Source: Vicinamibacteria bacterium (GTDB lineage Bacteria > Acidobacteriota > Vicinamibacteria > Marinacidobacterales > Marinacidobacteraceae). From it: a stretch of DNA of 64,000 bases. Positions 1 through 64,000 of the stretch are shown here, piece after piece (positions within the stretch are counted from its first letter, which is position 1; each line of letters begins with the position of its first letter). The DNA is taken from positions 3,456,001 to 3,520,000 of the forward strand of contig CAXXLQ010000004.1 of NCBI GenBank assembly GCA_963668695.2, written 5' to 3'. Below the pieces are notes generated by a model. That model had not been told where the DNA came from, did not search any database, and worked only from the letters and a program-made list of their open reading frames with translations. The translations under genes and the position numbers were made by a program.

Positions 1-2
1 GC

Positions 3-533
3 GGGCTGCTCCGGGGCGTCAACAAAAAGCGGATGTTCGACCACCTGCTGGCTCCCGACGGCCGTTTCGGGGACAACCCGATAGACACCCGGGACGAGTT
101 GCTCCTCAAAGCCTTCGCCGATGGGGTCCAGGACGTGACCGAGCGGCTCGGATCCGACATGGCGGATTGGCGCTATGGGCAGACCGCCATGAAGTACGTC
201 CACATCACGAACTACATGGCTCGGGCGGTGAACGAGGAGACCCGCCAATTGCTCGAAGTCGGCCCCTATCCGCGCGGCGGCTACGAATCCACCGTGCACA
301 ACACCAGCGGCAACGACAACCAGGGCTCGGGCGGCAGTTTCCGGGTGATCCTGGACCCGTCGAACTGGGACAACTCGATCGCGACGAGCGCTCCCGGACA
401 GTCCGGTGACCCGATGAACCCCCACTACCGTGATCTCTTCGAACTCTGGGTCCGCCATCAGTACTTCCCGCTCGCCTATACCCGGGCGAGGGTGGAATCG
501 GTCACCGAACACCGCCTGATGCTGAACCCGTAG
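3..533 (+). CDS. Penicillin acylase (Ntn-hydrolase, S45) family protein, C-terminal part; 5' end outside the window
   Basis: Frame is open from the window edge; typical C-terminal motifs GGSFRVILD and PGQSGDPxNPHYRDLFELW. Confidence 0.85.
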   Translation, partial: GLLRGVNKKRMFDHLLAPDGRFGDNPIDTRDELLLKAFADGVQDVTERLGSDMADWRYGQTAMKYVHITNYMARAVNEETRQLLEVGPYPRGGYESTVHNTSGNDNQGSGGSFRVILDPSNWDNSIATSAPGQSGDPMNPHYRDLFELWVRHQYFPLAYTRARVESVTEHRLMLNP

Positions 534-698
534 GGAGGACGCAATGGATCAACCCGCCGTCATATGGTCAGCCTGTCAGAGCACTCTCAGAACCTCATCA
601 CGCGGATCACAACCGCACCCTCGACGCGACAACACGACGCCGCCTCCGACCAGAAACCGCACGAGGTAGCGACGAGAGTCCGGCGTACAATTCCGGCC

Positions 699-2267
699 AT
701 GCTGCTGCGAATACCCTCTCACGGAACAGGCACCAATGGCCGTAGAGCGGCTACGAGGCAGCCCTACGCCATAGTCGTCGGGCTGACGGTTGTTTCAGCT
801 TGCGCGCCCAAGGTTGCGCAGCTCCCGCCGACTCCGGCCCCAACACAGCTTCAGCAGCTTTCATGCGAGGAATTCACACATGTGCTCACAGAAGGATCGC
901 TCGCACGCGCTATCGCCGTCATGCCGTCATACGCCGACATCGAAATTGCTGACGGTGTCGCGGAGCAAGATGCGGTAGACACACCCAACCTTCAATGCGC
1001 GTCTGATGACTCGTTTTGCAACGGATTCGTCAATGGCCTTCTGATCGGCGCTCCTCTTGCCGCCGCAAACAGGATCGAACGCGCCGCGCGGCTTCGCGAA
1101 CTCCGATTCGGAGTCGAGCGCGCGGTACTCCGCGGCGTCAATACTCAATGCAAGTATGAAGCCGCCCTGGACGCACTCGGCGGGATCGTGGACCCGTCGT
1201 TGGATGCGATGACGCTCAGCCAACTGGCGAATTCTTACGCGCCGACGTCACCTGTTTCCCCGTCACCCGGGGTATCTTCTCCTTCTGTTGTGAGTCTGCC
1301 TCGCCGTTCTGAGCCAGGTATTGACGGAAGTCGCACCAGGAACGCCCCGACGGATGTGCGCCTGGCACCGAGTCCCGACGCTGTTGTTACGAGCCTTCAG
1401 GAGCTGATGCGGATGGAAGGATTCGATACGACCGGACTAGACAGACTGTCGCGCCAGGAACTCACGTATTTCCGTGAATGGGTACTCGACTTCGTGGCAG
1501 CTCTCAGCCTTTCTGAGGCGAGTGCCTGCTCGCCAACGAGCAAGAGCACCATAGCCGATTCGTTCTCGGGCTGGGATAGCGACACGATCATACAGATGAC
1601 GAACGGTGAAGTATGGCAGCAAGATTCGCAGGCGTACAGCAATGGGTTCAGGTATAGGCCAGAGGCTATTGTGTTCTCGCTACACGGAGAATGCGTCATG
1701 CTTGTTGAAGGAACGGATGAAGCAGTTGCAGTAGTTGCAATTGGCCGGGATGGCGAGGATCCTGCCGAACGCGATGTTCTCACAAGGCCACACCGTCGTC
1801 TTATCCTGGCGTCGGCGCAGCGCGTAGCCAACATGTCTCCCTCCGTGCATGCAGTTCGCCCCCTCAGCGACTTGTTCTTTGGGATTGCGGACGAATACGT
1901 GAATGTCACTCACGCCCTGGTCGGTAGTGGCAGATTCGACGCCTTTGGATTAGAAAGACTGACGCCGAGCGAGCTTCTTCCTGTCGACATGTGGCTGTAC
2001 TACGTCGCCGTCGCGACCCTTCGAGTGCGCTCGGATAGGGGAGGCTGTTCGCCGGCATTCCAAGGCAGCATCCAAGGGTTCTTTGATGGCTGGAACGGAG
2101 AAACTGTCATCGAGTTGGCGAGCAGACAGGCATGGGAGCAGTCGTCGTTTCACATCAACTTTCGTCATCTCCCCAACCCCGATGTCTACGTGTTTTCGTT
2201 GGATGGAAGCTGCAAGATGTTTGTAGAGGGTACTGATCAGCCTGTGAGTGTCGAACAGCTTCGCTAA
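699..2267 (+). CDS. Hypothetical lipoprotein with two copies of an uncharacterised module
   Basis: Hydrophobic stretch followed by VSAC lipobox; internal repeat GLxRL(S/T)xxEL...F(S/D)GW..(D/E)T.I....Q.W.Q...P...VFSLxGxCxMxVEGTD. Start is uncertain (564 or 699); TACAAT at 686-691 lies just upstream of ATG 699. Confidence 0.65.
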   Translation: MLLRIPSHGTGTNGRRAATRQPYAIVVGLTVVSACAPKVAQLPPTPAPTQLQQLSCEEFTHVLTEGSLARAIAVMPSYADIEIADGVAEQDAVDTPNLQCASDDSFCNGFVNGLLIGAPLAAANRIERAARLRELRFGVERAVLRGVNTQCKYEAALDALGGIVDPSLDAMTLSQLANSYAPTSPVSPSPGVSSPSVVSLPRRSEPGIDGSRTRNAPTDVRLAPSPDAVVTSLQELMRMEGFDTTGLDRLSRQELTYFREWVLDFVAALSLSEASACSPTSKSTIADSFSGWDSDTIIQMTNGEVWQQDSQAYSNGFRYRPEAIVFSLHGECVMLVEGTDEAVAVVAIGRDGEDPAERDVLTRPHRRLILASAQRVANMSPSVHAVRPLSDLFFGIADEYVNVTHALVGSGRFDAFGLERLTPSELLPVDMWLYYVAVATLRVRSDRGGCSPAFQGSIQGFFDGWNGETVIELASRQAWEQSSFHINFRHLPNPDVYVFSLDGSCKMFVEGTDQPVSVEQLR

Positions 2268-2532
2268 CTCGGATGCGCTAGGCTCGTTTCTCGCAGGTCC
2301 ATGGCCCCTCGCCGTGTCCGCAGGGTAATCGGCAGTGATCAATCCTCCGTGACCTCTCGAAAGCGACCGGCAATGTAACGACGGGTGATGGTGACGCAAC
2401 GCTGACCGACGGCGAGGATCTCGTCATCGACCCGCTTTCAGTCTCCCGGCCACCGAAACTGCAAGAGGTTGGAAACTGTGCTCGGCAACCACGTTTCGGG
2501 CGCAGTGCCGGATTTCGTCCAGAGCTGCGCCG

Positions 2533-2961
2533 TTATCCCAAATCGCCTCCGCCGGAGGGCGCGGGAGTTGGGTGGTCGGCACCGTATCTCTCGATAAAGC
2601 CCAGACGTTCCATCCGCCCAAAGTCGCGGTCAAGGGACCACAGCGGCATACCGCGTTCCGCCGCGATGGCTGCGATCAGAAGGTCACCGACCCCAAACCG
2701 GTGGCCCCGCGCAGCGGCGACGCGGACCCAACGATCCATGCGTCCCCAGGTTGCCTCGGTAGGCAGCAGAACCGGCAGGCCGGACAGCGCCCGTCGCAGG
2801 CGAGGCTCCTGGGCGCGGGACACTCCGCTCAACAGCTCAACGCGTACCGGAATCGGCAAGGCGATCTCGTCATCGTCCAGCAGTCTGTCCAGGAGCCGAC
2901 CCTCCGCCGAGTCGCGGTCGCGGAGCGCCGCAATCCACACCGAGGTGTCGGCGCAGATCAT
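2533..2961 (-). CDS. vapC: VapC-type PIN-domain toxin
   Basis: ADTSVWI...E...DLLIAA...[11 protein letters not shown] motifs; overlaps the upstream antitoxin by 4 nt. Confidence 0.9.
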
Positions 2962-3158
2962 TGCCGCGGACGACGCCGCGATTTCGGAACATCCACGTCG
3001 AGAATGACGGTTCCGAGCAGTTCCCTGAGCTCCTTGATCCGCTTACGGCGGATGAGGTCCCGCAGGGACTGCACCACCGTATCTGTCTTCGATTTGAAGC
3101 CGAGCAGTCGCTGGGCCTCGTTCACCAGTTCAGGGGGGAGGTCGAGCGTGGTCCGCAT
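2958..3158 (-). CDS. vapB: VapB-type antitoxin
   Basis: 66 aa, [28 protein letters not shown] pattern, directly upstream of the PIN gene. Confidence 0.88.
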
Positions 3159-3313
3159 AAAGAAAGCATACTCTTTTGTGCCTGGATACGCATCATCAAG
3201 GACACATTGCTATGAGTCCACCCCTCCCAACCGGCGCCGAGCTGTGGCGCCGGACGGCTTTGGAGCGGCGAGGGCGCAGACCCTCGGATCGTTCCGGCTA
3301 GCCTTCCCGCCGC

Positions 3314-5418
3314 ATGACGGTTAGCGGCGATTCACCTTCCGGGCCGCCGCGCGTGCCCGGCCGCACCGTCTCCTACGAGAAGTTCGGGCGGCGCTGGACC
3401 GATCCCTGGGCCTGGATCCGGGATCGCGACGACCCCGAGGTTCTCCGCCACCTGGAGGCGGAGAACGCCTGGACCGAGCGGAGCCTCGCGCGCTGGTCGG
3501 GCCTACGGGACACCGTGCTCGACGAAATGAAGGCCCGGATCGTCCCGGATACCGCGTCCCCGCCGGTGCGCCACGGACCCTTCGTCTATCTCTCCCGGTA
3601 TCGGCGCGGCGAGGAATACCCGGTTTTCTGCCGCCGCCCGGCCGGACGGGGAGGTCGTCGACCCGGCCGGGAAGAACTCCTGCTCGATGGAAACCAATTG
3701 GCGCGCGAAGCGCACGGGGACGCCGCGGACGGCTATTTCTCGATCGGCGCCCTGGAGATCTCGCCGAACCACGAGATCCTCGCCTTCGCTACCGATACGG
3801 TGGGAAGGCGCATCTACGAGTTCCGCTTTCTGGACACCCGGACCGGCGAAGTGCTGCCCGACCGGATCGAGGGCGCCGCACCGAATCTCGTGTGGGCTCG
3901 CGCGGGCGACGCGGTGCTGTACACGCAACTCGACCCGGAAACGCTGCGCTGGAACCGCGTGATGCTGCACCGGCTCGGCGATCCGCCGGGGCGGGACCGG
4001 CTGGTGTACGAAGAAACCGACGAGACCTTCTGGGTGGCAGCCCACGAGAGCCGTTCGCGGGAGTTCGTGCTCCTCACCTGCGAGCAGACCGACCGCGCGG
4101 AAGCCTGGGCCATTCCGAGCGGCGAACCGGACGCCGCTCCCCGGCGGCTCATTCCGAGGGGCGGGCCACACGAGTTCGAGCTGGACCATTTCCGGGGCCG
4201 TTTCCTGATCCGCACGAACCGCGGCGCCCCCGACTTCCGGCTGGTCACCGCCAGCGAAGCCGATCCGGGAGCGGAAGCGGCTTGGGAAGATCTGGTCCCG
4301 GCGCGGGAAGGCATCCAGCTCGAGGGCTTCGAGCTCTTCGAGACACATCTCGCGCTCTTCGAACGGCGCGCCGGCCGCCAGGAACTTCGCCTGCTGGACT
4401 GGGAAAGCGGCGACACCCGGCAGGTGCCGCTTCCGGGACTGGTGCGGGCGCTGGACGAGGAGAACAATCCGGAACCCGGGGCGGGCGAGGTGCGCGTCGT
4501 GGTGAGCACGCCGAAGACGCCCACCACCACGCTCGCCGTTTCACTCGCGACCGGCCGGCGCCGCACGCTGAAGCGGGAAGAGGTTCCCGGCTTCCGCTCG
4601 GCGGACTACCGGGTTCGCCGTCTCGCGGCCCGGGCGCGGGATGGGGCGCGGATTCCGATTTCGCTGGTGCATCACCGGGATCATCCGCCGGGAGCGGCGT
4701 CCCCCCTCCTGCTCTACGGCTATGGGGCCTACGGAATTTGTATGGACCCCGCCTTCTCCAAAGCGCGCTTCAGCCTTCTGGACCGTGGTTTCTCGTTCGC
4801 GATCGCCCACATCCGGGGCGGGCAGGAGCTGGGGCGCGCGTGGTACGAGGCTGGCCGCCAGGAAAGCAAGACCAACACCTTCCACGACTTTATCGCCTGT
4901 GCCCGCCACCTGCGAAATCGCCGGATGTGCGACCCGGAGCGCCTCTACGCGATGGGAGGGAGCGCCGGCGGGCTCCTGATGGGCGCGGTCGTGAACGAAG
5001 CGCCGGAACTCTTCGCCGGAGTGGTGGCGATGGTCCCCTTCGTGGACGTGCTCAACACCATGCTCGACCCGGACATCCCGCTCACCACCGCGGAATACGA
5101 CGAGTGGGGCGATCCCAACCAGGAAGAGTTCTTCAAACTGCTCGCGAGCTACGCCCCCTTCGAAAACGTCCCGGCGGCCCCCTGCCCCACCTGCTGGTCA
5201 CCAGCGGGCTCCACGATTCCCAGGTGCAGTTCTGGGAGCCCACGAAATGGGTCCAGCGCCTCCGGGCGCGCAACACCCATCCCGATCGGCTGATCCTGCT
5301 GCGTACCAACATGGATGCGGGACACGGAGGCCGCTCCGGGAGGTACCGCGGACTTGAGGAAATCGCCGAGATCTACGCGTTTCTGATCGGGCTCAGCGCT
5401 ACGGGAAGCCCGGACTGA
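3314..5418 (+). CDS. ptrB: Oligopeptidase B (S9A), frameshifted at about 5178-5188
   Basis: GGSAGG nucleophile motif, [22 protein letters not shown]. The C-terminus ([15 protein letters not shown]...AGHGG) continues in another frame after short C runs. Confidence 0.88.
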
Positions 5419-5419
5419 G

Positions 5420-6964
5420 TCAGTCGCCGTCTACCGGCGGGAGGAGCGCAACCGTTCCGGTCTCTTCCTCGCGGGCGCCGGCGACGGCCTGCTCCATAGC
5501 AGCGATCTCCGCGTCACTGAGCTCTTCGAAGAGGCCACGTTTCGCCGCCGAGAGCCGTCCCTGGTTCTGCATCACAAGCCGGACGAACAGGGAGAGACGG
5601 CGATCCGGCATGTCCACGATCTCCCGCGCCGCTTCCGAAGCACGAGTGAAGACCGCGACGAAACCCAGTTCGTCGCGGAGATCCCGGCGGATCGTCTCGG
5701 CGATGCGGTCGTAGAGATACTCGGCGAAGGCGGTGGCGTCGAAGAAGCGGTAGAGGTCGGCGGTGTCGCCCTCCACCCGCACTTCCCGATCCGGTGTCCA
5801 GTCCCACGGGGTCAGGTGCAGGCGCGGTCGGGAGAAACTCTCCAACACGGCGTCGTAACCGGGCCGGTCGCGCAGGATCGCGGCGGATACGGGAAAGATC
5901 GCGCCCTCCGGACCGTAGCCGCGGCTCGCGAGTGCGTGGTGCAGCAGCCAGCGGTGAATGCGGCCGTTTCCGTCCTCGAAGGGGTGGACGAAGACGAACG
6001 CAAAGGAGGACACCGCCGCCGCCACGACCGGGTCCACCGCACTCTCCGCCAGGCGGCGGGCCAGAACCGCCCAACCCTCCATGAGCTTCGGGACGTCATC
6101 AGGCCGCGGGCCGATGAAGTGCACTTCCTCGCGGTAGCCGCCGACCGTCGAGCCGACAAAGATCTGTACGTCGCGCCAGTCGGCCGCCGCGTAGCGGGGG
6201 TCAACGATCCCGGCCTGGAGGTCGAGAAGCGCGGCCTTGTCGGTCGGATCGCGGCCGGGCGCCGTCCGCAGGGCCGCTACGAAACGCTCGGCACGGGTCG
6301 TGCTCGGAGTTTCTCCCTCGATCGCGAAAGAAGAGTGCGTTTCCTTGGTGTAAAGGTAGTTGACGGCGCGGATGAGGACCGAGGGTTCATACCGCGCGAC
6401 GAGCGTTCGGGCCTCGTCATCCAAACCCTGTTCCATGGCCGCGACCAGGCGGCGTGTCCGCCGGACCGTAGGGCAGAGACCGGGGCCGCCGAGCAGGTTG
6501 TCCGCGACCCGGTGCCGCCGCGAGCGGCGCGGCGCGGCCACGAAGTGCCGGGCGGGGTCGAGAGCCGCGACATAGTTCCCCGCCTTCCCGTCCTCAAGGT
6601 CCAGAGTTCGTCCAAGGAGAGTCTCGTACAGGAACCAGGCCCGGCGGCTGAAGGCGCCCGTGGGTTCGGCCCGGCCCCAGCTCTCGATGGTTTTCGGCCC
6701 GATCTCGCGGAAGGCGGCCGTGAGGACTCCGAGATCGAGGGGCTCGTGGCGGAGGGCGAAGCGCAGGTGGCCAATGACGGATCCGTCGGTGGCGTAGCGT
6801 CGGGGATAGGACTCGAACGTCCTCCCTCCCTCGGTTTCCGTGCGGCGGGCACCGGCGACGAGACGACTCTCGGTAGCCGCCGGGGGGACCCGGAGAGCGA
6901 GCTCCTGGTGCAGCCAAGCCTGGCCGAGGGGGCTTTCACCGAGTCTTGAGGAGTGGGGGGGCAT
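5420..6964 (-). CDS. Fic family protein (class II-like, with internal inhibitory motif)
   Basis: Canonical HPFEDGNGRIHR motif; upstream SFAIEG fits the (S/T)xxxE(G/N) inhibitory motif. Confidence 0.9.
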   Translation of the reverse strand: MPPHSSRLGESPLGQAWLHQELALRVPPAATESRLVAGARRTETEGGRTFESYPRRYATDGSVIGHLRFALRHEPLDLGVLTAAFREIGPKTIESWGRAEPTGAFSRRAWFLYETLLGRTLDLEDGKAGNYVAALDPARHFVAAPRRSRRHRVADNLLGGPGLCPTVRRTRRLVAAMEQGLDDEARTLVARYEPSVLIRAVNYLYTKETHSSFAIEGETPSTTRAERFVAALRTAPGRDPTDKAALLDLQAGIVDPRYAAADWRDVQIFVGSTVGGYREEVHFIGPRPDDVPKLMEGWAVLARRLAESAVDPVVAAAVSSFAFVFVHPFEDGNGRIHRWLLHHALASRGYGPEGAIFPVSAAILRDRPGYDAVLESFSRPRLHLTPWDWTPDREVRVEGDTADLYRFFDATAFAEYLYDRIAETIRRDLRDELGFVAVFTRASEAAREIVDMPDRRLSLFVRLVMQNQGRLSAAKRGLFEELSDAEIAAMEQAVAGAREEETGTVALLPPVDGD

Positions 6965-7054
6965 GGAAGACTGGATCCATTGAGAGTGAGACGAAGGGTT
7001 GCCCTACGGGATCGCCACACGGTTTCGGGTTCCGTGAGAAAACGGGGACCGGGA

Positions 7055-7243
7055 TGGAGTTCCGATTAGATGATGGCTTGGACGTTGAAGAACATTTTCC
7101 CTTGACAGGAATGCCAAGTTGTCGCAAAACGATTTTCGACGTGGAATTCCGATTAGATTATCGCTTTGACGTTGAAAAGCAATTTCCCTTGACAGAAACG
7201 CCAAGTTGTCGCAAAACGATTTTCGGCATGGAATTCCGATTAG
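7055..7243. repeat. AT-rich tandem repeat, 87-bp unit, about 2.2 copies, upstream of the Fic gene
   Basis: TGGA(G/A)TTCCGATTAG starts at 7055, 7142 and 7229; TTTCCCTTGACAG and GCCAAGTTGTCGCAAAACGATTTTCG each occur twice. Confidence 0.9.
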
Positions 7244-7647
7244 GAAACCCCTCTTGCATCCAATAGCGATTCTTCCTGACACCGCCGACCGCGCGCCATA
7301 CGGGAAGTAGAGATCGTGCGGTTCGCTGCGCTGTCGCGCAGCGATGCCGGGCCCGACCGGGACATCCATGATCGGGTCCTCCTGCACACCCCGCCGGTCA
7401 GGAAAGTGCAGTTCGGGGATCTTGCAGGTGCCCAAGCCACCAGGCGGAGCGACGCGCAGCCACGGTCCCTTGCGGGCGCGTCACCTCCCGGGATGAGGAC
7501 AGTGCCGAGACGGGAACCATCCCGGTGTTCCTCGATACGCGACTCCGCCCGCCTGCGGCGGGCTGTGCCGACCGGAGGTCGGCGTTCCAAGCCGTCCCCG
7601 CGCTTCTTCGCGGTTGGCGTTACGCCGTCTCGCCCCGCTCCGCGGAG

Positions 7648-7692
7648 CGGTGCCGGTGTGAACGCCCCCACCGGGAGAACTGGCCGGCGTTC
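7648..7692 (-). repeat. REP-like element (GAACGCCGG family) carrying the 16-bp module
   Basis: Reverse complement matches 33655-33695; GAACGCC...GGCGTTC hairpin. Confidence 0.75.
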
Positions 7693-7733
7693 GCTGACCA
7701 GCGCGCCATCCGCGCTGTCGGCGTCCCGGCGGG

Positions 7734-9131
7734 TCAGACCGTCGTCGTCTTCCAGCCGCCGCGGCGGAAGACCAGGGTGCTGACGGCGGCGGAGAGGGAG
7801 TAGGCGATGGCCACGGCCCAGAATACGCCGTCCACGCCGAGGGCGGTTCGGGAGAGCAGCCACGCCAGTGGGATCTCGAACAGCCAGAAGCAGACGAGGT
7901 CAATCCAGGTCGGAGTCCAGGTGTCTCCGGCTCCGTTGAAGGCTTGCCGGGTAACCATTCCCAAGGCGTAGAAGACGTATCCGTAGCTCACTATGCGGAG
8001 CGCCGTGGCCGCCGTGCGGAGCACCTCGGGCTCGTCCGTGAAGAGCGCTGCGATTTCCGGCGCAAAGACCACGAAGACCCCGGTCACCAGCGCCATGAAC
8101 GCCATGTTCCAGCCGCCGGTGATCCACACCGCACGCTCGGCCCGGTCGGGCTTTCCTGCTCCCAGGTTCTGGCCCACCAGCGTCGAGGCGGCGTTCGAAA
8201 GCCCCCAGCAGGGCAGGATGACGAAGAGCGCGACCCGGATGGCGATAACCCAGCCCGCGACCGCCATGGTTCCGAAACTCGCGATGATGCGGATCAGCAG
8301 GATCCAGGGCAGCATGTCGGCGAGCATCTGTCCGATCCCGCCGACCGACACCCGGCAGAGATTCCTCATGACCGCCCACTGCGTTCGGATGTCTTCCCGC
8401 CGGATGCGTATCCGCGAGCCCCGCGAGAGCACCCAGAACTGGTAGAGCACGCCGGTACCACGGCCGATCGTGGTCGCGACCGCCGCCCCCGGAAGACCCA
8501 GCTCGGGGAACGGCCCCAGCCCGAAGATCAGACACGGATCCAGCACGATATTGATTCCGTTGGCGAGCCAGAGTGACCGCATCGCCGCCTGGGCGTCCCC
8601 GGCGCCCCGCAGGATCGCGTTGTTCAGGAACAGCAGGATGATGGTGGCCATCCCGGCGTACATGATCCGGGCGTGGGTCGTTCCGACGGCGACCGTTTCG
8701 GCGTCCGCGCCCATCAAGGCGAGCACCCGGGGCGCGAAGATCATTCCGACGATCCCGAGCGCCAAAGACACGGCGATTCCAAGGCCGATCGCCTGGACGC
8801 CGGCGCGCGCCGCTCCCCGCCGGTCCCCCTCCCCGTAGCGGCGGGAGACCAGCGCGGTCACCGCGAAGGAGAACCCGATCGCAATCGCGTACACCAGATC
8901 GAGGGCGGTCTCGGTGATCCCGGCAGAGGCAAGCGCCGGCGCCCCCAAACGCGAGATGAACAGGGCGTCCACGACCGCGAAGATCGACTCTCCGACCATT
9001 TCGAGCGCCATCGGCACCGCGAGCACGAACACCACGGGCGTAAGCGGCCCGGAGGTCAGATCGCGGTCCGAACCCCGGAGCGATTCGACCAGCAGCGCGA
9101 GCAGGCGCCGCGTGCGGGATCCCTGCGGCAT
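7734..9131 (-). CDS. MATE family efflux transporter
   Basis: DLTSGPL...LAVPM, NAILRGAGDA, INIVLDPCLIFG, GAAVAT, TLVGQNLGAGKPDRA. Confidence 0.92.
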   Translation of the reverse strand: MPQGSRTRRLLALLVESLRGSDRDLTSGPLTPVVFVLAVPMALEMVGESIFAVVDALFISRLGAPALASAGITETALDLVYAIAIGFSFAVTALVSRRYGEGDRRGAARAGVQAIGLGIAVSLALGIVGMIFAPRVLALMGADAETVAVGTTHARIMYAGMATIILLFLNNAILRGAGDAQAAMRSLWLANGINIVLDPCLIFGLGPFPELGLPGAAVATTIGRGTGVLYQFWVLSRGSRIRIRREDIRTQWAVMRNLCRVSVGGIGQMLADMLPWILLIRIIASFGTMAVAGWVIAIRVALFVILPCWGLSNAASTLVGQNLGAGKPDRAERAVWITGGWNMAFMALVTGVFVVFAPEIAALFTDEPEVLRTAATALRIVSYGYVFYALGMVTRQAFNGAGDTWTPTWIDLVCFWLFEIPLAWLLSRTALGVDGVFWAVAIAYSLSAAVSTLVFRRGGWKTTTV

Positions 9132-9269
9132 GGAGTAGGGCTGCGGCGGTCAGCTACCGCCGTCGGTCCAGGAACCGGCGTCGGAGCAGGGGCGCACGCA
9201 GGAATCGGCGATCAGGAAACTGTGGCGAAAGTTCGCCGGCGTCCGTTCGCGGCACGAAGCCACGGGGTG

Positions 9270-10106
9270 TCAGCCGGGCGGGATCAGCGCCACGATCCGT
9301 ACCGGGGCGCCGGTGCCGGCTTCGATCTTCATCGGCAGCGCGATCAGCAGGAAACCGTCAGACGGAACCCCGGAGAGATCCCCCACATTTTCCAGATTGG
9401 GAATCCCGGCGGCGCCCCCGACCTGGTGGACGATGAAATCCGTGGAGGGCCCGGAGTCCACACTCGCGGTGTCGATTCCAACGAGCCCGACGTCCCGCTC
9501 GACCAACAGCCGCATTGCGTCTTCGGCGAGCCCCGGGAAATGCAGGTTGTCGGCGGTTCCGGGTTCGTCGTCGCCCAGATAGGCGAGGGCGTCCGGCCAA
9601 CGGCTCGCCCACCCGGTGCGGAAGAGCACGGCGGTTCCCGACGGGATCTCACCGTGTTCCACCTCCCAGTCCCGGATATCGTCGGCGCTCGCCCGGTAGT
9701 CGGGGTCGGCGGCTGCCTGCGCGCTCACGTCCACGACCACCCCGGGAGCGATCAGCCGGCCAAGCGGGATCTCGCCGACCAGATCGGCGCCCTCGAAGAA
9801 ATGGTACGGCGCGTCGAGATGCGTCCCGCCGTGTTCGGCGGTGGCGAACTCCTTCATCGCGTAGAAGAAACCCGCCGGGGTCATCCCCTCGGCCAGAGTG
9901 TCGAGCTGGAATCCCTTGGTGTCGGTCGGCCAGTAGAGCGTGTTCTCGCCGTACCCATGACTGAGATCCACCATGCGCCACCCGGCGACGGCCTCCGGGC
10001 CGACTTCTGGACTCAGCGGTGGTGGAGGCTCGGGGGGAGCGCCGCAGGACGCGGCCACCAAGACGGCGACGACGCCGGCAACGGGGGAAAATCGGGCTAA
10101 CATCAA
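9270..10106 (-). CDS. Cyclase family (kynurenine formamidase-like) lipoprotein
   Basis: EHGGTHLDAPYHF, GIDTASVD, PMKIEAGTGAPVR; lipobox VAASC. Confidence 0.9.
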   Translation of the reverse strand: MMLARFSPVAGVVAVLVAASCGAPPEPPPPLSPEVGPEAVAGWRMVDLSHGYGENTLYWPTDTKGFQLDTLAEGMTPAGFFYAMKEFATAEHGGTHLDAPYHFFEGADLVGEIPLGRLIAPGVVVDVSAQAAADPDYRASADDIRDWEVEHGEIPSGTAVLFRTGWASRWPDALAYLGDDEPGTADNLHFPGLAEDAMRLLVERDVGLVGIDTASVDSGPSTDFIVHQVGGAAGIPNLENVGDLSGVPSDGFLLIALPMKIEAGTGAPVRIVALIPPG

Positions 10107-10155
10107 GAAATCCTGCCTGTGCAGGAAATGTTACCCAGCGAGAGGAGTGGGCCGG

Positions 10156-10566
10156 ATGTCCCGAGTTCTCGCGGCGTCCCTGGTCGTGGCCGCTGCCGCA
10201 ACGTTGCTGGCGCCCGGTGAAATCGTGGGATTTCTCGCCGCCGCCGGAGTGACCGCCGCCGTGCTGGCGGTCTGGAGCACCGGTTCGGCGGGGCCCGGGA
10301 ATCCAACCCGGAAGGTTGGTACGCGTCTCGACCGGGCGACCAGCGCGGGACTCGCCGTTTCGCTGGGCGCCGGGTGTCTGCTGGCGGCGGGTATTGCCGA
10401 CGGCCCCTCGCTCTTCGGTCTGCCGCGGTCACTTTGGGGACTGCTGCTCGGAGTGTGGCTGATACCGCTGGTGCTGACGAGCCTCGGCTTCGCGGCCGCC
10501 TTCGAGCCCCCCGACCCGGCCGGCTTGGAACGCCTGGAACGCCTGCGACCCGGAGCACGAGAGTGA
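10156..10566 (+). CDS. Small membrane protein, probable accessory subunit of the sodium:solute symporter
   Basis: About four hydrophobic segments; AGGAG RBS; GTGA overlap with the symporter gene. Confidence 0.65.
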   Translation: MSRVLAASLVVAAAATLLAPGEIVGFLAAAGVTAAVLAVWSTGSAGPGNPTRKVGTRLDRATSAGLAVSLGAGCLLAAGIADGPSLFGLPRSLWGLLLGVWLIPLVLTSLGFAAAFEPPDPAGLERLERLRPGARE

Positions 10567-12014
10567 AGTTGATTCCCGGCCTCTTGTTGCTTGCCACCTT
10601 GGTGGTGGGTCTGGTTGCGATCCGAAAGACCCGTAACACGGCGGACTTCTTCGTCGCGGGACGTCGCCTGGGCGCGTTCCGCGCCGGATTGGCGGTGGCC
10701 GCATCAGCGTTCAGCGGCTTCGTCTTTCTCGGCGGGCCGGGGCTGACCGGTCAGGTCGGCCTCGGTTCCCTGTTCATCGTGGCGCCGGCCGGATTCACCG
10801 CGGCGCTTCTCTGCCGCACGGTGGGGCGACGGCTCGCGCTGATCGCCGCGGCGAGCGGCGCCCAGACGCTGCCGGAGTCCATCGCGTTCCGGTTCGGAGC
10901 CCGGGCTCCGGCGGCGCTGGCCGCGGTCGCGATCCTGGTCGGCAGCGTCATCTATCTCGGGGTTCAACTCTCGGCGCTCGCCCGCGCCACCCGGTTCGTC
11001 TTCCCCGAGGTGGCGCTCGGAACCTGTCTCGCGGTCGGCTTGGGTGTCGTGCTCGCCTACTCGCTGGCCGGCGGAATGGTCGCCTCGGTGAACACCGACG
11101 TGCTGCAGGGAATCGTGATGGCGGTGGCCGCCACGGCGACCTTCTGCTGGGTCATGAGCCAGGTCGGGGGGCCCGCCGGCGTCGGGGAAACCCTGAATGC
11201 CAGGGGACCCGGCGGCAGCAAATTCCTCGAACCGCTGGGCGTGCTGGAGCCGGCGACCGGGTTCGGTTTCCTGCTGCTGTTCTCGGTCGGAACCATCGGG
11301 CAGCCCCATATGCTCCACAAGTTCCTGATGCTCAAGAGCCCGGAGGCGCTCCGCTATCTGCCTGCAGTGATCGGCGGCGCCCAGAGCCTCAGCATCCTCG
11401 TCTGGATCGGCCTCGGGACGGGGGCGATGGTCCTCGCGGGCGGCGTTCCGGCCAGCGCCGCCGGACACCCGGACGAGGCAGCCCTTGCCGTCCTGAACCT
11501 GCCCGGGACTCCCGAACTCCTGGCCGGTCTGGTCGCCGCGGCGGTGCTCGCCGCCATCATGTCCACCAGCGACGCCTTTGTGAACCTGGGGGCGGCCGCT
11601 CTTTGCCGGGATCTCCCCCGCGCTTTCGGCCGGAACGAATTATCCGGCCTCGCCGCGGCCCGCCTCGCGGGTCTGCTCGTGGGGCTCGCGGCGCTGGGGG
11701 TAGCAGCCTGGCACCTCTCCGAAAACGGGCTGATCGCTCGGCTCGGGACACTCGGGTTTGGGGCATTCGCCGCCGCCCTGGCCCCTACCCTGCTGCTCGG
11801 CCTGTGCTGGACCCGGGTGACCGCGCGGGCCGCGACCCTTTCGATGGCGGCGGGACTCGGTTCGCTGTTCGTCCTCGAGAGCCTGCTGCCGGGGCTCGCA
11901 GTCCCGTCAGCGGTGCTCGCGATGGCTGCCGGGTTCGGGGCGCTCGTGGTGACGAGCCTTCTTTCCCGGCGGGCGCCGCTGCCGGAATCCGTGCGCCTGG
12001 CGATGACGCTGTGA
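10563..12014 (+). CDS. Sodium:solute symporter (PutP/PanF-like)
   Basis: DFFVAGRRLG, SAFSGFVFLGGPG, TDVLQG, GQPH, AAIMSTSD. Confidence 0.88.
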   Translation: MKLIPGLLLLATLVVGLVAIRKTRNTADFFVAGRRLGAFRAGLAVAASAFSGFVFLGGPGLTGQVGLGSLFIVAPAGFTAALLCRTVGRRLALIAAASGAQTLPESIAFRFGARAPAALAAVAILVGSVIYLGVQLSALARATRFVFPEVALGTCLAVGLGVVLAYSLAGGMVASVNTDVLQGIVMAVAATATFCWVMSQVGGPAGVGETLNARGPGGSKFLEPLGVLEPATGFGFLLLFSVGTIGQPHMLHKFLMLKSPEALRYLPAVIGGAQSLSILVWIGLGTGAMVLAGGVPASAAGHPDEAALAVLNLPGTPELLAGLVAAAVLAAIMSTSDAFVNLGAAALCRDLPRAFGRNELSGLAAARLAGLLVGLAALGVAAWHLSENGLIARLGTLGFGAFAAALAPTLLLGLCWTRVTARAATLSMAAGLGSLFVLESLLPGLAVPSAVLAMAAGFGALVVTSLLSRRAPLPESVRLAMTL

Positions 12015-13072
12015 CCGGCAGGACGAGTACGCGCTTGCGCATCGCGCTGATTACCGGAGGCTCCACGCCGGAACGCGACGTGGCGCTCGCGGGCGCCGGA
12101 GAAGTTCTCCGCGCGCTGCGGGTCGCGGGACATGAAGTCACGGCGGTGGACACCGTGCACGGCGAACTGGGCCCCGAGCGTGAGGGGGAGTTCCTCGCGC
12201 TCCGGGTGGGCCGCAAGCCGCCGTCGGATCAGGATCTGGCGGCGGCGCGCGAGCGCGAGGACGTCCCCGGCCTGCTTCGGCTGAGGGCCGTGAGCAACGC
12301 GCACCTGGCATTCCTGGTCCTCCACGGACTCGATGGCGAGGGCGGGCTGTTGCAAGCAGTCCTCGAACTCGGCCGATTGCCTTTCACGGGCAGTGGGGTG
12401 CTCGCGAGCGCGCTGGCCATGGAGAAGGCGTCGGCGAAGCGGGTGCTGCAGGGAGCGGGGATCCCAACGCCCCGCTTCGAGATGCTGGAGTTCCAAACGC
12501 CCGACGACCGGCGACGCGAGATCGAGTCACTCGGATCCCCGGTGGTCGTCAAACCTTCGCGAGTCGGATCTTCGGTCGGGCTCCGCATCGCGAACGACTT
12601 CGACGACGTCCGCTCGGCGGTGGAGGAGGCACGCCGGCACGACCGCTGCGTTCTCGTGGAAGAGATGCTTCCGGGTCGCGAATTCACTGTCGGGGTGGTC
12701 GGGGAACCGGACGGGGTCGGCCTCGAACCGCTTGGCGTAGGGGAAATCGTGACGGGCTCCGGCCTCTTCGACTACCACGCCAAGTACACCCCGGGAGTTG
12801 CCGAGGAGATCTTCCCCGCGGACATTCCGGAGCACCTCGCGGCGAAGCTTCGCGACCTGACCGTCGAAACTCATCGGGCGCTCGGCCTGAGGGATTTTTC
12901 GCGGGCGGATTTCCGTCTGGACGCGGCGGGAGAACCTTTCGTGCTCGAGGCGAACACCCTGCCCGGGATGACGACCCGCAGCCTGCTGCCCCAATCGGCG
13001 GCGGTGATGGGGATCAGCTTTCCGGCGCTCTGCGACCGGATCGCGCGGCTCGCCGCTCGCCGCCGGGAGTGA
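12011..13072 (+). CDS. ddl: D-alanine--D-alanine ligase
   Basis: GGSTPERDVAL, LHGLDGEGG, VKPSRVGSSVG, FDYHAKY, EANTLPGMT. Confidence 0.9.
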   Translation: MTGRTSTRLRIALITGGSTPERDVALAGAGEVLRALRVAGHEVTAVDTVHGELGPEREGEFLALRVGRKPPSDQDLAAAREREDVPGLLRLRAVSNAHLAFLVLHGLDGEGGLLQAVLELGRLPFTGSGVLASALAMEKASAKRVLQGAGIPTPRFEMLEFQTPDDRRREIESLGSPVVVKPSRVGSSVGLRIANDFDDVRSAVEEARRHDRCVLVEEMLPGREFTVGVVGEPDGVGLEPLGVGEIVTGSGLFDYHAKYTPGVAEEIFPADIPEHLAAKLRDLTVETHRALGLRDFSRADFRLDAAGEPFVLEANTLPGMTTRSLLPQSAAVMGISFPALCDRIARLAARRRE

Positions 13073-13073
13073 G

Positions 13074-13742
13074 ATGAGAGCTTTCGCCGCACTCGGGTTC
13101 GTCGCCGCCGCGGGCTTGGGCTGCAGCCACTCCGTCGTCGTCAACTCCGTGCCGCCGCCCGAGACCCTGCTTCCCGCGGGCGTGCTGTCCTCTTCTCTCG
13201 GACTCTTCGTGGATGCCGCGCGGGTACCGGAGGAGGTTGTGCTTCAGGACTCCTTCGACAGTCCCATATGCGGCTTCATGCGCTATCCGCTCACGGCTCG
13301 CGACGCGGTCACCCAGTCGGTGGTGGAAGCGATTCGGGCGGTAGCGGACAACATCCGGCTCGTCGATGCCCCGATACATCGCTGGCGTCTCAAGGAGAAC
13401 GGACTCGACGTCGCCGTCGTGGTGCGCGTGGAGGCGTTCGCCATCAGCCTGTCCCCGCTCCGGACAATGGTGGGTATGGATTTCGAGGCGCAAGCCGAAA
13501 TCACCCTCTCGCTCGTCGCCACCACCGAAGATGGGAGCGAAATCCGGAAGACGCTGACGGGGGCGGCCACCTGGAAGGCGGAGGACCGGTGGGGATTCCG
13601 CGGCTGCGGGCTCGGCGCGCTCCCGGCGACCCAGGCGGCGGAGCGCGCGATCCGGCATGCGACGACGCAGCTCGCAGAATGGATCGTCGGGGCTCCCGAA
13701 CTGCGTCCGTCGCTGGAACGCCCGTTGCATGACCGGGGATAG
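13074..13742 (+). CDS. Uncharacterised lipoprotein, paralog 1 of 3
   Basis: Lipobox GLGC; shares LFVDA, YP, GLDxxxVVR and two Cys with the next two genes. Confidence 0.75.
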   Translation: MRAFAALGFVAAAGLGCSHSVVVNSVPPPETLLPAGVLSSSLGLFVDAARVPEEVVLQDSFDSPICGFMRYPLTARDAVTQSVVEAIRAVADNIRLVDAPIHRWRLKENGLDVAVVVRVEAFAISLSPLRTMVGMDFEAQAEITLSLVATTEDGSEIRKTLTGAATWKAEDRWGFRGCGLGALPATQAAERAIRHATTQLAEWIVGAPELRPSLERPLHDRG

Positions 13743-13778
13743 CGGACCGGGTCCTTCCGAGCCGCCAGGAGAAACAGG

Positions 13779-14447
13779 ATGAAGAGGACAATGACGACCC
13801 ACCCGCTTGCCGCGACGGCGATCGCGGGACTAGCCCTGACTGCACTTTCCTGCTCCCAGGCGGTGCTGGTGCGGCCGGCGCCCTCCGCCGAGGCGTTCGC
13901 CTTCGAAGCGCCCCTCCCGGCGGCGGCGGCCGTCTTCGTGGACGCCGACCAGCTCTTCCGGCAGGTCCGGATGACGCCCGACCTGGACGGAGACTCGTTG
14001 TGCGACGACGTCAGCTATCCGGTGGACGCACGCGAAGCGCTGGAGTTGTCGGTCCTCGGCACGCTGGAGCGGCTGGTGCGCAACGTCACGGCGACCGCGG
14101 CCCCGCTGGACCGGCAGGCGATGGAGGCGCGTGGGCTCGACGCCGTCATCGTCGTTCGCGCGGACACCTTCAACGTGGGTCTCAGCAGCGGCGCGTTCCT
14201 GAGCTTCGAAGCGGGCGCCGAACTCACGCTGTCGGTCTCGGTGTTCACCGGCGACGGCCTGCAGTTGCGGGAGGTGGTGTTCGGCAACGCGGTCCAGAAC
14301 CAGAGCGGGATCACCTGCGGCAACGGCGCCAAGGCGCTGGGCGCCGCGGTCGAAATCGCCATCGAGAACGCCATGACCGAGCTCGGCGAACTGATCGCCA
14401 ACTCCCCGGCATTGCGCGACTCCCTGGGTGGTCCGGGCAGCCGGTAG
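13779..14447 (+). CDS. Uncharacterised lipoprotein, paralog 2 of 3
   Basis: Lipobox ALSC; FEAPLPAAAAVFVDADQL shared with paralog 3. Confidence 0.78.
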   Translation: MKRTMTTHPLAATAIAGLALTALSCSQAVLVRPAPSAEAFAFEAPLPAAAAVFVDADQLFRQVRMTPDLDGDSLCDDVSYPVDAREALELSVLGTLERLVRNVTATAAPLDRQAMEARGLDAVIVVRADTFNVGLSSGAFLSFEAGAELTLSVSVFTGDGLQLREVVFGNAVQNQSGITCGNGAKALGAAVEIAIENAMTELGELIANSPALRDSLGGPGSR

Positions 14448-14599
14448 AGATCTCACGCCGCACCGGTCCGGCGATCGGCGCAAACCTCGCCGGCCCCCAC
14501 CGGAATTGTCGAGGCGATCGAGGCCCGGGAACATCTCCTGGCCATAGACTCGGAGACCCGGGAACCGTTCCGCTTGGGATCGCGACCCGGGGCCAGGCC

Positions 14600-15268
14600 A
14601 TGACCCACAGCTCCCTTCGAGTTGCGCTCGCAGCGTGGTACCTGGGCGCGGCCGGCTGCACGCACGCGATCGTGATACGTCCCGCCCCGGCCTACGACCT
14701 CCTCCTTTTCGAAGCACCGCTTCCGGCAGCCGCCGCGGTCTTCGTGGACGCCGACCAGCTCCGGCGGGAAATACGCATCACTCCCGAAGAAACCGGCGGC
14801 TACGGGTGGTGCGGCGACTCGGGATACCCCGTGGACGCGGGACAAGCACTCGAGTTGTCCGTCATCGGCACCCTTGAACAGGTGATGCGCGAGGTACGCC
14901 GAACGGCAACGCCGATGGACCGGGAAACCATGGAAGCCAGGGGTTTCGACTCCGTGATCGTCGTTCGTGCCGACACCTTCGACGCGACAGTGGCCGGCGA
15001 TCCCTCTGCGGGCTTCGAAGGTAGCGCCGAGCTGACCCTCTCAGTTTCGGCCTTTACGAGCGACGGACTGCTGCTCAGGGAAACCGTCTATGGGAGCGGA
15101 ATCCAGAACGCGGCCGGGATGACCTGCAGCGGCGGGGCGGAAGCACTCGGCCTCGCCGTTGAGGTGGCCATCGAAAGCGCGATGACCGAACTGGGCGAAA
15201 TCATCGGCAACTCCCCCGAGTTGGGCAGATCCCTCGGCGCTTCCGGAACGGACCGACCGTTCGACTGA
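14600..15268 (+). CDS. Uncharacterised lipoprotein, paralog 3 of 3
   Basis: ATG at 14600, lipobox AAGC; clearly similar to paralog 2. Confidence 0.78.
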   Translation: MTHSSLRVALAAWYLGAAGCTHAIVIRPAPAYDLLLFEAPLPAAAAVFVDADQLRREIRITPEETGGYGWCGDSGYPVDAGQALELSVIGTLEQVMREVRRTATPMDRETMEARGFDSVIVVRADTFDATVAGDPSAGFEGSAELTLSVSAFTSDGLLLRETVYGSGIQNAAGMTCSGGAEALGLAVEVAIESAMTELGEIIGNSPELGRSLGASGTDRPFD

Positions 15269-15337
15269 CCGCCGCCTGGCGCGCGCCGCGGAGCTGCGCC
15301 GCGCCGGACATCCGGATTGGCCTCCACAATAGGGGCC

Positions 15338-17053
15338 ATGACGTCGTCCCTTCCGAGTCGCGGAGCCCTCGCCCTTGCCTCGTTTGCGCTCAGCGCAGCC
15401 TGTGGAGGGCCGCCCGAGGGAGGTCCGGCGGATCTCGTCGCCCGCGGGGGGGTGATCCACACGAGCGACGCGAAGCGGCCGGTCGCGGAAGCCTTTGCGG
15501 TGCAGGGCGGCCGGTTCGTGTTCGTAGGGGATTCGAGTGGCATCGAAAGCTGGATCGGAGAAGCGACCGAGATCATCGAGCTCGACGGCCGGGCCGCGAT
15601 CCCGGGCCTGATCGACGGACACCTGCATCTGGAGTCCGGCATCTCCCTCGTGCGTGGGGTGGACCTCACCGGCATTGCCGACCGCGAAGAATGGACCCGG
15701 CGCATCGCCGCGCGGGCCGCCGAACTCGGGCCCGGAGCCTGGATCGTGGGCGGACGATGGGACCACACGCTGTCCGGGGGCGAGTTTCCGTCCGTGGAAG
15801 ACCTCGACCCGGTGACTCCCGACAACCCCGTGGCGCTTTCCGACATCGACGGACACACCACCTGGGTCAACAGCCTCGCGCTCGAGATCGCCGGCGTCGG
15901 GACGGCAACCCCCGATCCGCCGGGCGGCCGGATCGTCCGCTACGCGTCCGGCGATCCCACCGGAATCCTGCTCGAGACGGCGGGCGCGCTGGTGCGCGAC
16001 CACGTTCCGCCGCTCAACGCCGAACAGGAACGAGAGGCCATGCGCCAGACCTTCGCGACTGCCGCGAGACTCGGACTCACCGGAGTCCACACCATGGCGG
16101 GGTTGGATCGGGTTCCGGAGTACGTCGAGTTCGCGACAGCCGGCCAGTTGCCGCTCAGGGTCTGGTACGGAGTGGTCGGCGCAGCGGACCAAACCCGAGA
16201 ACTCGCTGCAGTTCGCGATGACGCGCGAAGCGCGCTGGCCACCTTGACAGCGGAGCGCGGTCCGATGTTCGAAGTCGGCTATGCGAAGCTGATGGCCGAC
16301 GGGGTGCTCTCCGCGCGCACGGCTGCCTTGCTCGCTCCCTACGCCGACGCTCCCGACGAATCCGGGTTCATGGTGACGGAGTTCGAAGAGCTCTCAGAGT
16401 CGGTGACCCGGATCCACGCAGCCGGCTTCCCGGTCGCGATCCACGCGATCGGGGACCTGGCCGTACGCTCCTCGCTCGACGCCTTCGAGACGGCAGTCGG
16501 CCGCGGCCCGCAGCCGGAACTCGCGGACCGGATCGAACACATCGAGGTGCTGGATCCGAAAGACGCGCCCCGGTTCGCGGAGATCGGAGTGCTCGCCTCC
16601 TTCAATCCCCACCACTGCATCACGGGGATCGACGTCTACAACACCGCGCGCCTCGGAGAGGCGCGGGCTGCCTGGTCCTTCGCCTGGAGAGCGGCTCGGG
16701 ACGCGGGAGCCACGCTGGTGTTCGGCAGCGACTGGGCCACCGCTCCCCTCGATCCCCTGCGCCAACTCTACGCGGCGACGGTGAGGGAAAAGCCGTCCGG
16801 CGGACCGCCGGGCGGGTGGCATCCGGAGCAGCGGGTCGCCTGGCAGGAAGCGCTCACGGCCTACACGTTGGCGCCGGCGACGGCCTCCGGTTGGGAGGAT
16901 GAGATCGGCTCGATCGAGGTGGGAAAGTGGGCGGACTTCGTCGTGCTCAGCGGCCCGGTCCCGGATCCGCCCGACCGCTCGATCCTCGATCTGCGGGTGG
17001 TTTCAACGTGGCTCGGGGGCGTCGCCACCCACCGGGCGCAAGCGGACCGTTGA
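15338..17053 (+). CDS. Amidohydrolase 3 family (YtcJ-like) lipoprotein
   Basis: PGLIDGHLH, KLMADG, IHAIGD, RIEH, FGSDW, GSIEVGKWADFVVL. Confidence 0.9.
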   Translation: MTSSLPSRGALALASFALSAACGGPPEGGPADLVARGGVIHTSDAKRPVAEAFAVQGGRFVFVGDSSGIESWIGEATEIIELDGRAAIPGLIDGHLHLESGISLVRGVDLTGIADREEWTRRIAARAAELGPGAWIVGGRWDHTLSGGEFPSVEDLDPVTPDNPVALSDIDGHTTWVNSLALEIAGVGTATPDPPGGRIVRYASGDPTGILLETAGALVRDHVPPLNAEQEREAMRQTFATAARLGLTGVHTMAGLDRVPEYVEFATAGQLPLRVWYGVVGAADQTRELAAVRDDARSALATLTAERGPMFEVGYAKLMADGVLSARTAALLAPYADAPDESGFMVTEFEELSESVTRIHAAGFPVAIHAIGDLAVRSSLDAFETAVGRGPQPELADRIEHIEVLDPKDAPRFAEIGVLASFNPHHCITGIDVYNTARLGEARAAWSFAWRAARDAGATLVFGSDWATAPLDPLRQLYAATVREKPSGGPPGGWHPEQRVAWQEALTAYTLAPATASGWEDEIGSIEVGKWADFVVLSGPVPDPPDRSILDLRVVSTWLGGVATHRAQADR

Positions 17054-17122
17054 ACGACGGGATCCGCTGGACCGGATCCACTGGACCGGATCTGCTGGTG
17101 GGACCGATCGGTAGGCGTCCGG

Positions 17123-17282
17123 TAACAGCCGGTGGTGGAACCCGGGTGAGCGCCGAGAGCGGCCAGTTCTCCTGGTGGGGGCGAGGCCCAGTTCTCCCGG
17201 TGGGGGTCCGGCTGACAAGGCGCGTGAGGGAGGAGCCCCCACCGGGAGAACTGGGCCGCGTGGGTTTCACCACCGGCTGGTA
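17123..17282. mobile_element. MITE-like repeat, copy 1 (TIR TAACAGCC(T/G)GTGGTG(G/A)AACCC), three 16-bp modules
   Basis: Terminal inverted repeats; internal motifs shared with four other loci; lies between convergent genes. Confidence 0.75.
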
Positions 17283-17293
17283 ACCGCGAGCGC

Positions 17294-18157
17294 CTATCCC
17301 GGGCTGCGCTCCACGGGTCGGGCCGGGTCGGAGCACCACTCGGACCAGGATCCCGAATAGACCGCCACATCTTCGACGCCCGCGAGTTCCAGGGCCAGGG
17401 CATTGTGCGCCGCAGTAAGGCCGGAGCCGCAGTAGCACACGATGGGGCGCCCATCCCGGGCCGCGGTGAGACCGGCGAATTTCCCGCGGAGACGCTCGGG
17501 CGCCTCGAACCGGCCGTCTGCCGCCAGGTTCTTTTTCCAGAGGTGGTTCTTCGCGCCGGGAATGCGCCCGGCCACCGGATCGATCGGTTCCCGCTCGCCG
17601 CGCCAGCGGACCGATTCGCGGGCATCCACCAGGAGATGCGCATGTCGCGCCAGTCCTGCTTCCACCTCGGCCACGCCGACCGCCATTCCGGTTACGGGCC
17701 TGGCAACGAATTGGCAGGCTGGCCGCGTCGCCTCGCCGGCGTGGAGGGCGCCCCCCGCTTCGATCCAGGCCGCGAGCCCCCCGTCCAGGACGGCGGCCCG
17801 GGTGTGTCCGAGGTAGCGCAGCATCCACCAAAGCCGCGCGGCGAACATTCCCGCGGCATCGTCGTAGGCGACCACCGCGCTGTCGGATCCGATTCCGAGT
17901 CGACCGAACACTTCGGTGATCCGCGCGACGGGCGGCAGCGGATGGCGCCCGTTGGCCCCGGTCTTCCCGGCTGCAAGATCCCGGTCGGTATCTGCAAAGA
18001 CGGCGCCGGGCAGGTGGCCTTCGAGATACCGGGCCCGTCCCCAGGACGGGTCCATGAGGTTGCAGCGCACGTCCACCACGACGGGGCCTTGGTCCCCGGT
18101 CGCGAGGCGCTCGCGGAGCCACGCAGCGGAGACGATCGGCCGTGGAGCCCAATTCAC
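17294..18157 (-). CDS. sseA: Sulfurtransferase (tandem rhodanese, SseA/MST-like)
   Basis: GHLPGAVF, GRHPLP, AARLWWML, GRIPGA, CYCGSGLTA, YSGSWSEW. Confidence 0.9.
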   Translation of the reverse strand: MNWAPRPIVSAAWLRERLATGDQGPVVVDVRCNLMDPSWGRARYLEGHLPGAVFADTDRDLAAGKTGANGRHPLPPVARITEVFGRLGIGSDSAVVAYDDAAGMFAARLWWMLRYLGHTRAAVLDGGLAAWIEAGGALHAGEATRPACQFVARPVTGMAVGVAEVEAGLARHAHLLVDARESVRWRGEREPIDPVAGRIPGAKNHLWKKNLAADGRFEAPERLRGKFAGLTAARDGRPIVCYCGSGLTAAHNALALELAGVEDVAVYSGSWSEWCSDPARPVERSPG

Positions 18158-18379
18158 GCCCGAAAGCCTACCGGCTCGAACCTCCGGACGGCCCCGCGGC
18201 CGGCCCGCCCGGACGGGACGGTCACGGGTCCGCTTTGGGGTCCGGATTCCTGCGACTTGGGAATGTGGACCAGAACCACATCTCCGGCATCGGTCCGCGC
18301 GTTCCCGGTGCTCCCCGCGCCCCAGCCCTGAGCGTGGCGCGACCCGACATGAAGCGGACAATTGAGGTAATCTGACGGT

Positions 18380-19243
18380 GTGACACTAAACGGTATCGAA
18401 AGACTTAGAAACGCATTTCGAGCGTTGGTTGATGCTGAAGGCCTCAGGCCTCTTGCCGCGCGGACCGGCATCCCGGTCGGTCAGATCCGAAGCCTGATCG
18501 ACGGGCGGGCGGTCCGCATCACAACTCTCGAGTTGATGACGCAGGTGCTGGGGGTGAATCTCACCATCGGCCCGGGTCTGGCCGGGGAAGCCCTCGGCGC
18601 CGGCGCTCATCGCGAGCCAGCCGGCCCCTGGCCGGACGCGGCGAGGCCCCCGGAGAGTGGCCCCAGCGTGATCGCAACGCAACTACGCGATGGCGCCGGC
18701 CGGGTGAAGGACCTGGCGGATCGGGTGGCGGCGGCAGCGCAGTCGTTGCTGCACCTGGTCTCGGGCTGGGATCCGGCGCAGGAGGCACGGGTCGTGGTCC
18801 ATGCGGAGGGCGCGCCGTGCACGGGTTCGCCGGTGATGATCCCGCTCGCGTCCGGTGTCCGGGTGGGCGCAGACTTCCCGGAGCCGGTTTTCGAGCCGTT
18901 GCCGGAGGTGACCTTGGGGCTCGCGCCGGACGCTCTCCCCGCCTGGGCGGGTGCGGATCGCCTGGTGTGTCTTCGCGCGACCGACGATGCCATGGCAGGG
19001 ACCATCGGCAACGGCGACCTCGTTGCCGTGGATCCCGGACATACGACGCCATTGGACAACCACCTCTTCGCCGTGGCGACAGAGGTCGGAGTGGCGGTGC
19101 GGCGCCTCCGCTTCCAGGATGGCTGGATCCTGACGGCCGACAATGCGGCCCATCCCGACCGGCCGCTCTCGGGGGCCGATCATCTCCTCGGCCGAGTGGC
19201 CTGGCACGGGCCGCGCCGTCGAGGCGCCACTCCCGCAAGCTGA
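18380..19243 (+). CDS. HTH plus peptidase S24-like (CI/LexA-type) regulator with substituted catalytic residues
   Basis: N-terminal HTH (GLRPLAARTGIPVGQIRSL); C-terminal S24 pattern with DDAM in place of GDSM and VRRL in place of VKRL. Confidence 0.75.
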   Translation: MTLNGIERLRNAFRALVDAEGLRPLAARTGIPVGQIRSLIDGRAVRITTLELMTQVLGVNLTIGPGLAGEALGAGAHREPAGPWPDAARPPESGPSVIATQLRDGAGRVKDLADRVAAAAQSLLHLVSGWDPAQEARVVVHAEGAPCTGSPVMIPLASGVRVGADFPEPVFEPLPEVTLGLAPDALPAWAGADRLVCLRATDDAMAGTIGNGDLVAVDPGHTTPLDNHLFAVATEVGVAVRRLRFQDGWILTADNAAHPDRPLSGADHLLGRVAWHGPRRRGATPAS

Positions 19244-19251
19244 GGGATCCC

Positions 19252-19541
19252 CAACAGCCTGTGGACAAAGTCTCGCGGCCCGGTTCTCCCGGTGGGGGCT
19301 CGGGCGGCGATCCATCCCGGCCAAACAGCCGGTGGTGGAACCCACGCGGCCCAGTTCTCCCGGTGGGGGCTCGGCCGGCGATCCATCCCGGCTGAACCGC
19401 GTCGCTTCGCCCCGCTCATCGTTGCGTTTCGGTCGAATACACCCGGGCCAGTTCTCCCGGTGGGGCTCCTCCCTCGCGCGCCTTGTCAGCCGGGCGCCTC
19501 GCCACTCTCGGCGCTCACCCGGGTTCCACCACAGGCTGTTA
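19252..19541. mobile_element. MITE-like repeat, copy 2 (composite), three 16-bp modules
   Basis: AACAGCCTGTGG...CCACAGGCTGTT ends, with an extra internal end at 19323. Confidence 0.75.
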
Positions 19542-19549
19542 ACCGCCGG

Positions 19550-20467
19550 CTACCGGCGTTCGCGGCCGCGGATCAACCGGAGCATGAGCCGGTTCCACGG
19601 AGTCTCGATACCGTGCTTCGCCCCGCGGGCGACGATCACCCCGTTCATTGCCTCGACCTCGGTGCGCACCCCCCGCTCCAGATCCTGAAGCATGCTGGTC
19701 TTGTTCCCCGCGGTGCGGGCGACGATTCGCTCGACGGTCTTCCAGACCTCTGCCTCCGAGGTGGACACCCCCTCGGCCCGCGCGACCGCGACGGCTTCGC
19801 GCACCAACAGCCGGACCAGGTGTTCGCTCCCCGGATCCCGGAGCAACTGTCCGGTCCGGAGCCCGAGAAGCGCGGACACCGGGTTCAACGCCGCGTTCAG
19901 GGCCGCCTTGTCCCAAAGTGACTTGCGAATATCCGGCACCTGGAGCACCGGGAATCCGGCTTCGGACAGGTATTCCGCGAGCGCCGCGACTGCGTCCTCT
20001 CCGACCTGCTGGAAACGGCTCAGGATCACCTCACCAAGGCCGGCATGGAACACGCGCCCCGATTCCAACAGGGTCGCTCCGTTGTTCGAAACCGCGCCGA
20101 TCACCGGGTAACCGCCGGCGGCGAGGGCCTCCTCGTTCCCCAGCCCGTTCTGCAGGGAAACCCGGATCGGCCCGGTCCCGAGCGGAGCGAGGGCGCGCGC
20201 CGCCGTGGCCGTCGCATGCGCCTTCACGGTGACGAGGACGAAATCCGGGCGGAAGCCGGCGAGTTCGCCCGCGGCGGGGCCGGCGGGCGGGCGGATGTCG
20301 CCCTCGGTCGCCCCGTCAACCCGGATGCCCTCCCGGAGGATCTGAGCGAGACGCTCTCCCCGGGCGACCACCGCGACCGGATGCCGGACGGCGAGTCGCG
20401 CCGCAAAGACGCTCCCGACCGCTCCGGCGCCGAAAACAAGAAAGCGAGCGCGTTCGGAGGGCGGCAT
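19550..20467 (-). CDS. panE: 2-dehydropantoate 2-reductase
   Basis: GAGAVG, VTVKAH, LQNGLG, LWDKAALNAALN, TSMLQD...TEVEAMNG. Confidence 0.9.
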   Translation of the reverse strand: MPPSERARFLVFGAGAVGSVFAARLAVRHPVAVVARGERLAQILREGIRVDGATEGDIRPPAGPAAGELAGFRPDFVLVTVKAHATATAARALAPLGTGPIRVSLQNGLGNEEALAAGGYPVIGAVSNNGATLLESGRVFHAGLGEVILSRFQQVGEDAVAALAEYLSEAGFPVLQVPDIRKSLWDKAALNAALNPVSALLGLRTGQLLRDPGSEHLVRLLVREAVAVARAEGVSTSEAEVWKTVERIVARTAGNKTSMLQDLERGVRTEVEAMNGVIVARGAKHGIETPWNRLMLRLIRGRERR

Positions 20468-20553
20468 GGGGACCGGTTCGTGAGAGAGTAGCGGCCCCCG
20501 CCGTTCCGCCGTCCTTGCGGCCGGATTCCGGCGCCGGCTGCCAGGAGAGCCCG

Positions 20554-22197
20554 ATGCGAAGCGACGAGATCAAGAGCGGCCCGAGCCGCGCCCCGGCCCG
20601 GGCCATGTGGAAGGCCGTCGGGCTTACGGACGAGGCCATCTCCCGGCCGCTCATCGGCATTGCGAACACCTGGACCGAGATCACACCCTGCAACAGCCAT
20701 CTGCGCGCGCTCGCGGAACAGGTCAAGATCGGCGTCCGGGAAGCCGGCGGGACGCCGCTCGAGTTCAACACCATCGTGGTCACCGACGGCATCGCGATGG
20801 GTTCGTCCGGAATGCGCGCGTCGCTCGTCTCCCGCGAAGTGGTAGCGGATTCCATCGAGCTCGTGGTGCGCGGACATTTGCTCGACGGGGTGGTGGCGAT
20901 TTCGGGATGCGACAAGACGATTCCGGGCACCGTCATGGCGCTCGCCCGGCTGAATCTGCCCTCGCTCATGCTCTACGGTGGCTCCATCGCGCCGGGGCGT
21001 TACCGGGGCCGGGACGTGACGATCCAGGACGTGTTCGAAGCGGTCGGCGCCCACGCCGCCGGAACGATGAGCGACGAGGAGCTTCGGGAACTCGAAGACG
21101 TCGCCTGCCCCGGGGCCGGGGCGTGCGGCGGGCAGTTCACCGCCAACACCATGTCGGTCGCCACCGGGTTCCTCGGGATTTCGCCCATGGTGGGAAATGA
21201 AATTCCAGCGACCGATCCGCGGAAACCGGCGGCGGCGCGGTGGGCCGGCAAGCGGGTCATGGAGTTGCTGCGCGAAGGCCGGACCGCTCGGGAGTTCCTC
21301 TCCCGGGACGCCCTCCGGAACGCCTACACCTCGGTTTCGGCGACCGCCGGCTCCACGAACGCGGTACTTCACCTGCTCGCGATCGCCCACGAAGCCGGAA
21401 GCGACTTGACGCTCGAAGACCTCGACGAGATCGGAGCCGCCACTCCGGTCCTCACGGATCTGAAACCGGGGGGCCGGTTCACCGCGCCCGACATGGAGGC
21501 ATCCGGAGGCATGCGGCTGCTGGCCAGCCGTCTCCGCGAGCGCGGACTGCTCACGGACACACCGACGGTCTCCGGCGAGACCCTGTTCGAACTCGCCGGA
21601 ACGGCCGAAGAGCGTCCCGGCCAGGAGGTCATCCGACCCGCCGACCGCCCGGTCAAGGCGCGGGGAGGACTCGCAATCCTCACCGGCAGCCTGGCTCCCG
21701 AGGGATGTGTGCTGAAGCTGGCCGGCCACACCCGGACCTGCCACGAAGGCCCCGCGCGCGTCTTCGACTCGGAGGAGGCCGCCTTCGCCGCGGTCCAGGA
21801 GGGCCGGATCCAGCCGGGCGACGTGATCGTCATCCGCTACGAAGGTCCCCAGGGAGGCCCCGGCATGCGCGAGATGCTCGGGGTCACCGCGGCGGTCATC
21901 GGGCGCGGGCTCGGCGACAGCGTGGCGCTCATCACCGACGGGCGCTTCAGCGGCGCCACCCACGGCTTCATGGTCGGGCACGTGGCCCCGGAGGCGGCGG
22001 CCGGCGGTCCCATCGGACTCGTGCAGGACGGCGACCGGATCACCATCGACCTGGAATCGCGGACGCTCGACGTGGAGATGCCGGACGGCACATCCCGCAA
22101 AGCGGCCGCGCCCGTTTCCGAATTCGCCACCGGCGCCCTCGCCAAGTACGCGCGAGTCGTTTCTTCCGCGAGCCGCGGCGCGGTGACGACGCTTTGA
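20554..22197 (+). CDS. ilvD: Dihydroxy-acid dehydratase
   Basis: TPCNSH, GCDKTIPG, GACGGQFTANTM, GSTNAVLHL, GGPGMREML, TDGRFSG. Confidence 0.95.
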   Translation: MRSDEIKSGPSRAPARAMWKAVGLTDEAISRPLIGIANTWTEITPCNSHLRALAEQVKIGVREAGGTPLEFNTIVVTDGIAMGSSGMRASLVSREVVADSIELVVRGHLLDGVVAISGCDKTIPGTVMALARLNLPSLMLYGGSIAPGRYRGRDVTIQDVFEAVGAHAAGTMSDEELRELEDVACPGAGACGGQFTANTMSVATGFLGISPMVGNEIPATDPRKPAAARWAGKRVMELLREGRTAREFLSRDALRNAYTSVSATAGSTNAVLHLLAIAHEAGSDLTLEDLDEIGAATPVLTDLKPGGRFTAPDMEASGGMRLLASRLRERGLLTDTPTVSGETLFELAGTAEERPGQEVIRPADRPVKARGGLAILTGSLAPEGCVLKLAGHTRTCHEGPARVFDSEEAAFAAVQEGRIQPGDVIVIRYEGPQGGPGMREMLGVTAAVIGRGLGDSVALITDGRFSGATHGFMVGHVAPEAAAGGPIGLVQDGDRITIDLESRTLDVEMPDGTSRKAAAPVSEFATGALAKYARVVSSASRGAVTTL

Positions 22198-22313
22198 CCG
22201 GATGCGGCAGCCACGGGAATCTGGTACCCTCCCTTCTCCCGCTCGCGGCGCGCTGGAGTCTCGCGGGCCACCAGAGCGGCCCGGAAGCGCCGAACCTCAC
22301 GGGGAGAAGAAGT

Positions 22314-23480
22314 ATGGAGCCGACGAAAACGCCCCGGTGGAAAGAGGAACTCAGAAGCCTCGGCGTCCCATCGTACGAGGATCCCGCCCCAGCCAAGGCG
22401 AAGGATTCGGGCCAGGCAAAGGCGGGACGAAAGACGGCGTCCGCCAGGCTTCGTCGGATCGGGCTGGATCCCGGTTTCGGCGGTTTCAAAGTCGGCGAAC
22501 TCGGGGCCGAGGGAGTACGCATCGAGGTGACCCCCGCCGTGGTCGGCGTGAGCCGGAGAGGCGTGCTCGGCCTCAATCTCCCGACGCTCGACTCGCCCGC
22601 CCCGTCGGCGCGGCCGCGCAGCGTCCGTTACGACGGGATCGAGTACCTGGTCGGCGCCAACATCCACCGCTATGGGCGGCCCGTGGAGCGCCTCGACTTC
22701 CAGCGGCTGTCGGAGGGATCCGAGTTGCGCTCGCTCCTCTATGCGGCGCTGTGGCCAATTCTCGGCGCGGGTTCCCAACGGGCGTCCCTGATCGTCGGGC
22801 TGCCCATTCAAGTGCTCCTCGATCAGCGGCAGGCGGAGGAAACGGAGAACAGGCTGAAGTCCTGGCTGCTCGCCGAACACTCGTTTGAGATCAACGGCGA
22901 ACCCGTGCAGTTGACGGTGGATCAGGCCCGGGTGGTCCCGCAGGTCATGGGTACCTATTACGCCTGTCTCGCGGAAGACTCCAGTCCGCTCGCTGACGCG
23001 GACGCCAGCGTGGGGATCGCGGACATCGGTTTCAACACGATCGATTTGATCGGCGTCGAAGGGGGCGAAACCGTCAGCCGTTTCACCAGCGGAAACACCT
23101 TGGGGATGCGCCGCTCCGCGGAGATCGTGTCGAACACGGTGCGCGAAGGGCTCGGCGTCGACCTTTCCTTGCACCAGGCCGACGACATGGTCGTCCGCGC
23201 CAGTTCGGGTGAGCCGGTGGTCGTCGCCCAAAGCGGCGGCTCGACGGATGTGACCACCATGGTCCGCCAGGCGCTTGACACCACCGCGTCGTCCGTCTGC
23301 ACCTTCATCGAACGCTCCTGGGGTAACGGCCGACAGTTCCGCCACCTCCTGCTCGCCGGCGGGGGCTCGCGCGTGCTGCGCGAGTACCTCGTTCACCTGT
23401 ATCCGGACGCCGTCATGGTGCGGGACCCGATAACCAGCAACGCGCGCGGCCTCGCGCAATGGGCCTCGCGGGCCTTCTGA
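22314..23480 (+). CDS. ParM/StbA-family actin-like ATPase (orphan)
   Basis: Actin-fold motifs: GLDPGFGGFK (phosphate 1), VGLP, VVPQ, ADIGFNTID (phosphate 2), LAGGGS (adenosine), NARG. Confidence 0.85.
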   Translation: MEPTKTPRWKEELRSLGVPSYEDPAPAKAKDSGQAKAGRKTASARLRRIGLDPGFGGFKVGELGAEGVRIEVTPAVVGVSRRGVLGLNLPTLDSPAPSARPRSVRYDGIEYLVGANIHRYGRPVERLDFQRLSEGSELRSLLYAALWPILGAGSQRASLIVGLPIQVLLDQRQAEETENRLKSWLLAEHSFEINGEPVQLTVDQARVVPQVMGTYYACLAEDSSPLADADASVGIADIGFNTIDLIGVEGGETVSRFTSGNTLGMRRSAEIVSNTVREGLGVDLSLHQADDMVVRASSGEPVVVAQSGGSTDVTTMVRQALDTTASSVCTFIERSWGNGRQFRHLLLAGGGSRVLREYLVHLYPDAVMVRDPITSNARGLAQWASRAF

Positions 23481-23883
23481 GCCAGCTCCTCCCCAACAGC
23501 CGGCAGACGAAGACACGCCGTCCGGTTGCTATGCAGGTGCAATTCCGCCGGAACGCCAACCATCGAGATGGCGCCGCCGCCATGGGAACGCCGGACCTCC
23601 GGTCGGCGCCGTCGCCCGACAGGGCGACGAAACACCCATGATCGGGTCCGCCTGCTCTGAGGCCGCAGCCGACCGCTCTCGCCGGTCGGGTTCCTGACAG
23701 AGCACCCGGGCGGGGTTCCCGGGGCGGGCGCCGTACGGGAGGTCCGGACGGCGACGGCTCGCAGGTTCCAACGAACGAAGCTCTCCGGTTCGCGCCATCC
23801 GGGCGCTTGTTCTGCGCCGGCTCCATCCGGGCGGCGGCCGCCCATAGAATCGGCGGGTTACAGCCCGTTCGGAGGTAGTGCAC

Positions 23884-26800
23884 ATGCGTTTCCGGTTGCT
23901 CTCCCAGTTGCTTTCCCTGTTGGTCCTCGGAGGAGGTCTGCTCCTTCCCGCCCGGGCTGTCACCCAGGACGAGGACGATTCCGAAAAGAAGGAAGAGGGG
24001 CTGCCGCTCGCGGCCAGCGAGACACTCTCCTTCACGGTCACCGAGGGGACCTGGATGTCCCTCGACGTCTCGCCCGACGGCCAGACGATCGTCTTCGAGC
24101 TCCTCGGCGACCTCTACACCCTGCCCATTTCCGGCGGCCAGGCCACCCGGATCATCGGGGGGCTCTCCTTCGAAAGCCAGCCGGTCTTCTCGCCGGACGG
24201 AAGCGAGATCGCCTTTCTGAGCGACCGGAGCGGGGTCGAAAACCTGTGGATCGCGAACGCCGGCGGGAGCGAACCGCGGGCGGTCACCAAGGACGGCCCG
24301 ACCCGTGACCGGCCGCAGCTCATGGTCTCGCCGAGCTGGACGGCCGACGGGGACTACCTCCTCGTTTCGAGGTCGCGGCCTCCGGACCGCACCGCCGCAG
24401 TCTTCCTGATCCATCGCGACGGCGGCAGCGGCGTCCGTCTCGGCGAAAAGCCCCCGGAGCCCACCCCCGGCGTCCCCGGCGCGCAACCGCCGAACCGGCT
24501 CGGGGCGGTCGCCTCCCCCGACGGCCGCTACGTCTATTTCTCCGAGCGGCGCGGGACCTTCAACTACAACGCGCAGTTCCCCATCTGGCAGGTGGTCCGC
24601 TTCGACCGCGAGACCGGCGCGGAGACGACGCTCACCAGCGCCCCCGGCAGCGCGATGCGTCCGCTGCTGAGCCCGGACGGCCGCCAGCTGGTGTACGCCA
24701 CCCGCCACCGCACTCAGACCGCGCTGCGGGTGCGCGATCTCGGAACCGGCGAGGAGCGTTGGCTCGTGAACGGCGTGACCCGGGACGATCAGGAATCCCG
24801 GGCGAGCCGGGACACCATGCCCGGTTACGCCTTCACCCCCGACGGTTCGGCGCTGATCGCCACCGTGGACGGCGGTTTCCGGCGGATCGACTTCCAGAGC
24901 GGGGCGATGACCGCCATCCCCTTCGAGGCCCAGGTGGAGGCCGAGGTGGCCCCTCGCCTCCACTTCCCCCGCCGGGTGGATGACGGGCCGACGGTCACCG
25001 CCCGGATCATCCGCTGGCCGCGCCTCGCTCCGGACGGCAGCGCCGTCGTTTTCTCGGCCTTCAGCCGGCTCTACCGGATGGAACTCCCGGGCGGGACGCC
25101 CACCCGGCTCACCGACTCCGACGAGGACGAGTTCATGCCCGCCTGGTCACCCGACGGGAGCCGGATCGCCTACGTCACCTGGTCGAGCGCGGGAGGGCAC
25201 CTCAAGACGGTCCCCGCCGCCGGCGGTTCCGGAACCGCGCTGACTTCCGACCCCGCGTTCTATGCCGAGCCCGCCTGGAACCCCGCCGGAGACGCCCTCG
25301 TCATCCGCCGGGCCCCGGTCAAGGAGCACCTCTACTCCTTCCTCCGCGCTGGTTGGGGGAGGACCGACCTCTATTCGGACCTCCCTTCCGATTGGGACGA
25401 GATCGGCGGCATGCAGGCGGCCGAACTCAGCGAATTGCTGCTGGTGCCGGCGGCGGGCGGTGACCTGACCGTGATCGGCCCCGCCGAGGACGGCCGCTTC
25501 CCCCACTTCACGAAGGACCCGGACCGGGTCTATCTGACCGATTCGAGCGCCGGGCTCTACTCGCTGAGGCTCGACGGAACCGACCGCCGCACCCACCTCA
25601 AGGTGTCCGGGCGCGGCGCGGGCGAGAACCCGCCGGCCGCCGGCCAGATCATGCTGTCCCCGGGCGGGGACCGCGCGTTCTTCGAGCTGCAAAACCGCCA
25701 CTACCTGGTCGAGGTCCCGAGCTTCGGAAAGCAAACGCTCGATGTCAAGGTCGGCGGCGGCGAGACGCCGGTGCCGGTGCGCGAAGTGGCGCCGGAAGGC
25801 GGCGACCACCTCGCCTGGTCCGCCTCCGGGGACTCGGTGGTCTGGTCGCTCGGAAACCGGATCTACCGTCAGGACGCCGGCGCGATCGGCGGAGAGGAGG
25901 ACCTGTCCCCGGACACCTTCGACGCGGTGGTGACCGAGCCTCGGGCCCGCCCGAGCGGCCGGATCCTGCTGAAGGATGCCGCGCGGGTTCTCACGATGGA
26001 CGGCGAGGAGCTCATCGAGGGCGGCGACGTCCTCGTCGAGGACAACCGGATCGCGGCGGTGGGCGCCGACCTGGACGCACCGGAGGGCGTCCGGGTGTTC
26101 GACGTCTCGGGGAAGACGGTCATGCCGGGCTACGTGGACGCCCACGCGCACATGTGGGCGCCGCGCGGCGTGCACCAGCGGCAGGTCTTCCAGCACCTCG
26201 CAAACCTCGCCTACGGGGTGACCGCGACCCGGGATCCGCAGACCTCGACCGCCGATGTCTTCGCCTACCGCGACCTCCAGGAGATCGGGCGGATTCTGGC
26301 TCCCCGGATCTACGCCACCGGACCCGGAATCTTCTCGCGCTCGGGGGTGTACGACGCGGACGCCGCCGACGATTTCCTGAAGCGCTACGCCGAGTCCTAT
26401 GACTCGGTCACCATCAAGCAGTACGTGGTCGGCGACCGGATCGTCCGTCAGTGGGTCGCGATGGCCTCGATGAAGCACAAACTCATCCCCACCACCGAAG
26501 GCGCGCTCGACCTGAAGCTGGACCTGACGCAGATGGCGGACGGCTTCTCGGGCAACGAGCACAGCCTGCCCATCGTCCCCATCTACGACGACGTCGCCCA
26601 GTACGTGGCGCGCACCCGGACCTACTACACCCCGACGATCCTGGTGGCCTACGGTGGCCCCTGGAGCGAGAACTACTTCTTCCAAAACACCGACGTGGTG
26701 AGCGACGAAAAACTCGCCCGCTTCATTCCGGCCGCCATCCTCGACAACATGGTCCGCCGGCGCGGCCAGTGGTTCCTTCCCGAGGAATACGTGCACTCCG

Positions 26801-27216
26801 GGATCTCGGCAGGCTGCACCAAGGTGATCCGCGCCGGCGGGCGCTGCGCGCTCGGCAGCCACGGCCAGCTCCAGGGGCTCGGCGCCCACTGGGAGATCTG
26901 GGCGCTCCAGTCGGGCGGACTCACCGAGCACGAGACCCTGATCGCCGCCACCAACTTCGGGGCGGAGGCGATCGGGTACGCCGAGGACCTCGGAACGCTC
27001 GAGGCCGGCAAGCTGGCCGACATCCAGATCCTGGACGCCAACCCGCTCGAGGACATCCGGAACACCAACTCGGTCCGCTTCGTGATGCGAAACGGGGAGC
27101 TCTTCGACGCAAACACCATGGCCCAGATCTGGCCGGTGGAGCGTCCGGCGCCCGAGCGGTTCTGGGTCGGCGACAACCCGCCCTCCGCGCCGAGCGGTCC
27201 GGGGGCGGGACGGTGA
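23884..27216 (+). CDS. Secreted TolB/PD40-repeat plus amidohydrolase protein
   Basis: Signal peptide; EGTWMSLDVSPDG and several PxxSPDG repeats; PGYVDAHAH; GTLEAGKLAD. Confidence 0.9.
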   Translation: MRFRLLSQLLSLLVLGGGLLLPARAVTQDEDDSEKKEEGLPLAASETLSFTVTEGTWMSLDVSPDGQTIVFELLGDLYTLPISGGQATRIIGGLSFESQPVFSPDGSEIAFLSDRSGVENLWIANAGGSEPRAVTKDGPTRDRPQLMVSPSWTADGDYLLVSRSRPPDRTAAVFLIHRDGGSGVRLGEKPPEPTPGVPGAQPPNRLGAVASPDGRYVYFSERRGTFNYNAQFPIWQVVRFDRETGAETTLTSAPGSAMRPLLSPDGRQLVYATRHRTQTALRVRDLGTGEERWLVNGVTRDDQESRASRDTMPGYAFTPDGSALIATVDGGFRRIDFQSGAMTAIPFEAQVEAEVAPRLHFPRRVDDGPTVTARIIRWPRLAPDGSAVVFSAFSRLYRMELPGGTPTRLTDSDEDEFMPAWSPDGSRIAYVTWSSAGGHLKTVPAAGGSGTALTSDPAFYAEPAWNPAGDALVIRRAPVKEHLYSFLRAGWGRTDLYSDLPSDWDEIGGMQAAELSELLLVPAAGGDLTVIGPAEDGRFPHFTKDPDRVYLTDSSAGLYSLRLDGTDRRTHLKVSGRGAGENPPAAGQIMLSPGGDRAFFELQNRHYLVEVPSFGKQTLDVKVGGGETPVPVREVAPEGGDHLAWSASGDSVVWSLGNRIYRQDAGAIGGEEDLSPDTFDAVVTEPRARPSGRILLKDAARVLTMDGEELIEGGDVLVEDNRIAAVGADLDAPEGVRVFDVSGKTVMPGYVDAHAHMWAPRGVHQRQVFQHLANLAYGVTATRDPQTSTADVFAYRDLQEIGRILAPRIYATGPGIFSRSGVYDADAADDFLKRYAESYDSVTIKQYVVGDRIVRQWVAMASMKHKLIPTTEGALDLKLDLTQMADGFSGNEHSLPIVPIYDDVAQYVARTRTYYTPTILVAYGGPWSENYFFQNTDVVSDEKLARFIPAAILDNMVRRRGQWFLPEEYVHSGISAGCTKVIRAGGRCALGSHGQLQGLGAHWEIWALQSGGLTEHETLIAATNFGAEAIGYAEDLGTLEAGKLADIQILDANPLEDIRNTNSVRFVMRNGELFDANTMAQIWPVERPAPERFWVGDNPPSAPSGPGAGR

Positions 27217-27227
27217 AGGAACACGTC

Positions 27228-27794
27228 ATGAACCCTTCCGCGGCCCGCGGACACGGCGCAACACCGCTTCTGCGGGCGCTGCCGTTCGCCGCCCTGACCG
27301 CAGGGCTCGTCGGCTGCGGCGGCGGCTACGACTACCCGGACACCCGGAGGGACGACGTCGCGGAGGAGCTTCACGGGACAGTGGTGGAGGATCCCTACCG
27401 ATGGCTCGAAGACGACCAGGCGCCCGAGGTTCTCGACTGGGTGGACGCCCAAAACGAGGTCACCTTCGCCCATCTGCAGGGGCTGCCGGCGCGCGAGGCG
27501 CTCCGGGCCCGCCTCCTCGAGCTCCATGACCACGCCCGACAAAGTGCTCCCTTCCGTTTCGGCGAACAGTGGTTCGTGCGCGCGAACGACGGGCTCCAGG
27601 ACCAGGACGTCCTCTACCGGATCTCCTCGCCCGGTGAGGATCCCACCGGCTGGGAGGTCCTGCTCGACCCGAACGAACTCTCCGAAGACGGCACGACCAG
27701 CGTGGGGATGACCGCGTTCACCGAGCAGGCCGCGTTCCTCCGGAGCGGATTCGGCGCGGGGGCCGCCACGACCGGGAGTCTCAGATGGCCGTAG
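27228..27794 (+). pseudogene. Truncated 5' copy of the prolyl oligopeptidase gene
   Basis: 27387-27724 is nearly identical to 28549-28886 (offset 1162); similarity ends at AFTE and a stop follows. Confidence 0.88.
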
Positions 27795-27806
27795 TACCAT
27801 CGCGGC

Positions 27807-28058
27807 ATGATCGGGAAGGCGCCTCTCGCGGAAGCGACCGTCAGAGCGTCCGAAACGCCGGATTCGCGCGATAGCAAGCGCACGAAGGGCCGGCGCGGGG
27901 CTGAACGGCAGGCCGCCTACGAACGACTGCTCGACCTCCCGGAGGAAGAGGAAGAGTTGAGCGCTGACGGACTTCGGGCGCTGCAGGAAGGGATCGAAGA
28001 CTTCGCGGCGGGCCGCACTTCCACTCGGGAAGAGATCGAGCGGGAGTTCGGCGCCTGA
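27807..28058 (+). CDS. Putative antitoxin of the downstream RelE
   Basis: Acidic C-terminus EEELSxxxxRALQEGIEDFAAGRTSTREEIEREFG; overlaps the toxin start. Confidence 0.7.
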   Translation: MIGKAPLAEATVRASETPDSRDSKRTKGRRGAERQAAYERLLDLPEEEEELSADGLRALQEGIEDFAAGRTSTREEIEREFGA

Positions 28059-28309
28059 CCTGGACGCTCGAGTTTTCCGGCCGGGCGCGGCGGGACCTGA
28101 GGCGGCTCGACCCGCCGACGCAGACCCGAGTGCTGACGGCGTTGGATCAACTCGCGGAAACAGGGGTTGGGGACGTTCTCCGTTTGAAGGGGTTGGAACG
28201 GCAGTGGCGCCTCCGCATCGGTGACTGGCGCGTCCTGCTCCAGTACCGTCGCGACGAAGGCGTGCTTCGGGTGGAGGCGGTCGTACACCGGAGCCAGGCG
28301 TACCGGTGA
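28055..28309 (+). CDS. relE: RelE/ParE family toxin with probable CTG start; not in the ORF track
   Basis: Translates as (M)TWTLEFSGRARRDLRRLD...GDVLRLKG...WRLRIGDWRV...VVHRSQAYR; CTGA overlap with the antitoxin stop and GGAG upstream. Confidence 0.85.
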   Translation: MTWTLEFSGRARRDLRRLDPPTQTRVLTALDQLAETGVGDVLRLKGLERQWRLRIGDWRVLLQYRRDEGVLRVEAVVHRSQAYR

Positions 28310-28383
28310 CGGCGGGTCGCACCGGAAGCGATTCCCGGCCGCTCCAAAGTAGTCTTGCGCACGAAGGAGCATCGGAACGCGCC

Positions 28384-30561
28384 ATGATCCACTCCGAACT
28401 GAGCACCACCCACGCCCGAGGAGTCCCGCTGCTTCGGGCGCTTCCCGCCGCCGCTCTGCTCCCCGCTCTCGTCGCCTGCGGCGGCGGGTACGACTATCCG
28501 GATACCCGCAAGGACAACGTCTCCGAGGAGTTCCACGGCGTCCAGGTCGAGGACCCCTACCGCTGGCTCGAAGACGACCAGGCGCCCGACGTTCTCGACT
28601 GGGTGGACGCCCAAAACGAGGTCACCTTCGCCCATCTGCGGGGGCTGCCGGCGCGCGAGGCGCTCCGGGCCCGCCTCCTCGAGCTTCAGGATCACGCCCG
28701 ACAAAGTGCTCCCTTCCGTTTCGGCGAACAGTGGTTCGTGCGCGCGAACGACGGGCTCCAGGACCAGGACGTCTTCTACCGGATCTCGTCGCCCGGTGAG
28801 GATCCCACCGGCTGGGAGGTCCTGCTCGACCCGAACGAACTATCCGAAGACGGCACGACCAGCGTGGGGATGACCGCGTTCACCGAAGACGGCACGCTCC
28901 TCGCCTATGGGCTCGGCGAGGCGGGTTCCGACTGGCGGGAGTTCCACGTGATGGAGGTCGCGACCGGCGAGAAGCGCCCGGATCACCTGCGCTGGATCAA
29001 GTTCTCGGGCGCCTCCTGGACCCACGACAACGCCGGCTTCTTCTACAGCCGCTACCCCGAACCGGATCCCGACGCCGCCCAGGGAGGCATCAACCAGAAC
29101 CAGACCGTCTGGTACCACGCGCTCGGCACGGCGCAGGACTCCGACCGGTTGATCTACGCAAACCCGGAGTTTCCGGACCGCGGCGTGGGGGCCCAGGTGT
29201 CCGACGACGGCCGCTACGTCGTGTTCTCGATCGGCGAAGGGACGGACGAACGGAACCGCATCCACGTTCTGGACCTGGCGCGCTCCAGCGCGCCGGCCTT
29301 CGACGGTGCACTCGTGCCGGTCCTCGACGAGTTCGACGCCTCCTACGACTTCCTCGGCAATGACGGACTGCGGTTCTATTTCCTGACCGACAACGGCGCG
29401 CCCCGCTACCGGGTGGTGGCGATCAACATCCAGCGCCCGGATCCCGCGAACTGGCTGGAGCTCGTGCCCGAGAGCGAGGACACGCTGGAGGTCGGTCGGA
29501 TCGTCGGCGACCGCTTCGTTCTCGGCTATCTCGACGACGCGAAGAGCCGGCTCGCGGTCCACACGATGGACGGCGCCTTCGAACGCGACGTGACCCTGCC
29601 CGGGATCGGCTCGGTCTCGCAGTTGAGCGGCACCCGGAACGACGACGTCCTCCACTTCGCCTTTTCCTCTTTCCTCTTCCCGCCGTCGGTGTACCGCTAC
29701 GACCTCGCTGCCGGCGAGACCGAGCCCCACTGGGCGCCCGAGGTCCCCTTCGACTTCGAGCAGTACGAGACCGAGCAGGTCTTCTTCTCCTCGGCGGACG
29801 GCACCCGGATCCCCATGTTCCTGACCCACCGCAAGAACATGAGCCGGGACGGCAACAACCCGACTCTCCTGTACGGCTACGGCGGCTTCAACATCAGCCT
29901 GCGGCCCAGCTTCAACCCGTCGAACCTCGTCTTCCTGGAGCGCGGCGGGGTGTACGCGCAGGTGAATCTCCGGGGCGGAGGCGAGTACGGCGAGAGCTGG
30001 CACCGGGGCGGCATGCTCGAAAACAAGCAAAACGTCTTCGACGACTTCATCGCGGCCGCCGAGTTCCTGATCCACGACTCGGTCACCCAGCCGGCGCGGC
30101 TCGCGATCGCCGGGGGATCGAACGGCGGTCTGCTCGTCGGGGCGGTCCTGAACCAGCGCCCCGAGCTCTTCGGGGCGGCTCTCCCGGCGGTGGGCGTGAT
30201 GGACATGCTCCGCTTCCACAAGTTCACGATCGGTTGGGCGTGGACCTCCGACTATGGCAGTCCGGATGACCCGGAGATGTTCGAGATCCTGCGCGCGTAC
30301 TCGCCGTACCACAACGTCGCGGCGAGCGAGGACTTTCCCCCGACGCTGGTGACTACCGCCGACCACGATGACCGGGTGGCGCCCGGCCATTCCTTCAAGT
30401 ACGCGGCGCGGATCCAGGAGGTCCACGGGGACGGCCCGCACCCCGTCTTCATCCGGATCCAGAAGAGCGCCGGACACGGCGGCGGCATGCCGGTCTCGAT
30501 GCGAGTGGAGCTCGAGGCCGACCGCTGGGCGTTCGTCCTGCACCACCTGGGCGTGAGCTGA
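28384..30561 (+). CDS. Prolyl oligopeptidase (S9A) lipoprotein
   Basis: DPYRWLED, YGYGGF, GGSNGG, DHDDRV, AGHGGG; lipobox LVAC. Confidence 0.93.
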   Translation: MIHSELSTTHARGVPLLRALPAAALLPALVACGGGYDYPDTRKDNVSEEFHGVQVEDPYRWLEDDQAPDVLDWVDAQNEVTFAHLRGLPAREALRARLLELQDHARQSAPFRFGEQWFVRANDGLQDQDVFYRISSPGEDPTGWEVLLDPNELSEDGTTSVGMTAFTEDGTLLAYGLGEAGSDWREFHVMEVATGEKRPDHLRWIKFSGASWTHDNAGFFYSRYPEPDPDAAQGGINQNQTVWYHALGTAQDSDRLIYANPEFPDRGVGAQVSDDGRYVVFSIGEGTDERNRIHVLDLARSSAPAFDGALVPVLDEFDASYDFLGNDGLRFYFLTDNGAPRYRVVAINIQRPDPANWLELVPESEDTLEVGRIVGDRFVLGYLDDAKSRLAVHTMDGAFERDVTLPGIGSVSQLSGTRNDDVLHFAFSSFLFPPSVYRYDLAAGETEPHWAPEVPFDFEQYETEQVFFSSADGTRIPMFLTHRKNMSRDGNNPTLLYGYGGFNISLRPSFNPSNLVFLERGGVYAQVNLRGGGEYGESWHRGGMLENKQNVFDDFIAAAEFLIHDSVTQPARLAIAGGSNGGLLVGAVLNQRPELFGAALPAVGVMDMLRFHKFTIGWAWTSDYGSPDDPEMFEILRAYSPYHNVAASEDFPPTLVTTADHDDRVAPGHSFKYAARIQEVHGDGPHPVFIRIQKSAGHGGGMPVSMRVELEADRWAFVLHHLGVS

Positions 30562-30574
30562 GCGGGGGCGTCCC

Positions 30575-31354
30575 ATGATTCTCCGCCTCCAGCACATCGG
30601 CACCGCCCACCGGAGCCACGCCTCGGCAGCCGAGCGCCTCCGCGGGGTCGGGCTCGAACCCGCCGAACTGCGCACCGACCAGGGCCGCGGCTTCCAGCTC
30701 GACTCGCGGAAGCTGCTCGGCAACGAATGCTGGCTCCACGTGGTCCACAACTGGAACCCCGAGGCGCGGGTGTGCCAGTACCTTCGGAGCCGCGGCGAGG
30801 GGCTGGAACACATCGCCATCGAGACCGACGACATCGAGGGTGCGGTCGCCCGCGTCAAGGAATCGGCGCCCATCTTCGAGGACCGGATCTTTCACGCCGC
30901 GGACGGCTTCGAAGCGTTCGTCTACCCCGCGGACGCCTGCGGGTTCACCGTGGAGTTGATTCAGCCGCACGCCTCGAGCTGGAACTGGCCCGACCCGCCG
31001 CCCGAGCGGGTCAGCCCGCTCCTTTCCGTCCGCCGGCTCGCCGAAGTGGTGGCGGGGGCGCCGGATCCGGACGCCGCGGGCCGACGCTTCGAAGAGCTGT
31101 TCCGGGTGCCGCGCGAGAGCGGGAACGGGAGCGGGGTGAGCGTCTCGTTTCCGAACGGGTGCCGGCTGCGCTTCGAACCCGGAGGGCCCGGGCTTCAGGC
31201 CCTCGTGTTGGAGAGCGCCGACCCGGAGGCCGACCTCCGGGCGCTCGAAGCGGCCGGCACCCCGGTGGACGCCGGCGCCGATTCCGGAGAGCGCCGCATA
31301 CCGGCCTCGGTGGCGGGCTTCGAGATCGTGCTGCGCGCCCCGCAAGACCCCTGA
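30575..31354 (+). CDS. VOC family protein (methylmalonyl-CoA epimerase-like)
   Basis: LQHIG...YLRSRGEGLEHIAIETDDI...FVYPADACGFTVELIQ. Confidence 0.75.
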   Translation: MILRLQHIGTAHRSHASAAERLRGVGLEPAELRTDQGRGFQLDSRKLLGNECWLHVVHNWNPEARVCQYLRSRGEGLEHIAIETDDIEGAVARVKESAPIFEDRIFHAADGFEAFVYPADACGFTVELIQPHASSWNWPDPPPERVSPLLSVRRLAEVVAGAPDPDAAGRRFEELFRVPRESGNGSGVSVSFPNGCRLRFEPGGPGLQALVLESADPEADLRALEAAGTPVDAGADSGERRIPASVAGFEIVLRAPQDP

Positions 31355-31412
31355 TTCAGAATCGGAGTCGGTTTCGCTCAGATTTATTTGGCAAGCCGCG
31401 GCTAAAAAGTAC

Positions 31413-31441
31413 TTGACAAGCCCCGCGTCCGCACGTATCGT
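31413..31441 (+). promoter_or_regulatory. Sigma70-type promoter of groESL
   Basis: TTGACA-N17-TATCGT with an AT-rich upstream segment. Confidence 0.75.
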
Positions 31442-31598
31442 TCCGGCTGTCCGGCGCCCTTGACCAGCGCCGCTGGCCAGCCAACCGGCAGGCCGGCGAG
31501 AAACGGCCTGAGGCCCTGAGGCCCGGCCGACCGGACGCATCGCAACCCCAAGCATGGACGCCGCGTGGCGTCCATCCAGTAAGAGGAGACATATTCCG

Positions 31599-31886
31599 AT
31601 GAAGTTCCAGCCTCTGAGGGAGAACGTTTTGCTTCGCCGTCTTGAGTCGGCCGAAGAAAAGATCGGCTCCATCATCGTCCCCGATACCGCCAAGGAAAAA
31701 CCGATGACCGCCGAAGTGATCGCGGTGGGCGCCGGCAAGGTCCTGAAGGACGGCAGCCGTCAGGCTCCCGAGGTGAAGCCGGGCCAGCACATCCTGATCG
31801 GGAAGTACTCCGGCTCCGAAGTCAAGCTTGACGGCGAGGACTTCATCATCGTCCGCGAGGACGAGATCCTGGGCATCGTCGCGTAG
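31599..31886 (+). CDS. groES: Co-chaperonin GroES
   Basis: MKFQPL...IIVPDTAKEKP...KYSGSEVK...REDEILG; AGAGGAG RBS. Confidence 0.97.
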   Translation: MKFQPLRENVLLRRLESAEEKIGSIIVPDTAKEKPMTAEVIAVGAGKVLKDGSRQAPEVKPGQHILIGKYSGSEVKLDGEDFIIVREDEILGIVA

Positions 31887-33557
<1,671 letters not shown>

Positions 33558-33576
33558 TCCGCTCTCCCTCTCACCC

Positions 33577-33615
33577 TGGGCGCCGGCGCTAACGCGCCGG
33601 CGCCCATCTTTGTTT
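33577..33615 (+). terminator. Intrinsic terminator of groESL
   Basis: TGGGCGCCGGCGC-TAAC-GCGCCGGCGCCCA stem followed by TCTTTGTTT. Confidence 0.75.
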
Positions 33616-33652
33616 GAAGCCCTGGTCCCGGGCCGGATGGCGCCGCCGGGAA

Positions 33653-33716
33653 GGGAACGCCGGCCAGTTCTCCCGGTGGGGGCTTCACACCGGCATCGCG
33701 GCCCGCAGGGCCGCGG
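33653..33716 (+). repeat. REP-like element (GGGAACGCCGG family) carrying the 16-bp module
   Basis: Matches 44905-44957, 53720-53794 and 62607-62732. Confidence 0.75.
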
Positions 33717-33854
33717 CACCCGCACACCGCCGCCTGCCTCGTCATCGGTGATGGGTTGCGGCCCGGCGGGCGCGGCGCGCCAGCGGGCCAAGGCGGCGGC
33801 GTGTTTGTGGGGCGCCGCCGCGGTGTGGGCCTTACGCCCTGGCACCGGCTTATT

Positions 33855-34223
33855 TCAAACCAGTTTCAGTCCGGCGGTTGCGAAGCGACGAAAGTCGGCG
33901 AGATTCGCTGTCGCGAGGCGCGCCCCATCATGGATTGCTGCAGCCGCGATCAGGCAGTCGGAGAGTGAGCGGCGGCGACGGCCCGAGTCGTTGAAGAGAC
34001 GAGCGGCGATTGCCGCGTGTTCGAAAGTGAGGTCGCGATGGCCGTCCACGACTTGCAGAGCGAGTTCTGTCTCCGCCGGTTCGATCGGGCCGCACAAGAA
34101 TTCGGCCCAAGCGATGCTGCTTACCACCACTGGCTCGTCGGGATCTGCGGCCTCCAGAAATCGAGCCTCAGGCGATCCCTGGTCCATCATGCGGATCAGG
34201 AAACTTGTGTCCAAGTGGATCAT
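33855..34223 (-). CDS. vapC: VapC-type PIN-domain toxin
   Basis: HLDTSFLI...AWAEFLCG...DCLIAA...LATANLADF. Confidence 0.9.
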   Translation of the reverse strand: MIHLDTSFLIRMMDQGSPEARFLEAADPDEPVVVSSIAWAEFLCGPIEPAETELALQVVDGHRDLTFEHAAIAARLFNDSGRRRRSLSDCLIAAAAIHDGARLATANLADFRRFATAGLKLV

Positions 34224-34504
34224 CGCGGTTCGTTGGAGAGTCGCCGAAAGGATGCGCTCCGAATCTCGCTCGCTTGGTGTTCCCAGCCGTCCAAATCCAC
34301 GCCTCGGGCGGCGACTGATTTCTGGAGTGCCCGGAGGGCCTGCAACCTCGCATCCGCCCGCGATGGTTGCCGCTCGGCTTCGCTACGGATCGCTCTTCGA
34401 AGCGCCTCGGACTTCGAGACGTTCCAGCGACGCGCCAACCCTTCCAGCGAGCGGACAGTGCCAACGTCGAGAGAATATGTGGACTTGATCGTCATGACGG
34501 CCAT
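34220..34504 (-). CDS. Ribbon-helix-helix (CopG-like) antitoxin
   Basis: STYSLDVGTVRSLEGLARRWNVSKSEALRRAI; ATGA overlap with the PIN gene. Confidence 0.85.
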   Translation of the reverse strand: MAVMTIKSTYSLDVGTVRSLEGLARRWNVSKSEALRRAIRSEAERQPSRADARLQALRALQKSVAARGVDLDGWEHQASEIRSASFRRLSNEPR

Positions 34505-34696
34505 ACTCTCATTGTATGGCCGTATCACGCGGCAAGACGAATCGTCGCGGGTCCGCGGCCACGCAGCCCTGTCTGCAGCCGATCCAGTTCGGCGGTGGTG
34601 AGCTCGGCCCGCATCGCGAAATTCGTGCACCCCAACTCTGGGATCTATGCGAGTGGCACTAGGTACTTCATCAACATTCCCTCCATGGGAGGGTTG

Positions 34697-35691
34697 TCAG
34701 AAGTAGTGCTTGAATACCACCGCGACTTCCCGGTATCCGAGGCCGCCGAGGCCGATGTCCACCCCGAACGGGCTCACCCCGTCGGCCTGAACCGGCGCGT
34801 GGCTTCGGACCAGGTCGTACTCCGTGGTGGTGGTCAGCTCCCCGAAGCGGCCCCAGCGAACCTTGACCCCGAGCAAAGCCTCTCCCAGGTACATGTCGAG
34901 TCCGACGATGAACTGGTACCCCAGGACCCAGCCGCTGATCTCTGCGTCCAGTAGGCTGACGGTTCCCGCGGCCGCGCGCTTCGCTTCCTCCGGCCAGTCG
35001 GGAACGAACTCGATAGCCAGGTACTCCTGCTCCGGTTTGCGGACGAAGCTCGCCGCATATTGAGCCTCGACGTTCGCCAACCCGATCCCGGCCCCCGCGT
35101 AGGGCGTCCACCGCGTACGGTTCTCGAAGTCGTAGTAGAGGTTCAGGAAGGCCTCCTCGGCCCGGACATCGGAGAGCGTCTCGACCGGGGCCACCGCCCA
35201 TTCGACCCGGACATCGGAGAGCGTCTCTACCGGGGCCACCGCCCATTCGACTTTCTTGCCAGCCAGGGCTTCATTGCCGTCCGCTACCTTGATGGGCCGG
35301 GTGTCCCGTCCGTGACTCCGCAACCGGAAATCCAGCTCGACGCGAAGTGCGCCGAAGGCGAGGCCGACCGTCGAGCCATAGCCGAATCCGGTACCGATGT
35401 CGAAGGAGTTCGTGAGCGAGGTGGTCGCCTCGCGGGCGTCGCAAGCGGCATCGTTCGGAGGCGTCAGCCCCCCTCCGGATAGAGGAGCGTGTCGCACCGC
35501 GTCGGGCGGTTCAGGAACGTCTGGGAGGACTTTGCCGTCCGGGCGCGGGGACCACCCTCTTCGAATCCGATGTAGAGGCGCTGCGCCACCGCGTCATCGC
35601 CGGCCGCGAGCAGCGCCGCGCCCACCAGGACGCCGACGGCCCAAGGCCAGCCCAAGGGGACCTGGGGCAGCTGATTGATTGTTCGATCCAT
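34697..35691 (-). pseudogene. Outer-membrane beta-barrel (opacity/OmpA-TM-like) protein, frameshifted at a G6 tract, with a 45-bp internal duplication
   Basis: Signal peptide in one frame; barrel motifs (LRVELDF, FLNLYYDF, WTPYAGAGIG, C-terminal KHYF) in another. C6 at 35468-35473; duplication at 35161-35250. Start is uncertain. Confidence 0.7.
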
Positions 35692-36418
35692 GTTTCCGTC
35701 TACTCGCAATCGGCGGACCGACGGCGCAGTCGGGTCGGGTTCGGCCGATTCGGTGAAAGTCCGCCCCCACAAAGTGGCGCGTTTCGAAGTTGATCTGTGC
35801 GGTGGTTTAGTCGCCCGGGTGATGATCAATTTTGACGGTCTGCCCTTTCTGGGACAGGCCTTTGAGTTCGTGCTTTACCAGGAGGAGGAGGAGACTTGGG
35901 AAGAAGTTGCCCGAGTGCCGCCAATTGTCCGAATCGACGACCCTCCAGCGCAGCCTGCGCAGGACGCCTTACCCCGTGCCCATCGCCCTGTTTCTGGACA
36001 TTCACGAAGGCCTCGTCCCGCAACGGTCCGCCGCCCTCCGGCATAGGAGGGGTTGGAGCCTTCCCGCAGGGATACGTTGCCGCCGCGAGGCGGCGGCGGG
36101 AGCGACCCCGAAAGCGGCAAAAGGGCCGGCAACAGCAGCCACGATTTATGCCGCATTTGTTACCGAAACAGGGGGGGTCGCTTCCGTCCCAGCCCCGCCG
36201 CCAAAAGTGGCCACGGAACTAGGAGCTACCCGCCACCCTGCTGCGCCGAGCCCCTAATCTGTCGGAGCGGGGGAGTAACAAGGCAATCTGGAGAGAGCCA
36301 GCCCGGCGGCCACTGGGCGCGCAACGACCGGAGATGGGGGAGACTCTCCAGCCAAACCGAGCGTCTTGCCTGTTTCTGTGACTGTGGCGTTCGCGCTCCC
36401 GTAGCGCGGGAGGGTCGT

Positions 36419-38008
36419 ATGAGCACTACAACCCTATGGTGTCGGCATGTGATCACATGCGTTTGGTTGGCCACCTTGCCGCTGTTGGCTACCGCTGCGT
36501 GTGTGCCGGCCGGCGATGACGGCGTGCAGTGGCCGGTTGTTCTGGAGTACCTGGACCAGCAGGCGGCTTGGGAGGCGCAGGCCGGCAACATTGGGGACAC
36601 TCTGCGCGCCGGCGGGGGTCCGCTCGATGAGAAGCTGCAGCGCGCGGAGGAGGCACACGGGAGGTTGCCGGATGCAGCCGCGGCCATCGCCGCTGCTCGG
36701 GAGATCGTCGCAACGGGTGGGCCGCACACGGCCGAAGCGGCAGCGTTCCTCATCGAGCGGTCCGAGAGCCCCCTTGGGATGATGGAGACCCAGCCGAAAC
36801 TGGCGAAGCTGGTCGCCGACGGGATCGATCCCTCCGAGGCCGTGGCGCGACTCAGGGCAACCGAAGACCCGACATGGGAGGCGCTGGTCACCCACGTCGG
36901 TCCCGACTGGACGCTCGTGCAGAAGTATCTCGACGAGTACGACACCTGGTTTGCGCGCCTCCGCGCCGCCGCCCCGGCCGGCGGCGGGGCGCCGCGTGTG
37001 GACATGCATGAGCAACCGAGCGCCATCCGGGCCATCGCCGCCGCGCGAGCGATCCTCGGTGCGGAGGACGCGCAGGAGAAGACGGTAGAGGCAGTGGAGT
37101 TCCTCGTTGACCACGCCCCGCACCGGGACCGGCACCTTGCCGCCGCCGCCAGGGTTTTGGTAGCGCGCGCGCCCGACTACGGGGGTTGGCCGCGTGTGCT
37201 GCGCGCCCTTGACGGGGCGAGGGGCCACGCCGAGATGACCGGGACATTAGTTTCGTCCGTGGGCGAGTTTTTCGCGGAGATGGCGTCCGATGCCGACAAC
37301 CCCGTGCTGCGGGCCGCGGCGCGGTACTACGTGGCGGCCGGTCTGATGCGGGGAGCGAACGCCTGGACTCTGTCGCCGGAGGATCGGGCCGCACGCCGGG
37401 AGCGCGCCTTGGAGACGGCGACCGGCCTGAGTTCCGGCGTGGAGGACGAGACGTTCGACGAACCGAGTCAGAGAGCAGGTGACGGCGCGGCGGCTCCTCG
37501 GACGTTCATGAAGGCCGAGGCTGATCTAATCGCAAGCATCCGGCACGCGACCGTGGGCGGCACGCTGCCGGAGCGGACCGGACGGCGACTCGATGGCATG
37601 GACGAGCCGCTGTCGGCCTACAGGGGCCGCGTACTGCTGATCGACTTCTGGGCGACGTGGTGCCCACCGTGCATCGCCGCGCTTCCGGAGCTTCGCCAAC
37701 TCGTCTCCGACCTGCCCGCGGACAGGTTCGCGCTGCTGGCAGTCAGCGTCGATGCGGATCTCGCAACCGTGACCGAGTTCATAACGAAGGAACCGATGCC
37801 CTGGTACAACTGGCATGTGGGCGTTTCCAGCGACCTCGCACGGATTCTCGACGTTCGCAGCTTCCCCACGTACCTGGTCGTGGACGCAGACGGCACGATC
37901 CTGTTCAACGGCAACGCCCCGTTGTCCCTGTTACGCTGCATGGCCGAACGGGCGGTGGCAGGCGAGGATCCCAACTGCTCCCCAGCCGACTGGCATGGCG
38001 CCCCGTGA
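36419..38008 (+). CDS. TlpA-family thiol-disulfide oxidoreductase lipoprotein with a long N-terminal extension
   Basis: LSAYRGRVLLIDFWATWCPPC, FPTYLVVD; lipobox TAAC. Confidence 0.88.
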   Translation: MSTTTLWCRHVITCVWLATLPLLATAACVPAGDDGVQWPVVLEYLDQQAAWEAQAGNIGDTLRAGGGPLDEKLQRAEEAHGRLPDAAAAIAAAREIVATGGPHTAEAAAFLIERSESPLGMMETQPKLAKLVADGIDPSEAVARLRATEDPTWEALVTHVGPDWTLVQKYLDEYDTWFARLRAAAPAGGGAPRVDMHEQPSAIRAIAAARAILGAEDAQEKTVEAVEFLVDHAPHRDRHLAAAARVLVARAPDYGGWPRVLRALDGARGHAEMTGTLVSSVGEFFAEMASDADNPVLRAAARYYVAAGLMRGANAWTLSPEDRAARRERALETATGLSSGVEDETFDEPSQRAGDGAAAPRTFMKAEADLIASIRHATVGGTLPERTGRRLDGMDEPLSAYRGRVLLIDFWATWCPPCIAALPELRQLVSDLPADRFALLAVSVDADLATVTEFITKEPMPWYNWHVGVSSDLARILDVRSFPTYLVVDADGTILFNGNAPLSLLRCMAERAVAGEDPNCSPADWHGAP

Positions 38009-38337
38009 ACCTTGGGGACCCCCGGTGCCTCCTATCCGCTTGGCGGCAGTGCGGGTGTCGCGGCCGACGCTGATGAGGAAGCTGGCGCCACGGTAGTTTC
38101 ATGAGCGCCGCGGCGCGGTGGCCGCCCGGCGGAGGAGGGATGTGTTGCTGCCGCGAGTGGAGAATTCCACCGGCGGGTTGGTAAGGAGCATCCGCCCCAC
38201 AGCCGGATTGGTTCGGGTTCAGCGCGACACGCGCACTTGCGGGATCCGCAGCTGGCTCATTCAGCCGCGACCCGGGACCAGGGGATTCGTACCGATTCGG
38301 GTGCGGGTCAAGCGGCGGCGCGTCCGGGTGCGCGACC

Positions 38338-38436
38338 ATGCGCCGATGGCTTCTCCGGCCGGGTTGTCTTTCCGGTAGCCCTGCGCGACCGCCCAGCGCA
38401 TCACGTCGAGACCCGCTGCCGCACCCGGCGCGCGGT
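38338..38436 (-). pseudogene. Remnant of a P4-like tyrosine integrase, overlapping the methyltransferase 3' end
   Basis: With one frameshift it reads TARRVRQRVS(T)VMRWAVAQGYRKDNPAGEAIGA, matching the TA.RV.QRI..V..WA...G....NPA segment of such integrases. Confidence 0.65.
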
Positions 38437-39255
38437 CAAGCCGCTCCGATACGCCACGATGTTGTGCGCCGGCAGGGTGAGGCGGCTCTCGATGACCCCG
38501 CCCGCACCCTCGATCCGTTCCGCCAACTCGGAAAGCGTCATCAGCTCCCGGTACCCCACGTTCAGCTCGTCGGCGAACGCCCGGTAGAAGAGGCGGACAG
38601 CCAATCGGTCCCGGGGGCAACTGCATATCTGGATCCCGCCGGGCTTCAGAAACCGCCGGAAATGCGCGATGAGTCTCCGTTTTCCGGCGTCGTCGAAGTG
38701 CTCGATCAACCCCCAATCGAGGCCGACATCGAAACGCCCGGACGGGGCGACGTCGAAGAAGTTCTTCCGCAGGTAACTCCAACCCTCGAGATCGCGCTCC
38801 ACGTCGATCCATCGCTCTCCCCATCCCCTCGGCGCCCGGACCCGCACCTCCCGTGGCGCGCACAGAAAACGCTCGTACGCCGCCTCATCCTCGTCGATCA
38901 GGAGGACCTCCCCTCCGGCCCCGAAGAGCGCCTGCAGGATCGCCGCTTCCCATCCCGCTTCGGCGCCGAAGAACACGATGCTGGGGTTGGGTGGGACCGG
39001 CAGCCGCACGAGCGCCCGCGCCTTCCCCACGAAGTCGTGGATCGCATCCCTTCGCTGCTGCGCCTGGGCGAGCACGAGACGCAGGACCCGTATCGACACC
39101 GGCCCGCGATACCCGCGGTTGATCTCCCGCCAGGGGGTGTTGAGAAACTTCTCGAAGTTGGCGTTGAACCGCGCCCAATCCACCGCCCCCGAGCGCTCGG
39201 GGTCCCGGACCTGGTTCGGATCGAAGCCCCGCGCGAGCGGCAGGGTTACCCGCAT
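38401..39255 (-). CDS. Class I SAM-dependent methyltransferase-like protein
   Basis: FFGAEAG motif I variant; FDVGLDWGLIEHF; RFLKPGG. Confidence 0.75.
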   Translation of the reverse strand: MRVTLPLARGFDPNQVRDPERSGAVDWARFNANFEKFLNTPWREINRGYRGPVSIRVLRLVLAQAQQRRDAIHDFVGKARALVRLPVPPNPSIVFFGAEAGWEAAILQALFGAGGEVLLIDEDEAAYERFLCAPREVRVRAPRGWGERWIDVERDLEGWSYLRKNFFDVAPSGRFDVGLDWGLIEHFDDAGKRRLIAHFRRFLKPGGIQICSCPRDRLAVRLFYRAFADELNVGYRELMTLSELAERIEGAGGVIESRLTLPAHNIVAYRSGLTARRVRQRVST

Positions 39256-39276
39256 GACGGTTCAGTCAACCGGAAT

Positions 39277-40308
39277 ATGCTCACCACGTCAATGCTGCCT
39301 CGGCGCCGGAACACACTACCCGCATCCGTCACCCTCGCGGGCGGGCTGGCGTGGGCGGCGGCGTGGTCCATCGGTTGTGACGGCGCCGCCCCGGCCCCCT
39401 CCCCTTCCGATGCCGGTCAGCAAATCGGCGCCGCACTGGAGAGCGTTGGGGCCGCCGACTTCACCGACCTCGGCCTGAGCGTCTGGATTGGCCCCGCGGA
39501 CGGAGACGCCCTCTACGAGAAATCCGCCGGCGTCCCCCGCCCCGCGGCCAGCTCCATCAAGACCGCCTATCTCGTCGAGTTCTTCTCGGACCGCGCCGAG
39601 ACTCTCGACGAACCCGTCCCGGGAGCCGCCGAAGTAGTGGGCGATCCCGAGCACCCCGCGATCACGCACTTCGATCCTGAAACCCAGGCCGAGATCCGGG
39701 AGCACCTGGCAACCACGAACGCGCGAACCGTGGGACACCACATGATCCGGGGGACCGGAGTCTCGAACGCGGTGTACAACGCGGCCGCCAATCTGGTGAC
39801 CGCCTTCCTCGGCGGGCCGCCCGAGTTGACCGGCCGGATCCACGCCCGCCATCCGGACTTCGCCGGCATCCACTCCCGCCGTTACATGCTCGCGGCGCGG
39901 GACGTAACGGGAGACAACGAAGCCACCGCAGCCTCCCTCGCCGCGGTGCTCGCCGCCATCGCGCGCGGCGACGTCCCGGGACTCTCTCCCGAGACGCACG
40001 ACGCGATGCGGGACATCCTCTTCCTGGAGGAAAACGAACTCGGCCGCCACTTCTACAAGGGCGGCTCGCTCAACTCGAACCCAATTACCCGGGTGCTTTC
40101 GGGCTACTGGGAAAGCCCTGGGGAACCCGCGGGGCGCCAGCTCGTTTACGTCTTCATGGCCGAGATTCCGGGTCCCGAGAGCGTCGCGCCGGGCGATCTG
40201 GAAGCGGGCGAGGCCGGACGCCGGCTCCAGGAACACCTCGAAGCGCTCCGGGCAGCCGCGTTGCCGGTGGCGAGGAGCTGGCTCGCCACCGGGGTGGCTC
40301 CCGAGTGA
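39277..40308 (+). CDS. Serine hydrolase (class A beta-lactamase-like fold) lipoprotein
   Basis: PAASSIKT (SxxK), NAAANLV, DNEATA, YKGG; signal peptide ending in Cys. Confidence 0.75.
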   Translation: MLTTSMLPRRRNTLPASVTLAGGLAWAAAWSIGCDGAAPAPSPSDAGQQIGAALESVGAADFTDLGLSVWIGPADGDALYEKSAGVPRPAASSIKTAYLVEFFSDRAETLDEPVPGAAEVVGDPEHPAITHFDPETQAEIREHLATTNARTVGHHMIRGTGVSNAVYNAAANLVTAFLGGPPELTGRIHARHPDFAGIHSRRYMLAARDVTGDNEATAASLAAVLAAIARGDVPGLSPETHDAMRDILFLEENELGRHFYKGGSLNSNPITRVLSGYWESPGEPAGRQLVYVFMAEIPGPESVAPGDLEAGEAGRRLQEHLEALRAAALPVARSWLATGVAPE

Positions 40309-41552
40309 GATTTCCGGCGCTCGCCGCCGCCCTCTCGCTGATCCCACTCGCCGCCCCCGCCGGCGAGGACTGGCCGCAATGGCGCGGCCCCAACCGGGAC
40401 GGCATCTCCCGGGAGACCGGACTCCTGCAGAGCTGGCCGGAGGGCGGTCCTCGCCTCGTCTTCCGAGCCGACGGCCTCGGGGCCGGGTATTCCACGGTAG
40501 CCATTGCCGACGGGCGCATCCACACCCTGGGCATGCTCTCGGGCCGCGAGTGGGTCATCACCCTCGATGCCAAGACCGGCGCACAGCTGTGGGCGACGCC
40601 CCATGCCGATGCCTACCGGGACGGCCGGGGAGACGGCCCGCGCGGCGTTCCGACGGTGATCGACGGCAAGGTGTACGCGCTCGGGGCAAAGGGACAACTC
40701 AGCGCGCTCGATGCGGCCAGCGGGCAGGTTCTCTGGTCCGTCAACCTTCTCGAGCGCTTCGGAGCGCGCAACATCGGTTGGGGGATCAGCGAATCCCCGC
40801 TCGTCCTCGAGGACCGGGTGCTCGTGTCACCCGGCAGCCGAGGGGTCGGGTTCGCCGCCTTCGACCGCGAATCCGGAGAGCTGCTGTGGGGCACGGAGGG
40901 TGACGAAGCCGGTTACGCCTCCCCCCTGCCGGTCGATCTCGAGGGTGCGCCGCACATCGTGTATTTCAGCGGCGAACGCGCGGCCGGCATCCGGCCCGAA
41001 GATGGCGCGTTGCTCTGGAGTTATCGCCGCGCCTCGAACCGGACCGCGAACATCGCCACTCCGATCCTGGTATCGAACCGCGGGAACGCGGCGGAAGTCT
41101 TCCTGACGTCCGACTACGGGACCGGCGGCGCGCTGCTGGAACTCCGCGCCGACGGCGCTGGTGGCGTGACCGCCGAGGAGAAGTACTTCACCCGGAACAT
41201 GCGCGCCCACCAAGCGACGCCCGTACTGCATGAGGGCGTGCTCTACGGCTTCTCCGGGTCCATCTTCAGCGCGCTCGACATCGAGAGCGGGGCGCTCTTC
41301 TGGCGGGACCGCTCCATTCGCAAGGGCTCGCTGACCTTCGCCGACAACCGCCTCTACGTATTCAGTGAGCGCGGAGACGTTGCCCTCGTGGAGCCGTCGC
41401 GCGTCGGATACGAGGAGCGGGGCCGCTTCGAGTTCCGCCGGAAGGACCGGTCCGGGGAGAACACCTGGACCCATCCGGCGGTCGCGAACGGCCTCCTCTA
41501 CCTGCGCGACCAGGACGTGCTGCTCGCATACGACGTGAAGGCCGGAACGTAG
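40305..41552 (+). CDS. PQQ-binding-like beta-propeller repeat protein
   Basis: DWPQWRGPNRDG, repeated LDAxxGxxLW, WTHPAVANGLLYLRDQ. Confidence 0.9.
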   Translation: MRFPALAAALSLIPLAAPAGEDWPQWRGPNRDGISRETGLLQSWPEGGPRLVFRADGLGAGYSTVAIADGRIHTLGMLSGREWVITLDAKTGAQLWATPHADAYRDGRGDGPRGVPTVIDGKVYALGAKGQLSALDAASGQVLWSVNLLERFGARNIGWGISESPLVLEDRVLVSPGSRGVGFAAFDRESGELLWGTEGDEAGYASPLPVDLEGAPHIVYFSGERAAGIRPEDGALLWSYRRASNRTANIATPILVSNRGNAAEVFLTSDYGTGGALLELRADGAGGVTAEEKYFTRNMRAHQATPVLHEGVLYGFSGSIFSALDIESGALFWRDRSIRKGSLTFADNRLYVFSERGDVALVEPSRVGYEERGRFEFRRKDRSGENTWTHPAVANGLLYLRDQDVLLAYDVKAGT

Positions 41553-41632
41553 CCGGCTGCTGCGGCTGGCGTTCGCGCCGCTGGCCGTCTTCGCGTTCGC
41601 GACCGGCCTCCCTGCGCGTTTCTCCCGGCGAG

Positions 41633-41893
41633 GGCCGGCACCCGGGCCCGTGAGGGTCGCGAAACGCGCTTCGCCCGCGTCAGCGATGGCGCTCCCCGTG
41701 CTCGCCTTCCCCAATCTCCACATGCGTCGTCCACGTCTCGAAGCGCTGGCCTGCGGCTGCCAGTTGGACCGAACTCGTTTCCCCGGGGGCCAGGCTGATT
41801 CTGGGCGTCGGACCGAGTTCGACCCCATTCGACAGATGCACCTCGACCCGAACCCGCGAAACGGGCTCGGCCGCCGTGTTGGTCACGGTCCCG
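41633..41893. repeat. About 260-bp direct repeat, copy 1 (copy 2 at 45001-45262)
   Basis: Near-identical sequence with scattered substitutions and indels. Confidence 0.9.
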
Positions 41894-41975
41894 ATGAAGG
41901 TTTCGGTCGCAGCGTCGAAACGAAGCTCAAGATGGACGCCGCTGCGCGTCTCCTGAGCGGTTTCCGCTACGCCGT
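41680..41975 (-). pseudogene. C-terminal half of a His/Glu-rich FxLYD-like lipoprotein gene
   Basis: [33 protein letters not shown]...VRVEVHLSNGVELGPTP; joins 43384-43681 in frame. Confidence 0.75.
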
Positions 41976-42136
41976 TTCGCTTGGATTTCCTTGTATCTCG
42001 CGGCCCGCTGTGCGGCCCTTTTCGCGTTCAGGTTCGTGAAGAAAAGGCGCTGCTTGTCGCTGTAACGCTCCCATCGGTCCTTGAGGGCATCCCCCATATA
42101 CCAGGGGTATGGAAGTGAGATTCGAGATTGAGTCAT
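41927..42136 (-). CDS. Hypothetical protein, truncated at the insert boundary
   Basis: ATGA overlap with the upstream PE-repeat ORF; the frame runs across the junction at 41975/41976. Confidence 0.45.
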
Positions 42137-43044
42137 GGGTTCTTCGGGATGCAGGTTTGCGTTGGCCCGTCCCATCTCATCGGAGGGCCTACGTTGATTT
42201 CCGGGTTCTCACAGGCGTTCCTTTTCGACAGGCAATTCGGCTCATGCCACACCTTGCCTTCCGCCGCGCATCGCGCTATGCGTTCGGCTTCTGATTCAAC
42301 GTTGCCTTGGTTACATGGCGGCTTCGAGCACGTCACGTAATATCGTCCAGTATCTGACGTGTTCCAACTCTCGCTGCAAAGCTCGGCCGTCAATCGCCTA
42401 CCTGGCGGCGGGTAGTCGAAGCCTCCGCTGCAGGTCCAGTCAGAAACGGGCGTCGTCTCAGGCTCCGGTTCAGGCTCCGGCTCAGGCTCCGGTTCAGGCT
42501 CTGGTTCAGGCTCCGGCTCTGGTTCAGGCTCCGGCTCTGGTTCCGGTTCGGGCTCCGGTTCCGGTTCAGGCTCTGGTTCGGGCTCCGGCTCAGGGTCCGG
42601 CTCAGGCTCCGGCCCGGGCGCGGGTTCAGGCTCCGGTTCGGGGGCCGGACAGTCTCCCATGGTGCAGGTGTAGACACCGCAGGAGGGGTCTGCAACATCG
42701 CAGTCGCCTCCAATAAATCCGTACTCCCAGACCTGATGCCGGCAAGCCCCCCCATTTGTTGACCACTGTTGCCCTACCTTACTGCTCCTGCCTTGGGGCC
42801 GCCGGCGTCACACATCCAGCCGGGCAAAGATGGCGTGGGACCGTTTCGATTGGTTAACACCGGATCCGCCGCCGCCACCGCCGGTTGCGGGGCTAGTCAG
42901 AGGGTGCTCGGGCGCGGGCGTAGGCGCGGGCTCAGGTGCCGGTACCTGAACCGGCGGGGGAGCCGGCAAGGTGGGCGCCCCGCTCTCGTTGCAGGACAGC
43001 GACAGCCCGAGGGCCGCCAGCAGCAGCAGGAGTATCCGCTTCAT
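42133..43044 (-). pseudogene. Cys-rich lipoprotein with a long (PE)n spacer; in-frame TGA at 42808-42810
   Basis: MKRILLLLLAALGLSLSC lipobox; ORFs 42808-43044 and 42133-42660 are in the same frame; about 30 PE-type dipeptides. Confidence 0.65.
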
Positions 43045-43056
43045 AAAGTATCCGCT

Positions 43057-43206
43057 TCATAATTCGTTCCCTTTCGCAAGCCATTCCGTCAGCGCTACCG
43101 TGACGATCTGCCCGAGGGTTAGTCCCTTCGCGACGGCCGCGATGCGGACGCGCAACCAAAGGGCTCCGGGAACGCCCCGGACGAATACGGGCTTCTCCTT
43201 CCTCAC
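43057..43206 (-). CDS. 49-aa ribbon-helix-helix protein; not in the ORF track
   Basis: MRKEKPVFVRGVPGALWLRVRIAAVAKGLTLGQIVTVALTEWL has the strand-helix-G-x-T-helix pattern. Confidence 0.7.
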   Translation of the reverse strand: MRKEKPVFVRGVPGALWLRVRIAAVAKGLTLGQIVTVALTEWLAKGNEL

Positions 43207-43383
43207 GCCAGCAACGCTAACACGAACGTGTGGTCTACGCTGACCCCGATGTGCTGGTCACCGCGGCCGATGCGCCCGAGTACCGCTAAGGCCCAGCGGA
43301 CGCACATCCCCACTCGCGTAACGAGAGCATTTCCCGTCATGGGGACATCGGTGATCCGCCCTAGCGAATCGAAGGCATCTGCC

Positions 43384-43681
43384 ACCGAATGCCGGATTCG
43401 CCCGACTCCTCTCCGTGCTCGCCCTCGGAACCGTGTTCGTCACCCGAGTCGTGTCCTTCCCCCTCGTCGCTCTCGTGCCACGGCGCCGGTTCAGGTTCGA
43501 ACTCGAGACTCGTTAGCTGTTCCGCCTCATGCTCCGCCGACGACTCCCGGTCGCCATGCTCTTCCGAAACCTCGGCGCCACTCCCACATCCGGAAAGACT
43601 CACGAGAGAGAGCGCAGCCAAGACCGCGGCACAGAACAGAACCCTGGATGGAACCCGCCACCCGGAATCACCGGTTCTCAT
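43384..43681 (-). pseudogene. N-terminal half of the His/Glu-rich FxLYD-like lipoprotein gene
   Basis: Lipobox LSGC; EHG-rich linker ending EESGESGIR. Confidence 0.7.
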
Positions 43682-43803
43682 CAGACAGGTGATGGTAGCC
43701 CCGCTTCGTCGGGCGACCGCGACGGAAGCCGCCGAGAGCACCGGTTGTAGTCTTTCCCCCACTAACGATGACGCGCATCGCACACGCGAAAGGCCGAGCG
43801 GGG

Positions 43804-44895
43804 ATGCGGCGCTGTGCCATCAGTTTCACAGCCGCCGTTCTTCTCGGCTCCGCCGGATGCTGGACCTCCGGCGAGGACCCGAAAGAGTTGACCGCGGTCT
43901 CCTGGGGCGGTTTCTACACGGAGGCCAGCGTGCATGCCTACTACCGGCCCTTCGAGGAGAACACCGGGTTCGCGGTTCGGCAGGTGCGGTACAGCGGCGG
44001 CCTCGAGGAAATCCGGGAACAGGTGGCTTCCGGCGACGTGGAGTGGGATGTCGTGGACCTGGAGATCTTTGACGCAGTGCGCGGCTGCGAGGAAGGCCTC
44101 CTGGAGCCGATCCCATGGGTCATGCTGGCGCCGGCTCCGGACGGCACCCTTGCCGAGGACGACTTCCTGGAGGACACGACAACGGAGTGCGGCATCGGCG
44201 CCTCGGTGTACTCGATGGTCTACGCCTACGACGAGAATCGCTTCCCCGACGCAGAACCCACCACGATCGCGGACTTCTTCGACTATGAGCGTTTCCCGGG
44301 GCCCCGCGGAATGCGGCGTTCTCCGCAGGTCAATCTGGAGTTTGCGCTGATGGCCGACGGCGTGCCGGCGGCGGAGGTCTACGCATCGCTCCGCACGCCA
44401 GCCGGGCGGGAGAGAGCGTTTCGCAAACTGGACAGCCTGCGGGACCACATCCGGTGGTGGGTAGAGCCGCGTGTTGCGGTCGAGATGCTCGCCGATGGCG
44501 ATGTCGCCATGACGACCTCATTCAACGGCCGGATGTTTCATGCCCGGTTCGTGGACGGACACCCGTTCCGGATCGTCTGGCACGGGCAGGTCCTCCAGAT
44601 TGGCCAGTTGGGGATCGTTCGCGGAACGCCGAGGCTCTCGCAGGCGTTCCGCTTCATCCGCCTCGCCTCTTCCACCGAGGCCATTGCGACGCTCGCCCGC
44701 CGTACGGCTTACAGTCCTTCGCGGGAATCCGCATTTCCGTTGGTCACGACCCACGTGGAGTCGGGAGTGGACCTGCGGCCTCACCTGCCAACCGCGCCGG
44801 AACACCTGGAGCACGCCCTCCGCAGCGACTGGCGCTGGTGGAGCGACAACCTCGACGAGATGGACGAGCTCTTCCGCGCCTGGCTCGACAGGTAG
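43804..44895 (+). CDS. ABC transporter substrate-binding protein (PotD/PotF-like), orphan
   Basis: LTAVSWGG, VEWDVVD, DFFDYERFPGPRG, LEFALMADGV, FNGR. Confidence 0.88.
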   Translation: MRRCAISFTAAVLLGSAGCWTSGEDPKELTAVSWGGFYTEASVHAYYRPFEENTGFAVRQVRYSGGLEEIREQVASGDVEWDVVDLEIFDAVRGCEEGLLEPIPWVMLAPAPDGTLAEDDFLEDTTTECGIGASVYSMVYAYDENRFPDAEPTTIADFFDYERFPGPRGMRRSPQVNLEFALMADGVPAAEVYASLRTPAGRERAFRKLDSLRDHIRWWVEPRVAVEMLADGDVAMTTSFNGRMFHARFVDGHPFRIVWHGQVLQIGQLGIVRGTPRLSQAFRFIRLASSTEAIATLARRTAYSPSRESAFPLVTTHVESGVDLRPHLPTAPEHLEHALRSDWRWWSDNLDEMDELFRAWLDR

Positions 44896-44904
44896 CGAGA
44901 CCCC

Positions 44905-44957
44905 GGGAACGCCGGTGTTCACACCGGCATCGCGGCCGGCAGGGCCGCGAAACGCGC
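44905..44957 (+). repeat. REP-like element (GGGAACGCCGG family), empty form without the 16-bp module
   Basis: GGGAACGCCGGTGTTCACACCGGCATCGCGGCC...GGCCGCGAAACGCGC. Confidence 0.7.
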
Positions 44958-45000
44958 GGGCCGCCACGCATCCGGATGGCGCGCAGGCGAGGGAACCTCT

Positions 45001-45262
45001 GGTCGGCACCGTGGCCCGCCGGGGCCGCGAAACGCGCTTCACCCGCGTCAGCGATGGCGCTCCCCGTGCTCGCCCTCACCAATCTCCCCATGCGTCGTCC
45101 AGGTCTCGAAGCGTTGGCCTGCGGCTGCCCAGCCGGACCGAACTCGTTTCCCGGGGGGCCAGGCTAATTCTGGACGTCGGACCGAGTTCGACCCCATTCG
45201 ACAAGTGCACCTCGACACGAACCCGCGAAACGGGCTCGGCCGCCGTGTTGACCACGGTCCCG
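45001..45262 (-). pseudogene. Second, degraded copy of the FxLYD-like 3' end (direct repeat copy 2)
   Basis: Similar to 41633-41893, with frameshifts. Confidence 0.8.
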
Positions 45263-45416
45263 GTGACGGCAGGACTCCGGAGGAGACCTCAACATAGTTG
45301 TCGCCGCCAGCCGAGGGTTTTCCAGACCTTTCCGTCCTCATTTCGTAAGCGCCGGGCACCGCGCCACACGAGCTGCCGTAACTAGAAATTGTTTGCCCCG
45401 CGGGGGAGGCGGGACT

Positions 45417-47087
45417 TCAGTGGTGTTCGCGCAGGTAGTCGAGGATCTCCTGCATCACCCGGCAGTCCACCTCGTTGTATTCCTGAATCTCCTCCATCAA
45501 CTCGGTATCCGCCAGCCGGATCCCCTTCCGCCGGGCCTCCGCATCGCAGCGCCAGGCGCCGACCATCGCCCCCTGCCCGTCCACCTTCGAGTCGCCCCAC
45601 GAGGTCTCGATGAGTCCGCGTGCATGGAGGGCCTTGGCGACCGTTTTGAGTCCCAGGTCGTGCCCGCCGCAGACGAAGACCGGCTGTGCCCTGAAGACCC
45701 TCTTGAGGAGGTCGAACAAGTTCAGATCGCGCCATCCCTCATCCGGATGACGTTTCCGGGCTGATTCATACCAGGCGCGTTCCGCGTCGGCCCAGTGGAA
45801 GATTCTCGGGTGCTCAACACGGAAACGCCGACTCAACTCGTCCATGTGGTCGAGCCAGGCTTCGACGATCCGTGCCTCGCTGGCGGCGTCGAGCCGCTCC
45901 GCGACAAAGCATCGGAACTGCCAAGCGCCGTCCTCGACGTGTCCGCAGCCGATCATAGAGATCATCGCCTGACCGCCCGCCTGCGGGAAGGCGCTGAAGT
46001 CGTCATCGAGGTCGTTGACCGTCTCGAAGTCCACGAAGAACTCGAGCGGCGGCCTCTCGCGCCAGTGTCCCTCTTCGACCGTGACCCTCTCGGGCAGCAC
46101 CGCAGGCCCCGGCGGGTCTGGGTGGATCGCCTCCCGACGCTGGCGGGCGATGGACCTGATGGCATCGCTCCACGGCGCCGACGCATTCCCCGCAGGCTCA
46201 AGTTCCGGCACCGACGGCTCGGGCAGCGGACTCCAGCCCCCTCCCTCGCGGCGAAGCCTGCGGATCCATTCGGCAGCCTCGGTCGTCGTCTTTCGGAGAT
46301 CGTCGTCCATGGGAACCTGACCGAGCCGCTCCATGGCAACGTCACTGCGGATCTCGAACTTCTGCTTCTTGCGGGTGTACGTGTGTTCGTAACCGCGCCC
46401 GATAAGGAAGGCTCCGGGAGGGGTATAGCCCTGGAGGCGACCGAGCGCCGCGTTGTAGACGAAGAGCTGTCCCCTGTAGGCGGGCGTCGAAGTGCCATGG
46501 GTGAGCACGTTCTTACGACCTTTCCCCAGGCGGAGCTTCGTGAACTTGGCATCCAGGACGAGGTAGTGCCAGGGCCGATCCAACTCCGGCGCCGGCCGTT
46601 CGGCCTCCCCCGGCTCCAGATGATCGGGGAAGAGCCGTTCGAACACGTCTGACCGGATCAGGAAATCGGGCGCTCCGTAGGTGCCGTTTGCCGGGTTCCA
46701 GAGGATCGCCTGGTGGACGATCTCGCGCCCGTCCGCCAGCGCTTCGAGCGTTTCCTTCGCCTTGTTGAGGTCCTGGCTGTCGAGCCCGGAAGCTCCGATG
46801 CGGATCAGATCGCTACCGTTGGCAAGGTAGGCGGCCACCGCGTCTTCGAACGCGACGCCCTGGTCTGTGACGAAGCGAAAAAAGTCCAGCCGCTCGTCGT
46901 AGCCCGGGCGGGTGTCGTCCCGCTGGAATCCGTTGGCCTCGCCGTAGAGTTCCAACCAATCGCCCAGGGTGTTCTTCAGCAGATACCCGCGGAGCTTGGT
47001 GGCGGAGACCCACGCGTCCCAGTCCTCGCGGGTCCGGGGCGTCACGTCGTTGCCAGCGTCGTCGTGCGTCAGGTTGCGAAAGTTCAC
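45417..47087 (-). CDS. TM0106-like RecB/PD-(D/E)xK nuclease with a C-terminal RNase H-like (YprB) domain
   Basis: GAPDFLIRSD...DAKFT...QLFVYN; FFVDFET...IFHW..AE...LGLKTVAK...EYNEVDC. Confidence 0.82.
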   Translation of the reverse strand: MNFRNLTHDDAGNDVTPRTREDWDAWVSATKLRGYLLKNTLGDWLELYGEANGFQRDDTRPGYDERLDFFRFVTDQGVAFEDAVAAYLANGSDLIRIGASGLDSQDLNKAKETLEALADGREIVHQAILWNPANGTYGAPDFLIRSDVFERLFPDHLEPGEAERPAPELDRPWHYLVLDAKFTKLRLGKGRKNVLTHGTSTPAYRGQLFVYNAALGRLQGYTPPGAFLIGRGYEHTYTRKKQKFEIRSDVAMERLGQVPMDDDLRKTTTEAAEWIRRLRREGGGWSPLPEPSVPELEPAGNASAPWSDAIRSIARQRREAIHPDPPGPAVLPERVTVEEGHWRERPPLEFFVDFETVNDLDDDFSAFPQAGGQAMISMIGCGHVEDGAWQFRCFVAERLDAASEARIVEAWLDHMDELSRRFRVEHPRIFHWADAERAWYESARKRHPDEGWRDLNLFDLLKRVFRAQPVFVCGGHDLGLKTVAKALHARGLIETSWGDSKVDGQGAMVGAWRCDAEARRKGIRLADTELMEEIQEYNEVDCRVMQEILDYLREHH

Positions 47088-47359
47088 TTCGTCACATTAC
47101 AGGAGAAGACACCGCCCGGACGGACCATCACGCTACCCGCGGTTGACCATGGTTCCAGCCCGAAACGACCATGGCTTGGGCCGAACTGACCGGAGCGTCC
47201 GGTGTGTTTTGACCATGGTTCGCCCGGTTTGACCATGGTTCTCCTCGCGGCATCGGAGAGCACCGCATTCCATTGAATGCGATTCAGATATAGATCACCT
47301 GATGATCGGTGCGATAGCGCGTACCCTCGGTCGGAGACCGAATACCGAGAGGTAACGTA

Positions 47360-47617
47360 ATGACAACCGTGCGCAAGACCATCACCCTGACCAGCCAGCA
47401 GGACCAGCGGGTCAAGGCCCAGATTGCTGCCGGCCGTTTCACCAACGACAGCGAGTACATCCGCGACCTGATCCGGCGCGACCGCGAGCGGAACACGTCC
47501 TTCCACGTTCTCCAGACCGCAATTCGGGAGGGGCTGGAAAGCGGCGTGAGCGAACGAACCATCCCGGAGATCGCCGAGGAAGCCGGAGCACGGCTTCGGC
47601 GCGATGGCCGCCGATAG
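47360..47617 (+). CDS. parD: ParD-like (CC2985 family) antitoxin
   Basis: RKTITLT...VKAQIAAGRFTNDSEYIRDLIRRD...AIREGLESG; GAGGT RBS. Confidence 0.88.
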   Translation: MTTVRKTITLTSQQDQRVKAQIAAGRFTNDSEYIRDLIRRDRERNTSFHVLQTAIREGLESGVSERTIPEIAEEAGARLRRDGRR

Positions 47618-47662
47618 GCTGGCGCCCGCTCGCGACGCGTGATCTCGGTCCGGAGATATCTG
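47604..47662 (+). pseudogene. Possible ParE toxin 5' remnant
   Basis: Overlapping ATG gives MAADRLA, then PLATRDLGPEI after one frameshift, like the ParE start YRLSxxAxxDLxxI. Confidence 0.4.
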
Positions 47663-47915
47663 CCGGGAGTTACCCGCTGGCATATCTCCCGATCCCGGGG
47701 ATCGCCCAGTCCTGTCTGTCGCCGGGCACCAGTGACGCCGACGAGATGACCATGGCCGGATGCGGATTGACCATGGCTCGATGCGGATTGACCATGGCTC
47801 GGTGCGAAATGACCATGGCTCCCAGCCACTGATCGGGTTTCTGACCGGAGTTCTCGAAAGCCGATGCCGGCTTCTCCTCGATACCGGCTCCGGAATCGAA
47901 ATCCGGGAGAAAACG

Positions 47916-47980
47916 GCCGGAATTGCCGGATTCAGGCCGGCTACCGCCGGATATTGCCGGTAGGAGCCGGATACAGCCGG
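47916..47980. repeat. GCCGG-N5 array with about 10-bp periodicity
   Basis: GCCGG at 47916, 47925, 47936, 47946, 47956, 47966 and 47976. Confidence 0.85.
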
Positions 47981-48168
47981 GAACCGCGAAAACGTCGAAA
48001 TTCGGAAGAAACAAGGCGGAATTCGGCTATTGACCATGGCTTTTTCGGCAAATCCGCGCTTTGACCATGGCTCCCGACGCGTTTGACCATGGCTCGCCCG
48101 TTTGACCATGGCTCGCCTGGTTTGACCATGGCTCCCGGAAGAACGGGATTGCGCCGAAGGCGATCGAA

Positions 48169-49122
48169 TCAGGCGCCGGCCGCGCTATACGCCTGCTCCG
48201 GGTGGCTCTTGTTCTCGGGATGCCGGAGTCGCAGTTGTCCGGACTTCAGCATCGGGCGGAGGTGGCGCTTTTGCAGATTGCTCTCGTCCATGCCGAGCCA
48301 CTCCGCCAGCTCGCCCACCGTGGTCCACTCCCGGAAGGTGCAGATGTCGAGAATGAGCTGGCGGAGCGGTTTCGAGCGGCGGCGCTTCCCGAGCGCCCGG
48401 ATGCGTTCCCGGAAGACCTCGGGGAGTTCCCCGTTCGGATCTCCCGCCGGAAGCGCCGCTGCTTCGGACGTGGACTCGACGGGCGAGATGGTGGGTCCGC
48501 GGGAGGGGGCAGGGCGCGCGCTTTCCCCGAGTCGGCTACCCGCGGGTTTCGCGGCCCGGCGGGGCCGGCGGCCGGGTCTTTTGCGACTCGGGTGCGGACG
48601 CGGGCGCGGCGTGCTTCTTCCCATCTTCCGCACCGGTGATCGAGACAAGTTCTTCCCCGAGGTCTTCCACGCTCTCGGCGATGTCTTCGGCCTGGGTCCC
48701 GATCCGGGTGGTCCGGCTCCCGAAACGGCGCAGACCCTGGCCCATGCGCCGGAGCCTCGCGCCGCCGGCGTCGCGGCGGTCCCTGCCCCATTCGCCGAGC
48801 TTGCCGCCGATCTCTCCGGCCGCGTGCCCGACTTTCACTGCGCCGCGGGAGACGCGAGCGGCCGTGTTGCCCGCCTTTTCGATACCCCGGGCGATGGGGC
48901 CGGCGTTTTGGTCAAGCCACTTCCAGGCGGCGCGGATGCCGCGGCCAATCAGGCAGAGCCACGCCCAGATGCCCTGGACGATGCCCTGGATCCACGGCTG
49001 GCGGAAGAAGCGGCGGATCGCGCCGAGCCCGGGCGGGTCGGGCGGCCGACGCTCGACGACGTTTTCCCGGCGTCCGGCGGTTCGGCGCCCGAAGCCGGCG
49101 CGATCTGGGTCTCGCGATCCAT
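48169..49122 (-). CDS. Putative membrane-associated protein with a C-terminal winged-HTH; two apparent frameshifts
   Basis: Stitched frames give a Trp-rich amphipathic segment (RRFFRQPWIQGIVQGIWAWLCLIGRGIRAAWKWL), a helical region, a Pro/Ala linker, then LRQLILDIC...TVGELAEWLG...HLRPML..GQL...HPENKSHPEQAY. Confidence 0.6.
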
Positions 49123-49124
49123 GT

Positions 49125-51949
49125 TCAGGGGCGGCGGACGCGCGGAGCCCGCCGGCGTCTGGTCTTCTTCTTGCCGCTGGCGACCAGCGGGGCGCGCACC
49201 CGCTCGTAGAGCATGAAGAGGTGCTCGACCCGCTCCCGCTCGGAGGAGAACTTGCGGGGCCGGTAGAGGCGGTCCACCGCGCGGTCGAGCGCCTGATGCG
49301 CGCGGCGGAGGTTCACCGGCATGAGGTCCGGGTCGTAGAGGTCCGCGAGCGTTGCGTCGGGGTGGGCGGCGCGGGCGTCGAGGACGGCCTGGGCGAGCGG
49401 GTCGAGCGGCGACAGGTCCGCCTCCTTCGGAGGAAGGGGGAAGGTGTTGTAGACCAAGCCGATTGAATATCGGTAGCGACTCTCCAGCCGCCCGCCGATA
49501 TGCCGCAACCACGCCATGTGCATGGCCGAGGTCAGCACGGCGAAATCTGCGAGGGTTGCATTCTCGAGAAAAGCACCAGATTGCTCGGGATGACGGGAGG
49601 CTCCAGCCAACCAATCGGCGCATAGTCGCGACGCTCCGAACTACCTTCGGGAACGACCAGGAAGGGCGCCGATGGCAGAACATTCACGTGGTAACGCGTC
49701 GGGTGTCGCAGCGAGATCGCGTGTTGGTTTGCTCCGGCTCGCCGCTCGCACCGCCTTGACCGCAGAGACCCGTCGGCGGACCTCCGGTAACAGCCGCAGC
49801 GTCTGGGGAGGCGCATCGTGAAGCGCCAGAATCCAGCGATCTCCTCCCTGCAGGAACTCCCGACTCCCAACGTAGGGCCGCAGAAACTGTGCAGCAGCAG
49901 GTTCCCTTGCGAGCAGATCGGCCCGCTCGTCGGCATCGAAGATGTAGTGGCCACCGTCTATCGGCTTGGACCCGATGATCAGCTTCGGCATCCCGTTGAT
50001 CGGCCGGCTCTCCCCCCGCACTACCGAGTGCGGATCGGCCAGCCCCCCGGCGTCGAACAGGTACGGCGACAGCACCGCATGCGGGCTCTCGTGCGGATCC
50101 CCTTTCACGTCCTCGTAGGAAAACAGCCGCCGCACCCCTGGCACCCCCTCCCGGTCATCAAGCCCGATGATGACGACGTGCACGTGCGCCATGCCCCGCG
50201 CGTCGGAGCCCCAGGCGAACGTCCGGTGCGCGTAGGCGATCTCGAGCCCACACCGGCCGAACAGAATCGGCCAGAGCTGCGCCACCTGCTCGCCCTGCGT
50301 GATCGAGTTGGTCGCGACGAAGCCGATCCGCGCGCGTTCCCCCGGCGGACCGCTCTTCCCTGGCTGTACTCGCCCGCCGTGATGAACCAGGCGGTCACGT
50401 AGTCGAGCGTCCCGCCGCTCCCGCCGAGCGCCGCAATCCGTCGCACCTGCGCCCGCTGTTCGGTTGACTGGAACTTGGCGCCCCCGAACGGAGGGTTCCC
50501 GAACACGAAGGAGCAGTCCTCTGCCGGCAGCAGGTCCTCCCAATCCATCTCCAGCGCGTCGGCGCAGCGGATGTGCGGCGACTGCTTGAGCGGGATCCGC
50601 GCGTAGGACTGGCCGAACTCCAGGCTGAGCTCGTTGTTCATCAGGTGGTCCATCATCCAGAGGGCCACCTCGGCGATCCGCGCCGGGAATTCACCGATCT
50701 CGATCCCGTAGAACTGGTTCACATCGAGTCGGGACAGCGACCCCACGTCCAGCCGGCTGGCGACGGCGCCGGTCTCATCGCGCTCGTGTTCCCGGATCAC
50801 CTGGAGTTCCAACCGGCGCAGCTCGCGGTAGGCGATCACCAGGAAGTTCCCGCAGCCGCAGGCCGGATCGAAGAACGTCAGTGTCCCGAGCCGCTCCTGG
50901 AACTCACGGAGCCGGGCTTTCCGCCCCCGCCGGAGCGCCTTGATTCGGGTGAACTCCTCCCACAAGTCGTCGAGGAAGAGCGGCTCGATGACCTTGAGGA
51001 TGTTCTGCTCGGTGGTGTAGTGCGCCCCCTGCGCCCGCCGTTCCGCCGGGGCCATCACCGATTGGAAGAGCGACCCGAAGATCGCCGGCGAGATGCTCGA
51101 CCAGTTGAAACGGCAGGCGGTCAGCAACTGCTCCCGCATTTCCGCATTGAAGTCGGGAATCCAGATCATGTCGGCGAACAGATCGCCGTTCACGTAGGGG
51201 AAGGCGGCGAGGTCCTCGTCGAGGGTGGCAGCACGCTGCCCTTCCGGGGTGTTCAGCACCTGGAAGATGCGCGCGAGCAGCGGCCCGAGGTCGGTCCCGT
51301 CCTCGCGGGTTCTCTCTTCCAGGAAGTCGAGCAGGATGTCCCGCGGCTCGAACACTCCGGTGTCGTCCGCGAAGAGGCAGAACACGATCCGGACCAGAAA
51401 GCGCTCGAGGTCGTGGCGGGGATAGCCGGCGTCCCGGAGCGAGTCGTGGAGCTTCCCGACCAGCTCCGCCGCCTCGATGTTCGCGGGGTCCTGATCGCGG
51501 AACGTCCGGCTCGCGACCCCGAGGATGAAGCCGAACTTCTCGACGTGCTCCGGCAACTGGTCGAGCCGGAAGGCGATCACGTCCCGCTGCAGCAGGTCGT
51601 GGAGTTCGAAGTGCTGGAAGTCGCTGGTCAGGATGTAGCGGGGCTTGTCGTGCTCCGGGAGCGCATCGAAGTAGCCCCCGGCCTGCTCGTAGGCCTTTGC
51701 CAGATCGCGGCCGGCGCTCTTCTGCTCGACGATCAGGACCCCGGGCCAGAAGAGGTCAATGAAGCCGCTCGTGTCATCGAGCTTCTTTACGCGCTCCTCG
51801 TAGCGGGCGACGGACTCCCGGCGCTTCCCGAAGATGCGGAAGAAGTCGTTGTAGAAGCTCTGGGTCTCGCCCTTCTCGTAACCGGCGTCCGCCCACTTCC
51901 TGGCGAAGGACGCGGCGCGGACGCGGATCTCGTTCCAGGAGAGGCGCAT
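49125..51949 (-). CDS. MmeI-like type IIL restriction-modification enzyme; three frameshifts
   Basis: MRLSWNEIR..A..F, FIDLFWPG...EQKS, GAHYT, DPACGCGNFL, GNPPF, TNSITQGEQ, SSERRDY, TLADLYDP. Frameshifts near 50340, 49700 and 49570, all at short homopolymers. Confidence 0.88.
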
Positions 51950-51980
51950 GCGGCGGCGTATTGTTTCAGGCGGCGCGGGT

Positions 51981-52348
51981 TAACAGCCTGTGGTGGAACC
52001 CGGGTGAGCGCCGAGGCCGGCGAGGCGCCCGGCTGACAAGGCGCGTGAGGGAGGAATACCTGGTGTATTTCGACCGAAACGCAACGATGAGCGGCGCGAA
52101 GCGACGCGGTGAACAGCCGGTGGTGGAACCCACGTGAGCGCCGAGGCCGGGGAGGCGCCCGGCTGACAAGGCGCGTGAGGGAGGAATACCGCGTGTATTC
52201 CGACCGAAACGCAACGATGAGCGGCGCGAAGCGACGCGGTTCAGCCGGGATGGATCGCCGGCCGAACGCCGCGTGGGTTTCATCACCGGTTGTTTGGCCG
52301 GGATGGATCGCCGGCCGAACGCCGCCTGGGTTTCACCACAGGCTGTTA
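51981..52348. mobile_element. MITE-like repeat, copy 3 (internally duplicated); no 16-bp modules
   Basis: TAACAGCCTGTGGTGGAACCC...GGGTTTCACCACAGGCTGTTA; a unit of about 130 bp is repeated in tandem. Confidence 0.78.
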
Positions 52349-52474
52349 TCGCTGGGGACGCTCCCCGCTGGCAGGAATGTGCCTCGCGCCGTGCGGACGA
52401 GCGACCCCTCCCTGCGCCACCGCGGGCTGAGGCCGACGGCCAGCAAATCCCGCCGCCCGGCTGGCCGAACGGCC

Positions 52475-52504
52475 TTGACTTACCGGGGTAATGAGAGTCA
52501 CAAT
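52475..52504 (+). promoter_or_regulatory. Putative vapBC promoter with a palindromic operator
   Basis: TTGACT-N18-CACAAT; TTACC-GG-GGTAA inverted repeat at 52480-52491. Confidence 0.55.
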
Positions 52505-52534
52505 GACGCCGAGCGCAACGTCGCAGTCCGGCAC

Positions 52535-52795
52535 ATGGAGAACAGTCGATCCAGGATCACCTCTCAGGGTCAGGTATCCATCCCGGTGCGAATCCGCCGC
52601 AAGCTGGGCCTGACGCCGGGCTCGACGGTCGAGTGGTGCGAGCGGGGACCCGAAGTAGTCGTACGCCGGGCGACAAGATTCTCGTCGCTGGACATTCACC
52701 GAGCAGTCTTCCCGTCACCGCCAGAGCCGAGAACCGTCGAAGAGATGGACGCGGGGATTCGGACCCGTCTGCGACGCCGGCATGCGCGCGCTTGA
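52535..52795 (+). CDS. AbrB/MazE/SpoVT-family antitoxin
   Basis: SRITSQGQVSIPVRIRRKLGLTPGSTVEW. Confidence 0.9.
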   Translation: MENSRSRITSQGQVSIPVRIRRKLGLTPGSTVEWCERGPEVVVRRATRFSSLDIHRAVFPSPPEPRTVEEMDAGIRTRLRRRHARA

Positions 52796-53162
52796 CACGA
52801 ACGTCCTGGTCCGGCTGATCGTGCGGGATGACCCAGATCAGGTGGCCCGCGCCGAGGCGTTCGTGGAGTCCGGGGCCTGGGTTTCCCTGATCGTGCTGGC
52901 TGAGGCCGTATGGGTGCTGCAGTCCGCGTATGAGCTGGACCGCGAGCGCGTCGCCACCGTCGTGAGCATGCTTCTGGACCACGACCGGCTCACGCTCCAG
53001 GACGAAGATGTGGTCCGCCGAGCCCACGAGACCTTCGGGGGCGAGCGCTCGGCCGGATTCTCCGACTGCCTCATTGTCGAAACCGCCCGCAAGGCAGGGC
53101 ACCGTCCCGTCGGGACGTTCGACCGGCGGCTGGCACGGGTGGAGGGAACCGAGCGGCTGTAA
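52782..53162 (+). CDS. vapC: VapC-type PIN-domain toxin
   Basis: ALDTNVLVRLIVRDDPDQ...LAEAVWVL...FSDCLI...TFDRRL. Confidence 0.9.
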   Translation: MRALDTNVLVRLIVRDDPDQVARAEAFVESGAWVSLIVLAEAVWVLQSAYELDRERVATVVSMLLDHDRLTLQDEDVVRRAHETFGGERSAGFSDCLIVETARKAGHRPVGTFDRRLARVEGTERL

Positions 53163-53253
53163 CCCGCTTCGGATCGCTCCCGCGACCCAGCTTCCCCGAT
53201 CGGGCGATGGTCAGCATTGCGCCCATGGGCTGTCGCGCGCGAGGCCGATGCGC

Positions 53254-53535
53254 CTACCGGGACCAATCTCTCATCCCGAACCTCCGCTCGTGCCATCGCT
53301 GGTACTGGCGCTCGTTCTTCCATTTGATCGTGAGCTTCACGTCTTCCCCCCGGATCTTGCGGTCGAACCAACACGTCACCAGGTCACGCGCCATGAACTC
53401 CGCATCTTGCTTGGTGTTTTGGCCGTCGCCAGTGCAGGTGACGTGTGTGTGGCCGTCGGGTGCATTGAGGAACTCGATCTCCCATCCCTCGTAATCCTCC
53501 CTGGTCCAGGTTGCTACTGCGCGATATCGCTTCAT
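53254..53535 (-). CDS. Hypothetical protein, possibly HicB-like
   Basis: AGGAG RBS; YRAVATW..E...WEIEF...DAEFMARDLVTCW resembles the HicB N-terminal fold. Confidence 0.45.
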   Translation of the reverse strand: MKRYRAVATWTREDYEGWEIEFLNAPDGHTHVTCTGDGQNTKQDAEFMARDLVTCWFDRKIRGEDVKLTIKWKNERQYQRWHERRFGMRDWSR

Positions 53536-53719
53536 GGCCCTGCTCCTTTCTTCCAATCCTGTGCAAGAGGCGGAGGATAGGGAGGTAATGGGACATTTCC
53601 TGTCATGCGTGGTTCCGTCCTTGAAGGAGGGCGGCGATGCGTCGCCCGCGGCGCTGCGCGCCGCGATGCCGGCCGGAGGTCGCGTTCCCTGGCCTGTGCA
53701 TCGCGCGAGGCCCAGCAGC

Positions 53720-53794
53720 GACACGCGTTTCGCGGCCCTGGGGGCCGCGGTGCCGGTCTGAAGGCCCCCACCGGGAGAACTGGCCGGCGTTCCC
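53720..53794 (-). repeat. REP-like element (GGGAACGCCGG family) carrying the 16-bp module
   Basis: Reverse complement matches 33653-33716. Confidence 0.72.
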
Positions 53795-53850
53795 TGCCCT
53801 ACGCGCCATGGTGCCGGCCGGCGGCCGGCGGTCCCGGCCCAGCCGGGCCG

Positions 53851-54570
53851 TCAGTCCGTGGGGAGTTCGTCCTTCAGGGCGGCGTTCGCGATGCGGGTGA
53901 CACGGCGGATCAGGTAGAAGGTGGCGAGGAGTCCGAGGATGGTGAGCGCCGCGGACCAGGAAAAGCTCTCCGTAGCGAGGGTTGCGCCGGCCCTGGCCGC
54001 GGCCCCCAAATGGGCAAAGAAGCAGGCTCCCACCGGGGCCGCGAGGAAGGAACCAAGCGCGTAGTTCCGGAAGCGCACCGGGGTCGTCGCCCAGCCGAAG
54101 TTCTGGAACGCGAAGGGGAAAAGCGGCGAGAGCCGGGTGAGGCACACCGTGCGGACACCGGCGTCGCCGAGCGCGGCAAGGATCCGGCTCACCGACCGGA
54201 ACCGTCCGAGCCATGGCGCAAGCCACCGCCGGAGAAACAGCCTCCCGACCGCGAAGGCGGCGAGCGAACCGAGGAACGTCCCCAGGGTGGCATAGACCAT
54301 CCCCGGCCCCAGGCCGAACAAGAATCCGGCGGCGAGACAAAAGACCGTGTTCGGCAGCGCGAACGCGACCAGGAGCACGTGCACGAGAACCAGCGCCACC
54401 GGACTCGTCGGGATCCACTCCGGCGGCAGGAACGGCTCGTCTCCTGCCCCGCCGAAGAGCAGCGGCAGCAGCAGGACGTTCAGAACGAACAGGATCCAGA
54501 GCGCCGGCTGCCAGAAGCGCCGAACCAGCCCTCGGACCCCCTTCTCCCCGGAATCGGGGTCAGAGGTCAA
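53851..54570 (-). CDS. TVP38/TMEM64 (DedA/VTT domain) membrane protein
   Basis: LAAGFLFG...GTFLGSLAAFAVGR...LTRLSPLFPFAFQN; TTG start overlaps the mmsA stop. Confidence 0.85.
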   Translation of the reverse strand: MTSDPDSGEKGVRGLVRRFWQPALWILFVLNVLLLPLLFGGAGDEPFLPPEWIPTSPVALVLVHVLLVAFALPNTVFCLAAGFLFGLGPGMVYATLGTFLGSLAAFAVGRLFLRRWLAPWLGRFRSVSRILAALGDAGVRTVCLTRLSPLFPFAFQNFGWATTPVRFRNYALGSFLAAPVGACFFAHLGAAARAGATLATESFSWSAALTILGLLATFYLIRRVTRIANAALKDELPTD

Positions 54571-56048
54571 AAGCGCTTCGAGGCGTCCCGGGGCCAGCGC
54601 TCCACGACGACTTTCGTCTGAGTGTAGAACTCGATCGCGTGCGCGCCCTGCGCGTGCAGGTCTCCGAAGAAGCTGCCGCGCCAGCCGCTGAAGGGGAAAT
54701 ATGCCATCGGGGCGGCCACTCCGACGTTGATCCCCACGTTCCCGGTGAGAACCTCGTGGCGGAAGCGGCGGGCGGCGCGGCCGTCGTTCGTGAAGAGGCA
54801 CGCCATGTTGCCGAACTCGCCGCCGTTCACGAAGGCGACCGCGTCCTCGATGGAGTCCACCCGGATGATGCCGAGCACCGGCCCGAAGATCTCGGTGCGG
54901 GCGATCTCTCCCTCGGCCGGTAGTCCGTCCAGCACCGTCGGACGCACGAAGAAGCCGTCCTCGAGACCCGGGACCCGGGCTCCCCGGCCGTCCACCACCG
55001 CCCGGGCGTCCTCCCGATCCACGGCCTGACCGATCAGCCCTTCGATGCGCTCGCGGCTCTCCTCCCGGATCACCGGACCCATGTCCACCGCCTCGTCGAG
55101 CCCGGAACCCACCACCCGGCTCTCGGCGGCGGCGCTCACCAGGTCCCGGAAGGGTTCATGGGCGCCGCCCACGGTGATCGCCAAAGACGCGGCCAGACAC
55201 CGCTGACCCGCGCACCCGAAGGCGCTCTCGGCGACCGTCCCGACCGCCGCCTCGATGTCGGCGTCTTCGAGCACCACCACCGGGTTCTTGGCCCCGCCCT
55301 GGCATTGGACGCGTTTCCCGTTGCCGGCAGCCTGCGCGTAGACGGCCCGGGCCACCGGAGAAGAGCCGACGAAACTCACCGCGGCGACGTCCGGATGCTC
55401 CAGCAGCGCGGAGACCGCCTCCCGCCCGCCGTGGATGACCTGCACCACCCCAGGGGGGAATCCCGCCTCCGTGAGGAGCTGCGTCACCCACTGCATCGTG
55501 AGCGGCGTCTTCTCGGAAGGCTTCATGACCACCGTGTTGCCGCAGGCGAGCGCGTAGGGCAGAAACCAGAACGGGATCATCGCGGGGAAGTTGAAGGGCG
55601 CGATCACCGCCACCACCCCGACCGGCTGGCGGATCATGAACTCGTCGATCCCGCGGGCGATGTCCTCCAGCACCCGGCCCTGCATCAGCGAGGGGATCCC
55701 GCAGGCCACCTCCACGTTTTCAATGGCCCGCCGCAACTCGCCGCGGGACTCGGCCAGCGTCTTGCCGCACTCGGTGGTCACGACTCTCGAGATTTCCTCG
55801 AAATCGCGCTCGAGGAGGGCCTTCAATCGGAAAAGCGGCTGCACCCGGTCGCCGGGCGGCGTCTCCCGCCACTCGCGAAGCGCGTCCCGGGCGCTCGCCA
55901 CCGCGCGGCCCACATCCTTGGGTCCGGACAGCGGAATCCGGAACAGGATCTCCCCGGTCGCGGGGTTGAGAACCGGCAGGGTCTCGGAGGCCGACGGCGC
56001 GAGATAGCTACCGCCGATAAAGTTGGGCAGGGTCGCGGTTTCGGCCAT
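54567..56048 (-). CDS. mmsA: CoA-acylating methylmalonate-semialdehyde dehydrogenase
   Basis: PFNFPAMIPFW, KPSEK, FVGSS, GGAKN, AFGCAGQRCLA, EIFGPV. Confidence 0.92.
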   Translation of the reverse strand: MAETATLPNFIGGSYLAPSASETLPVLNPATGEILFRIPLSGPKDVGRAVASARDALREWRETPPGDRVQPLFRLKALLERDFEEISRVVTTECGKTLAESRGELRRAIENVEVACGIPSLMQGRVLEDIARGIDEFMIRQPVGVVAVIAPFNFPAMIPFWFLPYALACGNTVVMKPSEKTPLTMQWVTQLLTEAGFPPGVVQVIHGGREAVSALLEHPDVAAVSFVGSSPVARAVYAQAAGNGKRVQCQGGAKNPVVVLEDADIEAAVGTVAESAFGCAGQRCLAASLAITVGGAHEPFRDLVSAAAESRVVGSGLDEAVDMGPVIREESRERIEGLIGQAVDREDARAVVDGRGARVPGLEDGFFVRPTVLDGLPAEGEIARTEIFGPVLGIIRVDSIEDAVAFVNGGEFGNMACLFTNDGRAARRFRHEVLTGNVGINVGVAAPMAYFPFSGWRGSFFGDLHAQGAHAIEFYTQTKVVVERWPRDASKRF

Positions 56049-56078
56049 GTTCGTTCGCGCGTAGGATACGCGCGCGAC

Positions 56079-58421
56079 ATGCTGTGTTTCCCTGTGAATT
56101 CCGGGGGCTTCAGGCGTTTTCGTCTGGCGCTCCTGCCCGGCTGCCTGCTCCTCGCGCCCTTGGCTGCGGGAACCCCCACCCCGCCGAATGAAGGAGCGGT
56201 CCAGGCGCTCGCCGAGGGCATGGAAGGCCCCGTGGTGGACGGGCTGGTGACCGACGAACAGTGGTCTTCGGTCGAACCGTTTACCGACTTCATCCAGCAG
56301 GAACCGGACAACGGGGCCCCGGCCACCGAGCGGACGGAAGTCCGCCTGCTCCTCTCCGAGACCACGCTCTACGTGGGAATCGTCGCCTTCGACAGCGAGC
56401 CCGAACGGGTGCTCGTCTCGGAGAGCCGCCGGGACGGCGACCTCAACGAATCCGACTCCGTCCAGATCGTCCTCGACACCTTCAACGACAGCCAGAACGC
56501 CTTCCTCTTCGGCACGAATCCGGAGGGGATCGAGTACGACGGCCAGATCGCCGGCGAGGGGGCAATCGGCGGTTACAACCCCACCCCCGGCCGGCGGGGC
56601 TCGCAGCGCGGCGGCATCACCGGATTCAACGCCAACTGGGACGGCGACTGGACGGTGCGCTCGCAGCGGAGCGACCGCGGCTGGGAGAGCGAGTTCGCGA
56701 TTCCGCTCCGGACGCTCCGCTACCAGCCCGGGCGGAACCAGACCTGGGGCCTGAACGTGATGCGGAACATCCGCCGCAAGAACGAGCAAGCGTTCCTCGC
56801 CCCCATTCCCCGCGGCTACAACATCTACCGGGTCTCACTGGCGCAGAAGGTCACCGGGCTCAACCTGCCGTCACGGCGGGACATCAAGGTCACCCCGTTC
56901 GCGCTCGGCGAAGCGAGCCGGAACCCGCTCGCGGTCCGCTCCGAGAACCGCGAAACCGAAGGCCTCGACATCGGGCTCGACGTGAAGTGGGGCGTCACCC
57001 CGAACCTCACCGTGGATCTGACCGCGAACACCGACTTCGCCCAGGTGGAGGCGGACGACCAGCAGGTCAACCTGACCCGCTTCCCGCTCTTCTTCCCCGA
57101 AAAGCGGCCCTTCTTCCTCGAAAACGCCTCCACCTTCCAGTTCGGGGCGCCCCAGGAGGTGGACCTCTTCTTCAGCCGCCGGATCGGCCTGAACGCCGGA
57201 CAGCCGGTGGGGATCGTCGGCGGCGCCCGGCTCTCCGGGAAGGTGGGTTCGACGAACATCGGCCTCATGAACATGCAGACCGACGCGGCCTTCAATCGCG
57301 AGACCGGCGCCCTGGCGCTCGCGGCCAACAACGTCATGGTGGCGCGGGTCCAGCGCGAGTTCGGACGGTCCAACATCGGCGGCATCCTGGTCAACCGGCA
57401 GGCCACCGGCGAGTGGGCGGAGCAGGGCGACCACAACCGTGCCTTCGGCGCCGACGCGGCGATCCAGATCGGGGAGCGCGCCCGGTTCTTCACCTTCCTG
57501 GCCAAGACCGCTTCCGCGAACGGGGAGACGGACGGCAGCGCCGGCCGAACGATGGCGGGCAGGGTCTTCCTCAACTATGCCCATCGGGTCCATCAGGGCC
57601 ACATCGGCTTCACCCAGGTGGGAGAGGATTTCAATCCCGAGGTCGGTTTCGTTCCGCGCCGCGGTTTCCGCAAGTACCAGGCGCGCTACTTCTTCGACTG
57701 GCAGCCCACCCAGATCTCCGCCCTTTCCTGGGTTCGCCGCTTTTCGCCGCACGTGACCTGGAACGCCTACTACGGTTTCGACGGCGAGGTCGAGTCGGGA
57801 CGCGGCCACTGGCATCCAATCGAGTTCCAGCCGAATGTGGGGGGCCGCTTCGGGCTGTTCATCGATCGCCACCGGGACCGGCCGCTTCGCGATTTCACCG
57901 TGTACTCCGGGGTGGACGGGAACCGGGTGATGATCCCGCCGGGGCTCTACAACTGGACGCAGGTGAGCGTGAACTGGATCGGGAATGCCAGCGCCCGGCT
58001 CTACCCGACGATCTACTGCCGCACCGGGAGCTTCTACGACGGCACCCGCCGGGGCTGCAACGGCAGCATCAATGGGCGCATCGGGGCCACCTTCCAGGCG
58101 AGCGTCGGTTTTAATCGGGACGTCGTGGAACTGCCGGGAGGCAACTTCACGAGTGACCTGATCCCGATCCGGGTGAACTACTCGTTCACCCCGCTGCGCC
58201 GGCTGGAAGCGCTGATCCAGTACAACAGCCAGACCGCCTCGGTCTCCTCAAACATCCGGCTGGTCATGCTCAACCGGAGCGGAACCGGACTCTTCCTCGT
58301 CTACAACGACCTGCGCAACACCGCCAACTTCGACCGCTTCGACGACGAGACCGGGTTCCTGGTGCCCAACGTGCTGGGCCGGTCGCTCATCATCAAGTAC
58401 ACGCGCCTCTTCGACTTCTAG
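56079..58421 (+). CDS. CBM9-like plus DUF5916 outer-membrane protein
   Basis: PVVDG...W, GWESEFAIPLRTLRY, NTDFAQVEAD, LFFPEKRPFFLE, LFFSRRIG; aromatic C-terminus. Confidence 0.88.
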   Translation: MLCFPVNSGGFRRFRLALLPGCLLLAPLAAGTPTPPNEGAVQALAEGMEGPVVDGLVTDEQWSSVEPFTDFIQQEPDNGAPATERTEVRLLLSETTLYVGIVAFDSEPERVLVSESRRDGDLNESDSVQIVLDTFNDSQNAFLFGTNPEGIEYDGQIAGEGAIGGYNPTPGRRGSQRGGITGFNANWDGDWTVRSQRSDRGWESEFAIPLRTLRYQPGRNQTWGLNVMRNIRRKNEQAFLAPIPRGYNIYRVSLAQKVTGLNLPSRRDIKVTPFALGEASRNPLAVRSENRETEGLDIGLDVKWGVTPNLTVDLTANTDFAQVEADDQQVNLTRFPLFFPEKRPFFLENASTFQFGAPQEVDLFFSRRIGLNAGQPVGIVGGARLSGKVGSTNIGLMNMQTDAAFNRETGALALAANNVMVARVQREFGRSNIGGILVNRQATGEWAEQGDHNRAFGADAAIQIGERARFFTFLAKTASANGETDGSAGRTMAGRVFLNYAHRVHQGHIGFTQVGEDFNPEVGFVPRRGFRKYQARYFFDWQPTQISALSWVRRFSPHVTWNAYYGFDGEVESGRGHWHPIEFQPNVGGRFGLFIDRHRDRPLRDFTVYSGVDGNRVMIPPGLYNWTQVSVNWIGNASARLYPTIYCRTGSFYDGTRRGCNGSINGRIGATFQASVGFNRDVVELPGGNFTSDLIPIRVNYSFTPLRRLEALIQYNSQTASVSSNIRLVMLNRSGTGLFLVYNDLRNTANFDRFDDETGFLVPNVLGRSLIIKYTRLFDF

Positions 58422-58658
58422 GCGCCTGTGGTGGAACCCGGGTGAGCGCCGAGAGCGGCCAGTTCTCCCGGTGGGGGCGAGGCGCCTGCCTGACAAGGCG
58501 CGTGAGGAAGGAATACCGAGTGTATTCCGACCGAAACGCAACGCGGAGCGCCGCAAAGCGCCAGTTCTCCCGGTGGGGGGGCGGTTCAGGCGGGATGGAT
58601 CGCCGCTCGAGCCCCCACCGGGAGAACTGGGCCGCTTGGGTTTCACCACCGGCTGCTA
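58419..58658. mobile_element. MITE-like repeat, copy 4; three 16-bp modules
   Basis: Same TIRs; the left TA is part of the TAG stop of the DUF5916 gene. Confidence 0.75.
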
Positions 58659-58672
58659 GGCGCCGCGGGTCT

Positions 58673-59659
58673 TCACCGCGGCACACCGGGCCACAGCACT
58701 TCGGTCCGGTGGATCGCCTCCCCTACATCGGTCTCCACCAGAATGGTGTGTTGCCCCGGCTCAAAACCCGGCGGTGGGCGGAAGCGCAAGGATAGGCGTG
58801 CGGCGATCGCGCTCCCAAGCGCCGCGATCTCCCGCTGGATGGCTTCGGGGTCGCCGTTCGTCGAGATGACTCCCCCGCCGGTCGCGTTTCCGAGATCGAC
58901 AAGGCCCTGGAAGGGGTTCACACTCCGCATGCCCCCAAGGTCGAGTTCTTCGACCTGCACGAAGCGCCCCTCGTAGTGCCAACGGAGCGCGAAACCGTCG
59001 TCATTGACGAGGTCGTATGCGCCGCGCAGTCGGCCTCCCCCCCGTGCCGCCGCCGGAGCGGTAACGGCGAGCACCATCGGAGCGATGCCGCGGGTCGCGA
59101 TCAGTGGCCACACCTCGTCAGTCCAGCTTGCCCCGTCCTGCCCGTCGGTAAACAGGACAAGAACGGGACGGCCCGCAGCATCCGCCAACAGACCGAGAGC
59201 CACCATCAAAGCGTTGTTCAGGGCTGCCGGACCACCGCTGACCAGTTTGGAGACTGCCTCCGCCGCCTCGGTGCAGGTGCCGTCCCATCCCGCATGCTGG
59301 ATGACGGTTCTCGTGAAGGCGATCACCGCGCAGCGGTCCTTGTCACCGAGCCCCGAAAGGAACTCTTGGAACCCGGTGATGACAGCCTCCAGCCGGTCGC
59401 CCGAGACGGAACTGCTGAGATCCAGCACCGCCGCAACCGCGAGCGGCTCGTCGGGGGACCACTCGAAGGACGCCGACTCGCCGTCCACCAGGAGTCGGAG
59501 CGGCCGCGGATCGTGAAGCGACATGACCTCGCCGTCCCGATGTGCGTAGACCTCGATCCTCACTTCGTCCCCGGCCCCGAACACCTCCTGCGCTCCGACC
59601 GCTATCGGGAACGCCAGGAGTACGGCACCGAGCGCGATCGAGCGTCCGGAGCGCCTCAA
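58673..59659 (-). CDS. VWA-domain protein (acidobacterial type)
   Basis: VLDLSSS MIDAS motif, LVLFTDGQD, ATGG. Confidence 0.82.
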   Translation of the reverse strand: MRRSGRSIALGAVLLAFPIAVGAQEVFGAGDEVRIEVYAHRDGEVMSLHDPRPLRLLVDGESASFEWSPDEPLAVAAVLDLSSSVSGDRLEAVITGFQEFLSGLGDKDRCAVIAFTRTVIQHAGWDGTCTEAAEAVSKLVSGGPAALNNALMVALGLLADAAGRPVLVLFTDGQDGASWTDEVWPLIATRGIAPMVLAVTAPAAARGGGRLRGAYDLVNDDGFALRWHYEGRFVQVEELDLGGMRSVNPFQGLVDLGNATGGGVISTNGDPEAIQREIAALGSAIAARLSLRFRPPPGFEPGQHTILVETDVGEAIHRTEVLWPGVPR

Positions 59660-60669
59660 GGTGGCTCCCCTTCAGTCGACTGTCCCTGAGCTTCCGCCCT
59701 GAGGGATTCGAAGGCCTCGTCCAAATCGCGCGCCGGACCGAGCCAGAACTGCCACTCGGGCTCCCAGCCCACCGCGCGGCGGTCGAGAAGGGTTTTCGCG
59801 GCCTCCGCAGCACCGACATGGTCGCGAAGCGCCATGCGCGCGGCAATGAGGCCGGAGGCCGCCGCCGGCGAGGTGCGGGCGCGCCGCAGCGCGCCGACGA
59901 ACTCGTGTTCGGCGGCCACAAAGTCGCCGTTGTTCAGGGCAGTTTCGCCACGCACCAGATGCACCACGGCGCGAAGCAGCGGCCGCATGCGCGCCCCCTC
60001 CAGCCGCGCGAGCTCGGCCGCCGCTTCCTCCTCTCGACCGAGCCGCACGAGAATACTCGCCAGCCGAACCCGAAGTTCCGCGTCGTCTGGCGTCTCGCGC
60101 AGGACATCGCGAAGCACATCCCCGGCGCGCGCGGTCAGGCGTTCCTCCCCTCGCAGCCGCCCTCCCATATGGAGCACCCGGGCGAGAGCCACCTGCAGAT
60201 CACGATCACCCGGCAGTAGTCCGAGAGCTGAGTCCAGGAACCTTTCCGCGGCCAGCGGGTTGATCGCGTGATGGTAGGAGTAGGCAACGGCCAGCGACCA
60301 GCGGCGCAGCCAGCTCTCGCGGGAAGCTGGATCGGGGATCGCGAGGTTCAGTTTCGTCGCAAGCGCCAGATGCGCCTCCCCGCCGCTGCCGAGTCCGAGA
60401 GCCGCCTCGGTGTGGAGAAGCGCGGCGCGCTTGATTGCAGCGGCCGGCGGGGGTTCCCGGAGAAAATCCGCGACCACGAGTCCCAAAGACTCCGGGCGAT
60501 ACCGGGCGAGTTCCCGCCCCAGGGCCCCGAGCGGTCCACGCTGCGCCTCCTCGATCAACCCACGGTATTCCTCGAGGGTCAGATACCGCTGCGCGAAGGC
60601 GGGTACCGAGAGGAGGAAGCCGGCGCCGCAAAGAAGGAGACACCATCGCGTCCACTTGGTCCTGGCCAT
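59656..60669 (-). CDS. Secreted TPR-repeat protein
   Basis: Signal peptide; AALLHTE; PDDAELRVRLA; TTGA overlap with the VWA gene. Confidence 0.75.
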   Translation of the reverse strand: MARTKWTRWCLLLCGAGFLLSVPAFAQRYLTLEEYRGLIEEAQRGPLGALGRELARYRPESLGLVVADFLREPPPAAAIKRAALLHTEAALGLGSGGEAHLALATKLNLAIPDPASRESWLRRWSLAVAYSYHHAINPLAAERFLDSALGLLPGDRDLQVALARVLHMGGRLRGEERLTARAGDVLRDVLRETPDDAELRVRLASILVRLGREEEAAAELARLEGARMRPLLRAVVHLVRGETALNNGDFVAAEHEFVGALRRARTSPAAASGLIAARMALRDHVGAAEAAKTLLDRRAVGWEPEWQFWLGPARDLDEAFESLRAEAQGQSTEGEPP

Positions 60670-60824
60670 CCCGCACGCCTCCCGCACCGGCAACTAGATC
60701 CTAGCCATCCGGTTCCTGGCGGGCGTGCCCTAGCCGGCGCGCAGTTGGAGGAGCAGACGCGCGCCGCGACCCCGCGCCCGAACGTATCCCCGCAGAGTCA
60801 GCCGGACCGCGTCAGTTCGCGGGG

Positions 60825-61046
60825 TCAGTTCGCGGGGATCTTGTCGAGAATCTCGGCGTTCTCGGGAAAGCGGCCGGTGTCGTACTTGGAGTAGATCAGT
60901 TCGCTGTCCACCTTCACGTCGAAGATGCCCTTGCCGCCTTCGATGAGTTCGGGCTCGATGCCCCGAGCCTCCCGGATTGCCGCCGCCAGACTGGAGGCGC
61001 TAGGGAGGTAATTTCAAACGACGCAGTAGGTGATCGAGATCTTCAT
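60825..61046 (-). CDS. Rdx/SelW-family selenoprotein, 73 aa, CxxU
   Basis: MKISITYCVV-U(TGA at 61014-61016)-NYLPSASSLAAAI...GGKGIFDVKVD..LIYSKY.TGRFP; a hairpin follows the TGA. Confidence 0.9.
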
Positions 61047-61115
61047 GAGAGGCTCACAACTCCGCGGGAAAGGCGCCGGAACGCAACATCCGACAGGGTG
61101 GGGGGGAAGCGATGA

Positions 61116-61193
61116 TGGCGGGGCCGACGGGACTCGAACCCGCGACCTCCGGCGTGACAGGCCGGCGTTCTGGACCAACTGAACTACGACCCC
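61116..61193 (-). tRNA. tRNA-Asp (GTC)
   Basis: GGGGTCGTAGTTCAGTTGGTCCAGAACGCCGGCCTGTCACGCCGGAGGTCGCGGGTTCGAGTCCCGTCGGCCCCGCCA: cloverleaf, TTCGA loop, encoded CCA. Confidence 0.96.
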
Positions 61194-61216
61194 ATCTCTC
61201 GCAAGAGCGCGGATAT

Positions 61217-61885
61217 TAGCAGCCCGTAGACAGGGTGAGCCGGCATTAGACCGCGGATCCACTCCGGCTGACCGTTCCACTGGGCGTTGCGATCCGGTCG
61301 GAATACGCTCGGGATACCTCCCGAATCGCGCCTTGTCAGCCGGGCCCCCACCGGGAGAACTGGCCCCACCGGGAGAACTGGGCCTCCCCACTCTCGATGC
61401 TCGCCTCACTCTGCCCACGGGCCGTTAGCAGCCTGTGGTGAAACCCAGCCGGCCCAGTTCTCCCGGTGGGGGCTCGGCCGGCGATCCATCCCGGCCTGAA
61501 AAGTTCTCCCGGTGGGGGCTCGGCCGGCGATCCATCCCGGCTGAACCGCCGGTATCGTTGCGTTTCGGTCGAAACACCCGGGCCAGTTCTCCCGGTGGGG
61601 GCTCCTCCCTCACGCGCCTTGTCAGCCGGGCGTCTCGCCCCCACCGGGAGAACTGGCCGGCCTCGGCGCTCACCCGGGTTCCACCACAGGCTGTTCACCG
61701 CGTCGCTTCGCGCCGCTCATCGTTGCGTTTCGGTCGAAATACACCCGGGCCAGTTCTCCCGGTGGGGGCTCCTCCCTCACACGCCTTGTCAGCCGGACCC
61801 CCACCGGGAGAACTGGGCCTCGCCCCCACCGGGAGAACTGGCCAACCTCGGCGCTCGCTCGGGTTCCACCACGGGCCGTTAGCAG
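61217..61885. mobile_element. Nested cluster of MITE-like repeats (copy 5); nine 16-bp modules
   Basis: Ends at 61217, 61426, about 61695 and 61881; CCACGGGCCGTTAGCAG repeated at 61415 and 61869. Confidence 0.75.
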
Positions 61886-61977
61886 TCTCCCGCCCGCCCG
61901 GAACAGACCGCTTCCGCCTCCGGGGATCCCGTTCGCTCCGGGGCCAGGCTCTATGGTATTCTTACGGGTCGCGCGCC

Positions 61978-62256
61978 ATGCGGTTGACCAAGAGCCAGGT
62001 CCAATTCCTGGGCTACCGGATTACCGACGACCTGCAGGTCGCCGGCTATATCGATCCGGAAGATCCGAACGCCCTGATGGATACGATCGTGGAACTCATT
62101 ACCGAAGATCTGCACCACGAAGACGATCTCAACGAAGAGGTTCGCAAACTTCTCGACGGTTACGGCGAGGAGATCCGCACCGGCGGCGTCGAGTACCGAG
62201 AAATGTTCAAGCTGGTCAAGAAACGGCTCGCCCGCGAGCAGGGGATGATCCTCTAG
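61978..62256 (+). CDS. DUF507 family protein
   Basis: MRLTK...ITEDL..EDDLNEEVRKLL...VEYREMFKLVKKRLARE. Confidence 0.85.
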   Translation: MRLTKSQVQFLGYRITDDLQVAGYIDPEDPNALMDTIVELITEDLHHEDDLNEEVRKLLDGYGEEIRTGGVEYREMFKLVKKRLAREQGMIL

Positions 62257-62296
62257 GGATGCCGCGGACGCCCGCTGCCTTGCCGAAGACCCAGCC

Positions 62297-62602
62297 ATGC
62301 GCCTGACCAACGGAAAAATCAATCACCTCGCGAACCAGATCATGGATCTGCTCCGCGGCGATGAGTCGGTCGAGTTTTTTGCCGCGGACAACGAGATCCG
62401 CCGCATGATCATGCGGATCATCAACGCCGAACTCGAAGACGACGAGCGCATCGACCAGATCGTGCGCCGCAAGATCGATAGCCAGAGCCGGACCGTGCAG
62501 CAGGGCACCGAGACCTGGGACATCCTCTATCGCCGTTACTACGACGAGGAGATGATCAAGACCCGGCGGGTGATCCCCGGCCAGGAACGCGCTACGGAAT
62601 AA
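62297..62602 (+). CDS. DUF507 family protein (second paralog)
   Basis: MRLT..KINHLA...IDQIVRRKIDSQSR....GTETWDILYRRYYDEE. Confidence 0.85.
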   Translation: MRLTNGKINHLANQIMDLLRGDESVEFFAADNEIRRMIMRIINAELEDDERIDQIVRRKIDSQSRTVQQGTETWDILYRRYYDEEMIKTRRVIPGQERATE

Positions 62603-62606
62603 CGCT

Positions 62607-62732
62607 GGGAACGCCGGCCTTCAGGCCCCCACCGGGAGAACCGGCCGGCAGCGCGGCCCGCCGGCAGCGCGGCCCGCCGGCAAGGAACGCCGGTGTTCAC
62701 ACCGGCATCGCGGCCGCAGGCCGCGAAACGCG
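62607..62732 (+). repeat. Pair of REP-like elements, one filled with the 16-bp module and one empty
   Basis: GGGAACGCCGGCCTTCAGGCC[module]GCCGGC and GGAACGCCGGTGTTCACACCGGCATCGCGGCC. Confidence 0.75.
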
Positions 62733-62872
62733 CACCGCCAGGCCCTTCCGTCGCCCGTCAACGGGAGAGCTTCCGACGCTGACCGCAGCTCGCCACGGAG
62801 CAATATCCGGCGATTGACACAAATACGCTGACCAGTAGATATTGCCATTTATCCGTATGTCGGCTATTATCG

Positions 62873-62898
62873 CATTATCCGCTGCGCAGCGAATAATG
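62873..62898. promoter_or_regulatory. 26-bp near-perfect palindrome, probable AbiEi autorepression operator
   Basis: CATTATCCGCTGCGCAGCGAATAATG has one mismatched pair and lies just upstream of the start; TTGACA at 62814. Confidence 0.6.
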
Positions 62899-62903
62899 AC
62901 TTC

Positions 62904-63998
62904 ATGCCGATCACACCCACCACCTCAAAACCGGAACTGATAGACCAATTCCTGACGGCCCTCCACGCCGTACCGGGGGTGCACGCCAAGTGCCAAACGG
63001 ACGTACTCATCGCGCCAGGGCGACGATGTGACGCGTGGATCGATCTGTCGGCGGCGGACAAGGCGGCCAGCCTCATCGTTGAAGCAAAGAGGAACTTCTA
63101 CCCGCGCGACATCCGCCAGGTTCTCTGGCAACTCAGAGAGCTCGTCCACAGAGCGGGATCGAAGCTGAAGGCTCCGGAACCGGTACCGGTTGTGGTCGCC
63201 GAAGCGATTTCTCCGGGCGCAAAGGAGCTCTTGAGAAAGGAGCGCGTGGGCTACTACGACAGCGGAGGGAGCCTTTTCCTCCCGGCCCCGAACATCTACG
63301 TGTATGTGGACAAACCACCACCCAGAACGTTCGCGAGATCCATACGATCCCTGTTTTCTGGTCGGCGCGCTCAGGTGCTGCACGCGCTCCTCTTGCGGCA
63401 CGAGCACTGGTTCGGAGTCGGCGCGCTAGCCGAACTAGCCAGCGCATCACCAGCCACCGTTTCCGAGGTACTGATCGAACTGGAGCGATTCGACTGGATG
63501 GAGGCACGAGGTCGAGGTCCGAAGAAGGAACGCCGGTTAGCCAAACCCGATGTGCTGCTCGATGAATGGGCAAGGCATCTCGCCGTGACCCGGCGTCCGG
63601 CAATTCGGCGCTACTACGTTCCCCGGGTCGATGCTGCCGAACTCGTGGGAATGGCCGCCGCCGCCTTGGGCGCGCACGGCGTCGAGTACGCGATCACCGG
63701 CGAGGCCGCGGGTCAGCACTATGCGCCTTTCTTGTCGCACCTATCCCGGGTGCACTGCAGGGTCCCGATGGGTCCCGCTGTTGAAGATACCCTCGGCAAG
63801 TTGGGGGCGCGTGATGTGGACGAAGGAACCAACCTGGTCGTCATCGAATCCCGCTTGCCAGGCGAGTTGTCGTTCCGCGAGCTCGCGAACGGGATCTGGT
63901 TCGCCAGCCCGGTTCAGGTCTATCTCGACCTGTTGCGCACGGAAGGACGCGCCAAGGAACTGGCGCAGCACCTGCGCGCGGAAAGGATCGGTTTCTGA
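62904..63998 (+). CDS. Type IV TA system AbiEi-family antitoxin
   Basis: GYYDSGGSLFL, wHTH region, LLDEWA, YAITGEAA, ASPVQVYLDL...GRAKELAQHLR; TGATG coupling to a partner gene outside the window. Confidence 0.85.
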   Translation: MPITPTTSKPELIDQFLTALHAVPGVHAKCQTDVLIAPGRRCDAWIDLSAADKAASLIVEAKRNFYPRDIRQVLWQLRELVHRAGSKLKAPEPVPVVVAEAISPGAKELLRKERVGYYDSGGSLFLPAPNIYVYVDKPPPRTFARSIRSLFSGRRAQVLHALLLRHEHWFGVGALAELASASPATVSEVLIELERFDWMEARGRGPKKERRLAKPDVLLDEWARHLAVTRRPAIRRYYVPRVDAAELVGMAAAALGAHGVEYAITGEAAGQHYAPFLSHLSRVHCRVPMGPAVEDTLGKLGARDVDEGTNLVVIESRLPGELSFRELANGIWFASPVQVYLDLLRTEGRAKELAQHLRAERIGF

Positions 63999-64000
63999 TG

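Follow-up and report, generated by a model that had tools for sequence, protein, structure and literature searches.

A 16-base core motif at fixed points within MITEs and REP hairpins of a sponge-associated acidobacterium

The window, a 64,000-nucleotide stretch from the genome of a sponge-associated acidobacterium (G000), contains 22 copies of a short module on both strands, 17 exact and five with one mismatch. All lie at the core starts listed in a first-pass annotation, and none of 100 dinucleotide shuffles contained any match. Two kinds of repeat act as hosts, a MITE of about 200 bases and a hairpin, REP-A, which is a short GC-rich imperfect palindrome with hundreds of copies. Three modules sit in the 3' arm of REP-A hairpins (site S7), at 7667-7682 (plus strand; host about 7630-7710), 33665-33680 (minus) and 53767-53782 (plus). 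A hairpin pair at 44902-44950, consisting of GCCGGTGTTCACACCGGC and a second hairpin, has no module and represents the putative pre-insertion form of S7; it is the empty counterpart of 7648-7692, with A for G. A one-mismatch module at 62628-62643 (plus) lies in the 3' arm of the hairpin GCCGGCCTTCAGGCC^GGC, and the filled hairpin at 62612-62649 reads GCCGGCCTTCAGGCC[module]GCCGGC.

The remaining copies occupy recurrent sites of the MITE. The first cluster comprises 17164-17179 (minus, one mismatch, S3b), 17189-17204 (minus, S3a, in the single form ACC[M]G) and 17238-17253 (plus), which joins an S1 left flank to an S2 right flank and is a module-to-module deletion form. The latter two modules make a 16-bp inverted pair predicted at -33 kcal/mol as DNA. 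The second cluster comprises 19281-19296 (minus, one mismatch, S2, adjoining the right TIR), 19352-19367 (minus, S2) and 19449-19464 (minus, S1). Both clusters (17.1-17.3 and 19.2-19.5 kb) are located where convergent genes with Pfam matches meet, between their stop codons. A composite MITE array at 51967-52348 (plus) has no module and displays empty S3, S1 (ATA), S6 and S2 (ACG) forms. Filled sites follow at 58460-58475 (minus, S3b), 58562-58577 (minus, S6) and 58614-58629 (plus, S2). The last group is a pile of MITEs bordered by a tRNA gene (61119-61193, minus). It begins with a tandem double module of 2 x 18 bases at 61347-61380 (plus), in S3a of an old MITE, and continues with 61455-61470 (minus, S2), 61501-61516 (minus, one mismatch, S2), 61584-61599 (minus, S1), 61640-61655 (plus, S3b), 61751-61766 (minus, S1), 61800-61815 (plus, S3a) and 61825-61840 (plus, S3b). 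The module at 61501 is clipped by a 25-base deletion that is absent from haplotype contig C3, and the GCC following the module at 61640 is also absent from C3.

Empty and filled forms can be compared directly in the window. The empty site at 52013 reads GAGGCCGGCGAG, and at 61634-61664 the module and a GCC occupy the same point. Together with the pairs 62612-62649 and 44902-44950 versus 7648-7692, it bears out the empty/filled alleles described in the first-pass annotation. The reported replacement of host bases (GC at 52229 when empty, CCC[module]G at 58556-58588 when filled) and the head-to-tail tandem at 61347/61365 were likewise found. No copy was said to lie in a CDS, and all 22 are indeed outside a crude, GC3-based coding mask. 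Of the five ORFs that overlap modules, four, in the 17.1-17.3 and 19.2-19.5 kb clusters, had no Pfam match, and the DUF507 match of the fifth (61435-62256) is confined to residues 182-273, downstream of the array.

The genome contains 1,596 module copies on both strands with at most one mismatch. Overlap with the coding mask was found for only 76 of 1,595 modules, although the mask covers 57.5% of the main contig, C4. The flanks are conserved as well: the three columns to the left are G, C and C in 1397, 1373 and 1579 of 1595 copies, and the first base to the right is G in 1541 of 1595. The 16-mer taken as the module in the first-pass annotation is therefore the core of a longer conserved unit of 22-23 bases, GCC-[16-mer]-G(C/G)C, with the consensus GCC-CCCACCGGGAG(A/G)ACTG-G(C/G)C. 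At every measured site, filled and empty alleles differ by 18 or 19 bases: the net gain is 19 for S3b and the REP arm, against 18 for S1, for S2, for S6 and for S3a in its main form. After excision of 19 bases, 184 copies leave a junction that exists elsewhere in exactly this empty form, and 118 of these have no neighboring module. In the filled alleles of four sites, 2-3 bases of the host are replaced.

No terminal inverted repeats, as already claimed, and no target duplication were found for the module, so it is not a MITE; nor is it an imperfect palindrome of 20-40 bases such as a REP or REPIN. A lone module hardly folds (-1.4 kcal/mol). Pairs are common, with 290 head-to-head arrangements no more than 200 bases apart (207 of them spaced by 33 or 40 bases), and two such pairs in the window are predicted to fold at -31 to -34 kcal/mol. 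Tandem arrays have 2-5 units with a period of 18. A search of Rfam returned no family for the module. Its orientation shows no replichore polarity, which excludes a polar motif of the KOPS or Chi type; a seeming polarity in genome G018 was a listing artefact. DNA uptake sequences (DUS/USS) are frequent within genes as well as between them, and the near-exclusion from coding sequence rules out this class. Footprints or solo ends of a larger element were also rejected, given that 1,269 exact copies are whole, whereas 50 left and 17 right halves occur without their partner; among the orphan left halves listed, many are one-base deletion variants.

The host MITE has the TIR GCAGCC(T/G)GTGG..., TA target duplication on both sides and a length within the 50-500 bases typical of MITEs, and one insertion (C4:3541762) is present in C4 and absent from G001. 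On C4, MITE words are found no more than 130 bases from 1,335 of 1,531 modules. The host MITE copies are for the most part lineage-specific arrivals with modules already aboard, and most module copies stem from MITE bursts and not from separate insertions. The MITE has about six fixed module sites, and left and right flank classes pair tightly, giving about seven sites. The suggestion of insertion at several distinct sites holds for the two unrelated hosts, with their empty and filled forms, but does not extend to most of the 1,596 copies.

Within the MITE, all combinations of site occupancy occur, including 33 wholly empty copies in G000, and occupancy of different sites in one MITE is positively correlated. 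S1 is filled in 228 and empty in 226 cases on C4, and beyond a distance of 4 bases, host polymorphisms show almost no linkage to its state (Cramer's V <=0.26). Variation per position is 0-0.01 in the module versus 0-0.6 in host columns. A module variant, A12G, is present in 172 copies and in 35 of 185 contexts, in both MITE and REP hosts, and is nearly missing from S1, S2 and S6. The low variation, the weak S1 linkage, the full set of occupancy combinations and the spread of A12G across unrelated hosts argue for independence of the module from its host. In REP-A hairpins the module follows the arm and loop in 77 cases, its 5' end toward the loop, and has the opposite orientation in one. Modules occur in hairpins of either strand version, with a TGAA or a TTCA loop.

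The module is confined to a single family of Vicinamibacteria-like Acidobacteriota. Within the genus it was found in 15/15 genomes, with copy numbers spanning a 150-fold range, and other genera keep the exact 16-mer in differing contexts. The S1-empty form was present in 13/13 genus genomes searched and in three of six other genera searched. Among these, filled S1 copies were counted only in four close species, G000 (237), G001 (90), G004 (115) and G008 (62). One S1-type filled MITE copy is present in the distant genus G020, so this clade is not a strict limit of S1 filling. Genome G010 has 70 S1-empty units and only 20 modules, indicating that the MITE does not need the module.

The old MITE at 61347-61380 is common to G000, G001 and G004, and G008 has no MITE there. 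The site is empty in the outgroup G004 and bears a clean 36-base double module in G001 and both haplotypes of G000, while diverged flanks as close as 5 bases away are unchanged. The outgroup order is based on DNA identity at one locus, and this is the only clean polarized gain in the 274 kb compared. Sequence comparison thus supports a true gain of the module at two sites, S1 as a class and 61347-61380, and the filled state is derived wherever polarity could be read. Alleles also segregate within the population. Haplotype contigs with about 99% identity to C4 differ from it in precisely such empty and filled module alleles; at 61799-61818, 18 bases with the module at 61800 are missing from C3 and from one contig of an independent public run (X8). 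Two of the empty/filled toggles have extra SNPs alongside.

In the relatives G010, G001 and G014, a RAYT gene that exceeds the cut-off of NF047646 (REP-associated tyrosine transposase) is flanked by REP-A hairpin arrays. The host described earlier as REP-like is therefore understated by that term: it is a genuine REP, with its RAYT gene in relatives. RAYT was not found in G000 (92% complete; best tblastn E 0.28) or G004, and across the genus the number of RAYT genes does not track the number of modules. G000 also yielded no Y1 transposase. The lack of an enzyme candidate, the missing RAYT in G000 and the unrelated counts all speak against an insertion account. Two IS630-like elements of G000, examined among three DDE_3 places, have different ends and no module.

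We lean, with modest confidence, toward reading the module as an 18-22 base nano-repeat, a mobile unit distinct from its carriers and subject to insertion, hitch-hiking and allele shuffling. Insertion would be rare, precise and oriented, at GCC^GGC or GC^(C/G) points of hairpin-forming repeats. It might be performed by a trans-acting activity other than reverse transcriptase, for which our best guess would be an HUH/RAYT-type reaction that is guided by the hairpin and cuts and joins a single strand, or else template switching at such hairpins. Hitch-hiking on MITE bursts would then have multiplied the module in mass. Short-tract conversion would shuffle filled and empty alleles among MITE copies, and module-to-module deletions (8 copies) and tandem copy changes would add further forms.

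Gene conversion among repeat copies is a serious rival, in our view possible but on the unlikely side. The module would be an old internal MITE/REP motif without dedicated insertion, spread by homeologous gene conversion or replication template switching, with ordinary ectopic conversion shuffling filled and empty alleles. No copy was found in unique DNA, the 115 singleton contexts being variants of REP or MITE hosts, which leaves room for homology-driven spread among repeats. Since filled and empty states are both abundant, donors would always be at hand. The flanks of empty forms are alike (10 of the first 13 right-flank bases match between S1 and S2, and S3b resembles S6, as read from the sequences), and there is one S1/S2 hybrid junction (C4:2387019) besides the deletion copies; this likeness and the hybrid count against insertion. 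So do the SNPs beside the two toggles, as a conversion tract would leave them, and the replaced host bases, which resemble a copied patch and which simple transposition does not explain. However, junctions are base-identical in hundreds of copies and hardly linked to host variants 4-10 bases off, and the 36-base gain at 61347-61380 spared diverged flanks 5 bases away. Apart from the immediate junction (GCC^GGC or GC^CG), REP arms and MITE sites have little in common, yet the arms show the same junction and the 77:1 orientation, and the module is exact across genera while host sequence differs.

A role for the module, as a putative binding site for a protein (MITE transposase, nucleoid protein or regulator) or, in inverted pairs, as a strong DNA or RNA stem, is unlikely in our judgment. 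It would explain why the module persists and not how it moves, and is compatible with either insertion or conversion. Exact conservation across genera, the minimal variation relative to most host columns, the head-to-head pairs with their strong folds and the correlated occupancy would all suit such a role. On the other side stand the independence of the MITE from the module, as seen in G010 and in the empty copies of G000, the module-free IS630-like elements, the lack of an Rfam match and the missing replichore polarity. The first-pass annotation favored a short product, copied from one template as cDNA or by a primase and ligated into breaks of hairpin repeats. The fixed sequence, the tandem period and the absence of terminal inverted repeats would fit, but no single source copy beside such a gene was seen, and RVT_1 had no match in G000, G004, G008, G010 or G014, whereas the same search was positive in 3 of 14 control genomes. 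As these five genomes contain no reverse transcriptase match, that part of the idea is not supported, the whole is very unlikely, and retron, group II intron or DGR inserts are rejected too. An assembly or polishing artefact is refuted as far as contigs show, and we give it practically no weight: the module occurs in all 15 genus genomes, in short-read and long-read assemblies of many relatives and in contigs from different assemblers, and contigs from independent public runs match module-bearing stretches exactly, such as 61367-61471 in X1 and X5.

Known systems offer partial parallels. E. coli BIMEs and pneumococcal BOX elements are mosaic intergenic repeats of a few short modules in variable number and orientation; these modules are parts of one element without empty/filled alleles at fixed internal points, whereas the present module interrupts two unrelated hosts. 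As in REP/REPIN-RAYT systems, the REP-A arrays flank a RAYT gene in relatives, and the strict orientation is what a single-strand enzyme reading hairpins would give. In contrast to REPs, the module is no palindrome, and no RAYT was found in G000, the genome richest in modules; we are not aware of any RAYT that places a foreign 19-mer in a REP arm. The +19 sites resemble the "peel and paste" of IS200/IS605, in that the module follows a fixed GCC target, strand-specifically to the hairpin. The unit ends in GCC as well, so the repeated GCC there is not a true duplication. Unlike IS200/IS605, however, the module has 19 bases and no subterminal hairpins, and the +18 sites replace host bases.

Elhai et al. 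in 2008 reportedly described small dispersed repeats (SDRs) of Nostocaceae. They are said to be about 21-27 bases long, highly repeated, dispersed and intergenic, to lie inside other repeats, inside SDR copies themselves or in tandem, and in three families (SDR4-6) to share a hairpin. SDR1-8 of Nostoc/Anabaena, as described in accounts that cite them (PMC3116915, PMC5861425 and PMC2884548), are the closest precedent, and the earlier statement that no such element was described does not stand. As far as these accounts go, the module is alike in its length of about 20 bases, high copy number and intergenic location, in its nesting within other repeats (for SDRs, small transposons, with a short palindrome as insertion site), in its tandem or nested copies and in presence or absence at orthologous places in relatives, suggesting mobility. 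It differs in belonging to another phylum, in its weak lone fold against the hairpin of those three families and in having as one host a REP for which relatives carry a RAYT gene; the comparison is with SDR descriptions.

The sequence comparison suggests that the module entered some sites as a unit of its own. In the boldest form, which we consider unlikely, it would be the smallest transposable unit so far, a 19-base single strand pasted after GCC in hairpin 3' arms, lifted and pasted by a RAYT-like HUH nuclease or an undescribed trans-acting enzyme that reads hairpins. If true, it would be a third-order parasite inside REPs and MITEs, themselves parasites of transposases. For annotation, the modules mean hundreds of strong inverted pairs, spurious ORFs, broken short-read assemblies and intergenic indels. 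Ever since the cyanobacterial SDRs were described, it has been an open question how units of about 20 bases can spread, and the module would be a second such system in a remote phylum. Exact junction rules, orientation relative to the REP hairpin, RAYT in some relatives only, the copy range within one genus and alleles segregating in sponge-associated natural populations together make comparative and biochemical tests possible.

A pattern search for the 16-base core returned exactly the 22 window copies reported in the first-pass annotation and none in 100 shuffled sequences, and each empty and filled pair quoted there was correct when checked in the sequence. Across the source assembly (G000), in which the window spans C4:3456001-3520000, 1,596 copies of the module were found at one mismatch or fewer, 785 forward and 811 reverse. 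The statement that no copy lies in a coding sequence held for the window, where 22 of 22 copies were outside a crude coding mask; genome-wide, 76 of 1,595 copies fell inside the mask, which covers 57.5% of the main contig C4, and these occupy the usual repeat contexts. At mask gaps, genes with Pfam matches (amidohydrolase, rhodanese, S24 peptidase and PanE) stop just before the repeat clusters, and the four ORFs overlapping modules there had no Pfam match. The sole Rfam match was a tRNA. No replichore polarity was found overall, with weak signals in only 4 of 22 context classes, and a plus-strand run of modules in the relative G018 was a listing artefact. Flagging repeats by 12-mers marked 43% of the sequence and was uninformative in this GC-rich genome.

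The 16-mer described earlier was recovered as the core of the repeat, but conservation extends past it: the flank columns show GCC at the 5' side and, at the 3' side, G in the first position, C or G (960 and 629 of 1,595) in the second and C in the third. Host copies were located by anchors outside the module and the inter-anchor distance was measured; filled and empty forms differed by 18 or 19 bases in every case measured, apart from a double of +36. With [M] denoting the core, GGA-ATA-CCGGG becomes GGA-GCC[M]GC-CCGGG at site S1 of the MITE host and CGA-ACG-CCGCG becomes CGA-GCC[M]GG-CCGCG at S2, each a net +18. At S3a, CGG-GC-GCCTCG carries ACC[M]G when filled (+18), and a double form there reads GCC[M*]GC[M]G (+36); at S6, CGC-GC-CGCTTT carries CCC[M]G (+18). 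Both S3b (empty CTCGCC-GCT) and the REP arm (empty GGCC-GGC) gain [M]GCC, a net +19. The classes of left flank correspond almost one-to-one to those of right flank, so most copies lie at about seven fixed positions, and neighbouring copies are regularly spaced (2, 9, 33, 40, 55 and 82 bases). Tandems have a period of 18 and comprise 131 doubles and arrays of three, four and five units. When 19 bases were excised in silico, 184 copies yielded a junction found exactly elsewhere; 118 of them, in 43 contexts, have no neighbouring module. A search for separated left and right halves found no split population, which weakens the idea that the module is the footprint of a larger parent element.

About 200 bases long, the MITE host has the inverted termini GCAGCC(T/G)GTGG... 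and is bordered by TA at each end. One copy at C4:3541762 in G000 is missing at the orthologous place in the relative G001, and further copies are likewise enclosed by TA at both ends. Across 274 kb of synteny, most G000 copies have no orthologue in G001, G004 or G008 and are thus lineage-specific, indicating a recent burst of the family. Since 1,335 of the 1,531 C4 modules have MITE words no more than 130 bases away, hitch-hiking accounts for the bulk of the copies. The module is dispensable for the MITE, because the relative G010 has 20 modules alongside 70 S1-empty units, and 33 G000 copies are empty at all four scored sites; these abundant empty units argue against an essential role of the module for the MITE. 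Two IS630-like elements were considered as parents of the MITE and rejected, since their inverted ends differ. An IS630-like element (DDE_3; L147 930-2070, about G000:C4:667054-668194) has the ends GTGTGGTGTCC... and ...GGACACCACAC between TA and TA, and is flanked by a full MITE and by a mini-MITE consisting only of left end, module and right end. Beside a tRNA gene, window 61256-61931 is a pile of MITE units in which newer units were inserted at the TA ending an older one; within these units, indels of 9, 9, 25 and 3 bases set the second haplotype apart.

The REP host is a hairpin, GCCGG(T/C)(C/G)-4 bases-...CCGGC. Counted with two exact patterns (a looser one was confounded by MITE contexts), 77 modules follow the arm, loop and 3-4 bases of REP-A hairpins with the 5' end pointing to the loop, and one, located beyond the hairpin, is opposite. 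As both strand versions of the hairpin are used, both arms are hit under one rule. At the palindromic GCC^GGC of S3b, clean-excision contexts hold both module orientations, about 80 versus 9 among the copies listed. Genomes of the genus that are poor in modules carry their few copies mostly within REP-A. In relatives, REP-A arrays flank a gene scoring 92.9 and 96.3 bits against NF047646, the REP-associated tyrosine transposase (RAYT) profile (cut-off 80 bits). The G010 gene (L212, G010:C1:750000-753500) is preceded by six REP-A copies and followed by at least 11 in opposite orientation, and the RAYT genes of two further stretches (L210 and L211, above cut-off) likewise lie between oppositely oriented arrays. 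In G014, one REP flanking the RAYT gene bears A12G, a module variant. REP arrays also yield long spurious ORFs with repetitive translations (L212 1079-2595, minus strand), which gene callers may annotate as proteins.

The module varies independently of its hosts. Per-position variation was 0-0.01 in the module versus 0 to 0.6 in the host. Every combination of site occupancies occurs, and occupancies are positively correlated. S1 state is almost unlinked to host polymorphisms (V = 0.36 at two bases and no more than 0.26 at other distances); S3 occupancy underlies the larger values upstream of S1. A12G is by far the commonest module variant (172 copies against 20 for the second) and is spread over 35 of 185 contexts, MITE and REP hosts alike; it makes up 2 of the 302 copies at S1 and none of the 295 at S2 or the 58 at S6, and it is common in other genera also. 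In a relative from another genus (L012, L013, L024 and L046), a partial copy of the module's 3' half often comes after it, GCC GGGAGAACTG G, and the sequence at the S2 point has diverged to CCTACCGGGAGAACCG, suggestive of older insertions.

All 13 genomes searched within the genus have the S1-empty form, as do three of the six searched from other genera. Among the genus genomes, the S1-filled form was found only in G000 (237), G001 (90), G004 (115) and G008 (62). At one long locus, G001, G004 and G008 have 97, 92 and 89% DNA identity to G000 and the rest about 84%, so that these three appear to be its closest relatives. An old diverged MITE beside the window tRNA gene is common to both G000 haplotypes, G001 and G004, with identical locally diverged flanks, and is missing in G008. 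G004 is empty there, with CAGCCGGGC and GCCTCCCC meeting at the point where the G000 and G001 sequences hold exactly 36 bases, equal to two units. As evidence against a derived filled state, a single MITE copy occupied by a module at S1 was found in G020, which belongs to another genus. For polarising allele differences with G004 and G008, anchors or a shared MITE were present at few loci, giving one clean case, the gain at the old MITE beside the tRNA gene.

Parts of C4 are represented by a second haplotype in contigs C1 and C3 (97.6-99.9% identity), and the differences from C4 are precisely the alleles already described: two neighbouring units with S1 empty versus filled, S3a empty versus filled at window 61800, a GCC adjoining the module at 61656, one versus two tandem units, and a deletion between S1 and S2 modules. 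An orthologous MITE is filled at S1 in G001 and empty in G000, and a contig from the independent run X8 lacks 18 bases at window 61799-61818. C1 (144 kb), C3 (31 kb) and C2 (5.8 kb) pair with C4:304184-421223, C4:3505137-3538141 and C4:3408655-3412554; as second haplotypes or strain variants at 92-99.9% identity, the small contigs fit the 9.3% contamination figure. A 16-base tandem unit, GCCGGCAGCGCGGCCC, stands twice at window 62644-62675, whereas haplotype C3 and the contigs from runs X1 and X5 have it once.

Junctions are precise, sites are fixed, orientation is tied to hairpins, and repeats are the sole targets. We propose rare insertion of the module, directed by site and structure, which would be followed by hitch-hiking and conversion. 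A cut placed after GCC, with a unit ending in GCC itself, would be consistent with the +19 events, as in HUH-type single-strand transposition by a putative enzyme, which by analogy is our preferred guess. No dedicated activity would be needed if flanks of similar sequence underwent homeologous conversion or template switching; two toggles between empty and filled alleles do carry extra adjacent SNPs, the pattern that conversion would leave, but the S1 toggle between C3 and C4 is clean, with no SNPs alongside. We consider this explanation less likely, though a serious rival.

Several other explanations were excluded or weakened. An assembly artefact is argued against by modules in relatives' genomes, other assemblies and independent-run contigs. 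The reverse-transcribed product suggested earlier lost its footing, as no reverse transcriptase was found in the five genomes searched. A Y1/RAYT driver was rejected for G000, where no RAYT gene was found (HMM search; tblastn best E 0.28; assembly 92% complete); none was found in G004, and RAYT presence does not track module number across the genomes compared. IS110 was rejected as the mover since its single G000 copy (about C4:482100-483700) sits in a REP-like hairpin, between GTGCCGACCGGAGGTC and CGGCGTTCCC, and not in a module; G004, G008 and G014 each have 10-11 IS110-family matches.

Downstream of the window array, two small genes lie side by side (61978-62602): a DUF507 gene, assigned by its DUF507 match (61978-62256), and a second small ORF (62297-62602). 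Contigs of the RNA run X15 match DUF507 genes exactly, and an exact 592-base contig spans window 62044-62635. Within the array, X15 contigs match only with 6-8 differences, and uncovered parts are uninformative; array transcription is therefore not demonstrated.

The motif was not above chance in 16 order-level genomes searched outside the family. Within the family, module counts per genome span 0 to about 1,600, and G000, G001, G004 and G008 are the module-rich genomes. Relatives bearing it are labelled Acidobacteria, Vicinamibacteria or Candidatus Marinacidobacterium, and runs containing the window stretch, from nine studies, include sponge metagenomes. No literature on the genus Marinacidobacterium was found, nor, by titles and abstract openings, any on acidobacterial intergenic MITEs. 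According to papers that cite the original description, the small dispersed repeats (SDRs) of Nostocaceae are about 20 bases long and possibly mobile, SDR5 is inserted in the HIP1 octamer, and SDR-like repeats are absent from HIP1-enriched cyanobacterial genomes outside that family (PMC3116915, PMC5861425, PMC2884548). These repeats are the closest precedent for the module. The haplotype contigs of G000 provide ready population comparisons.
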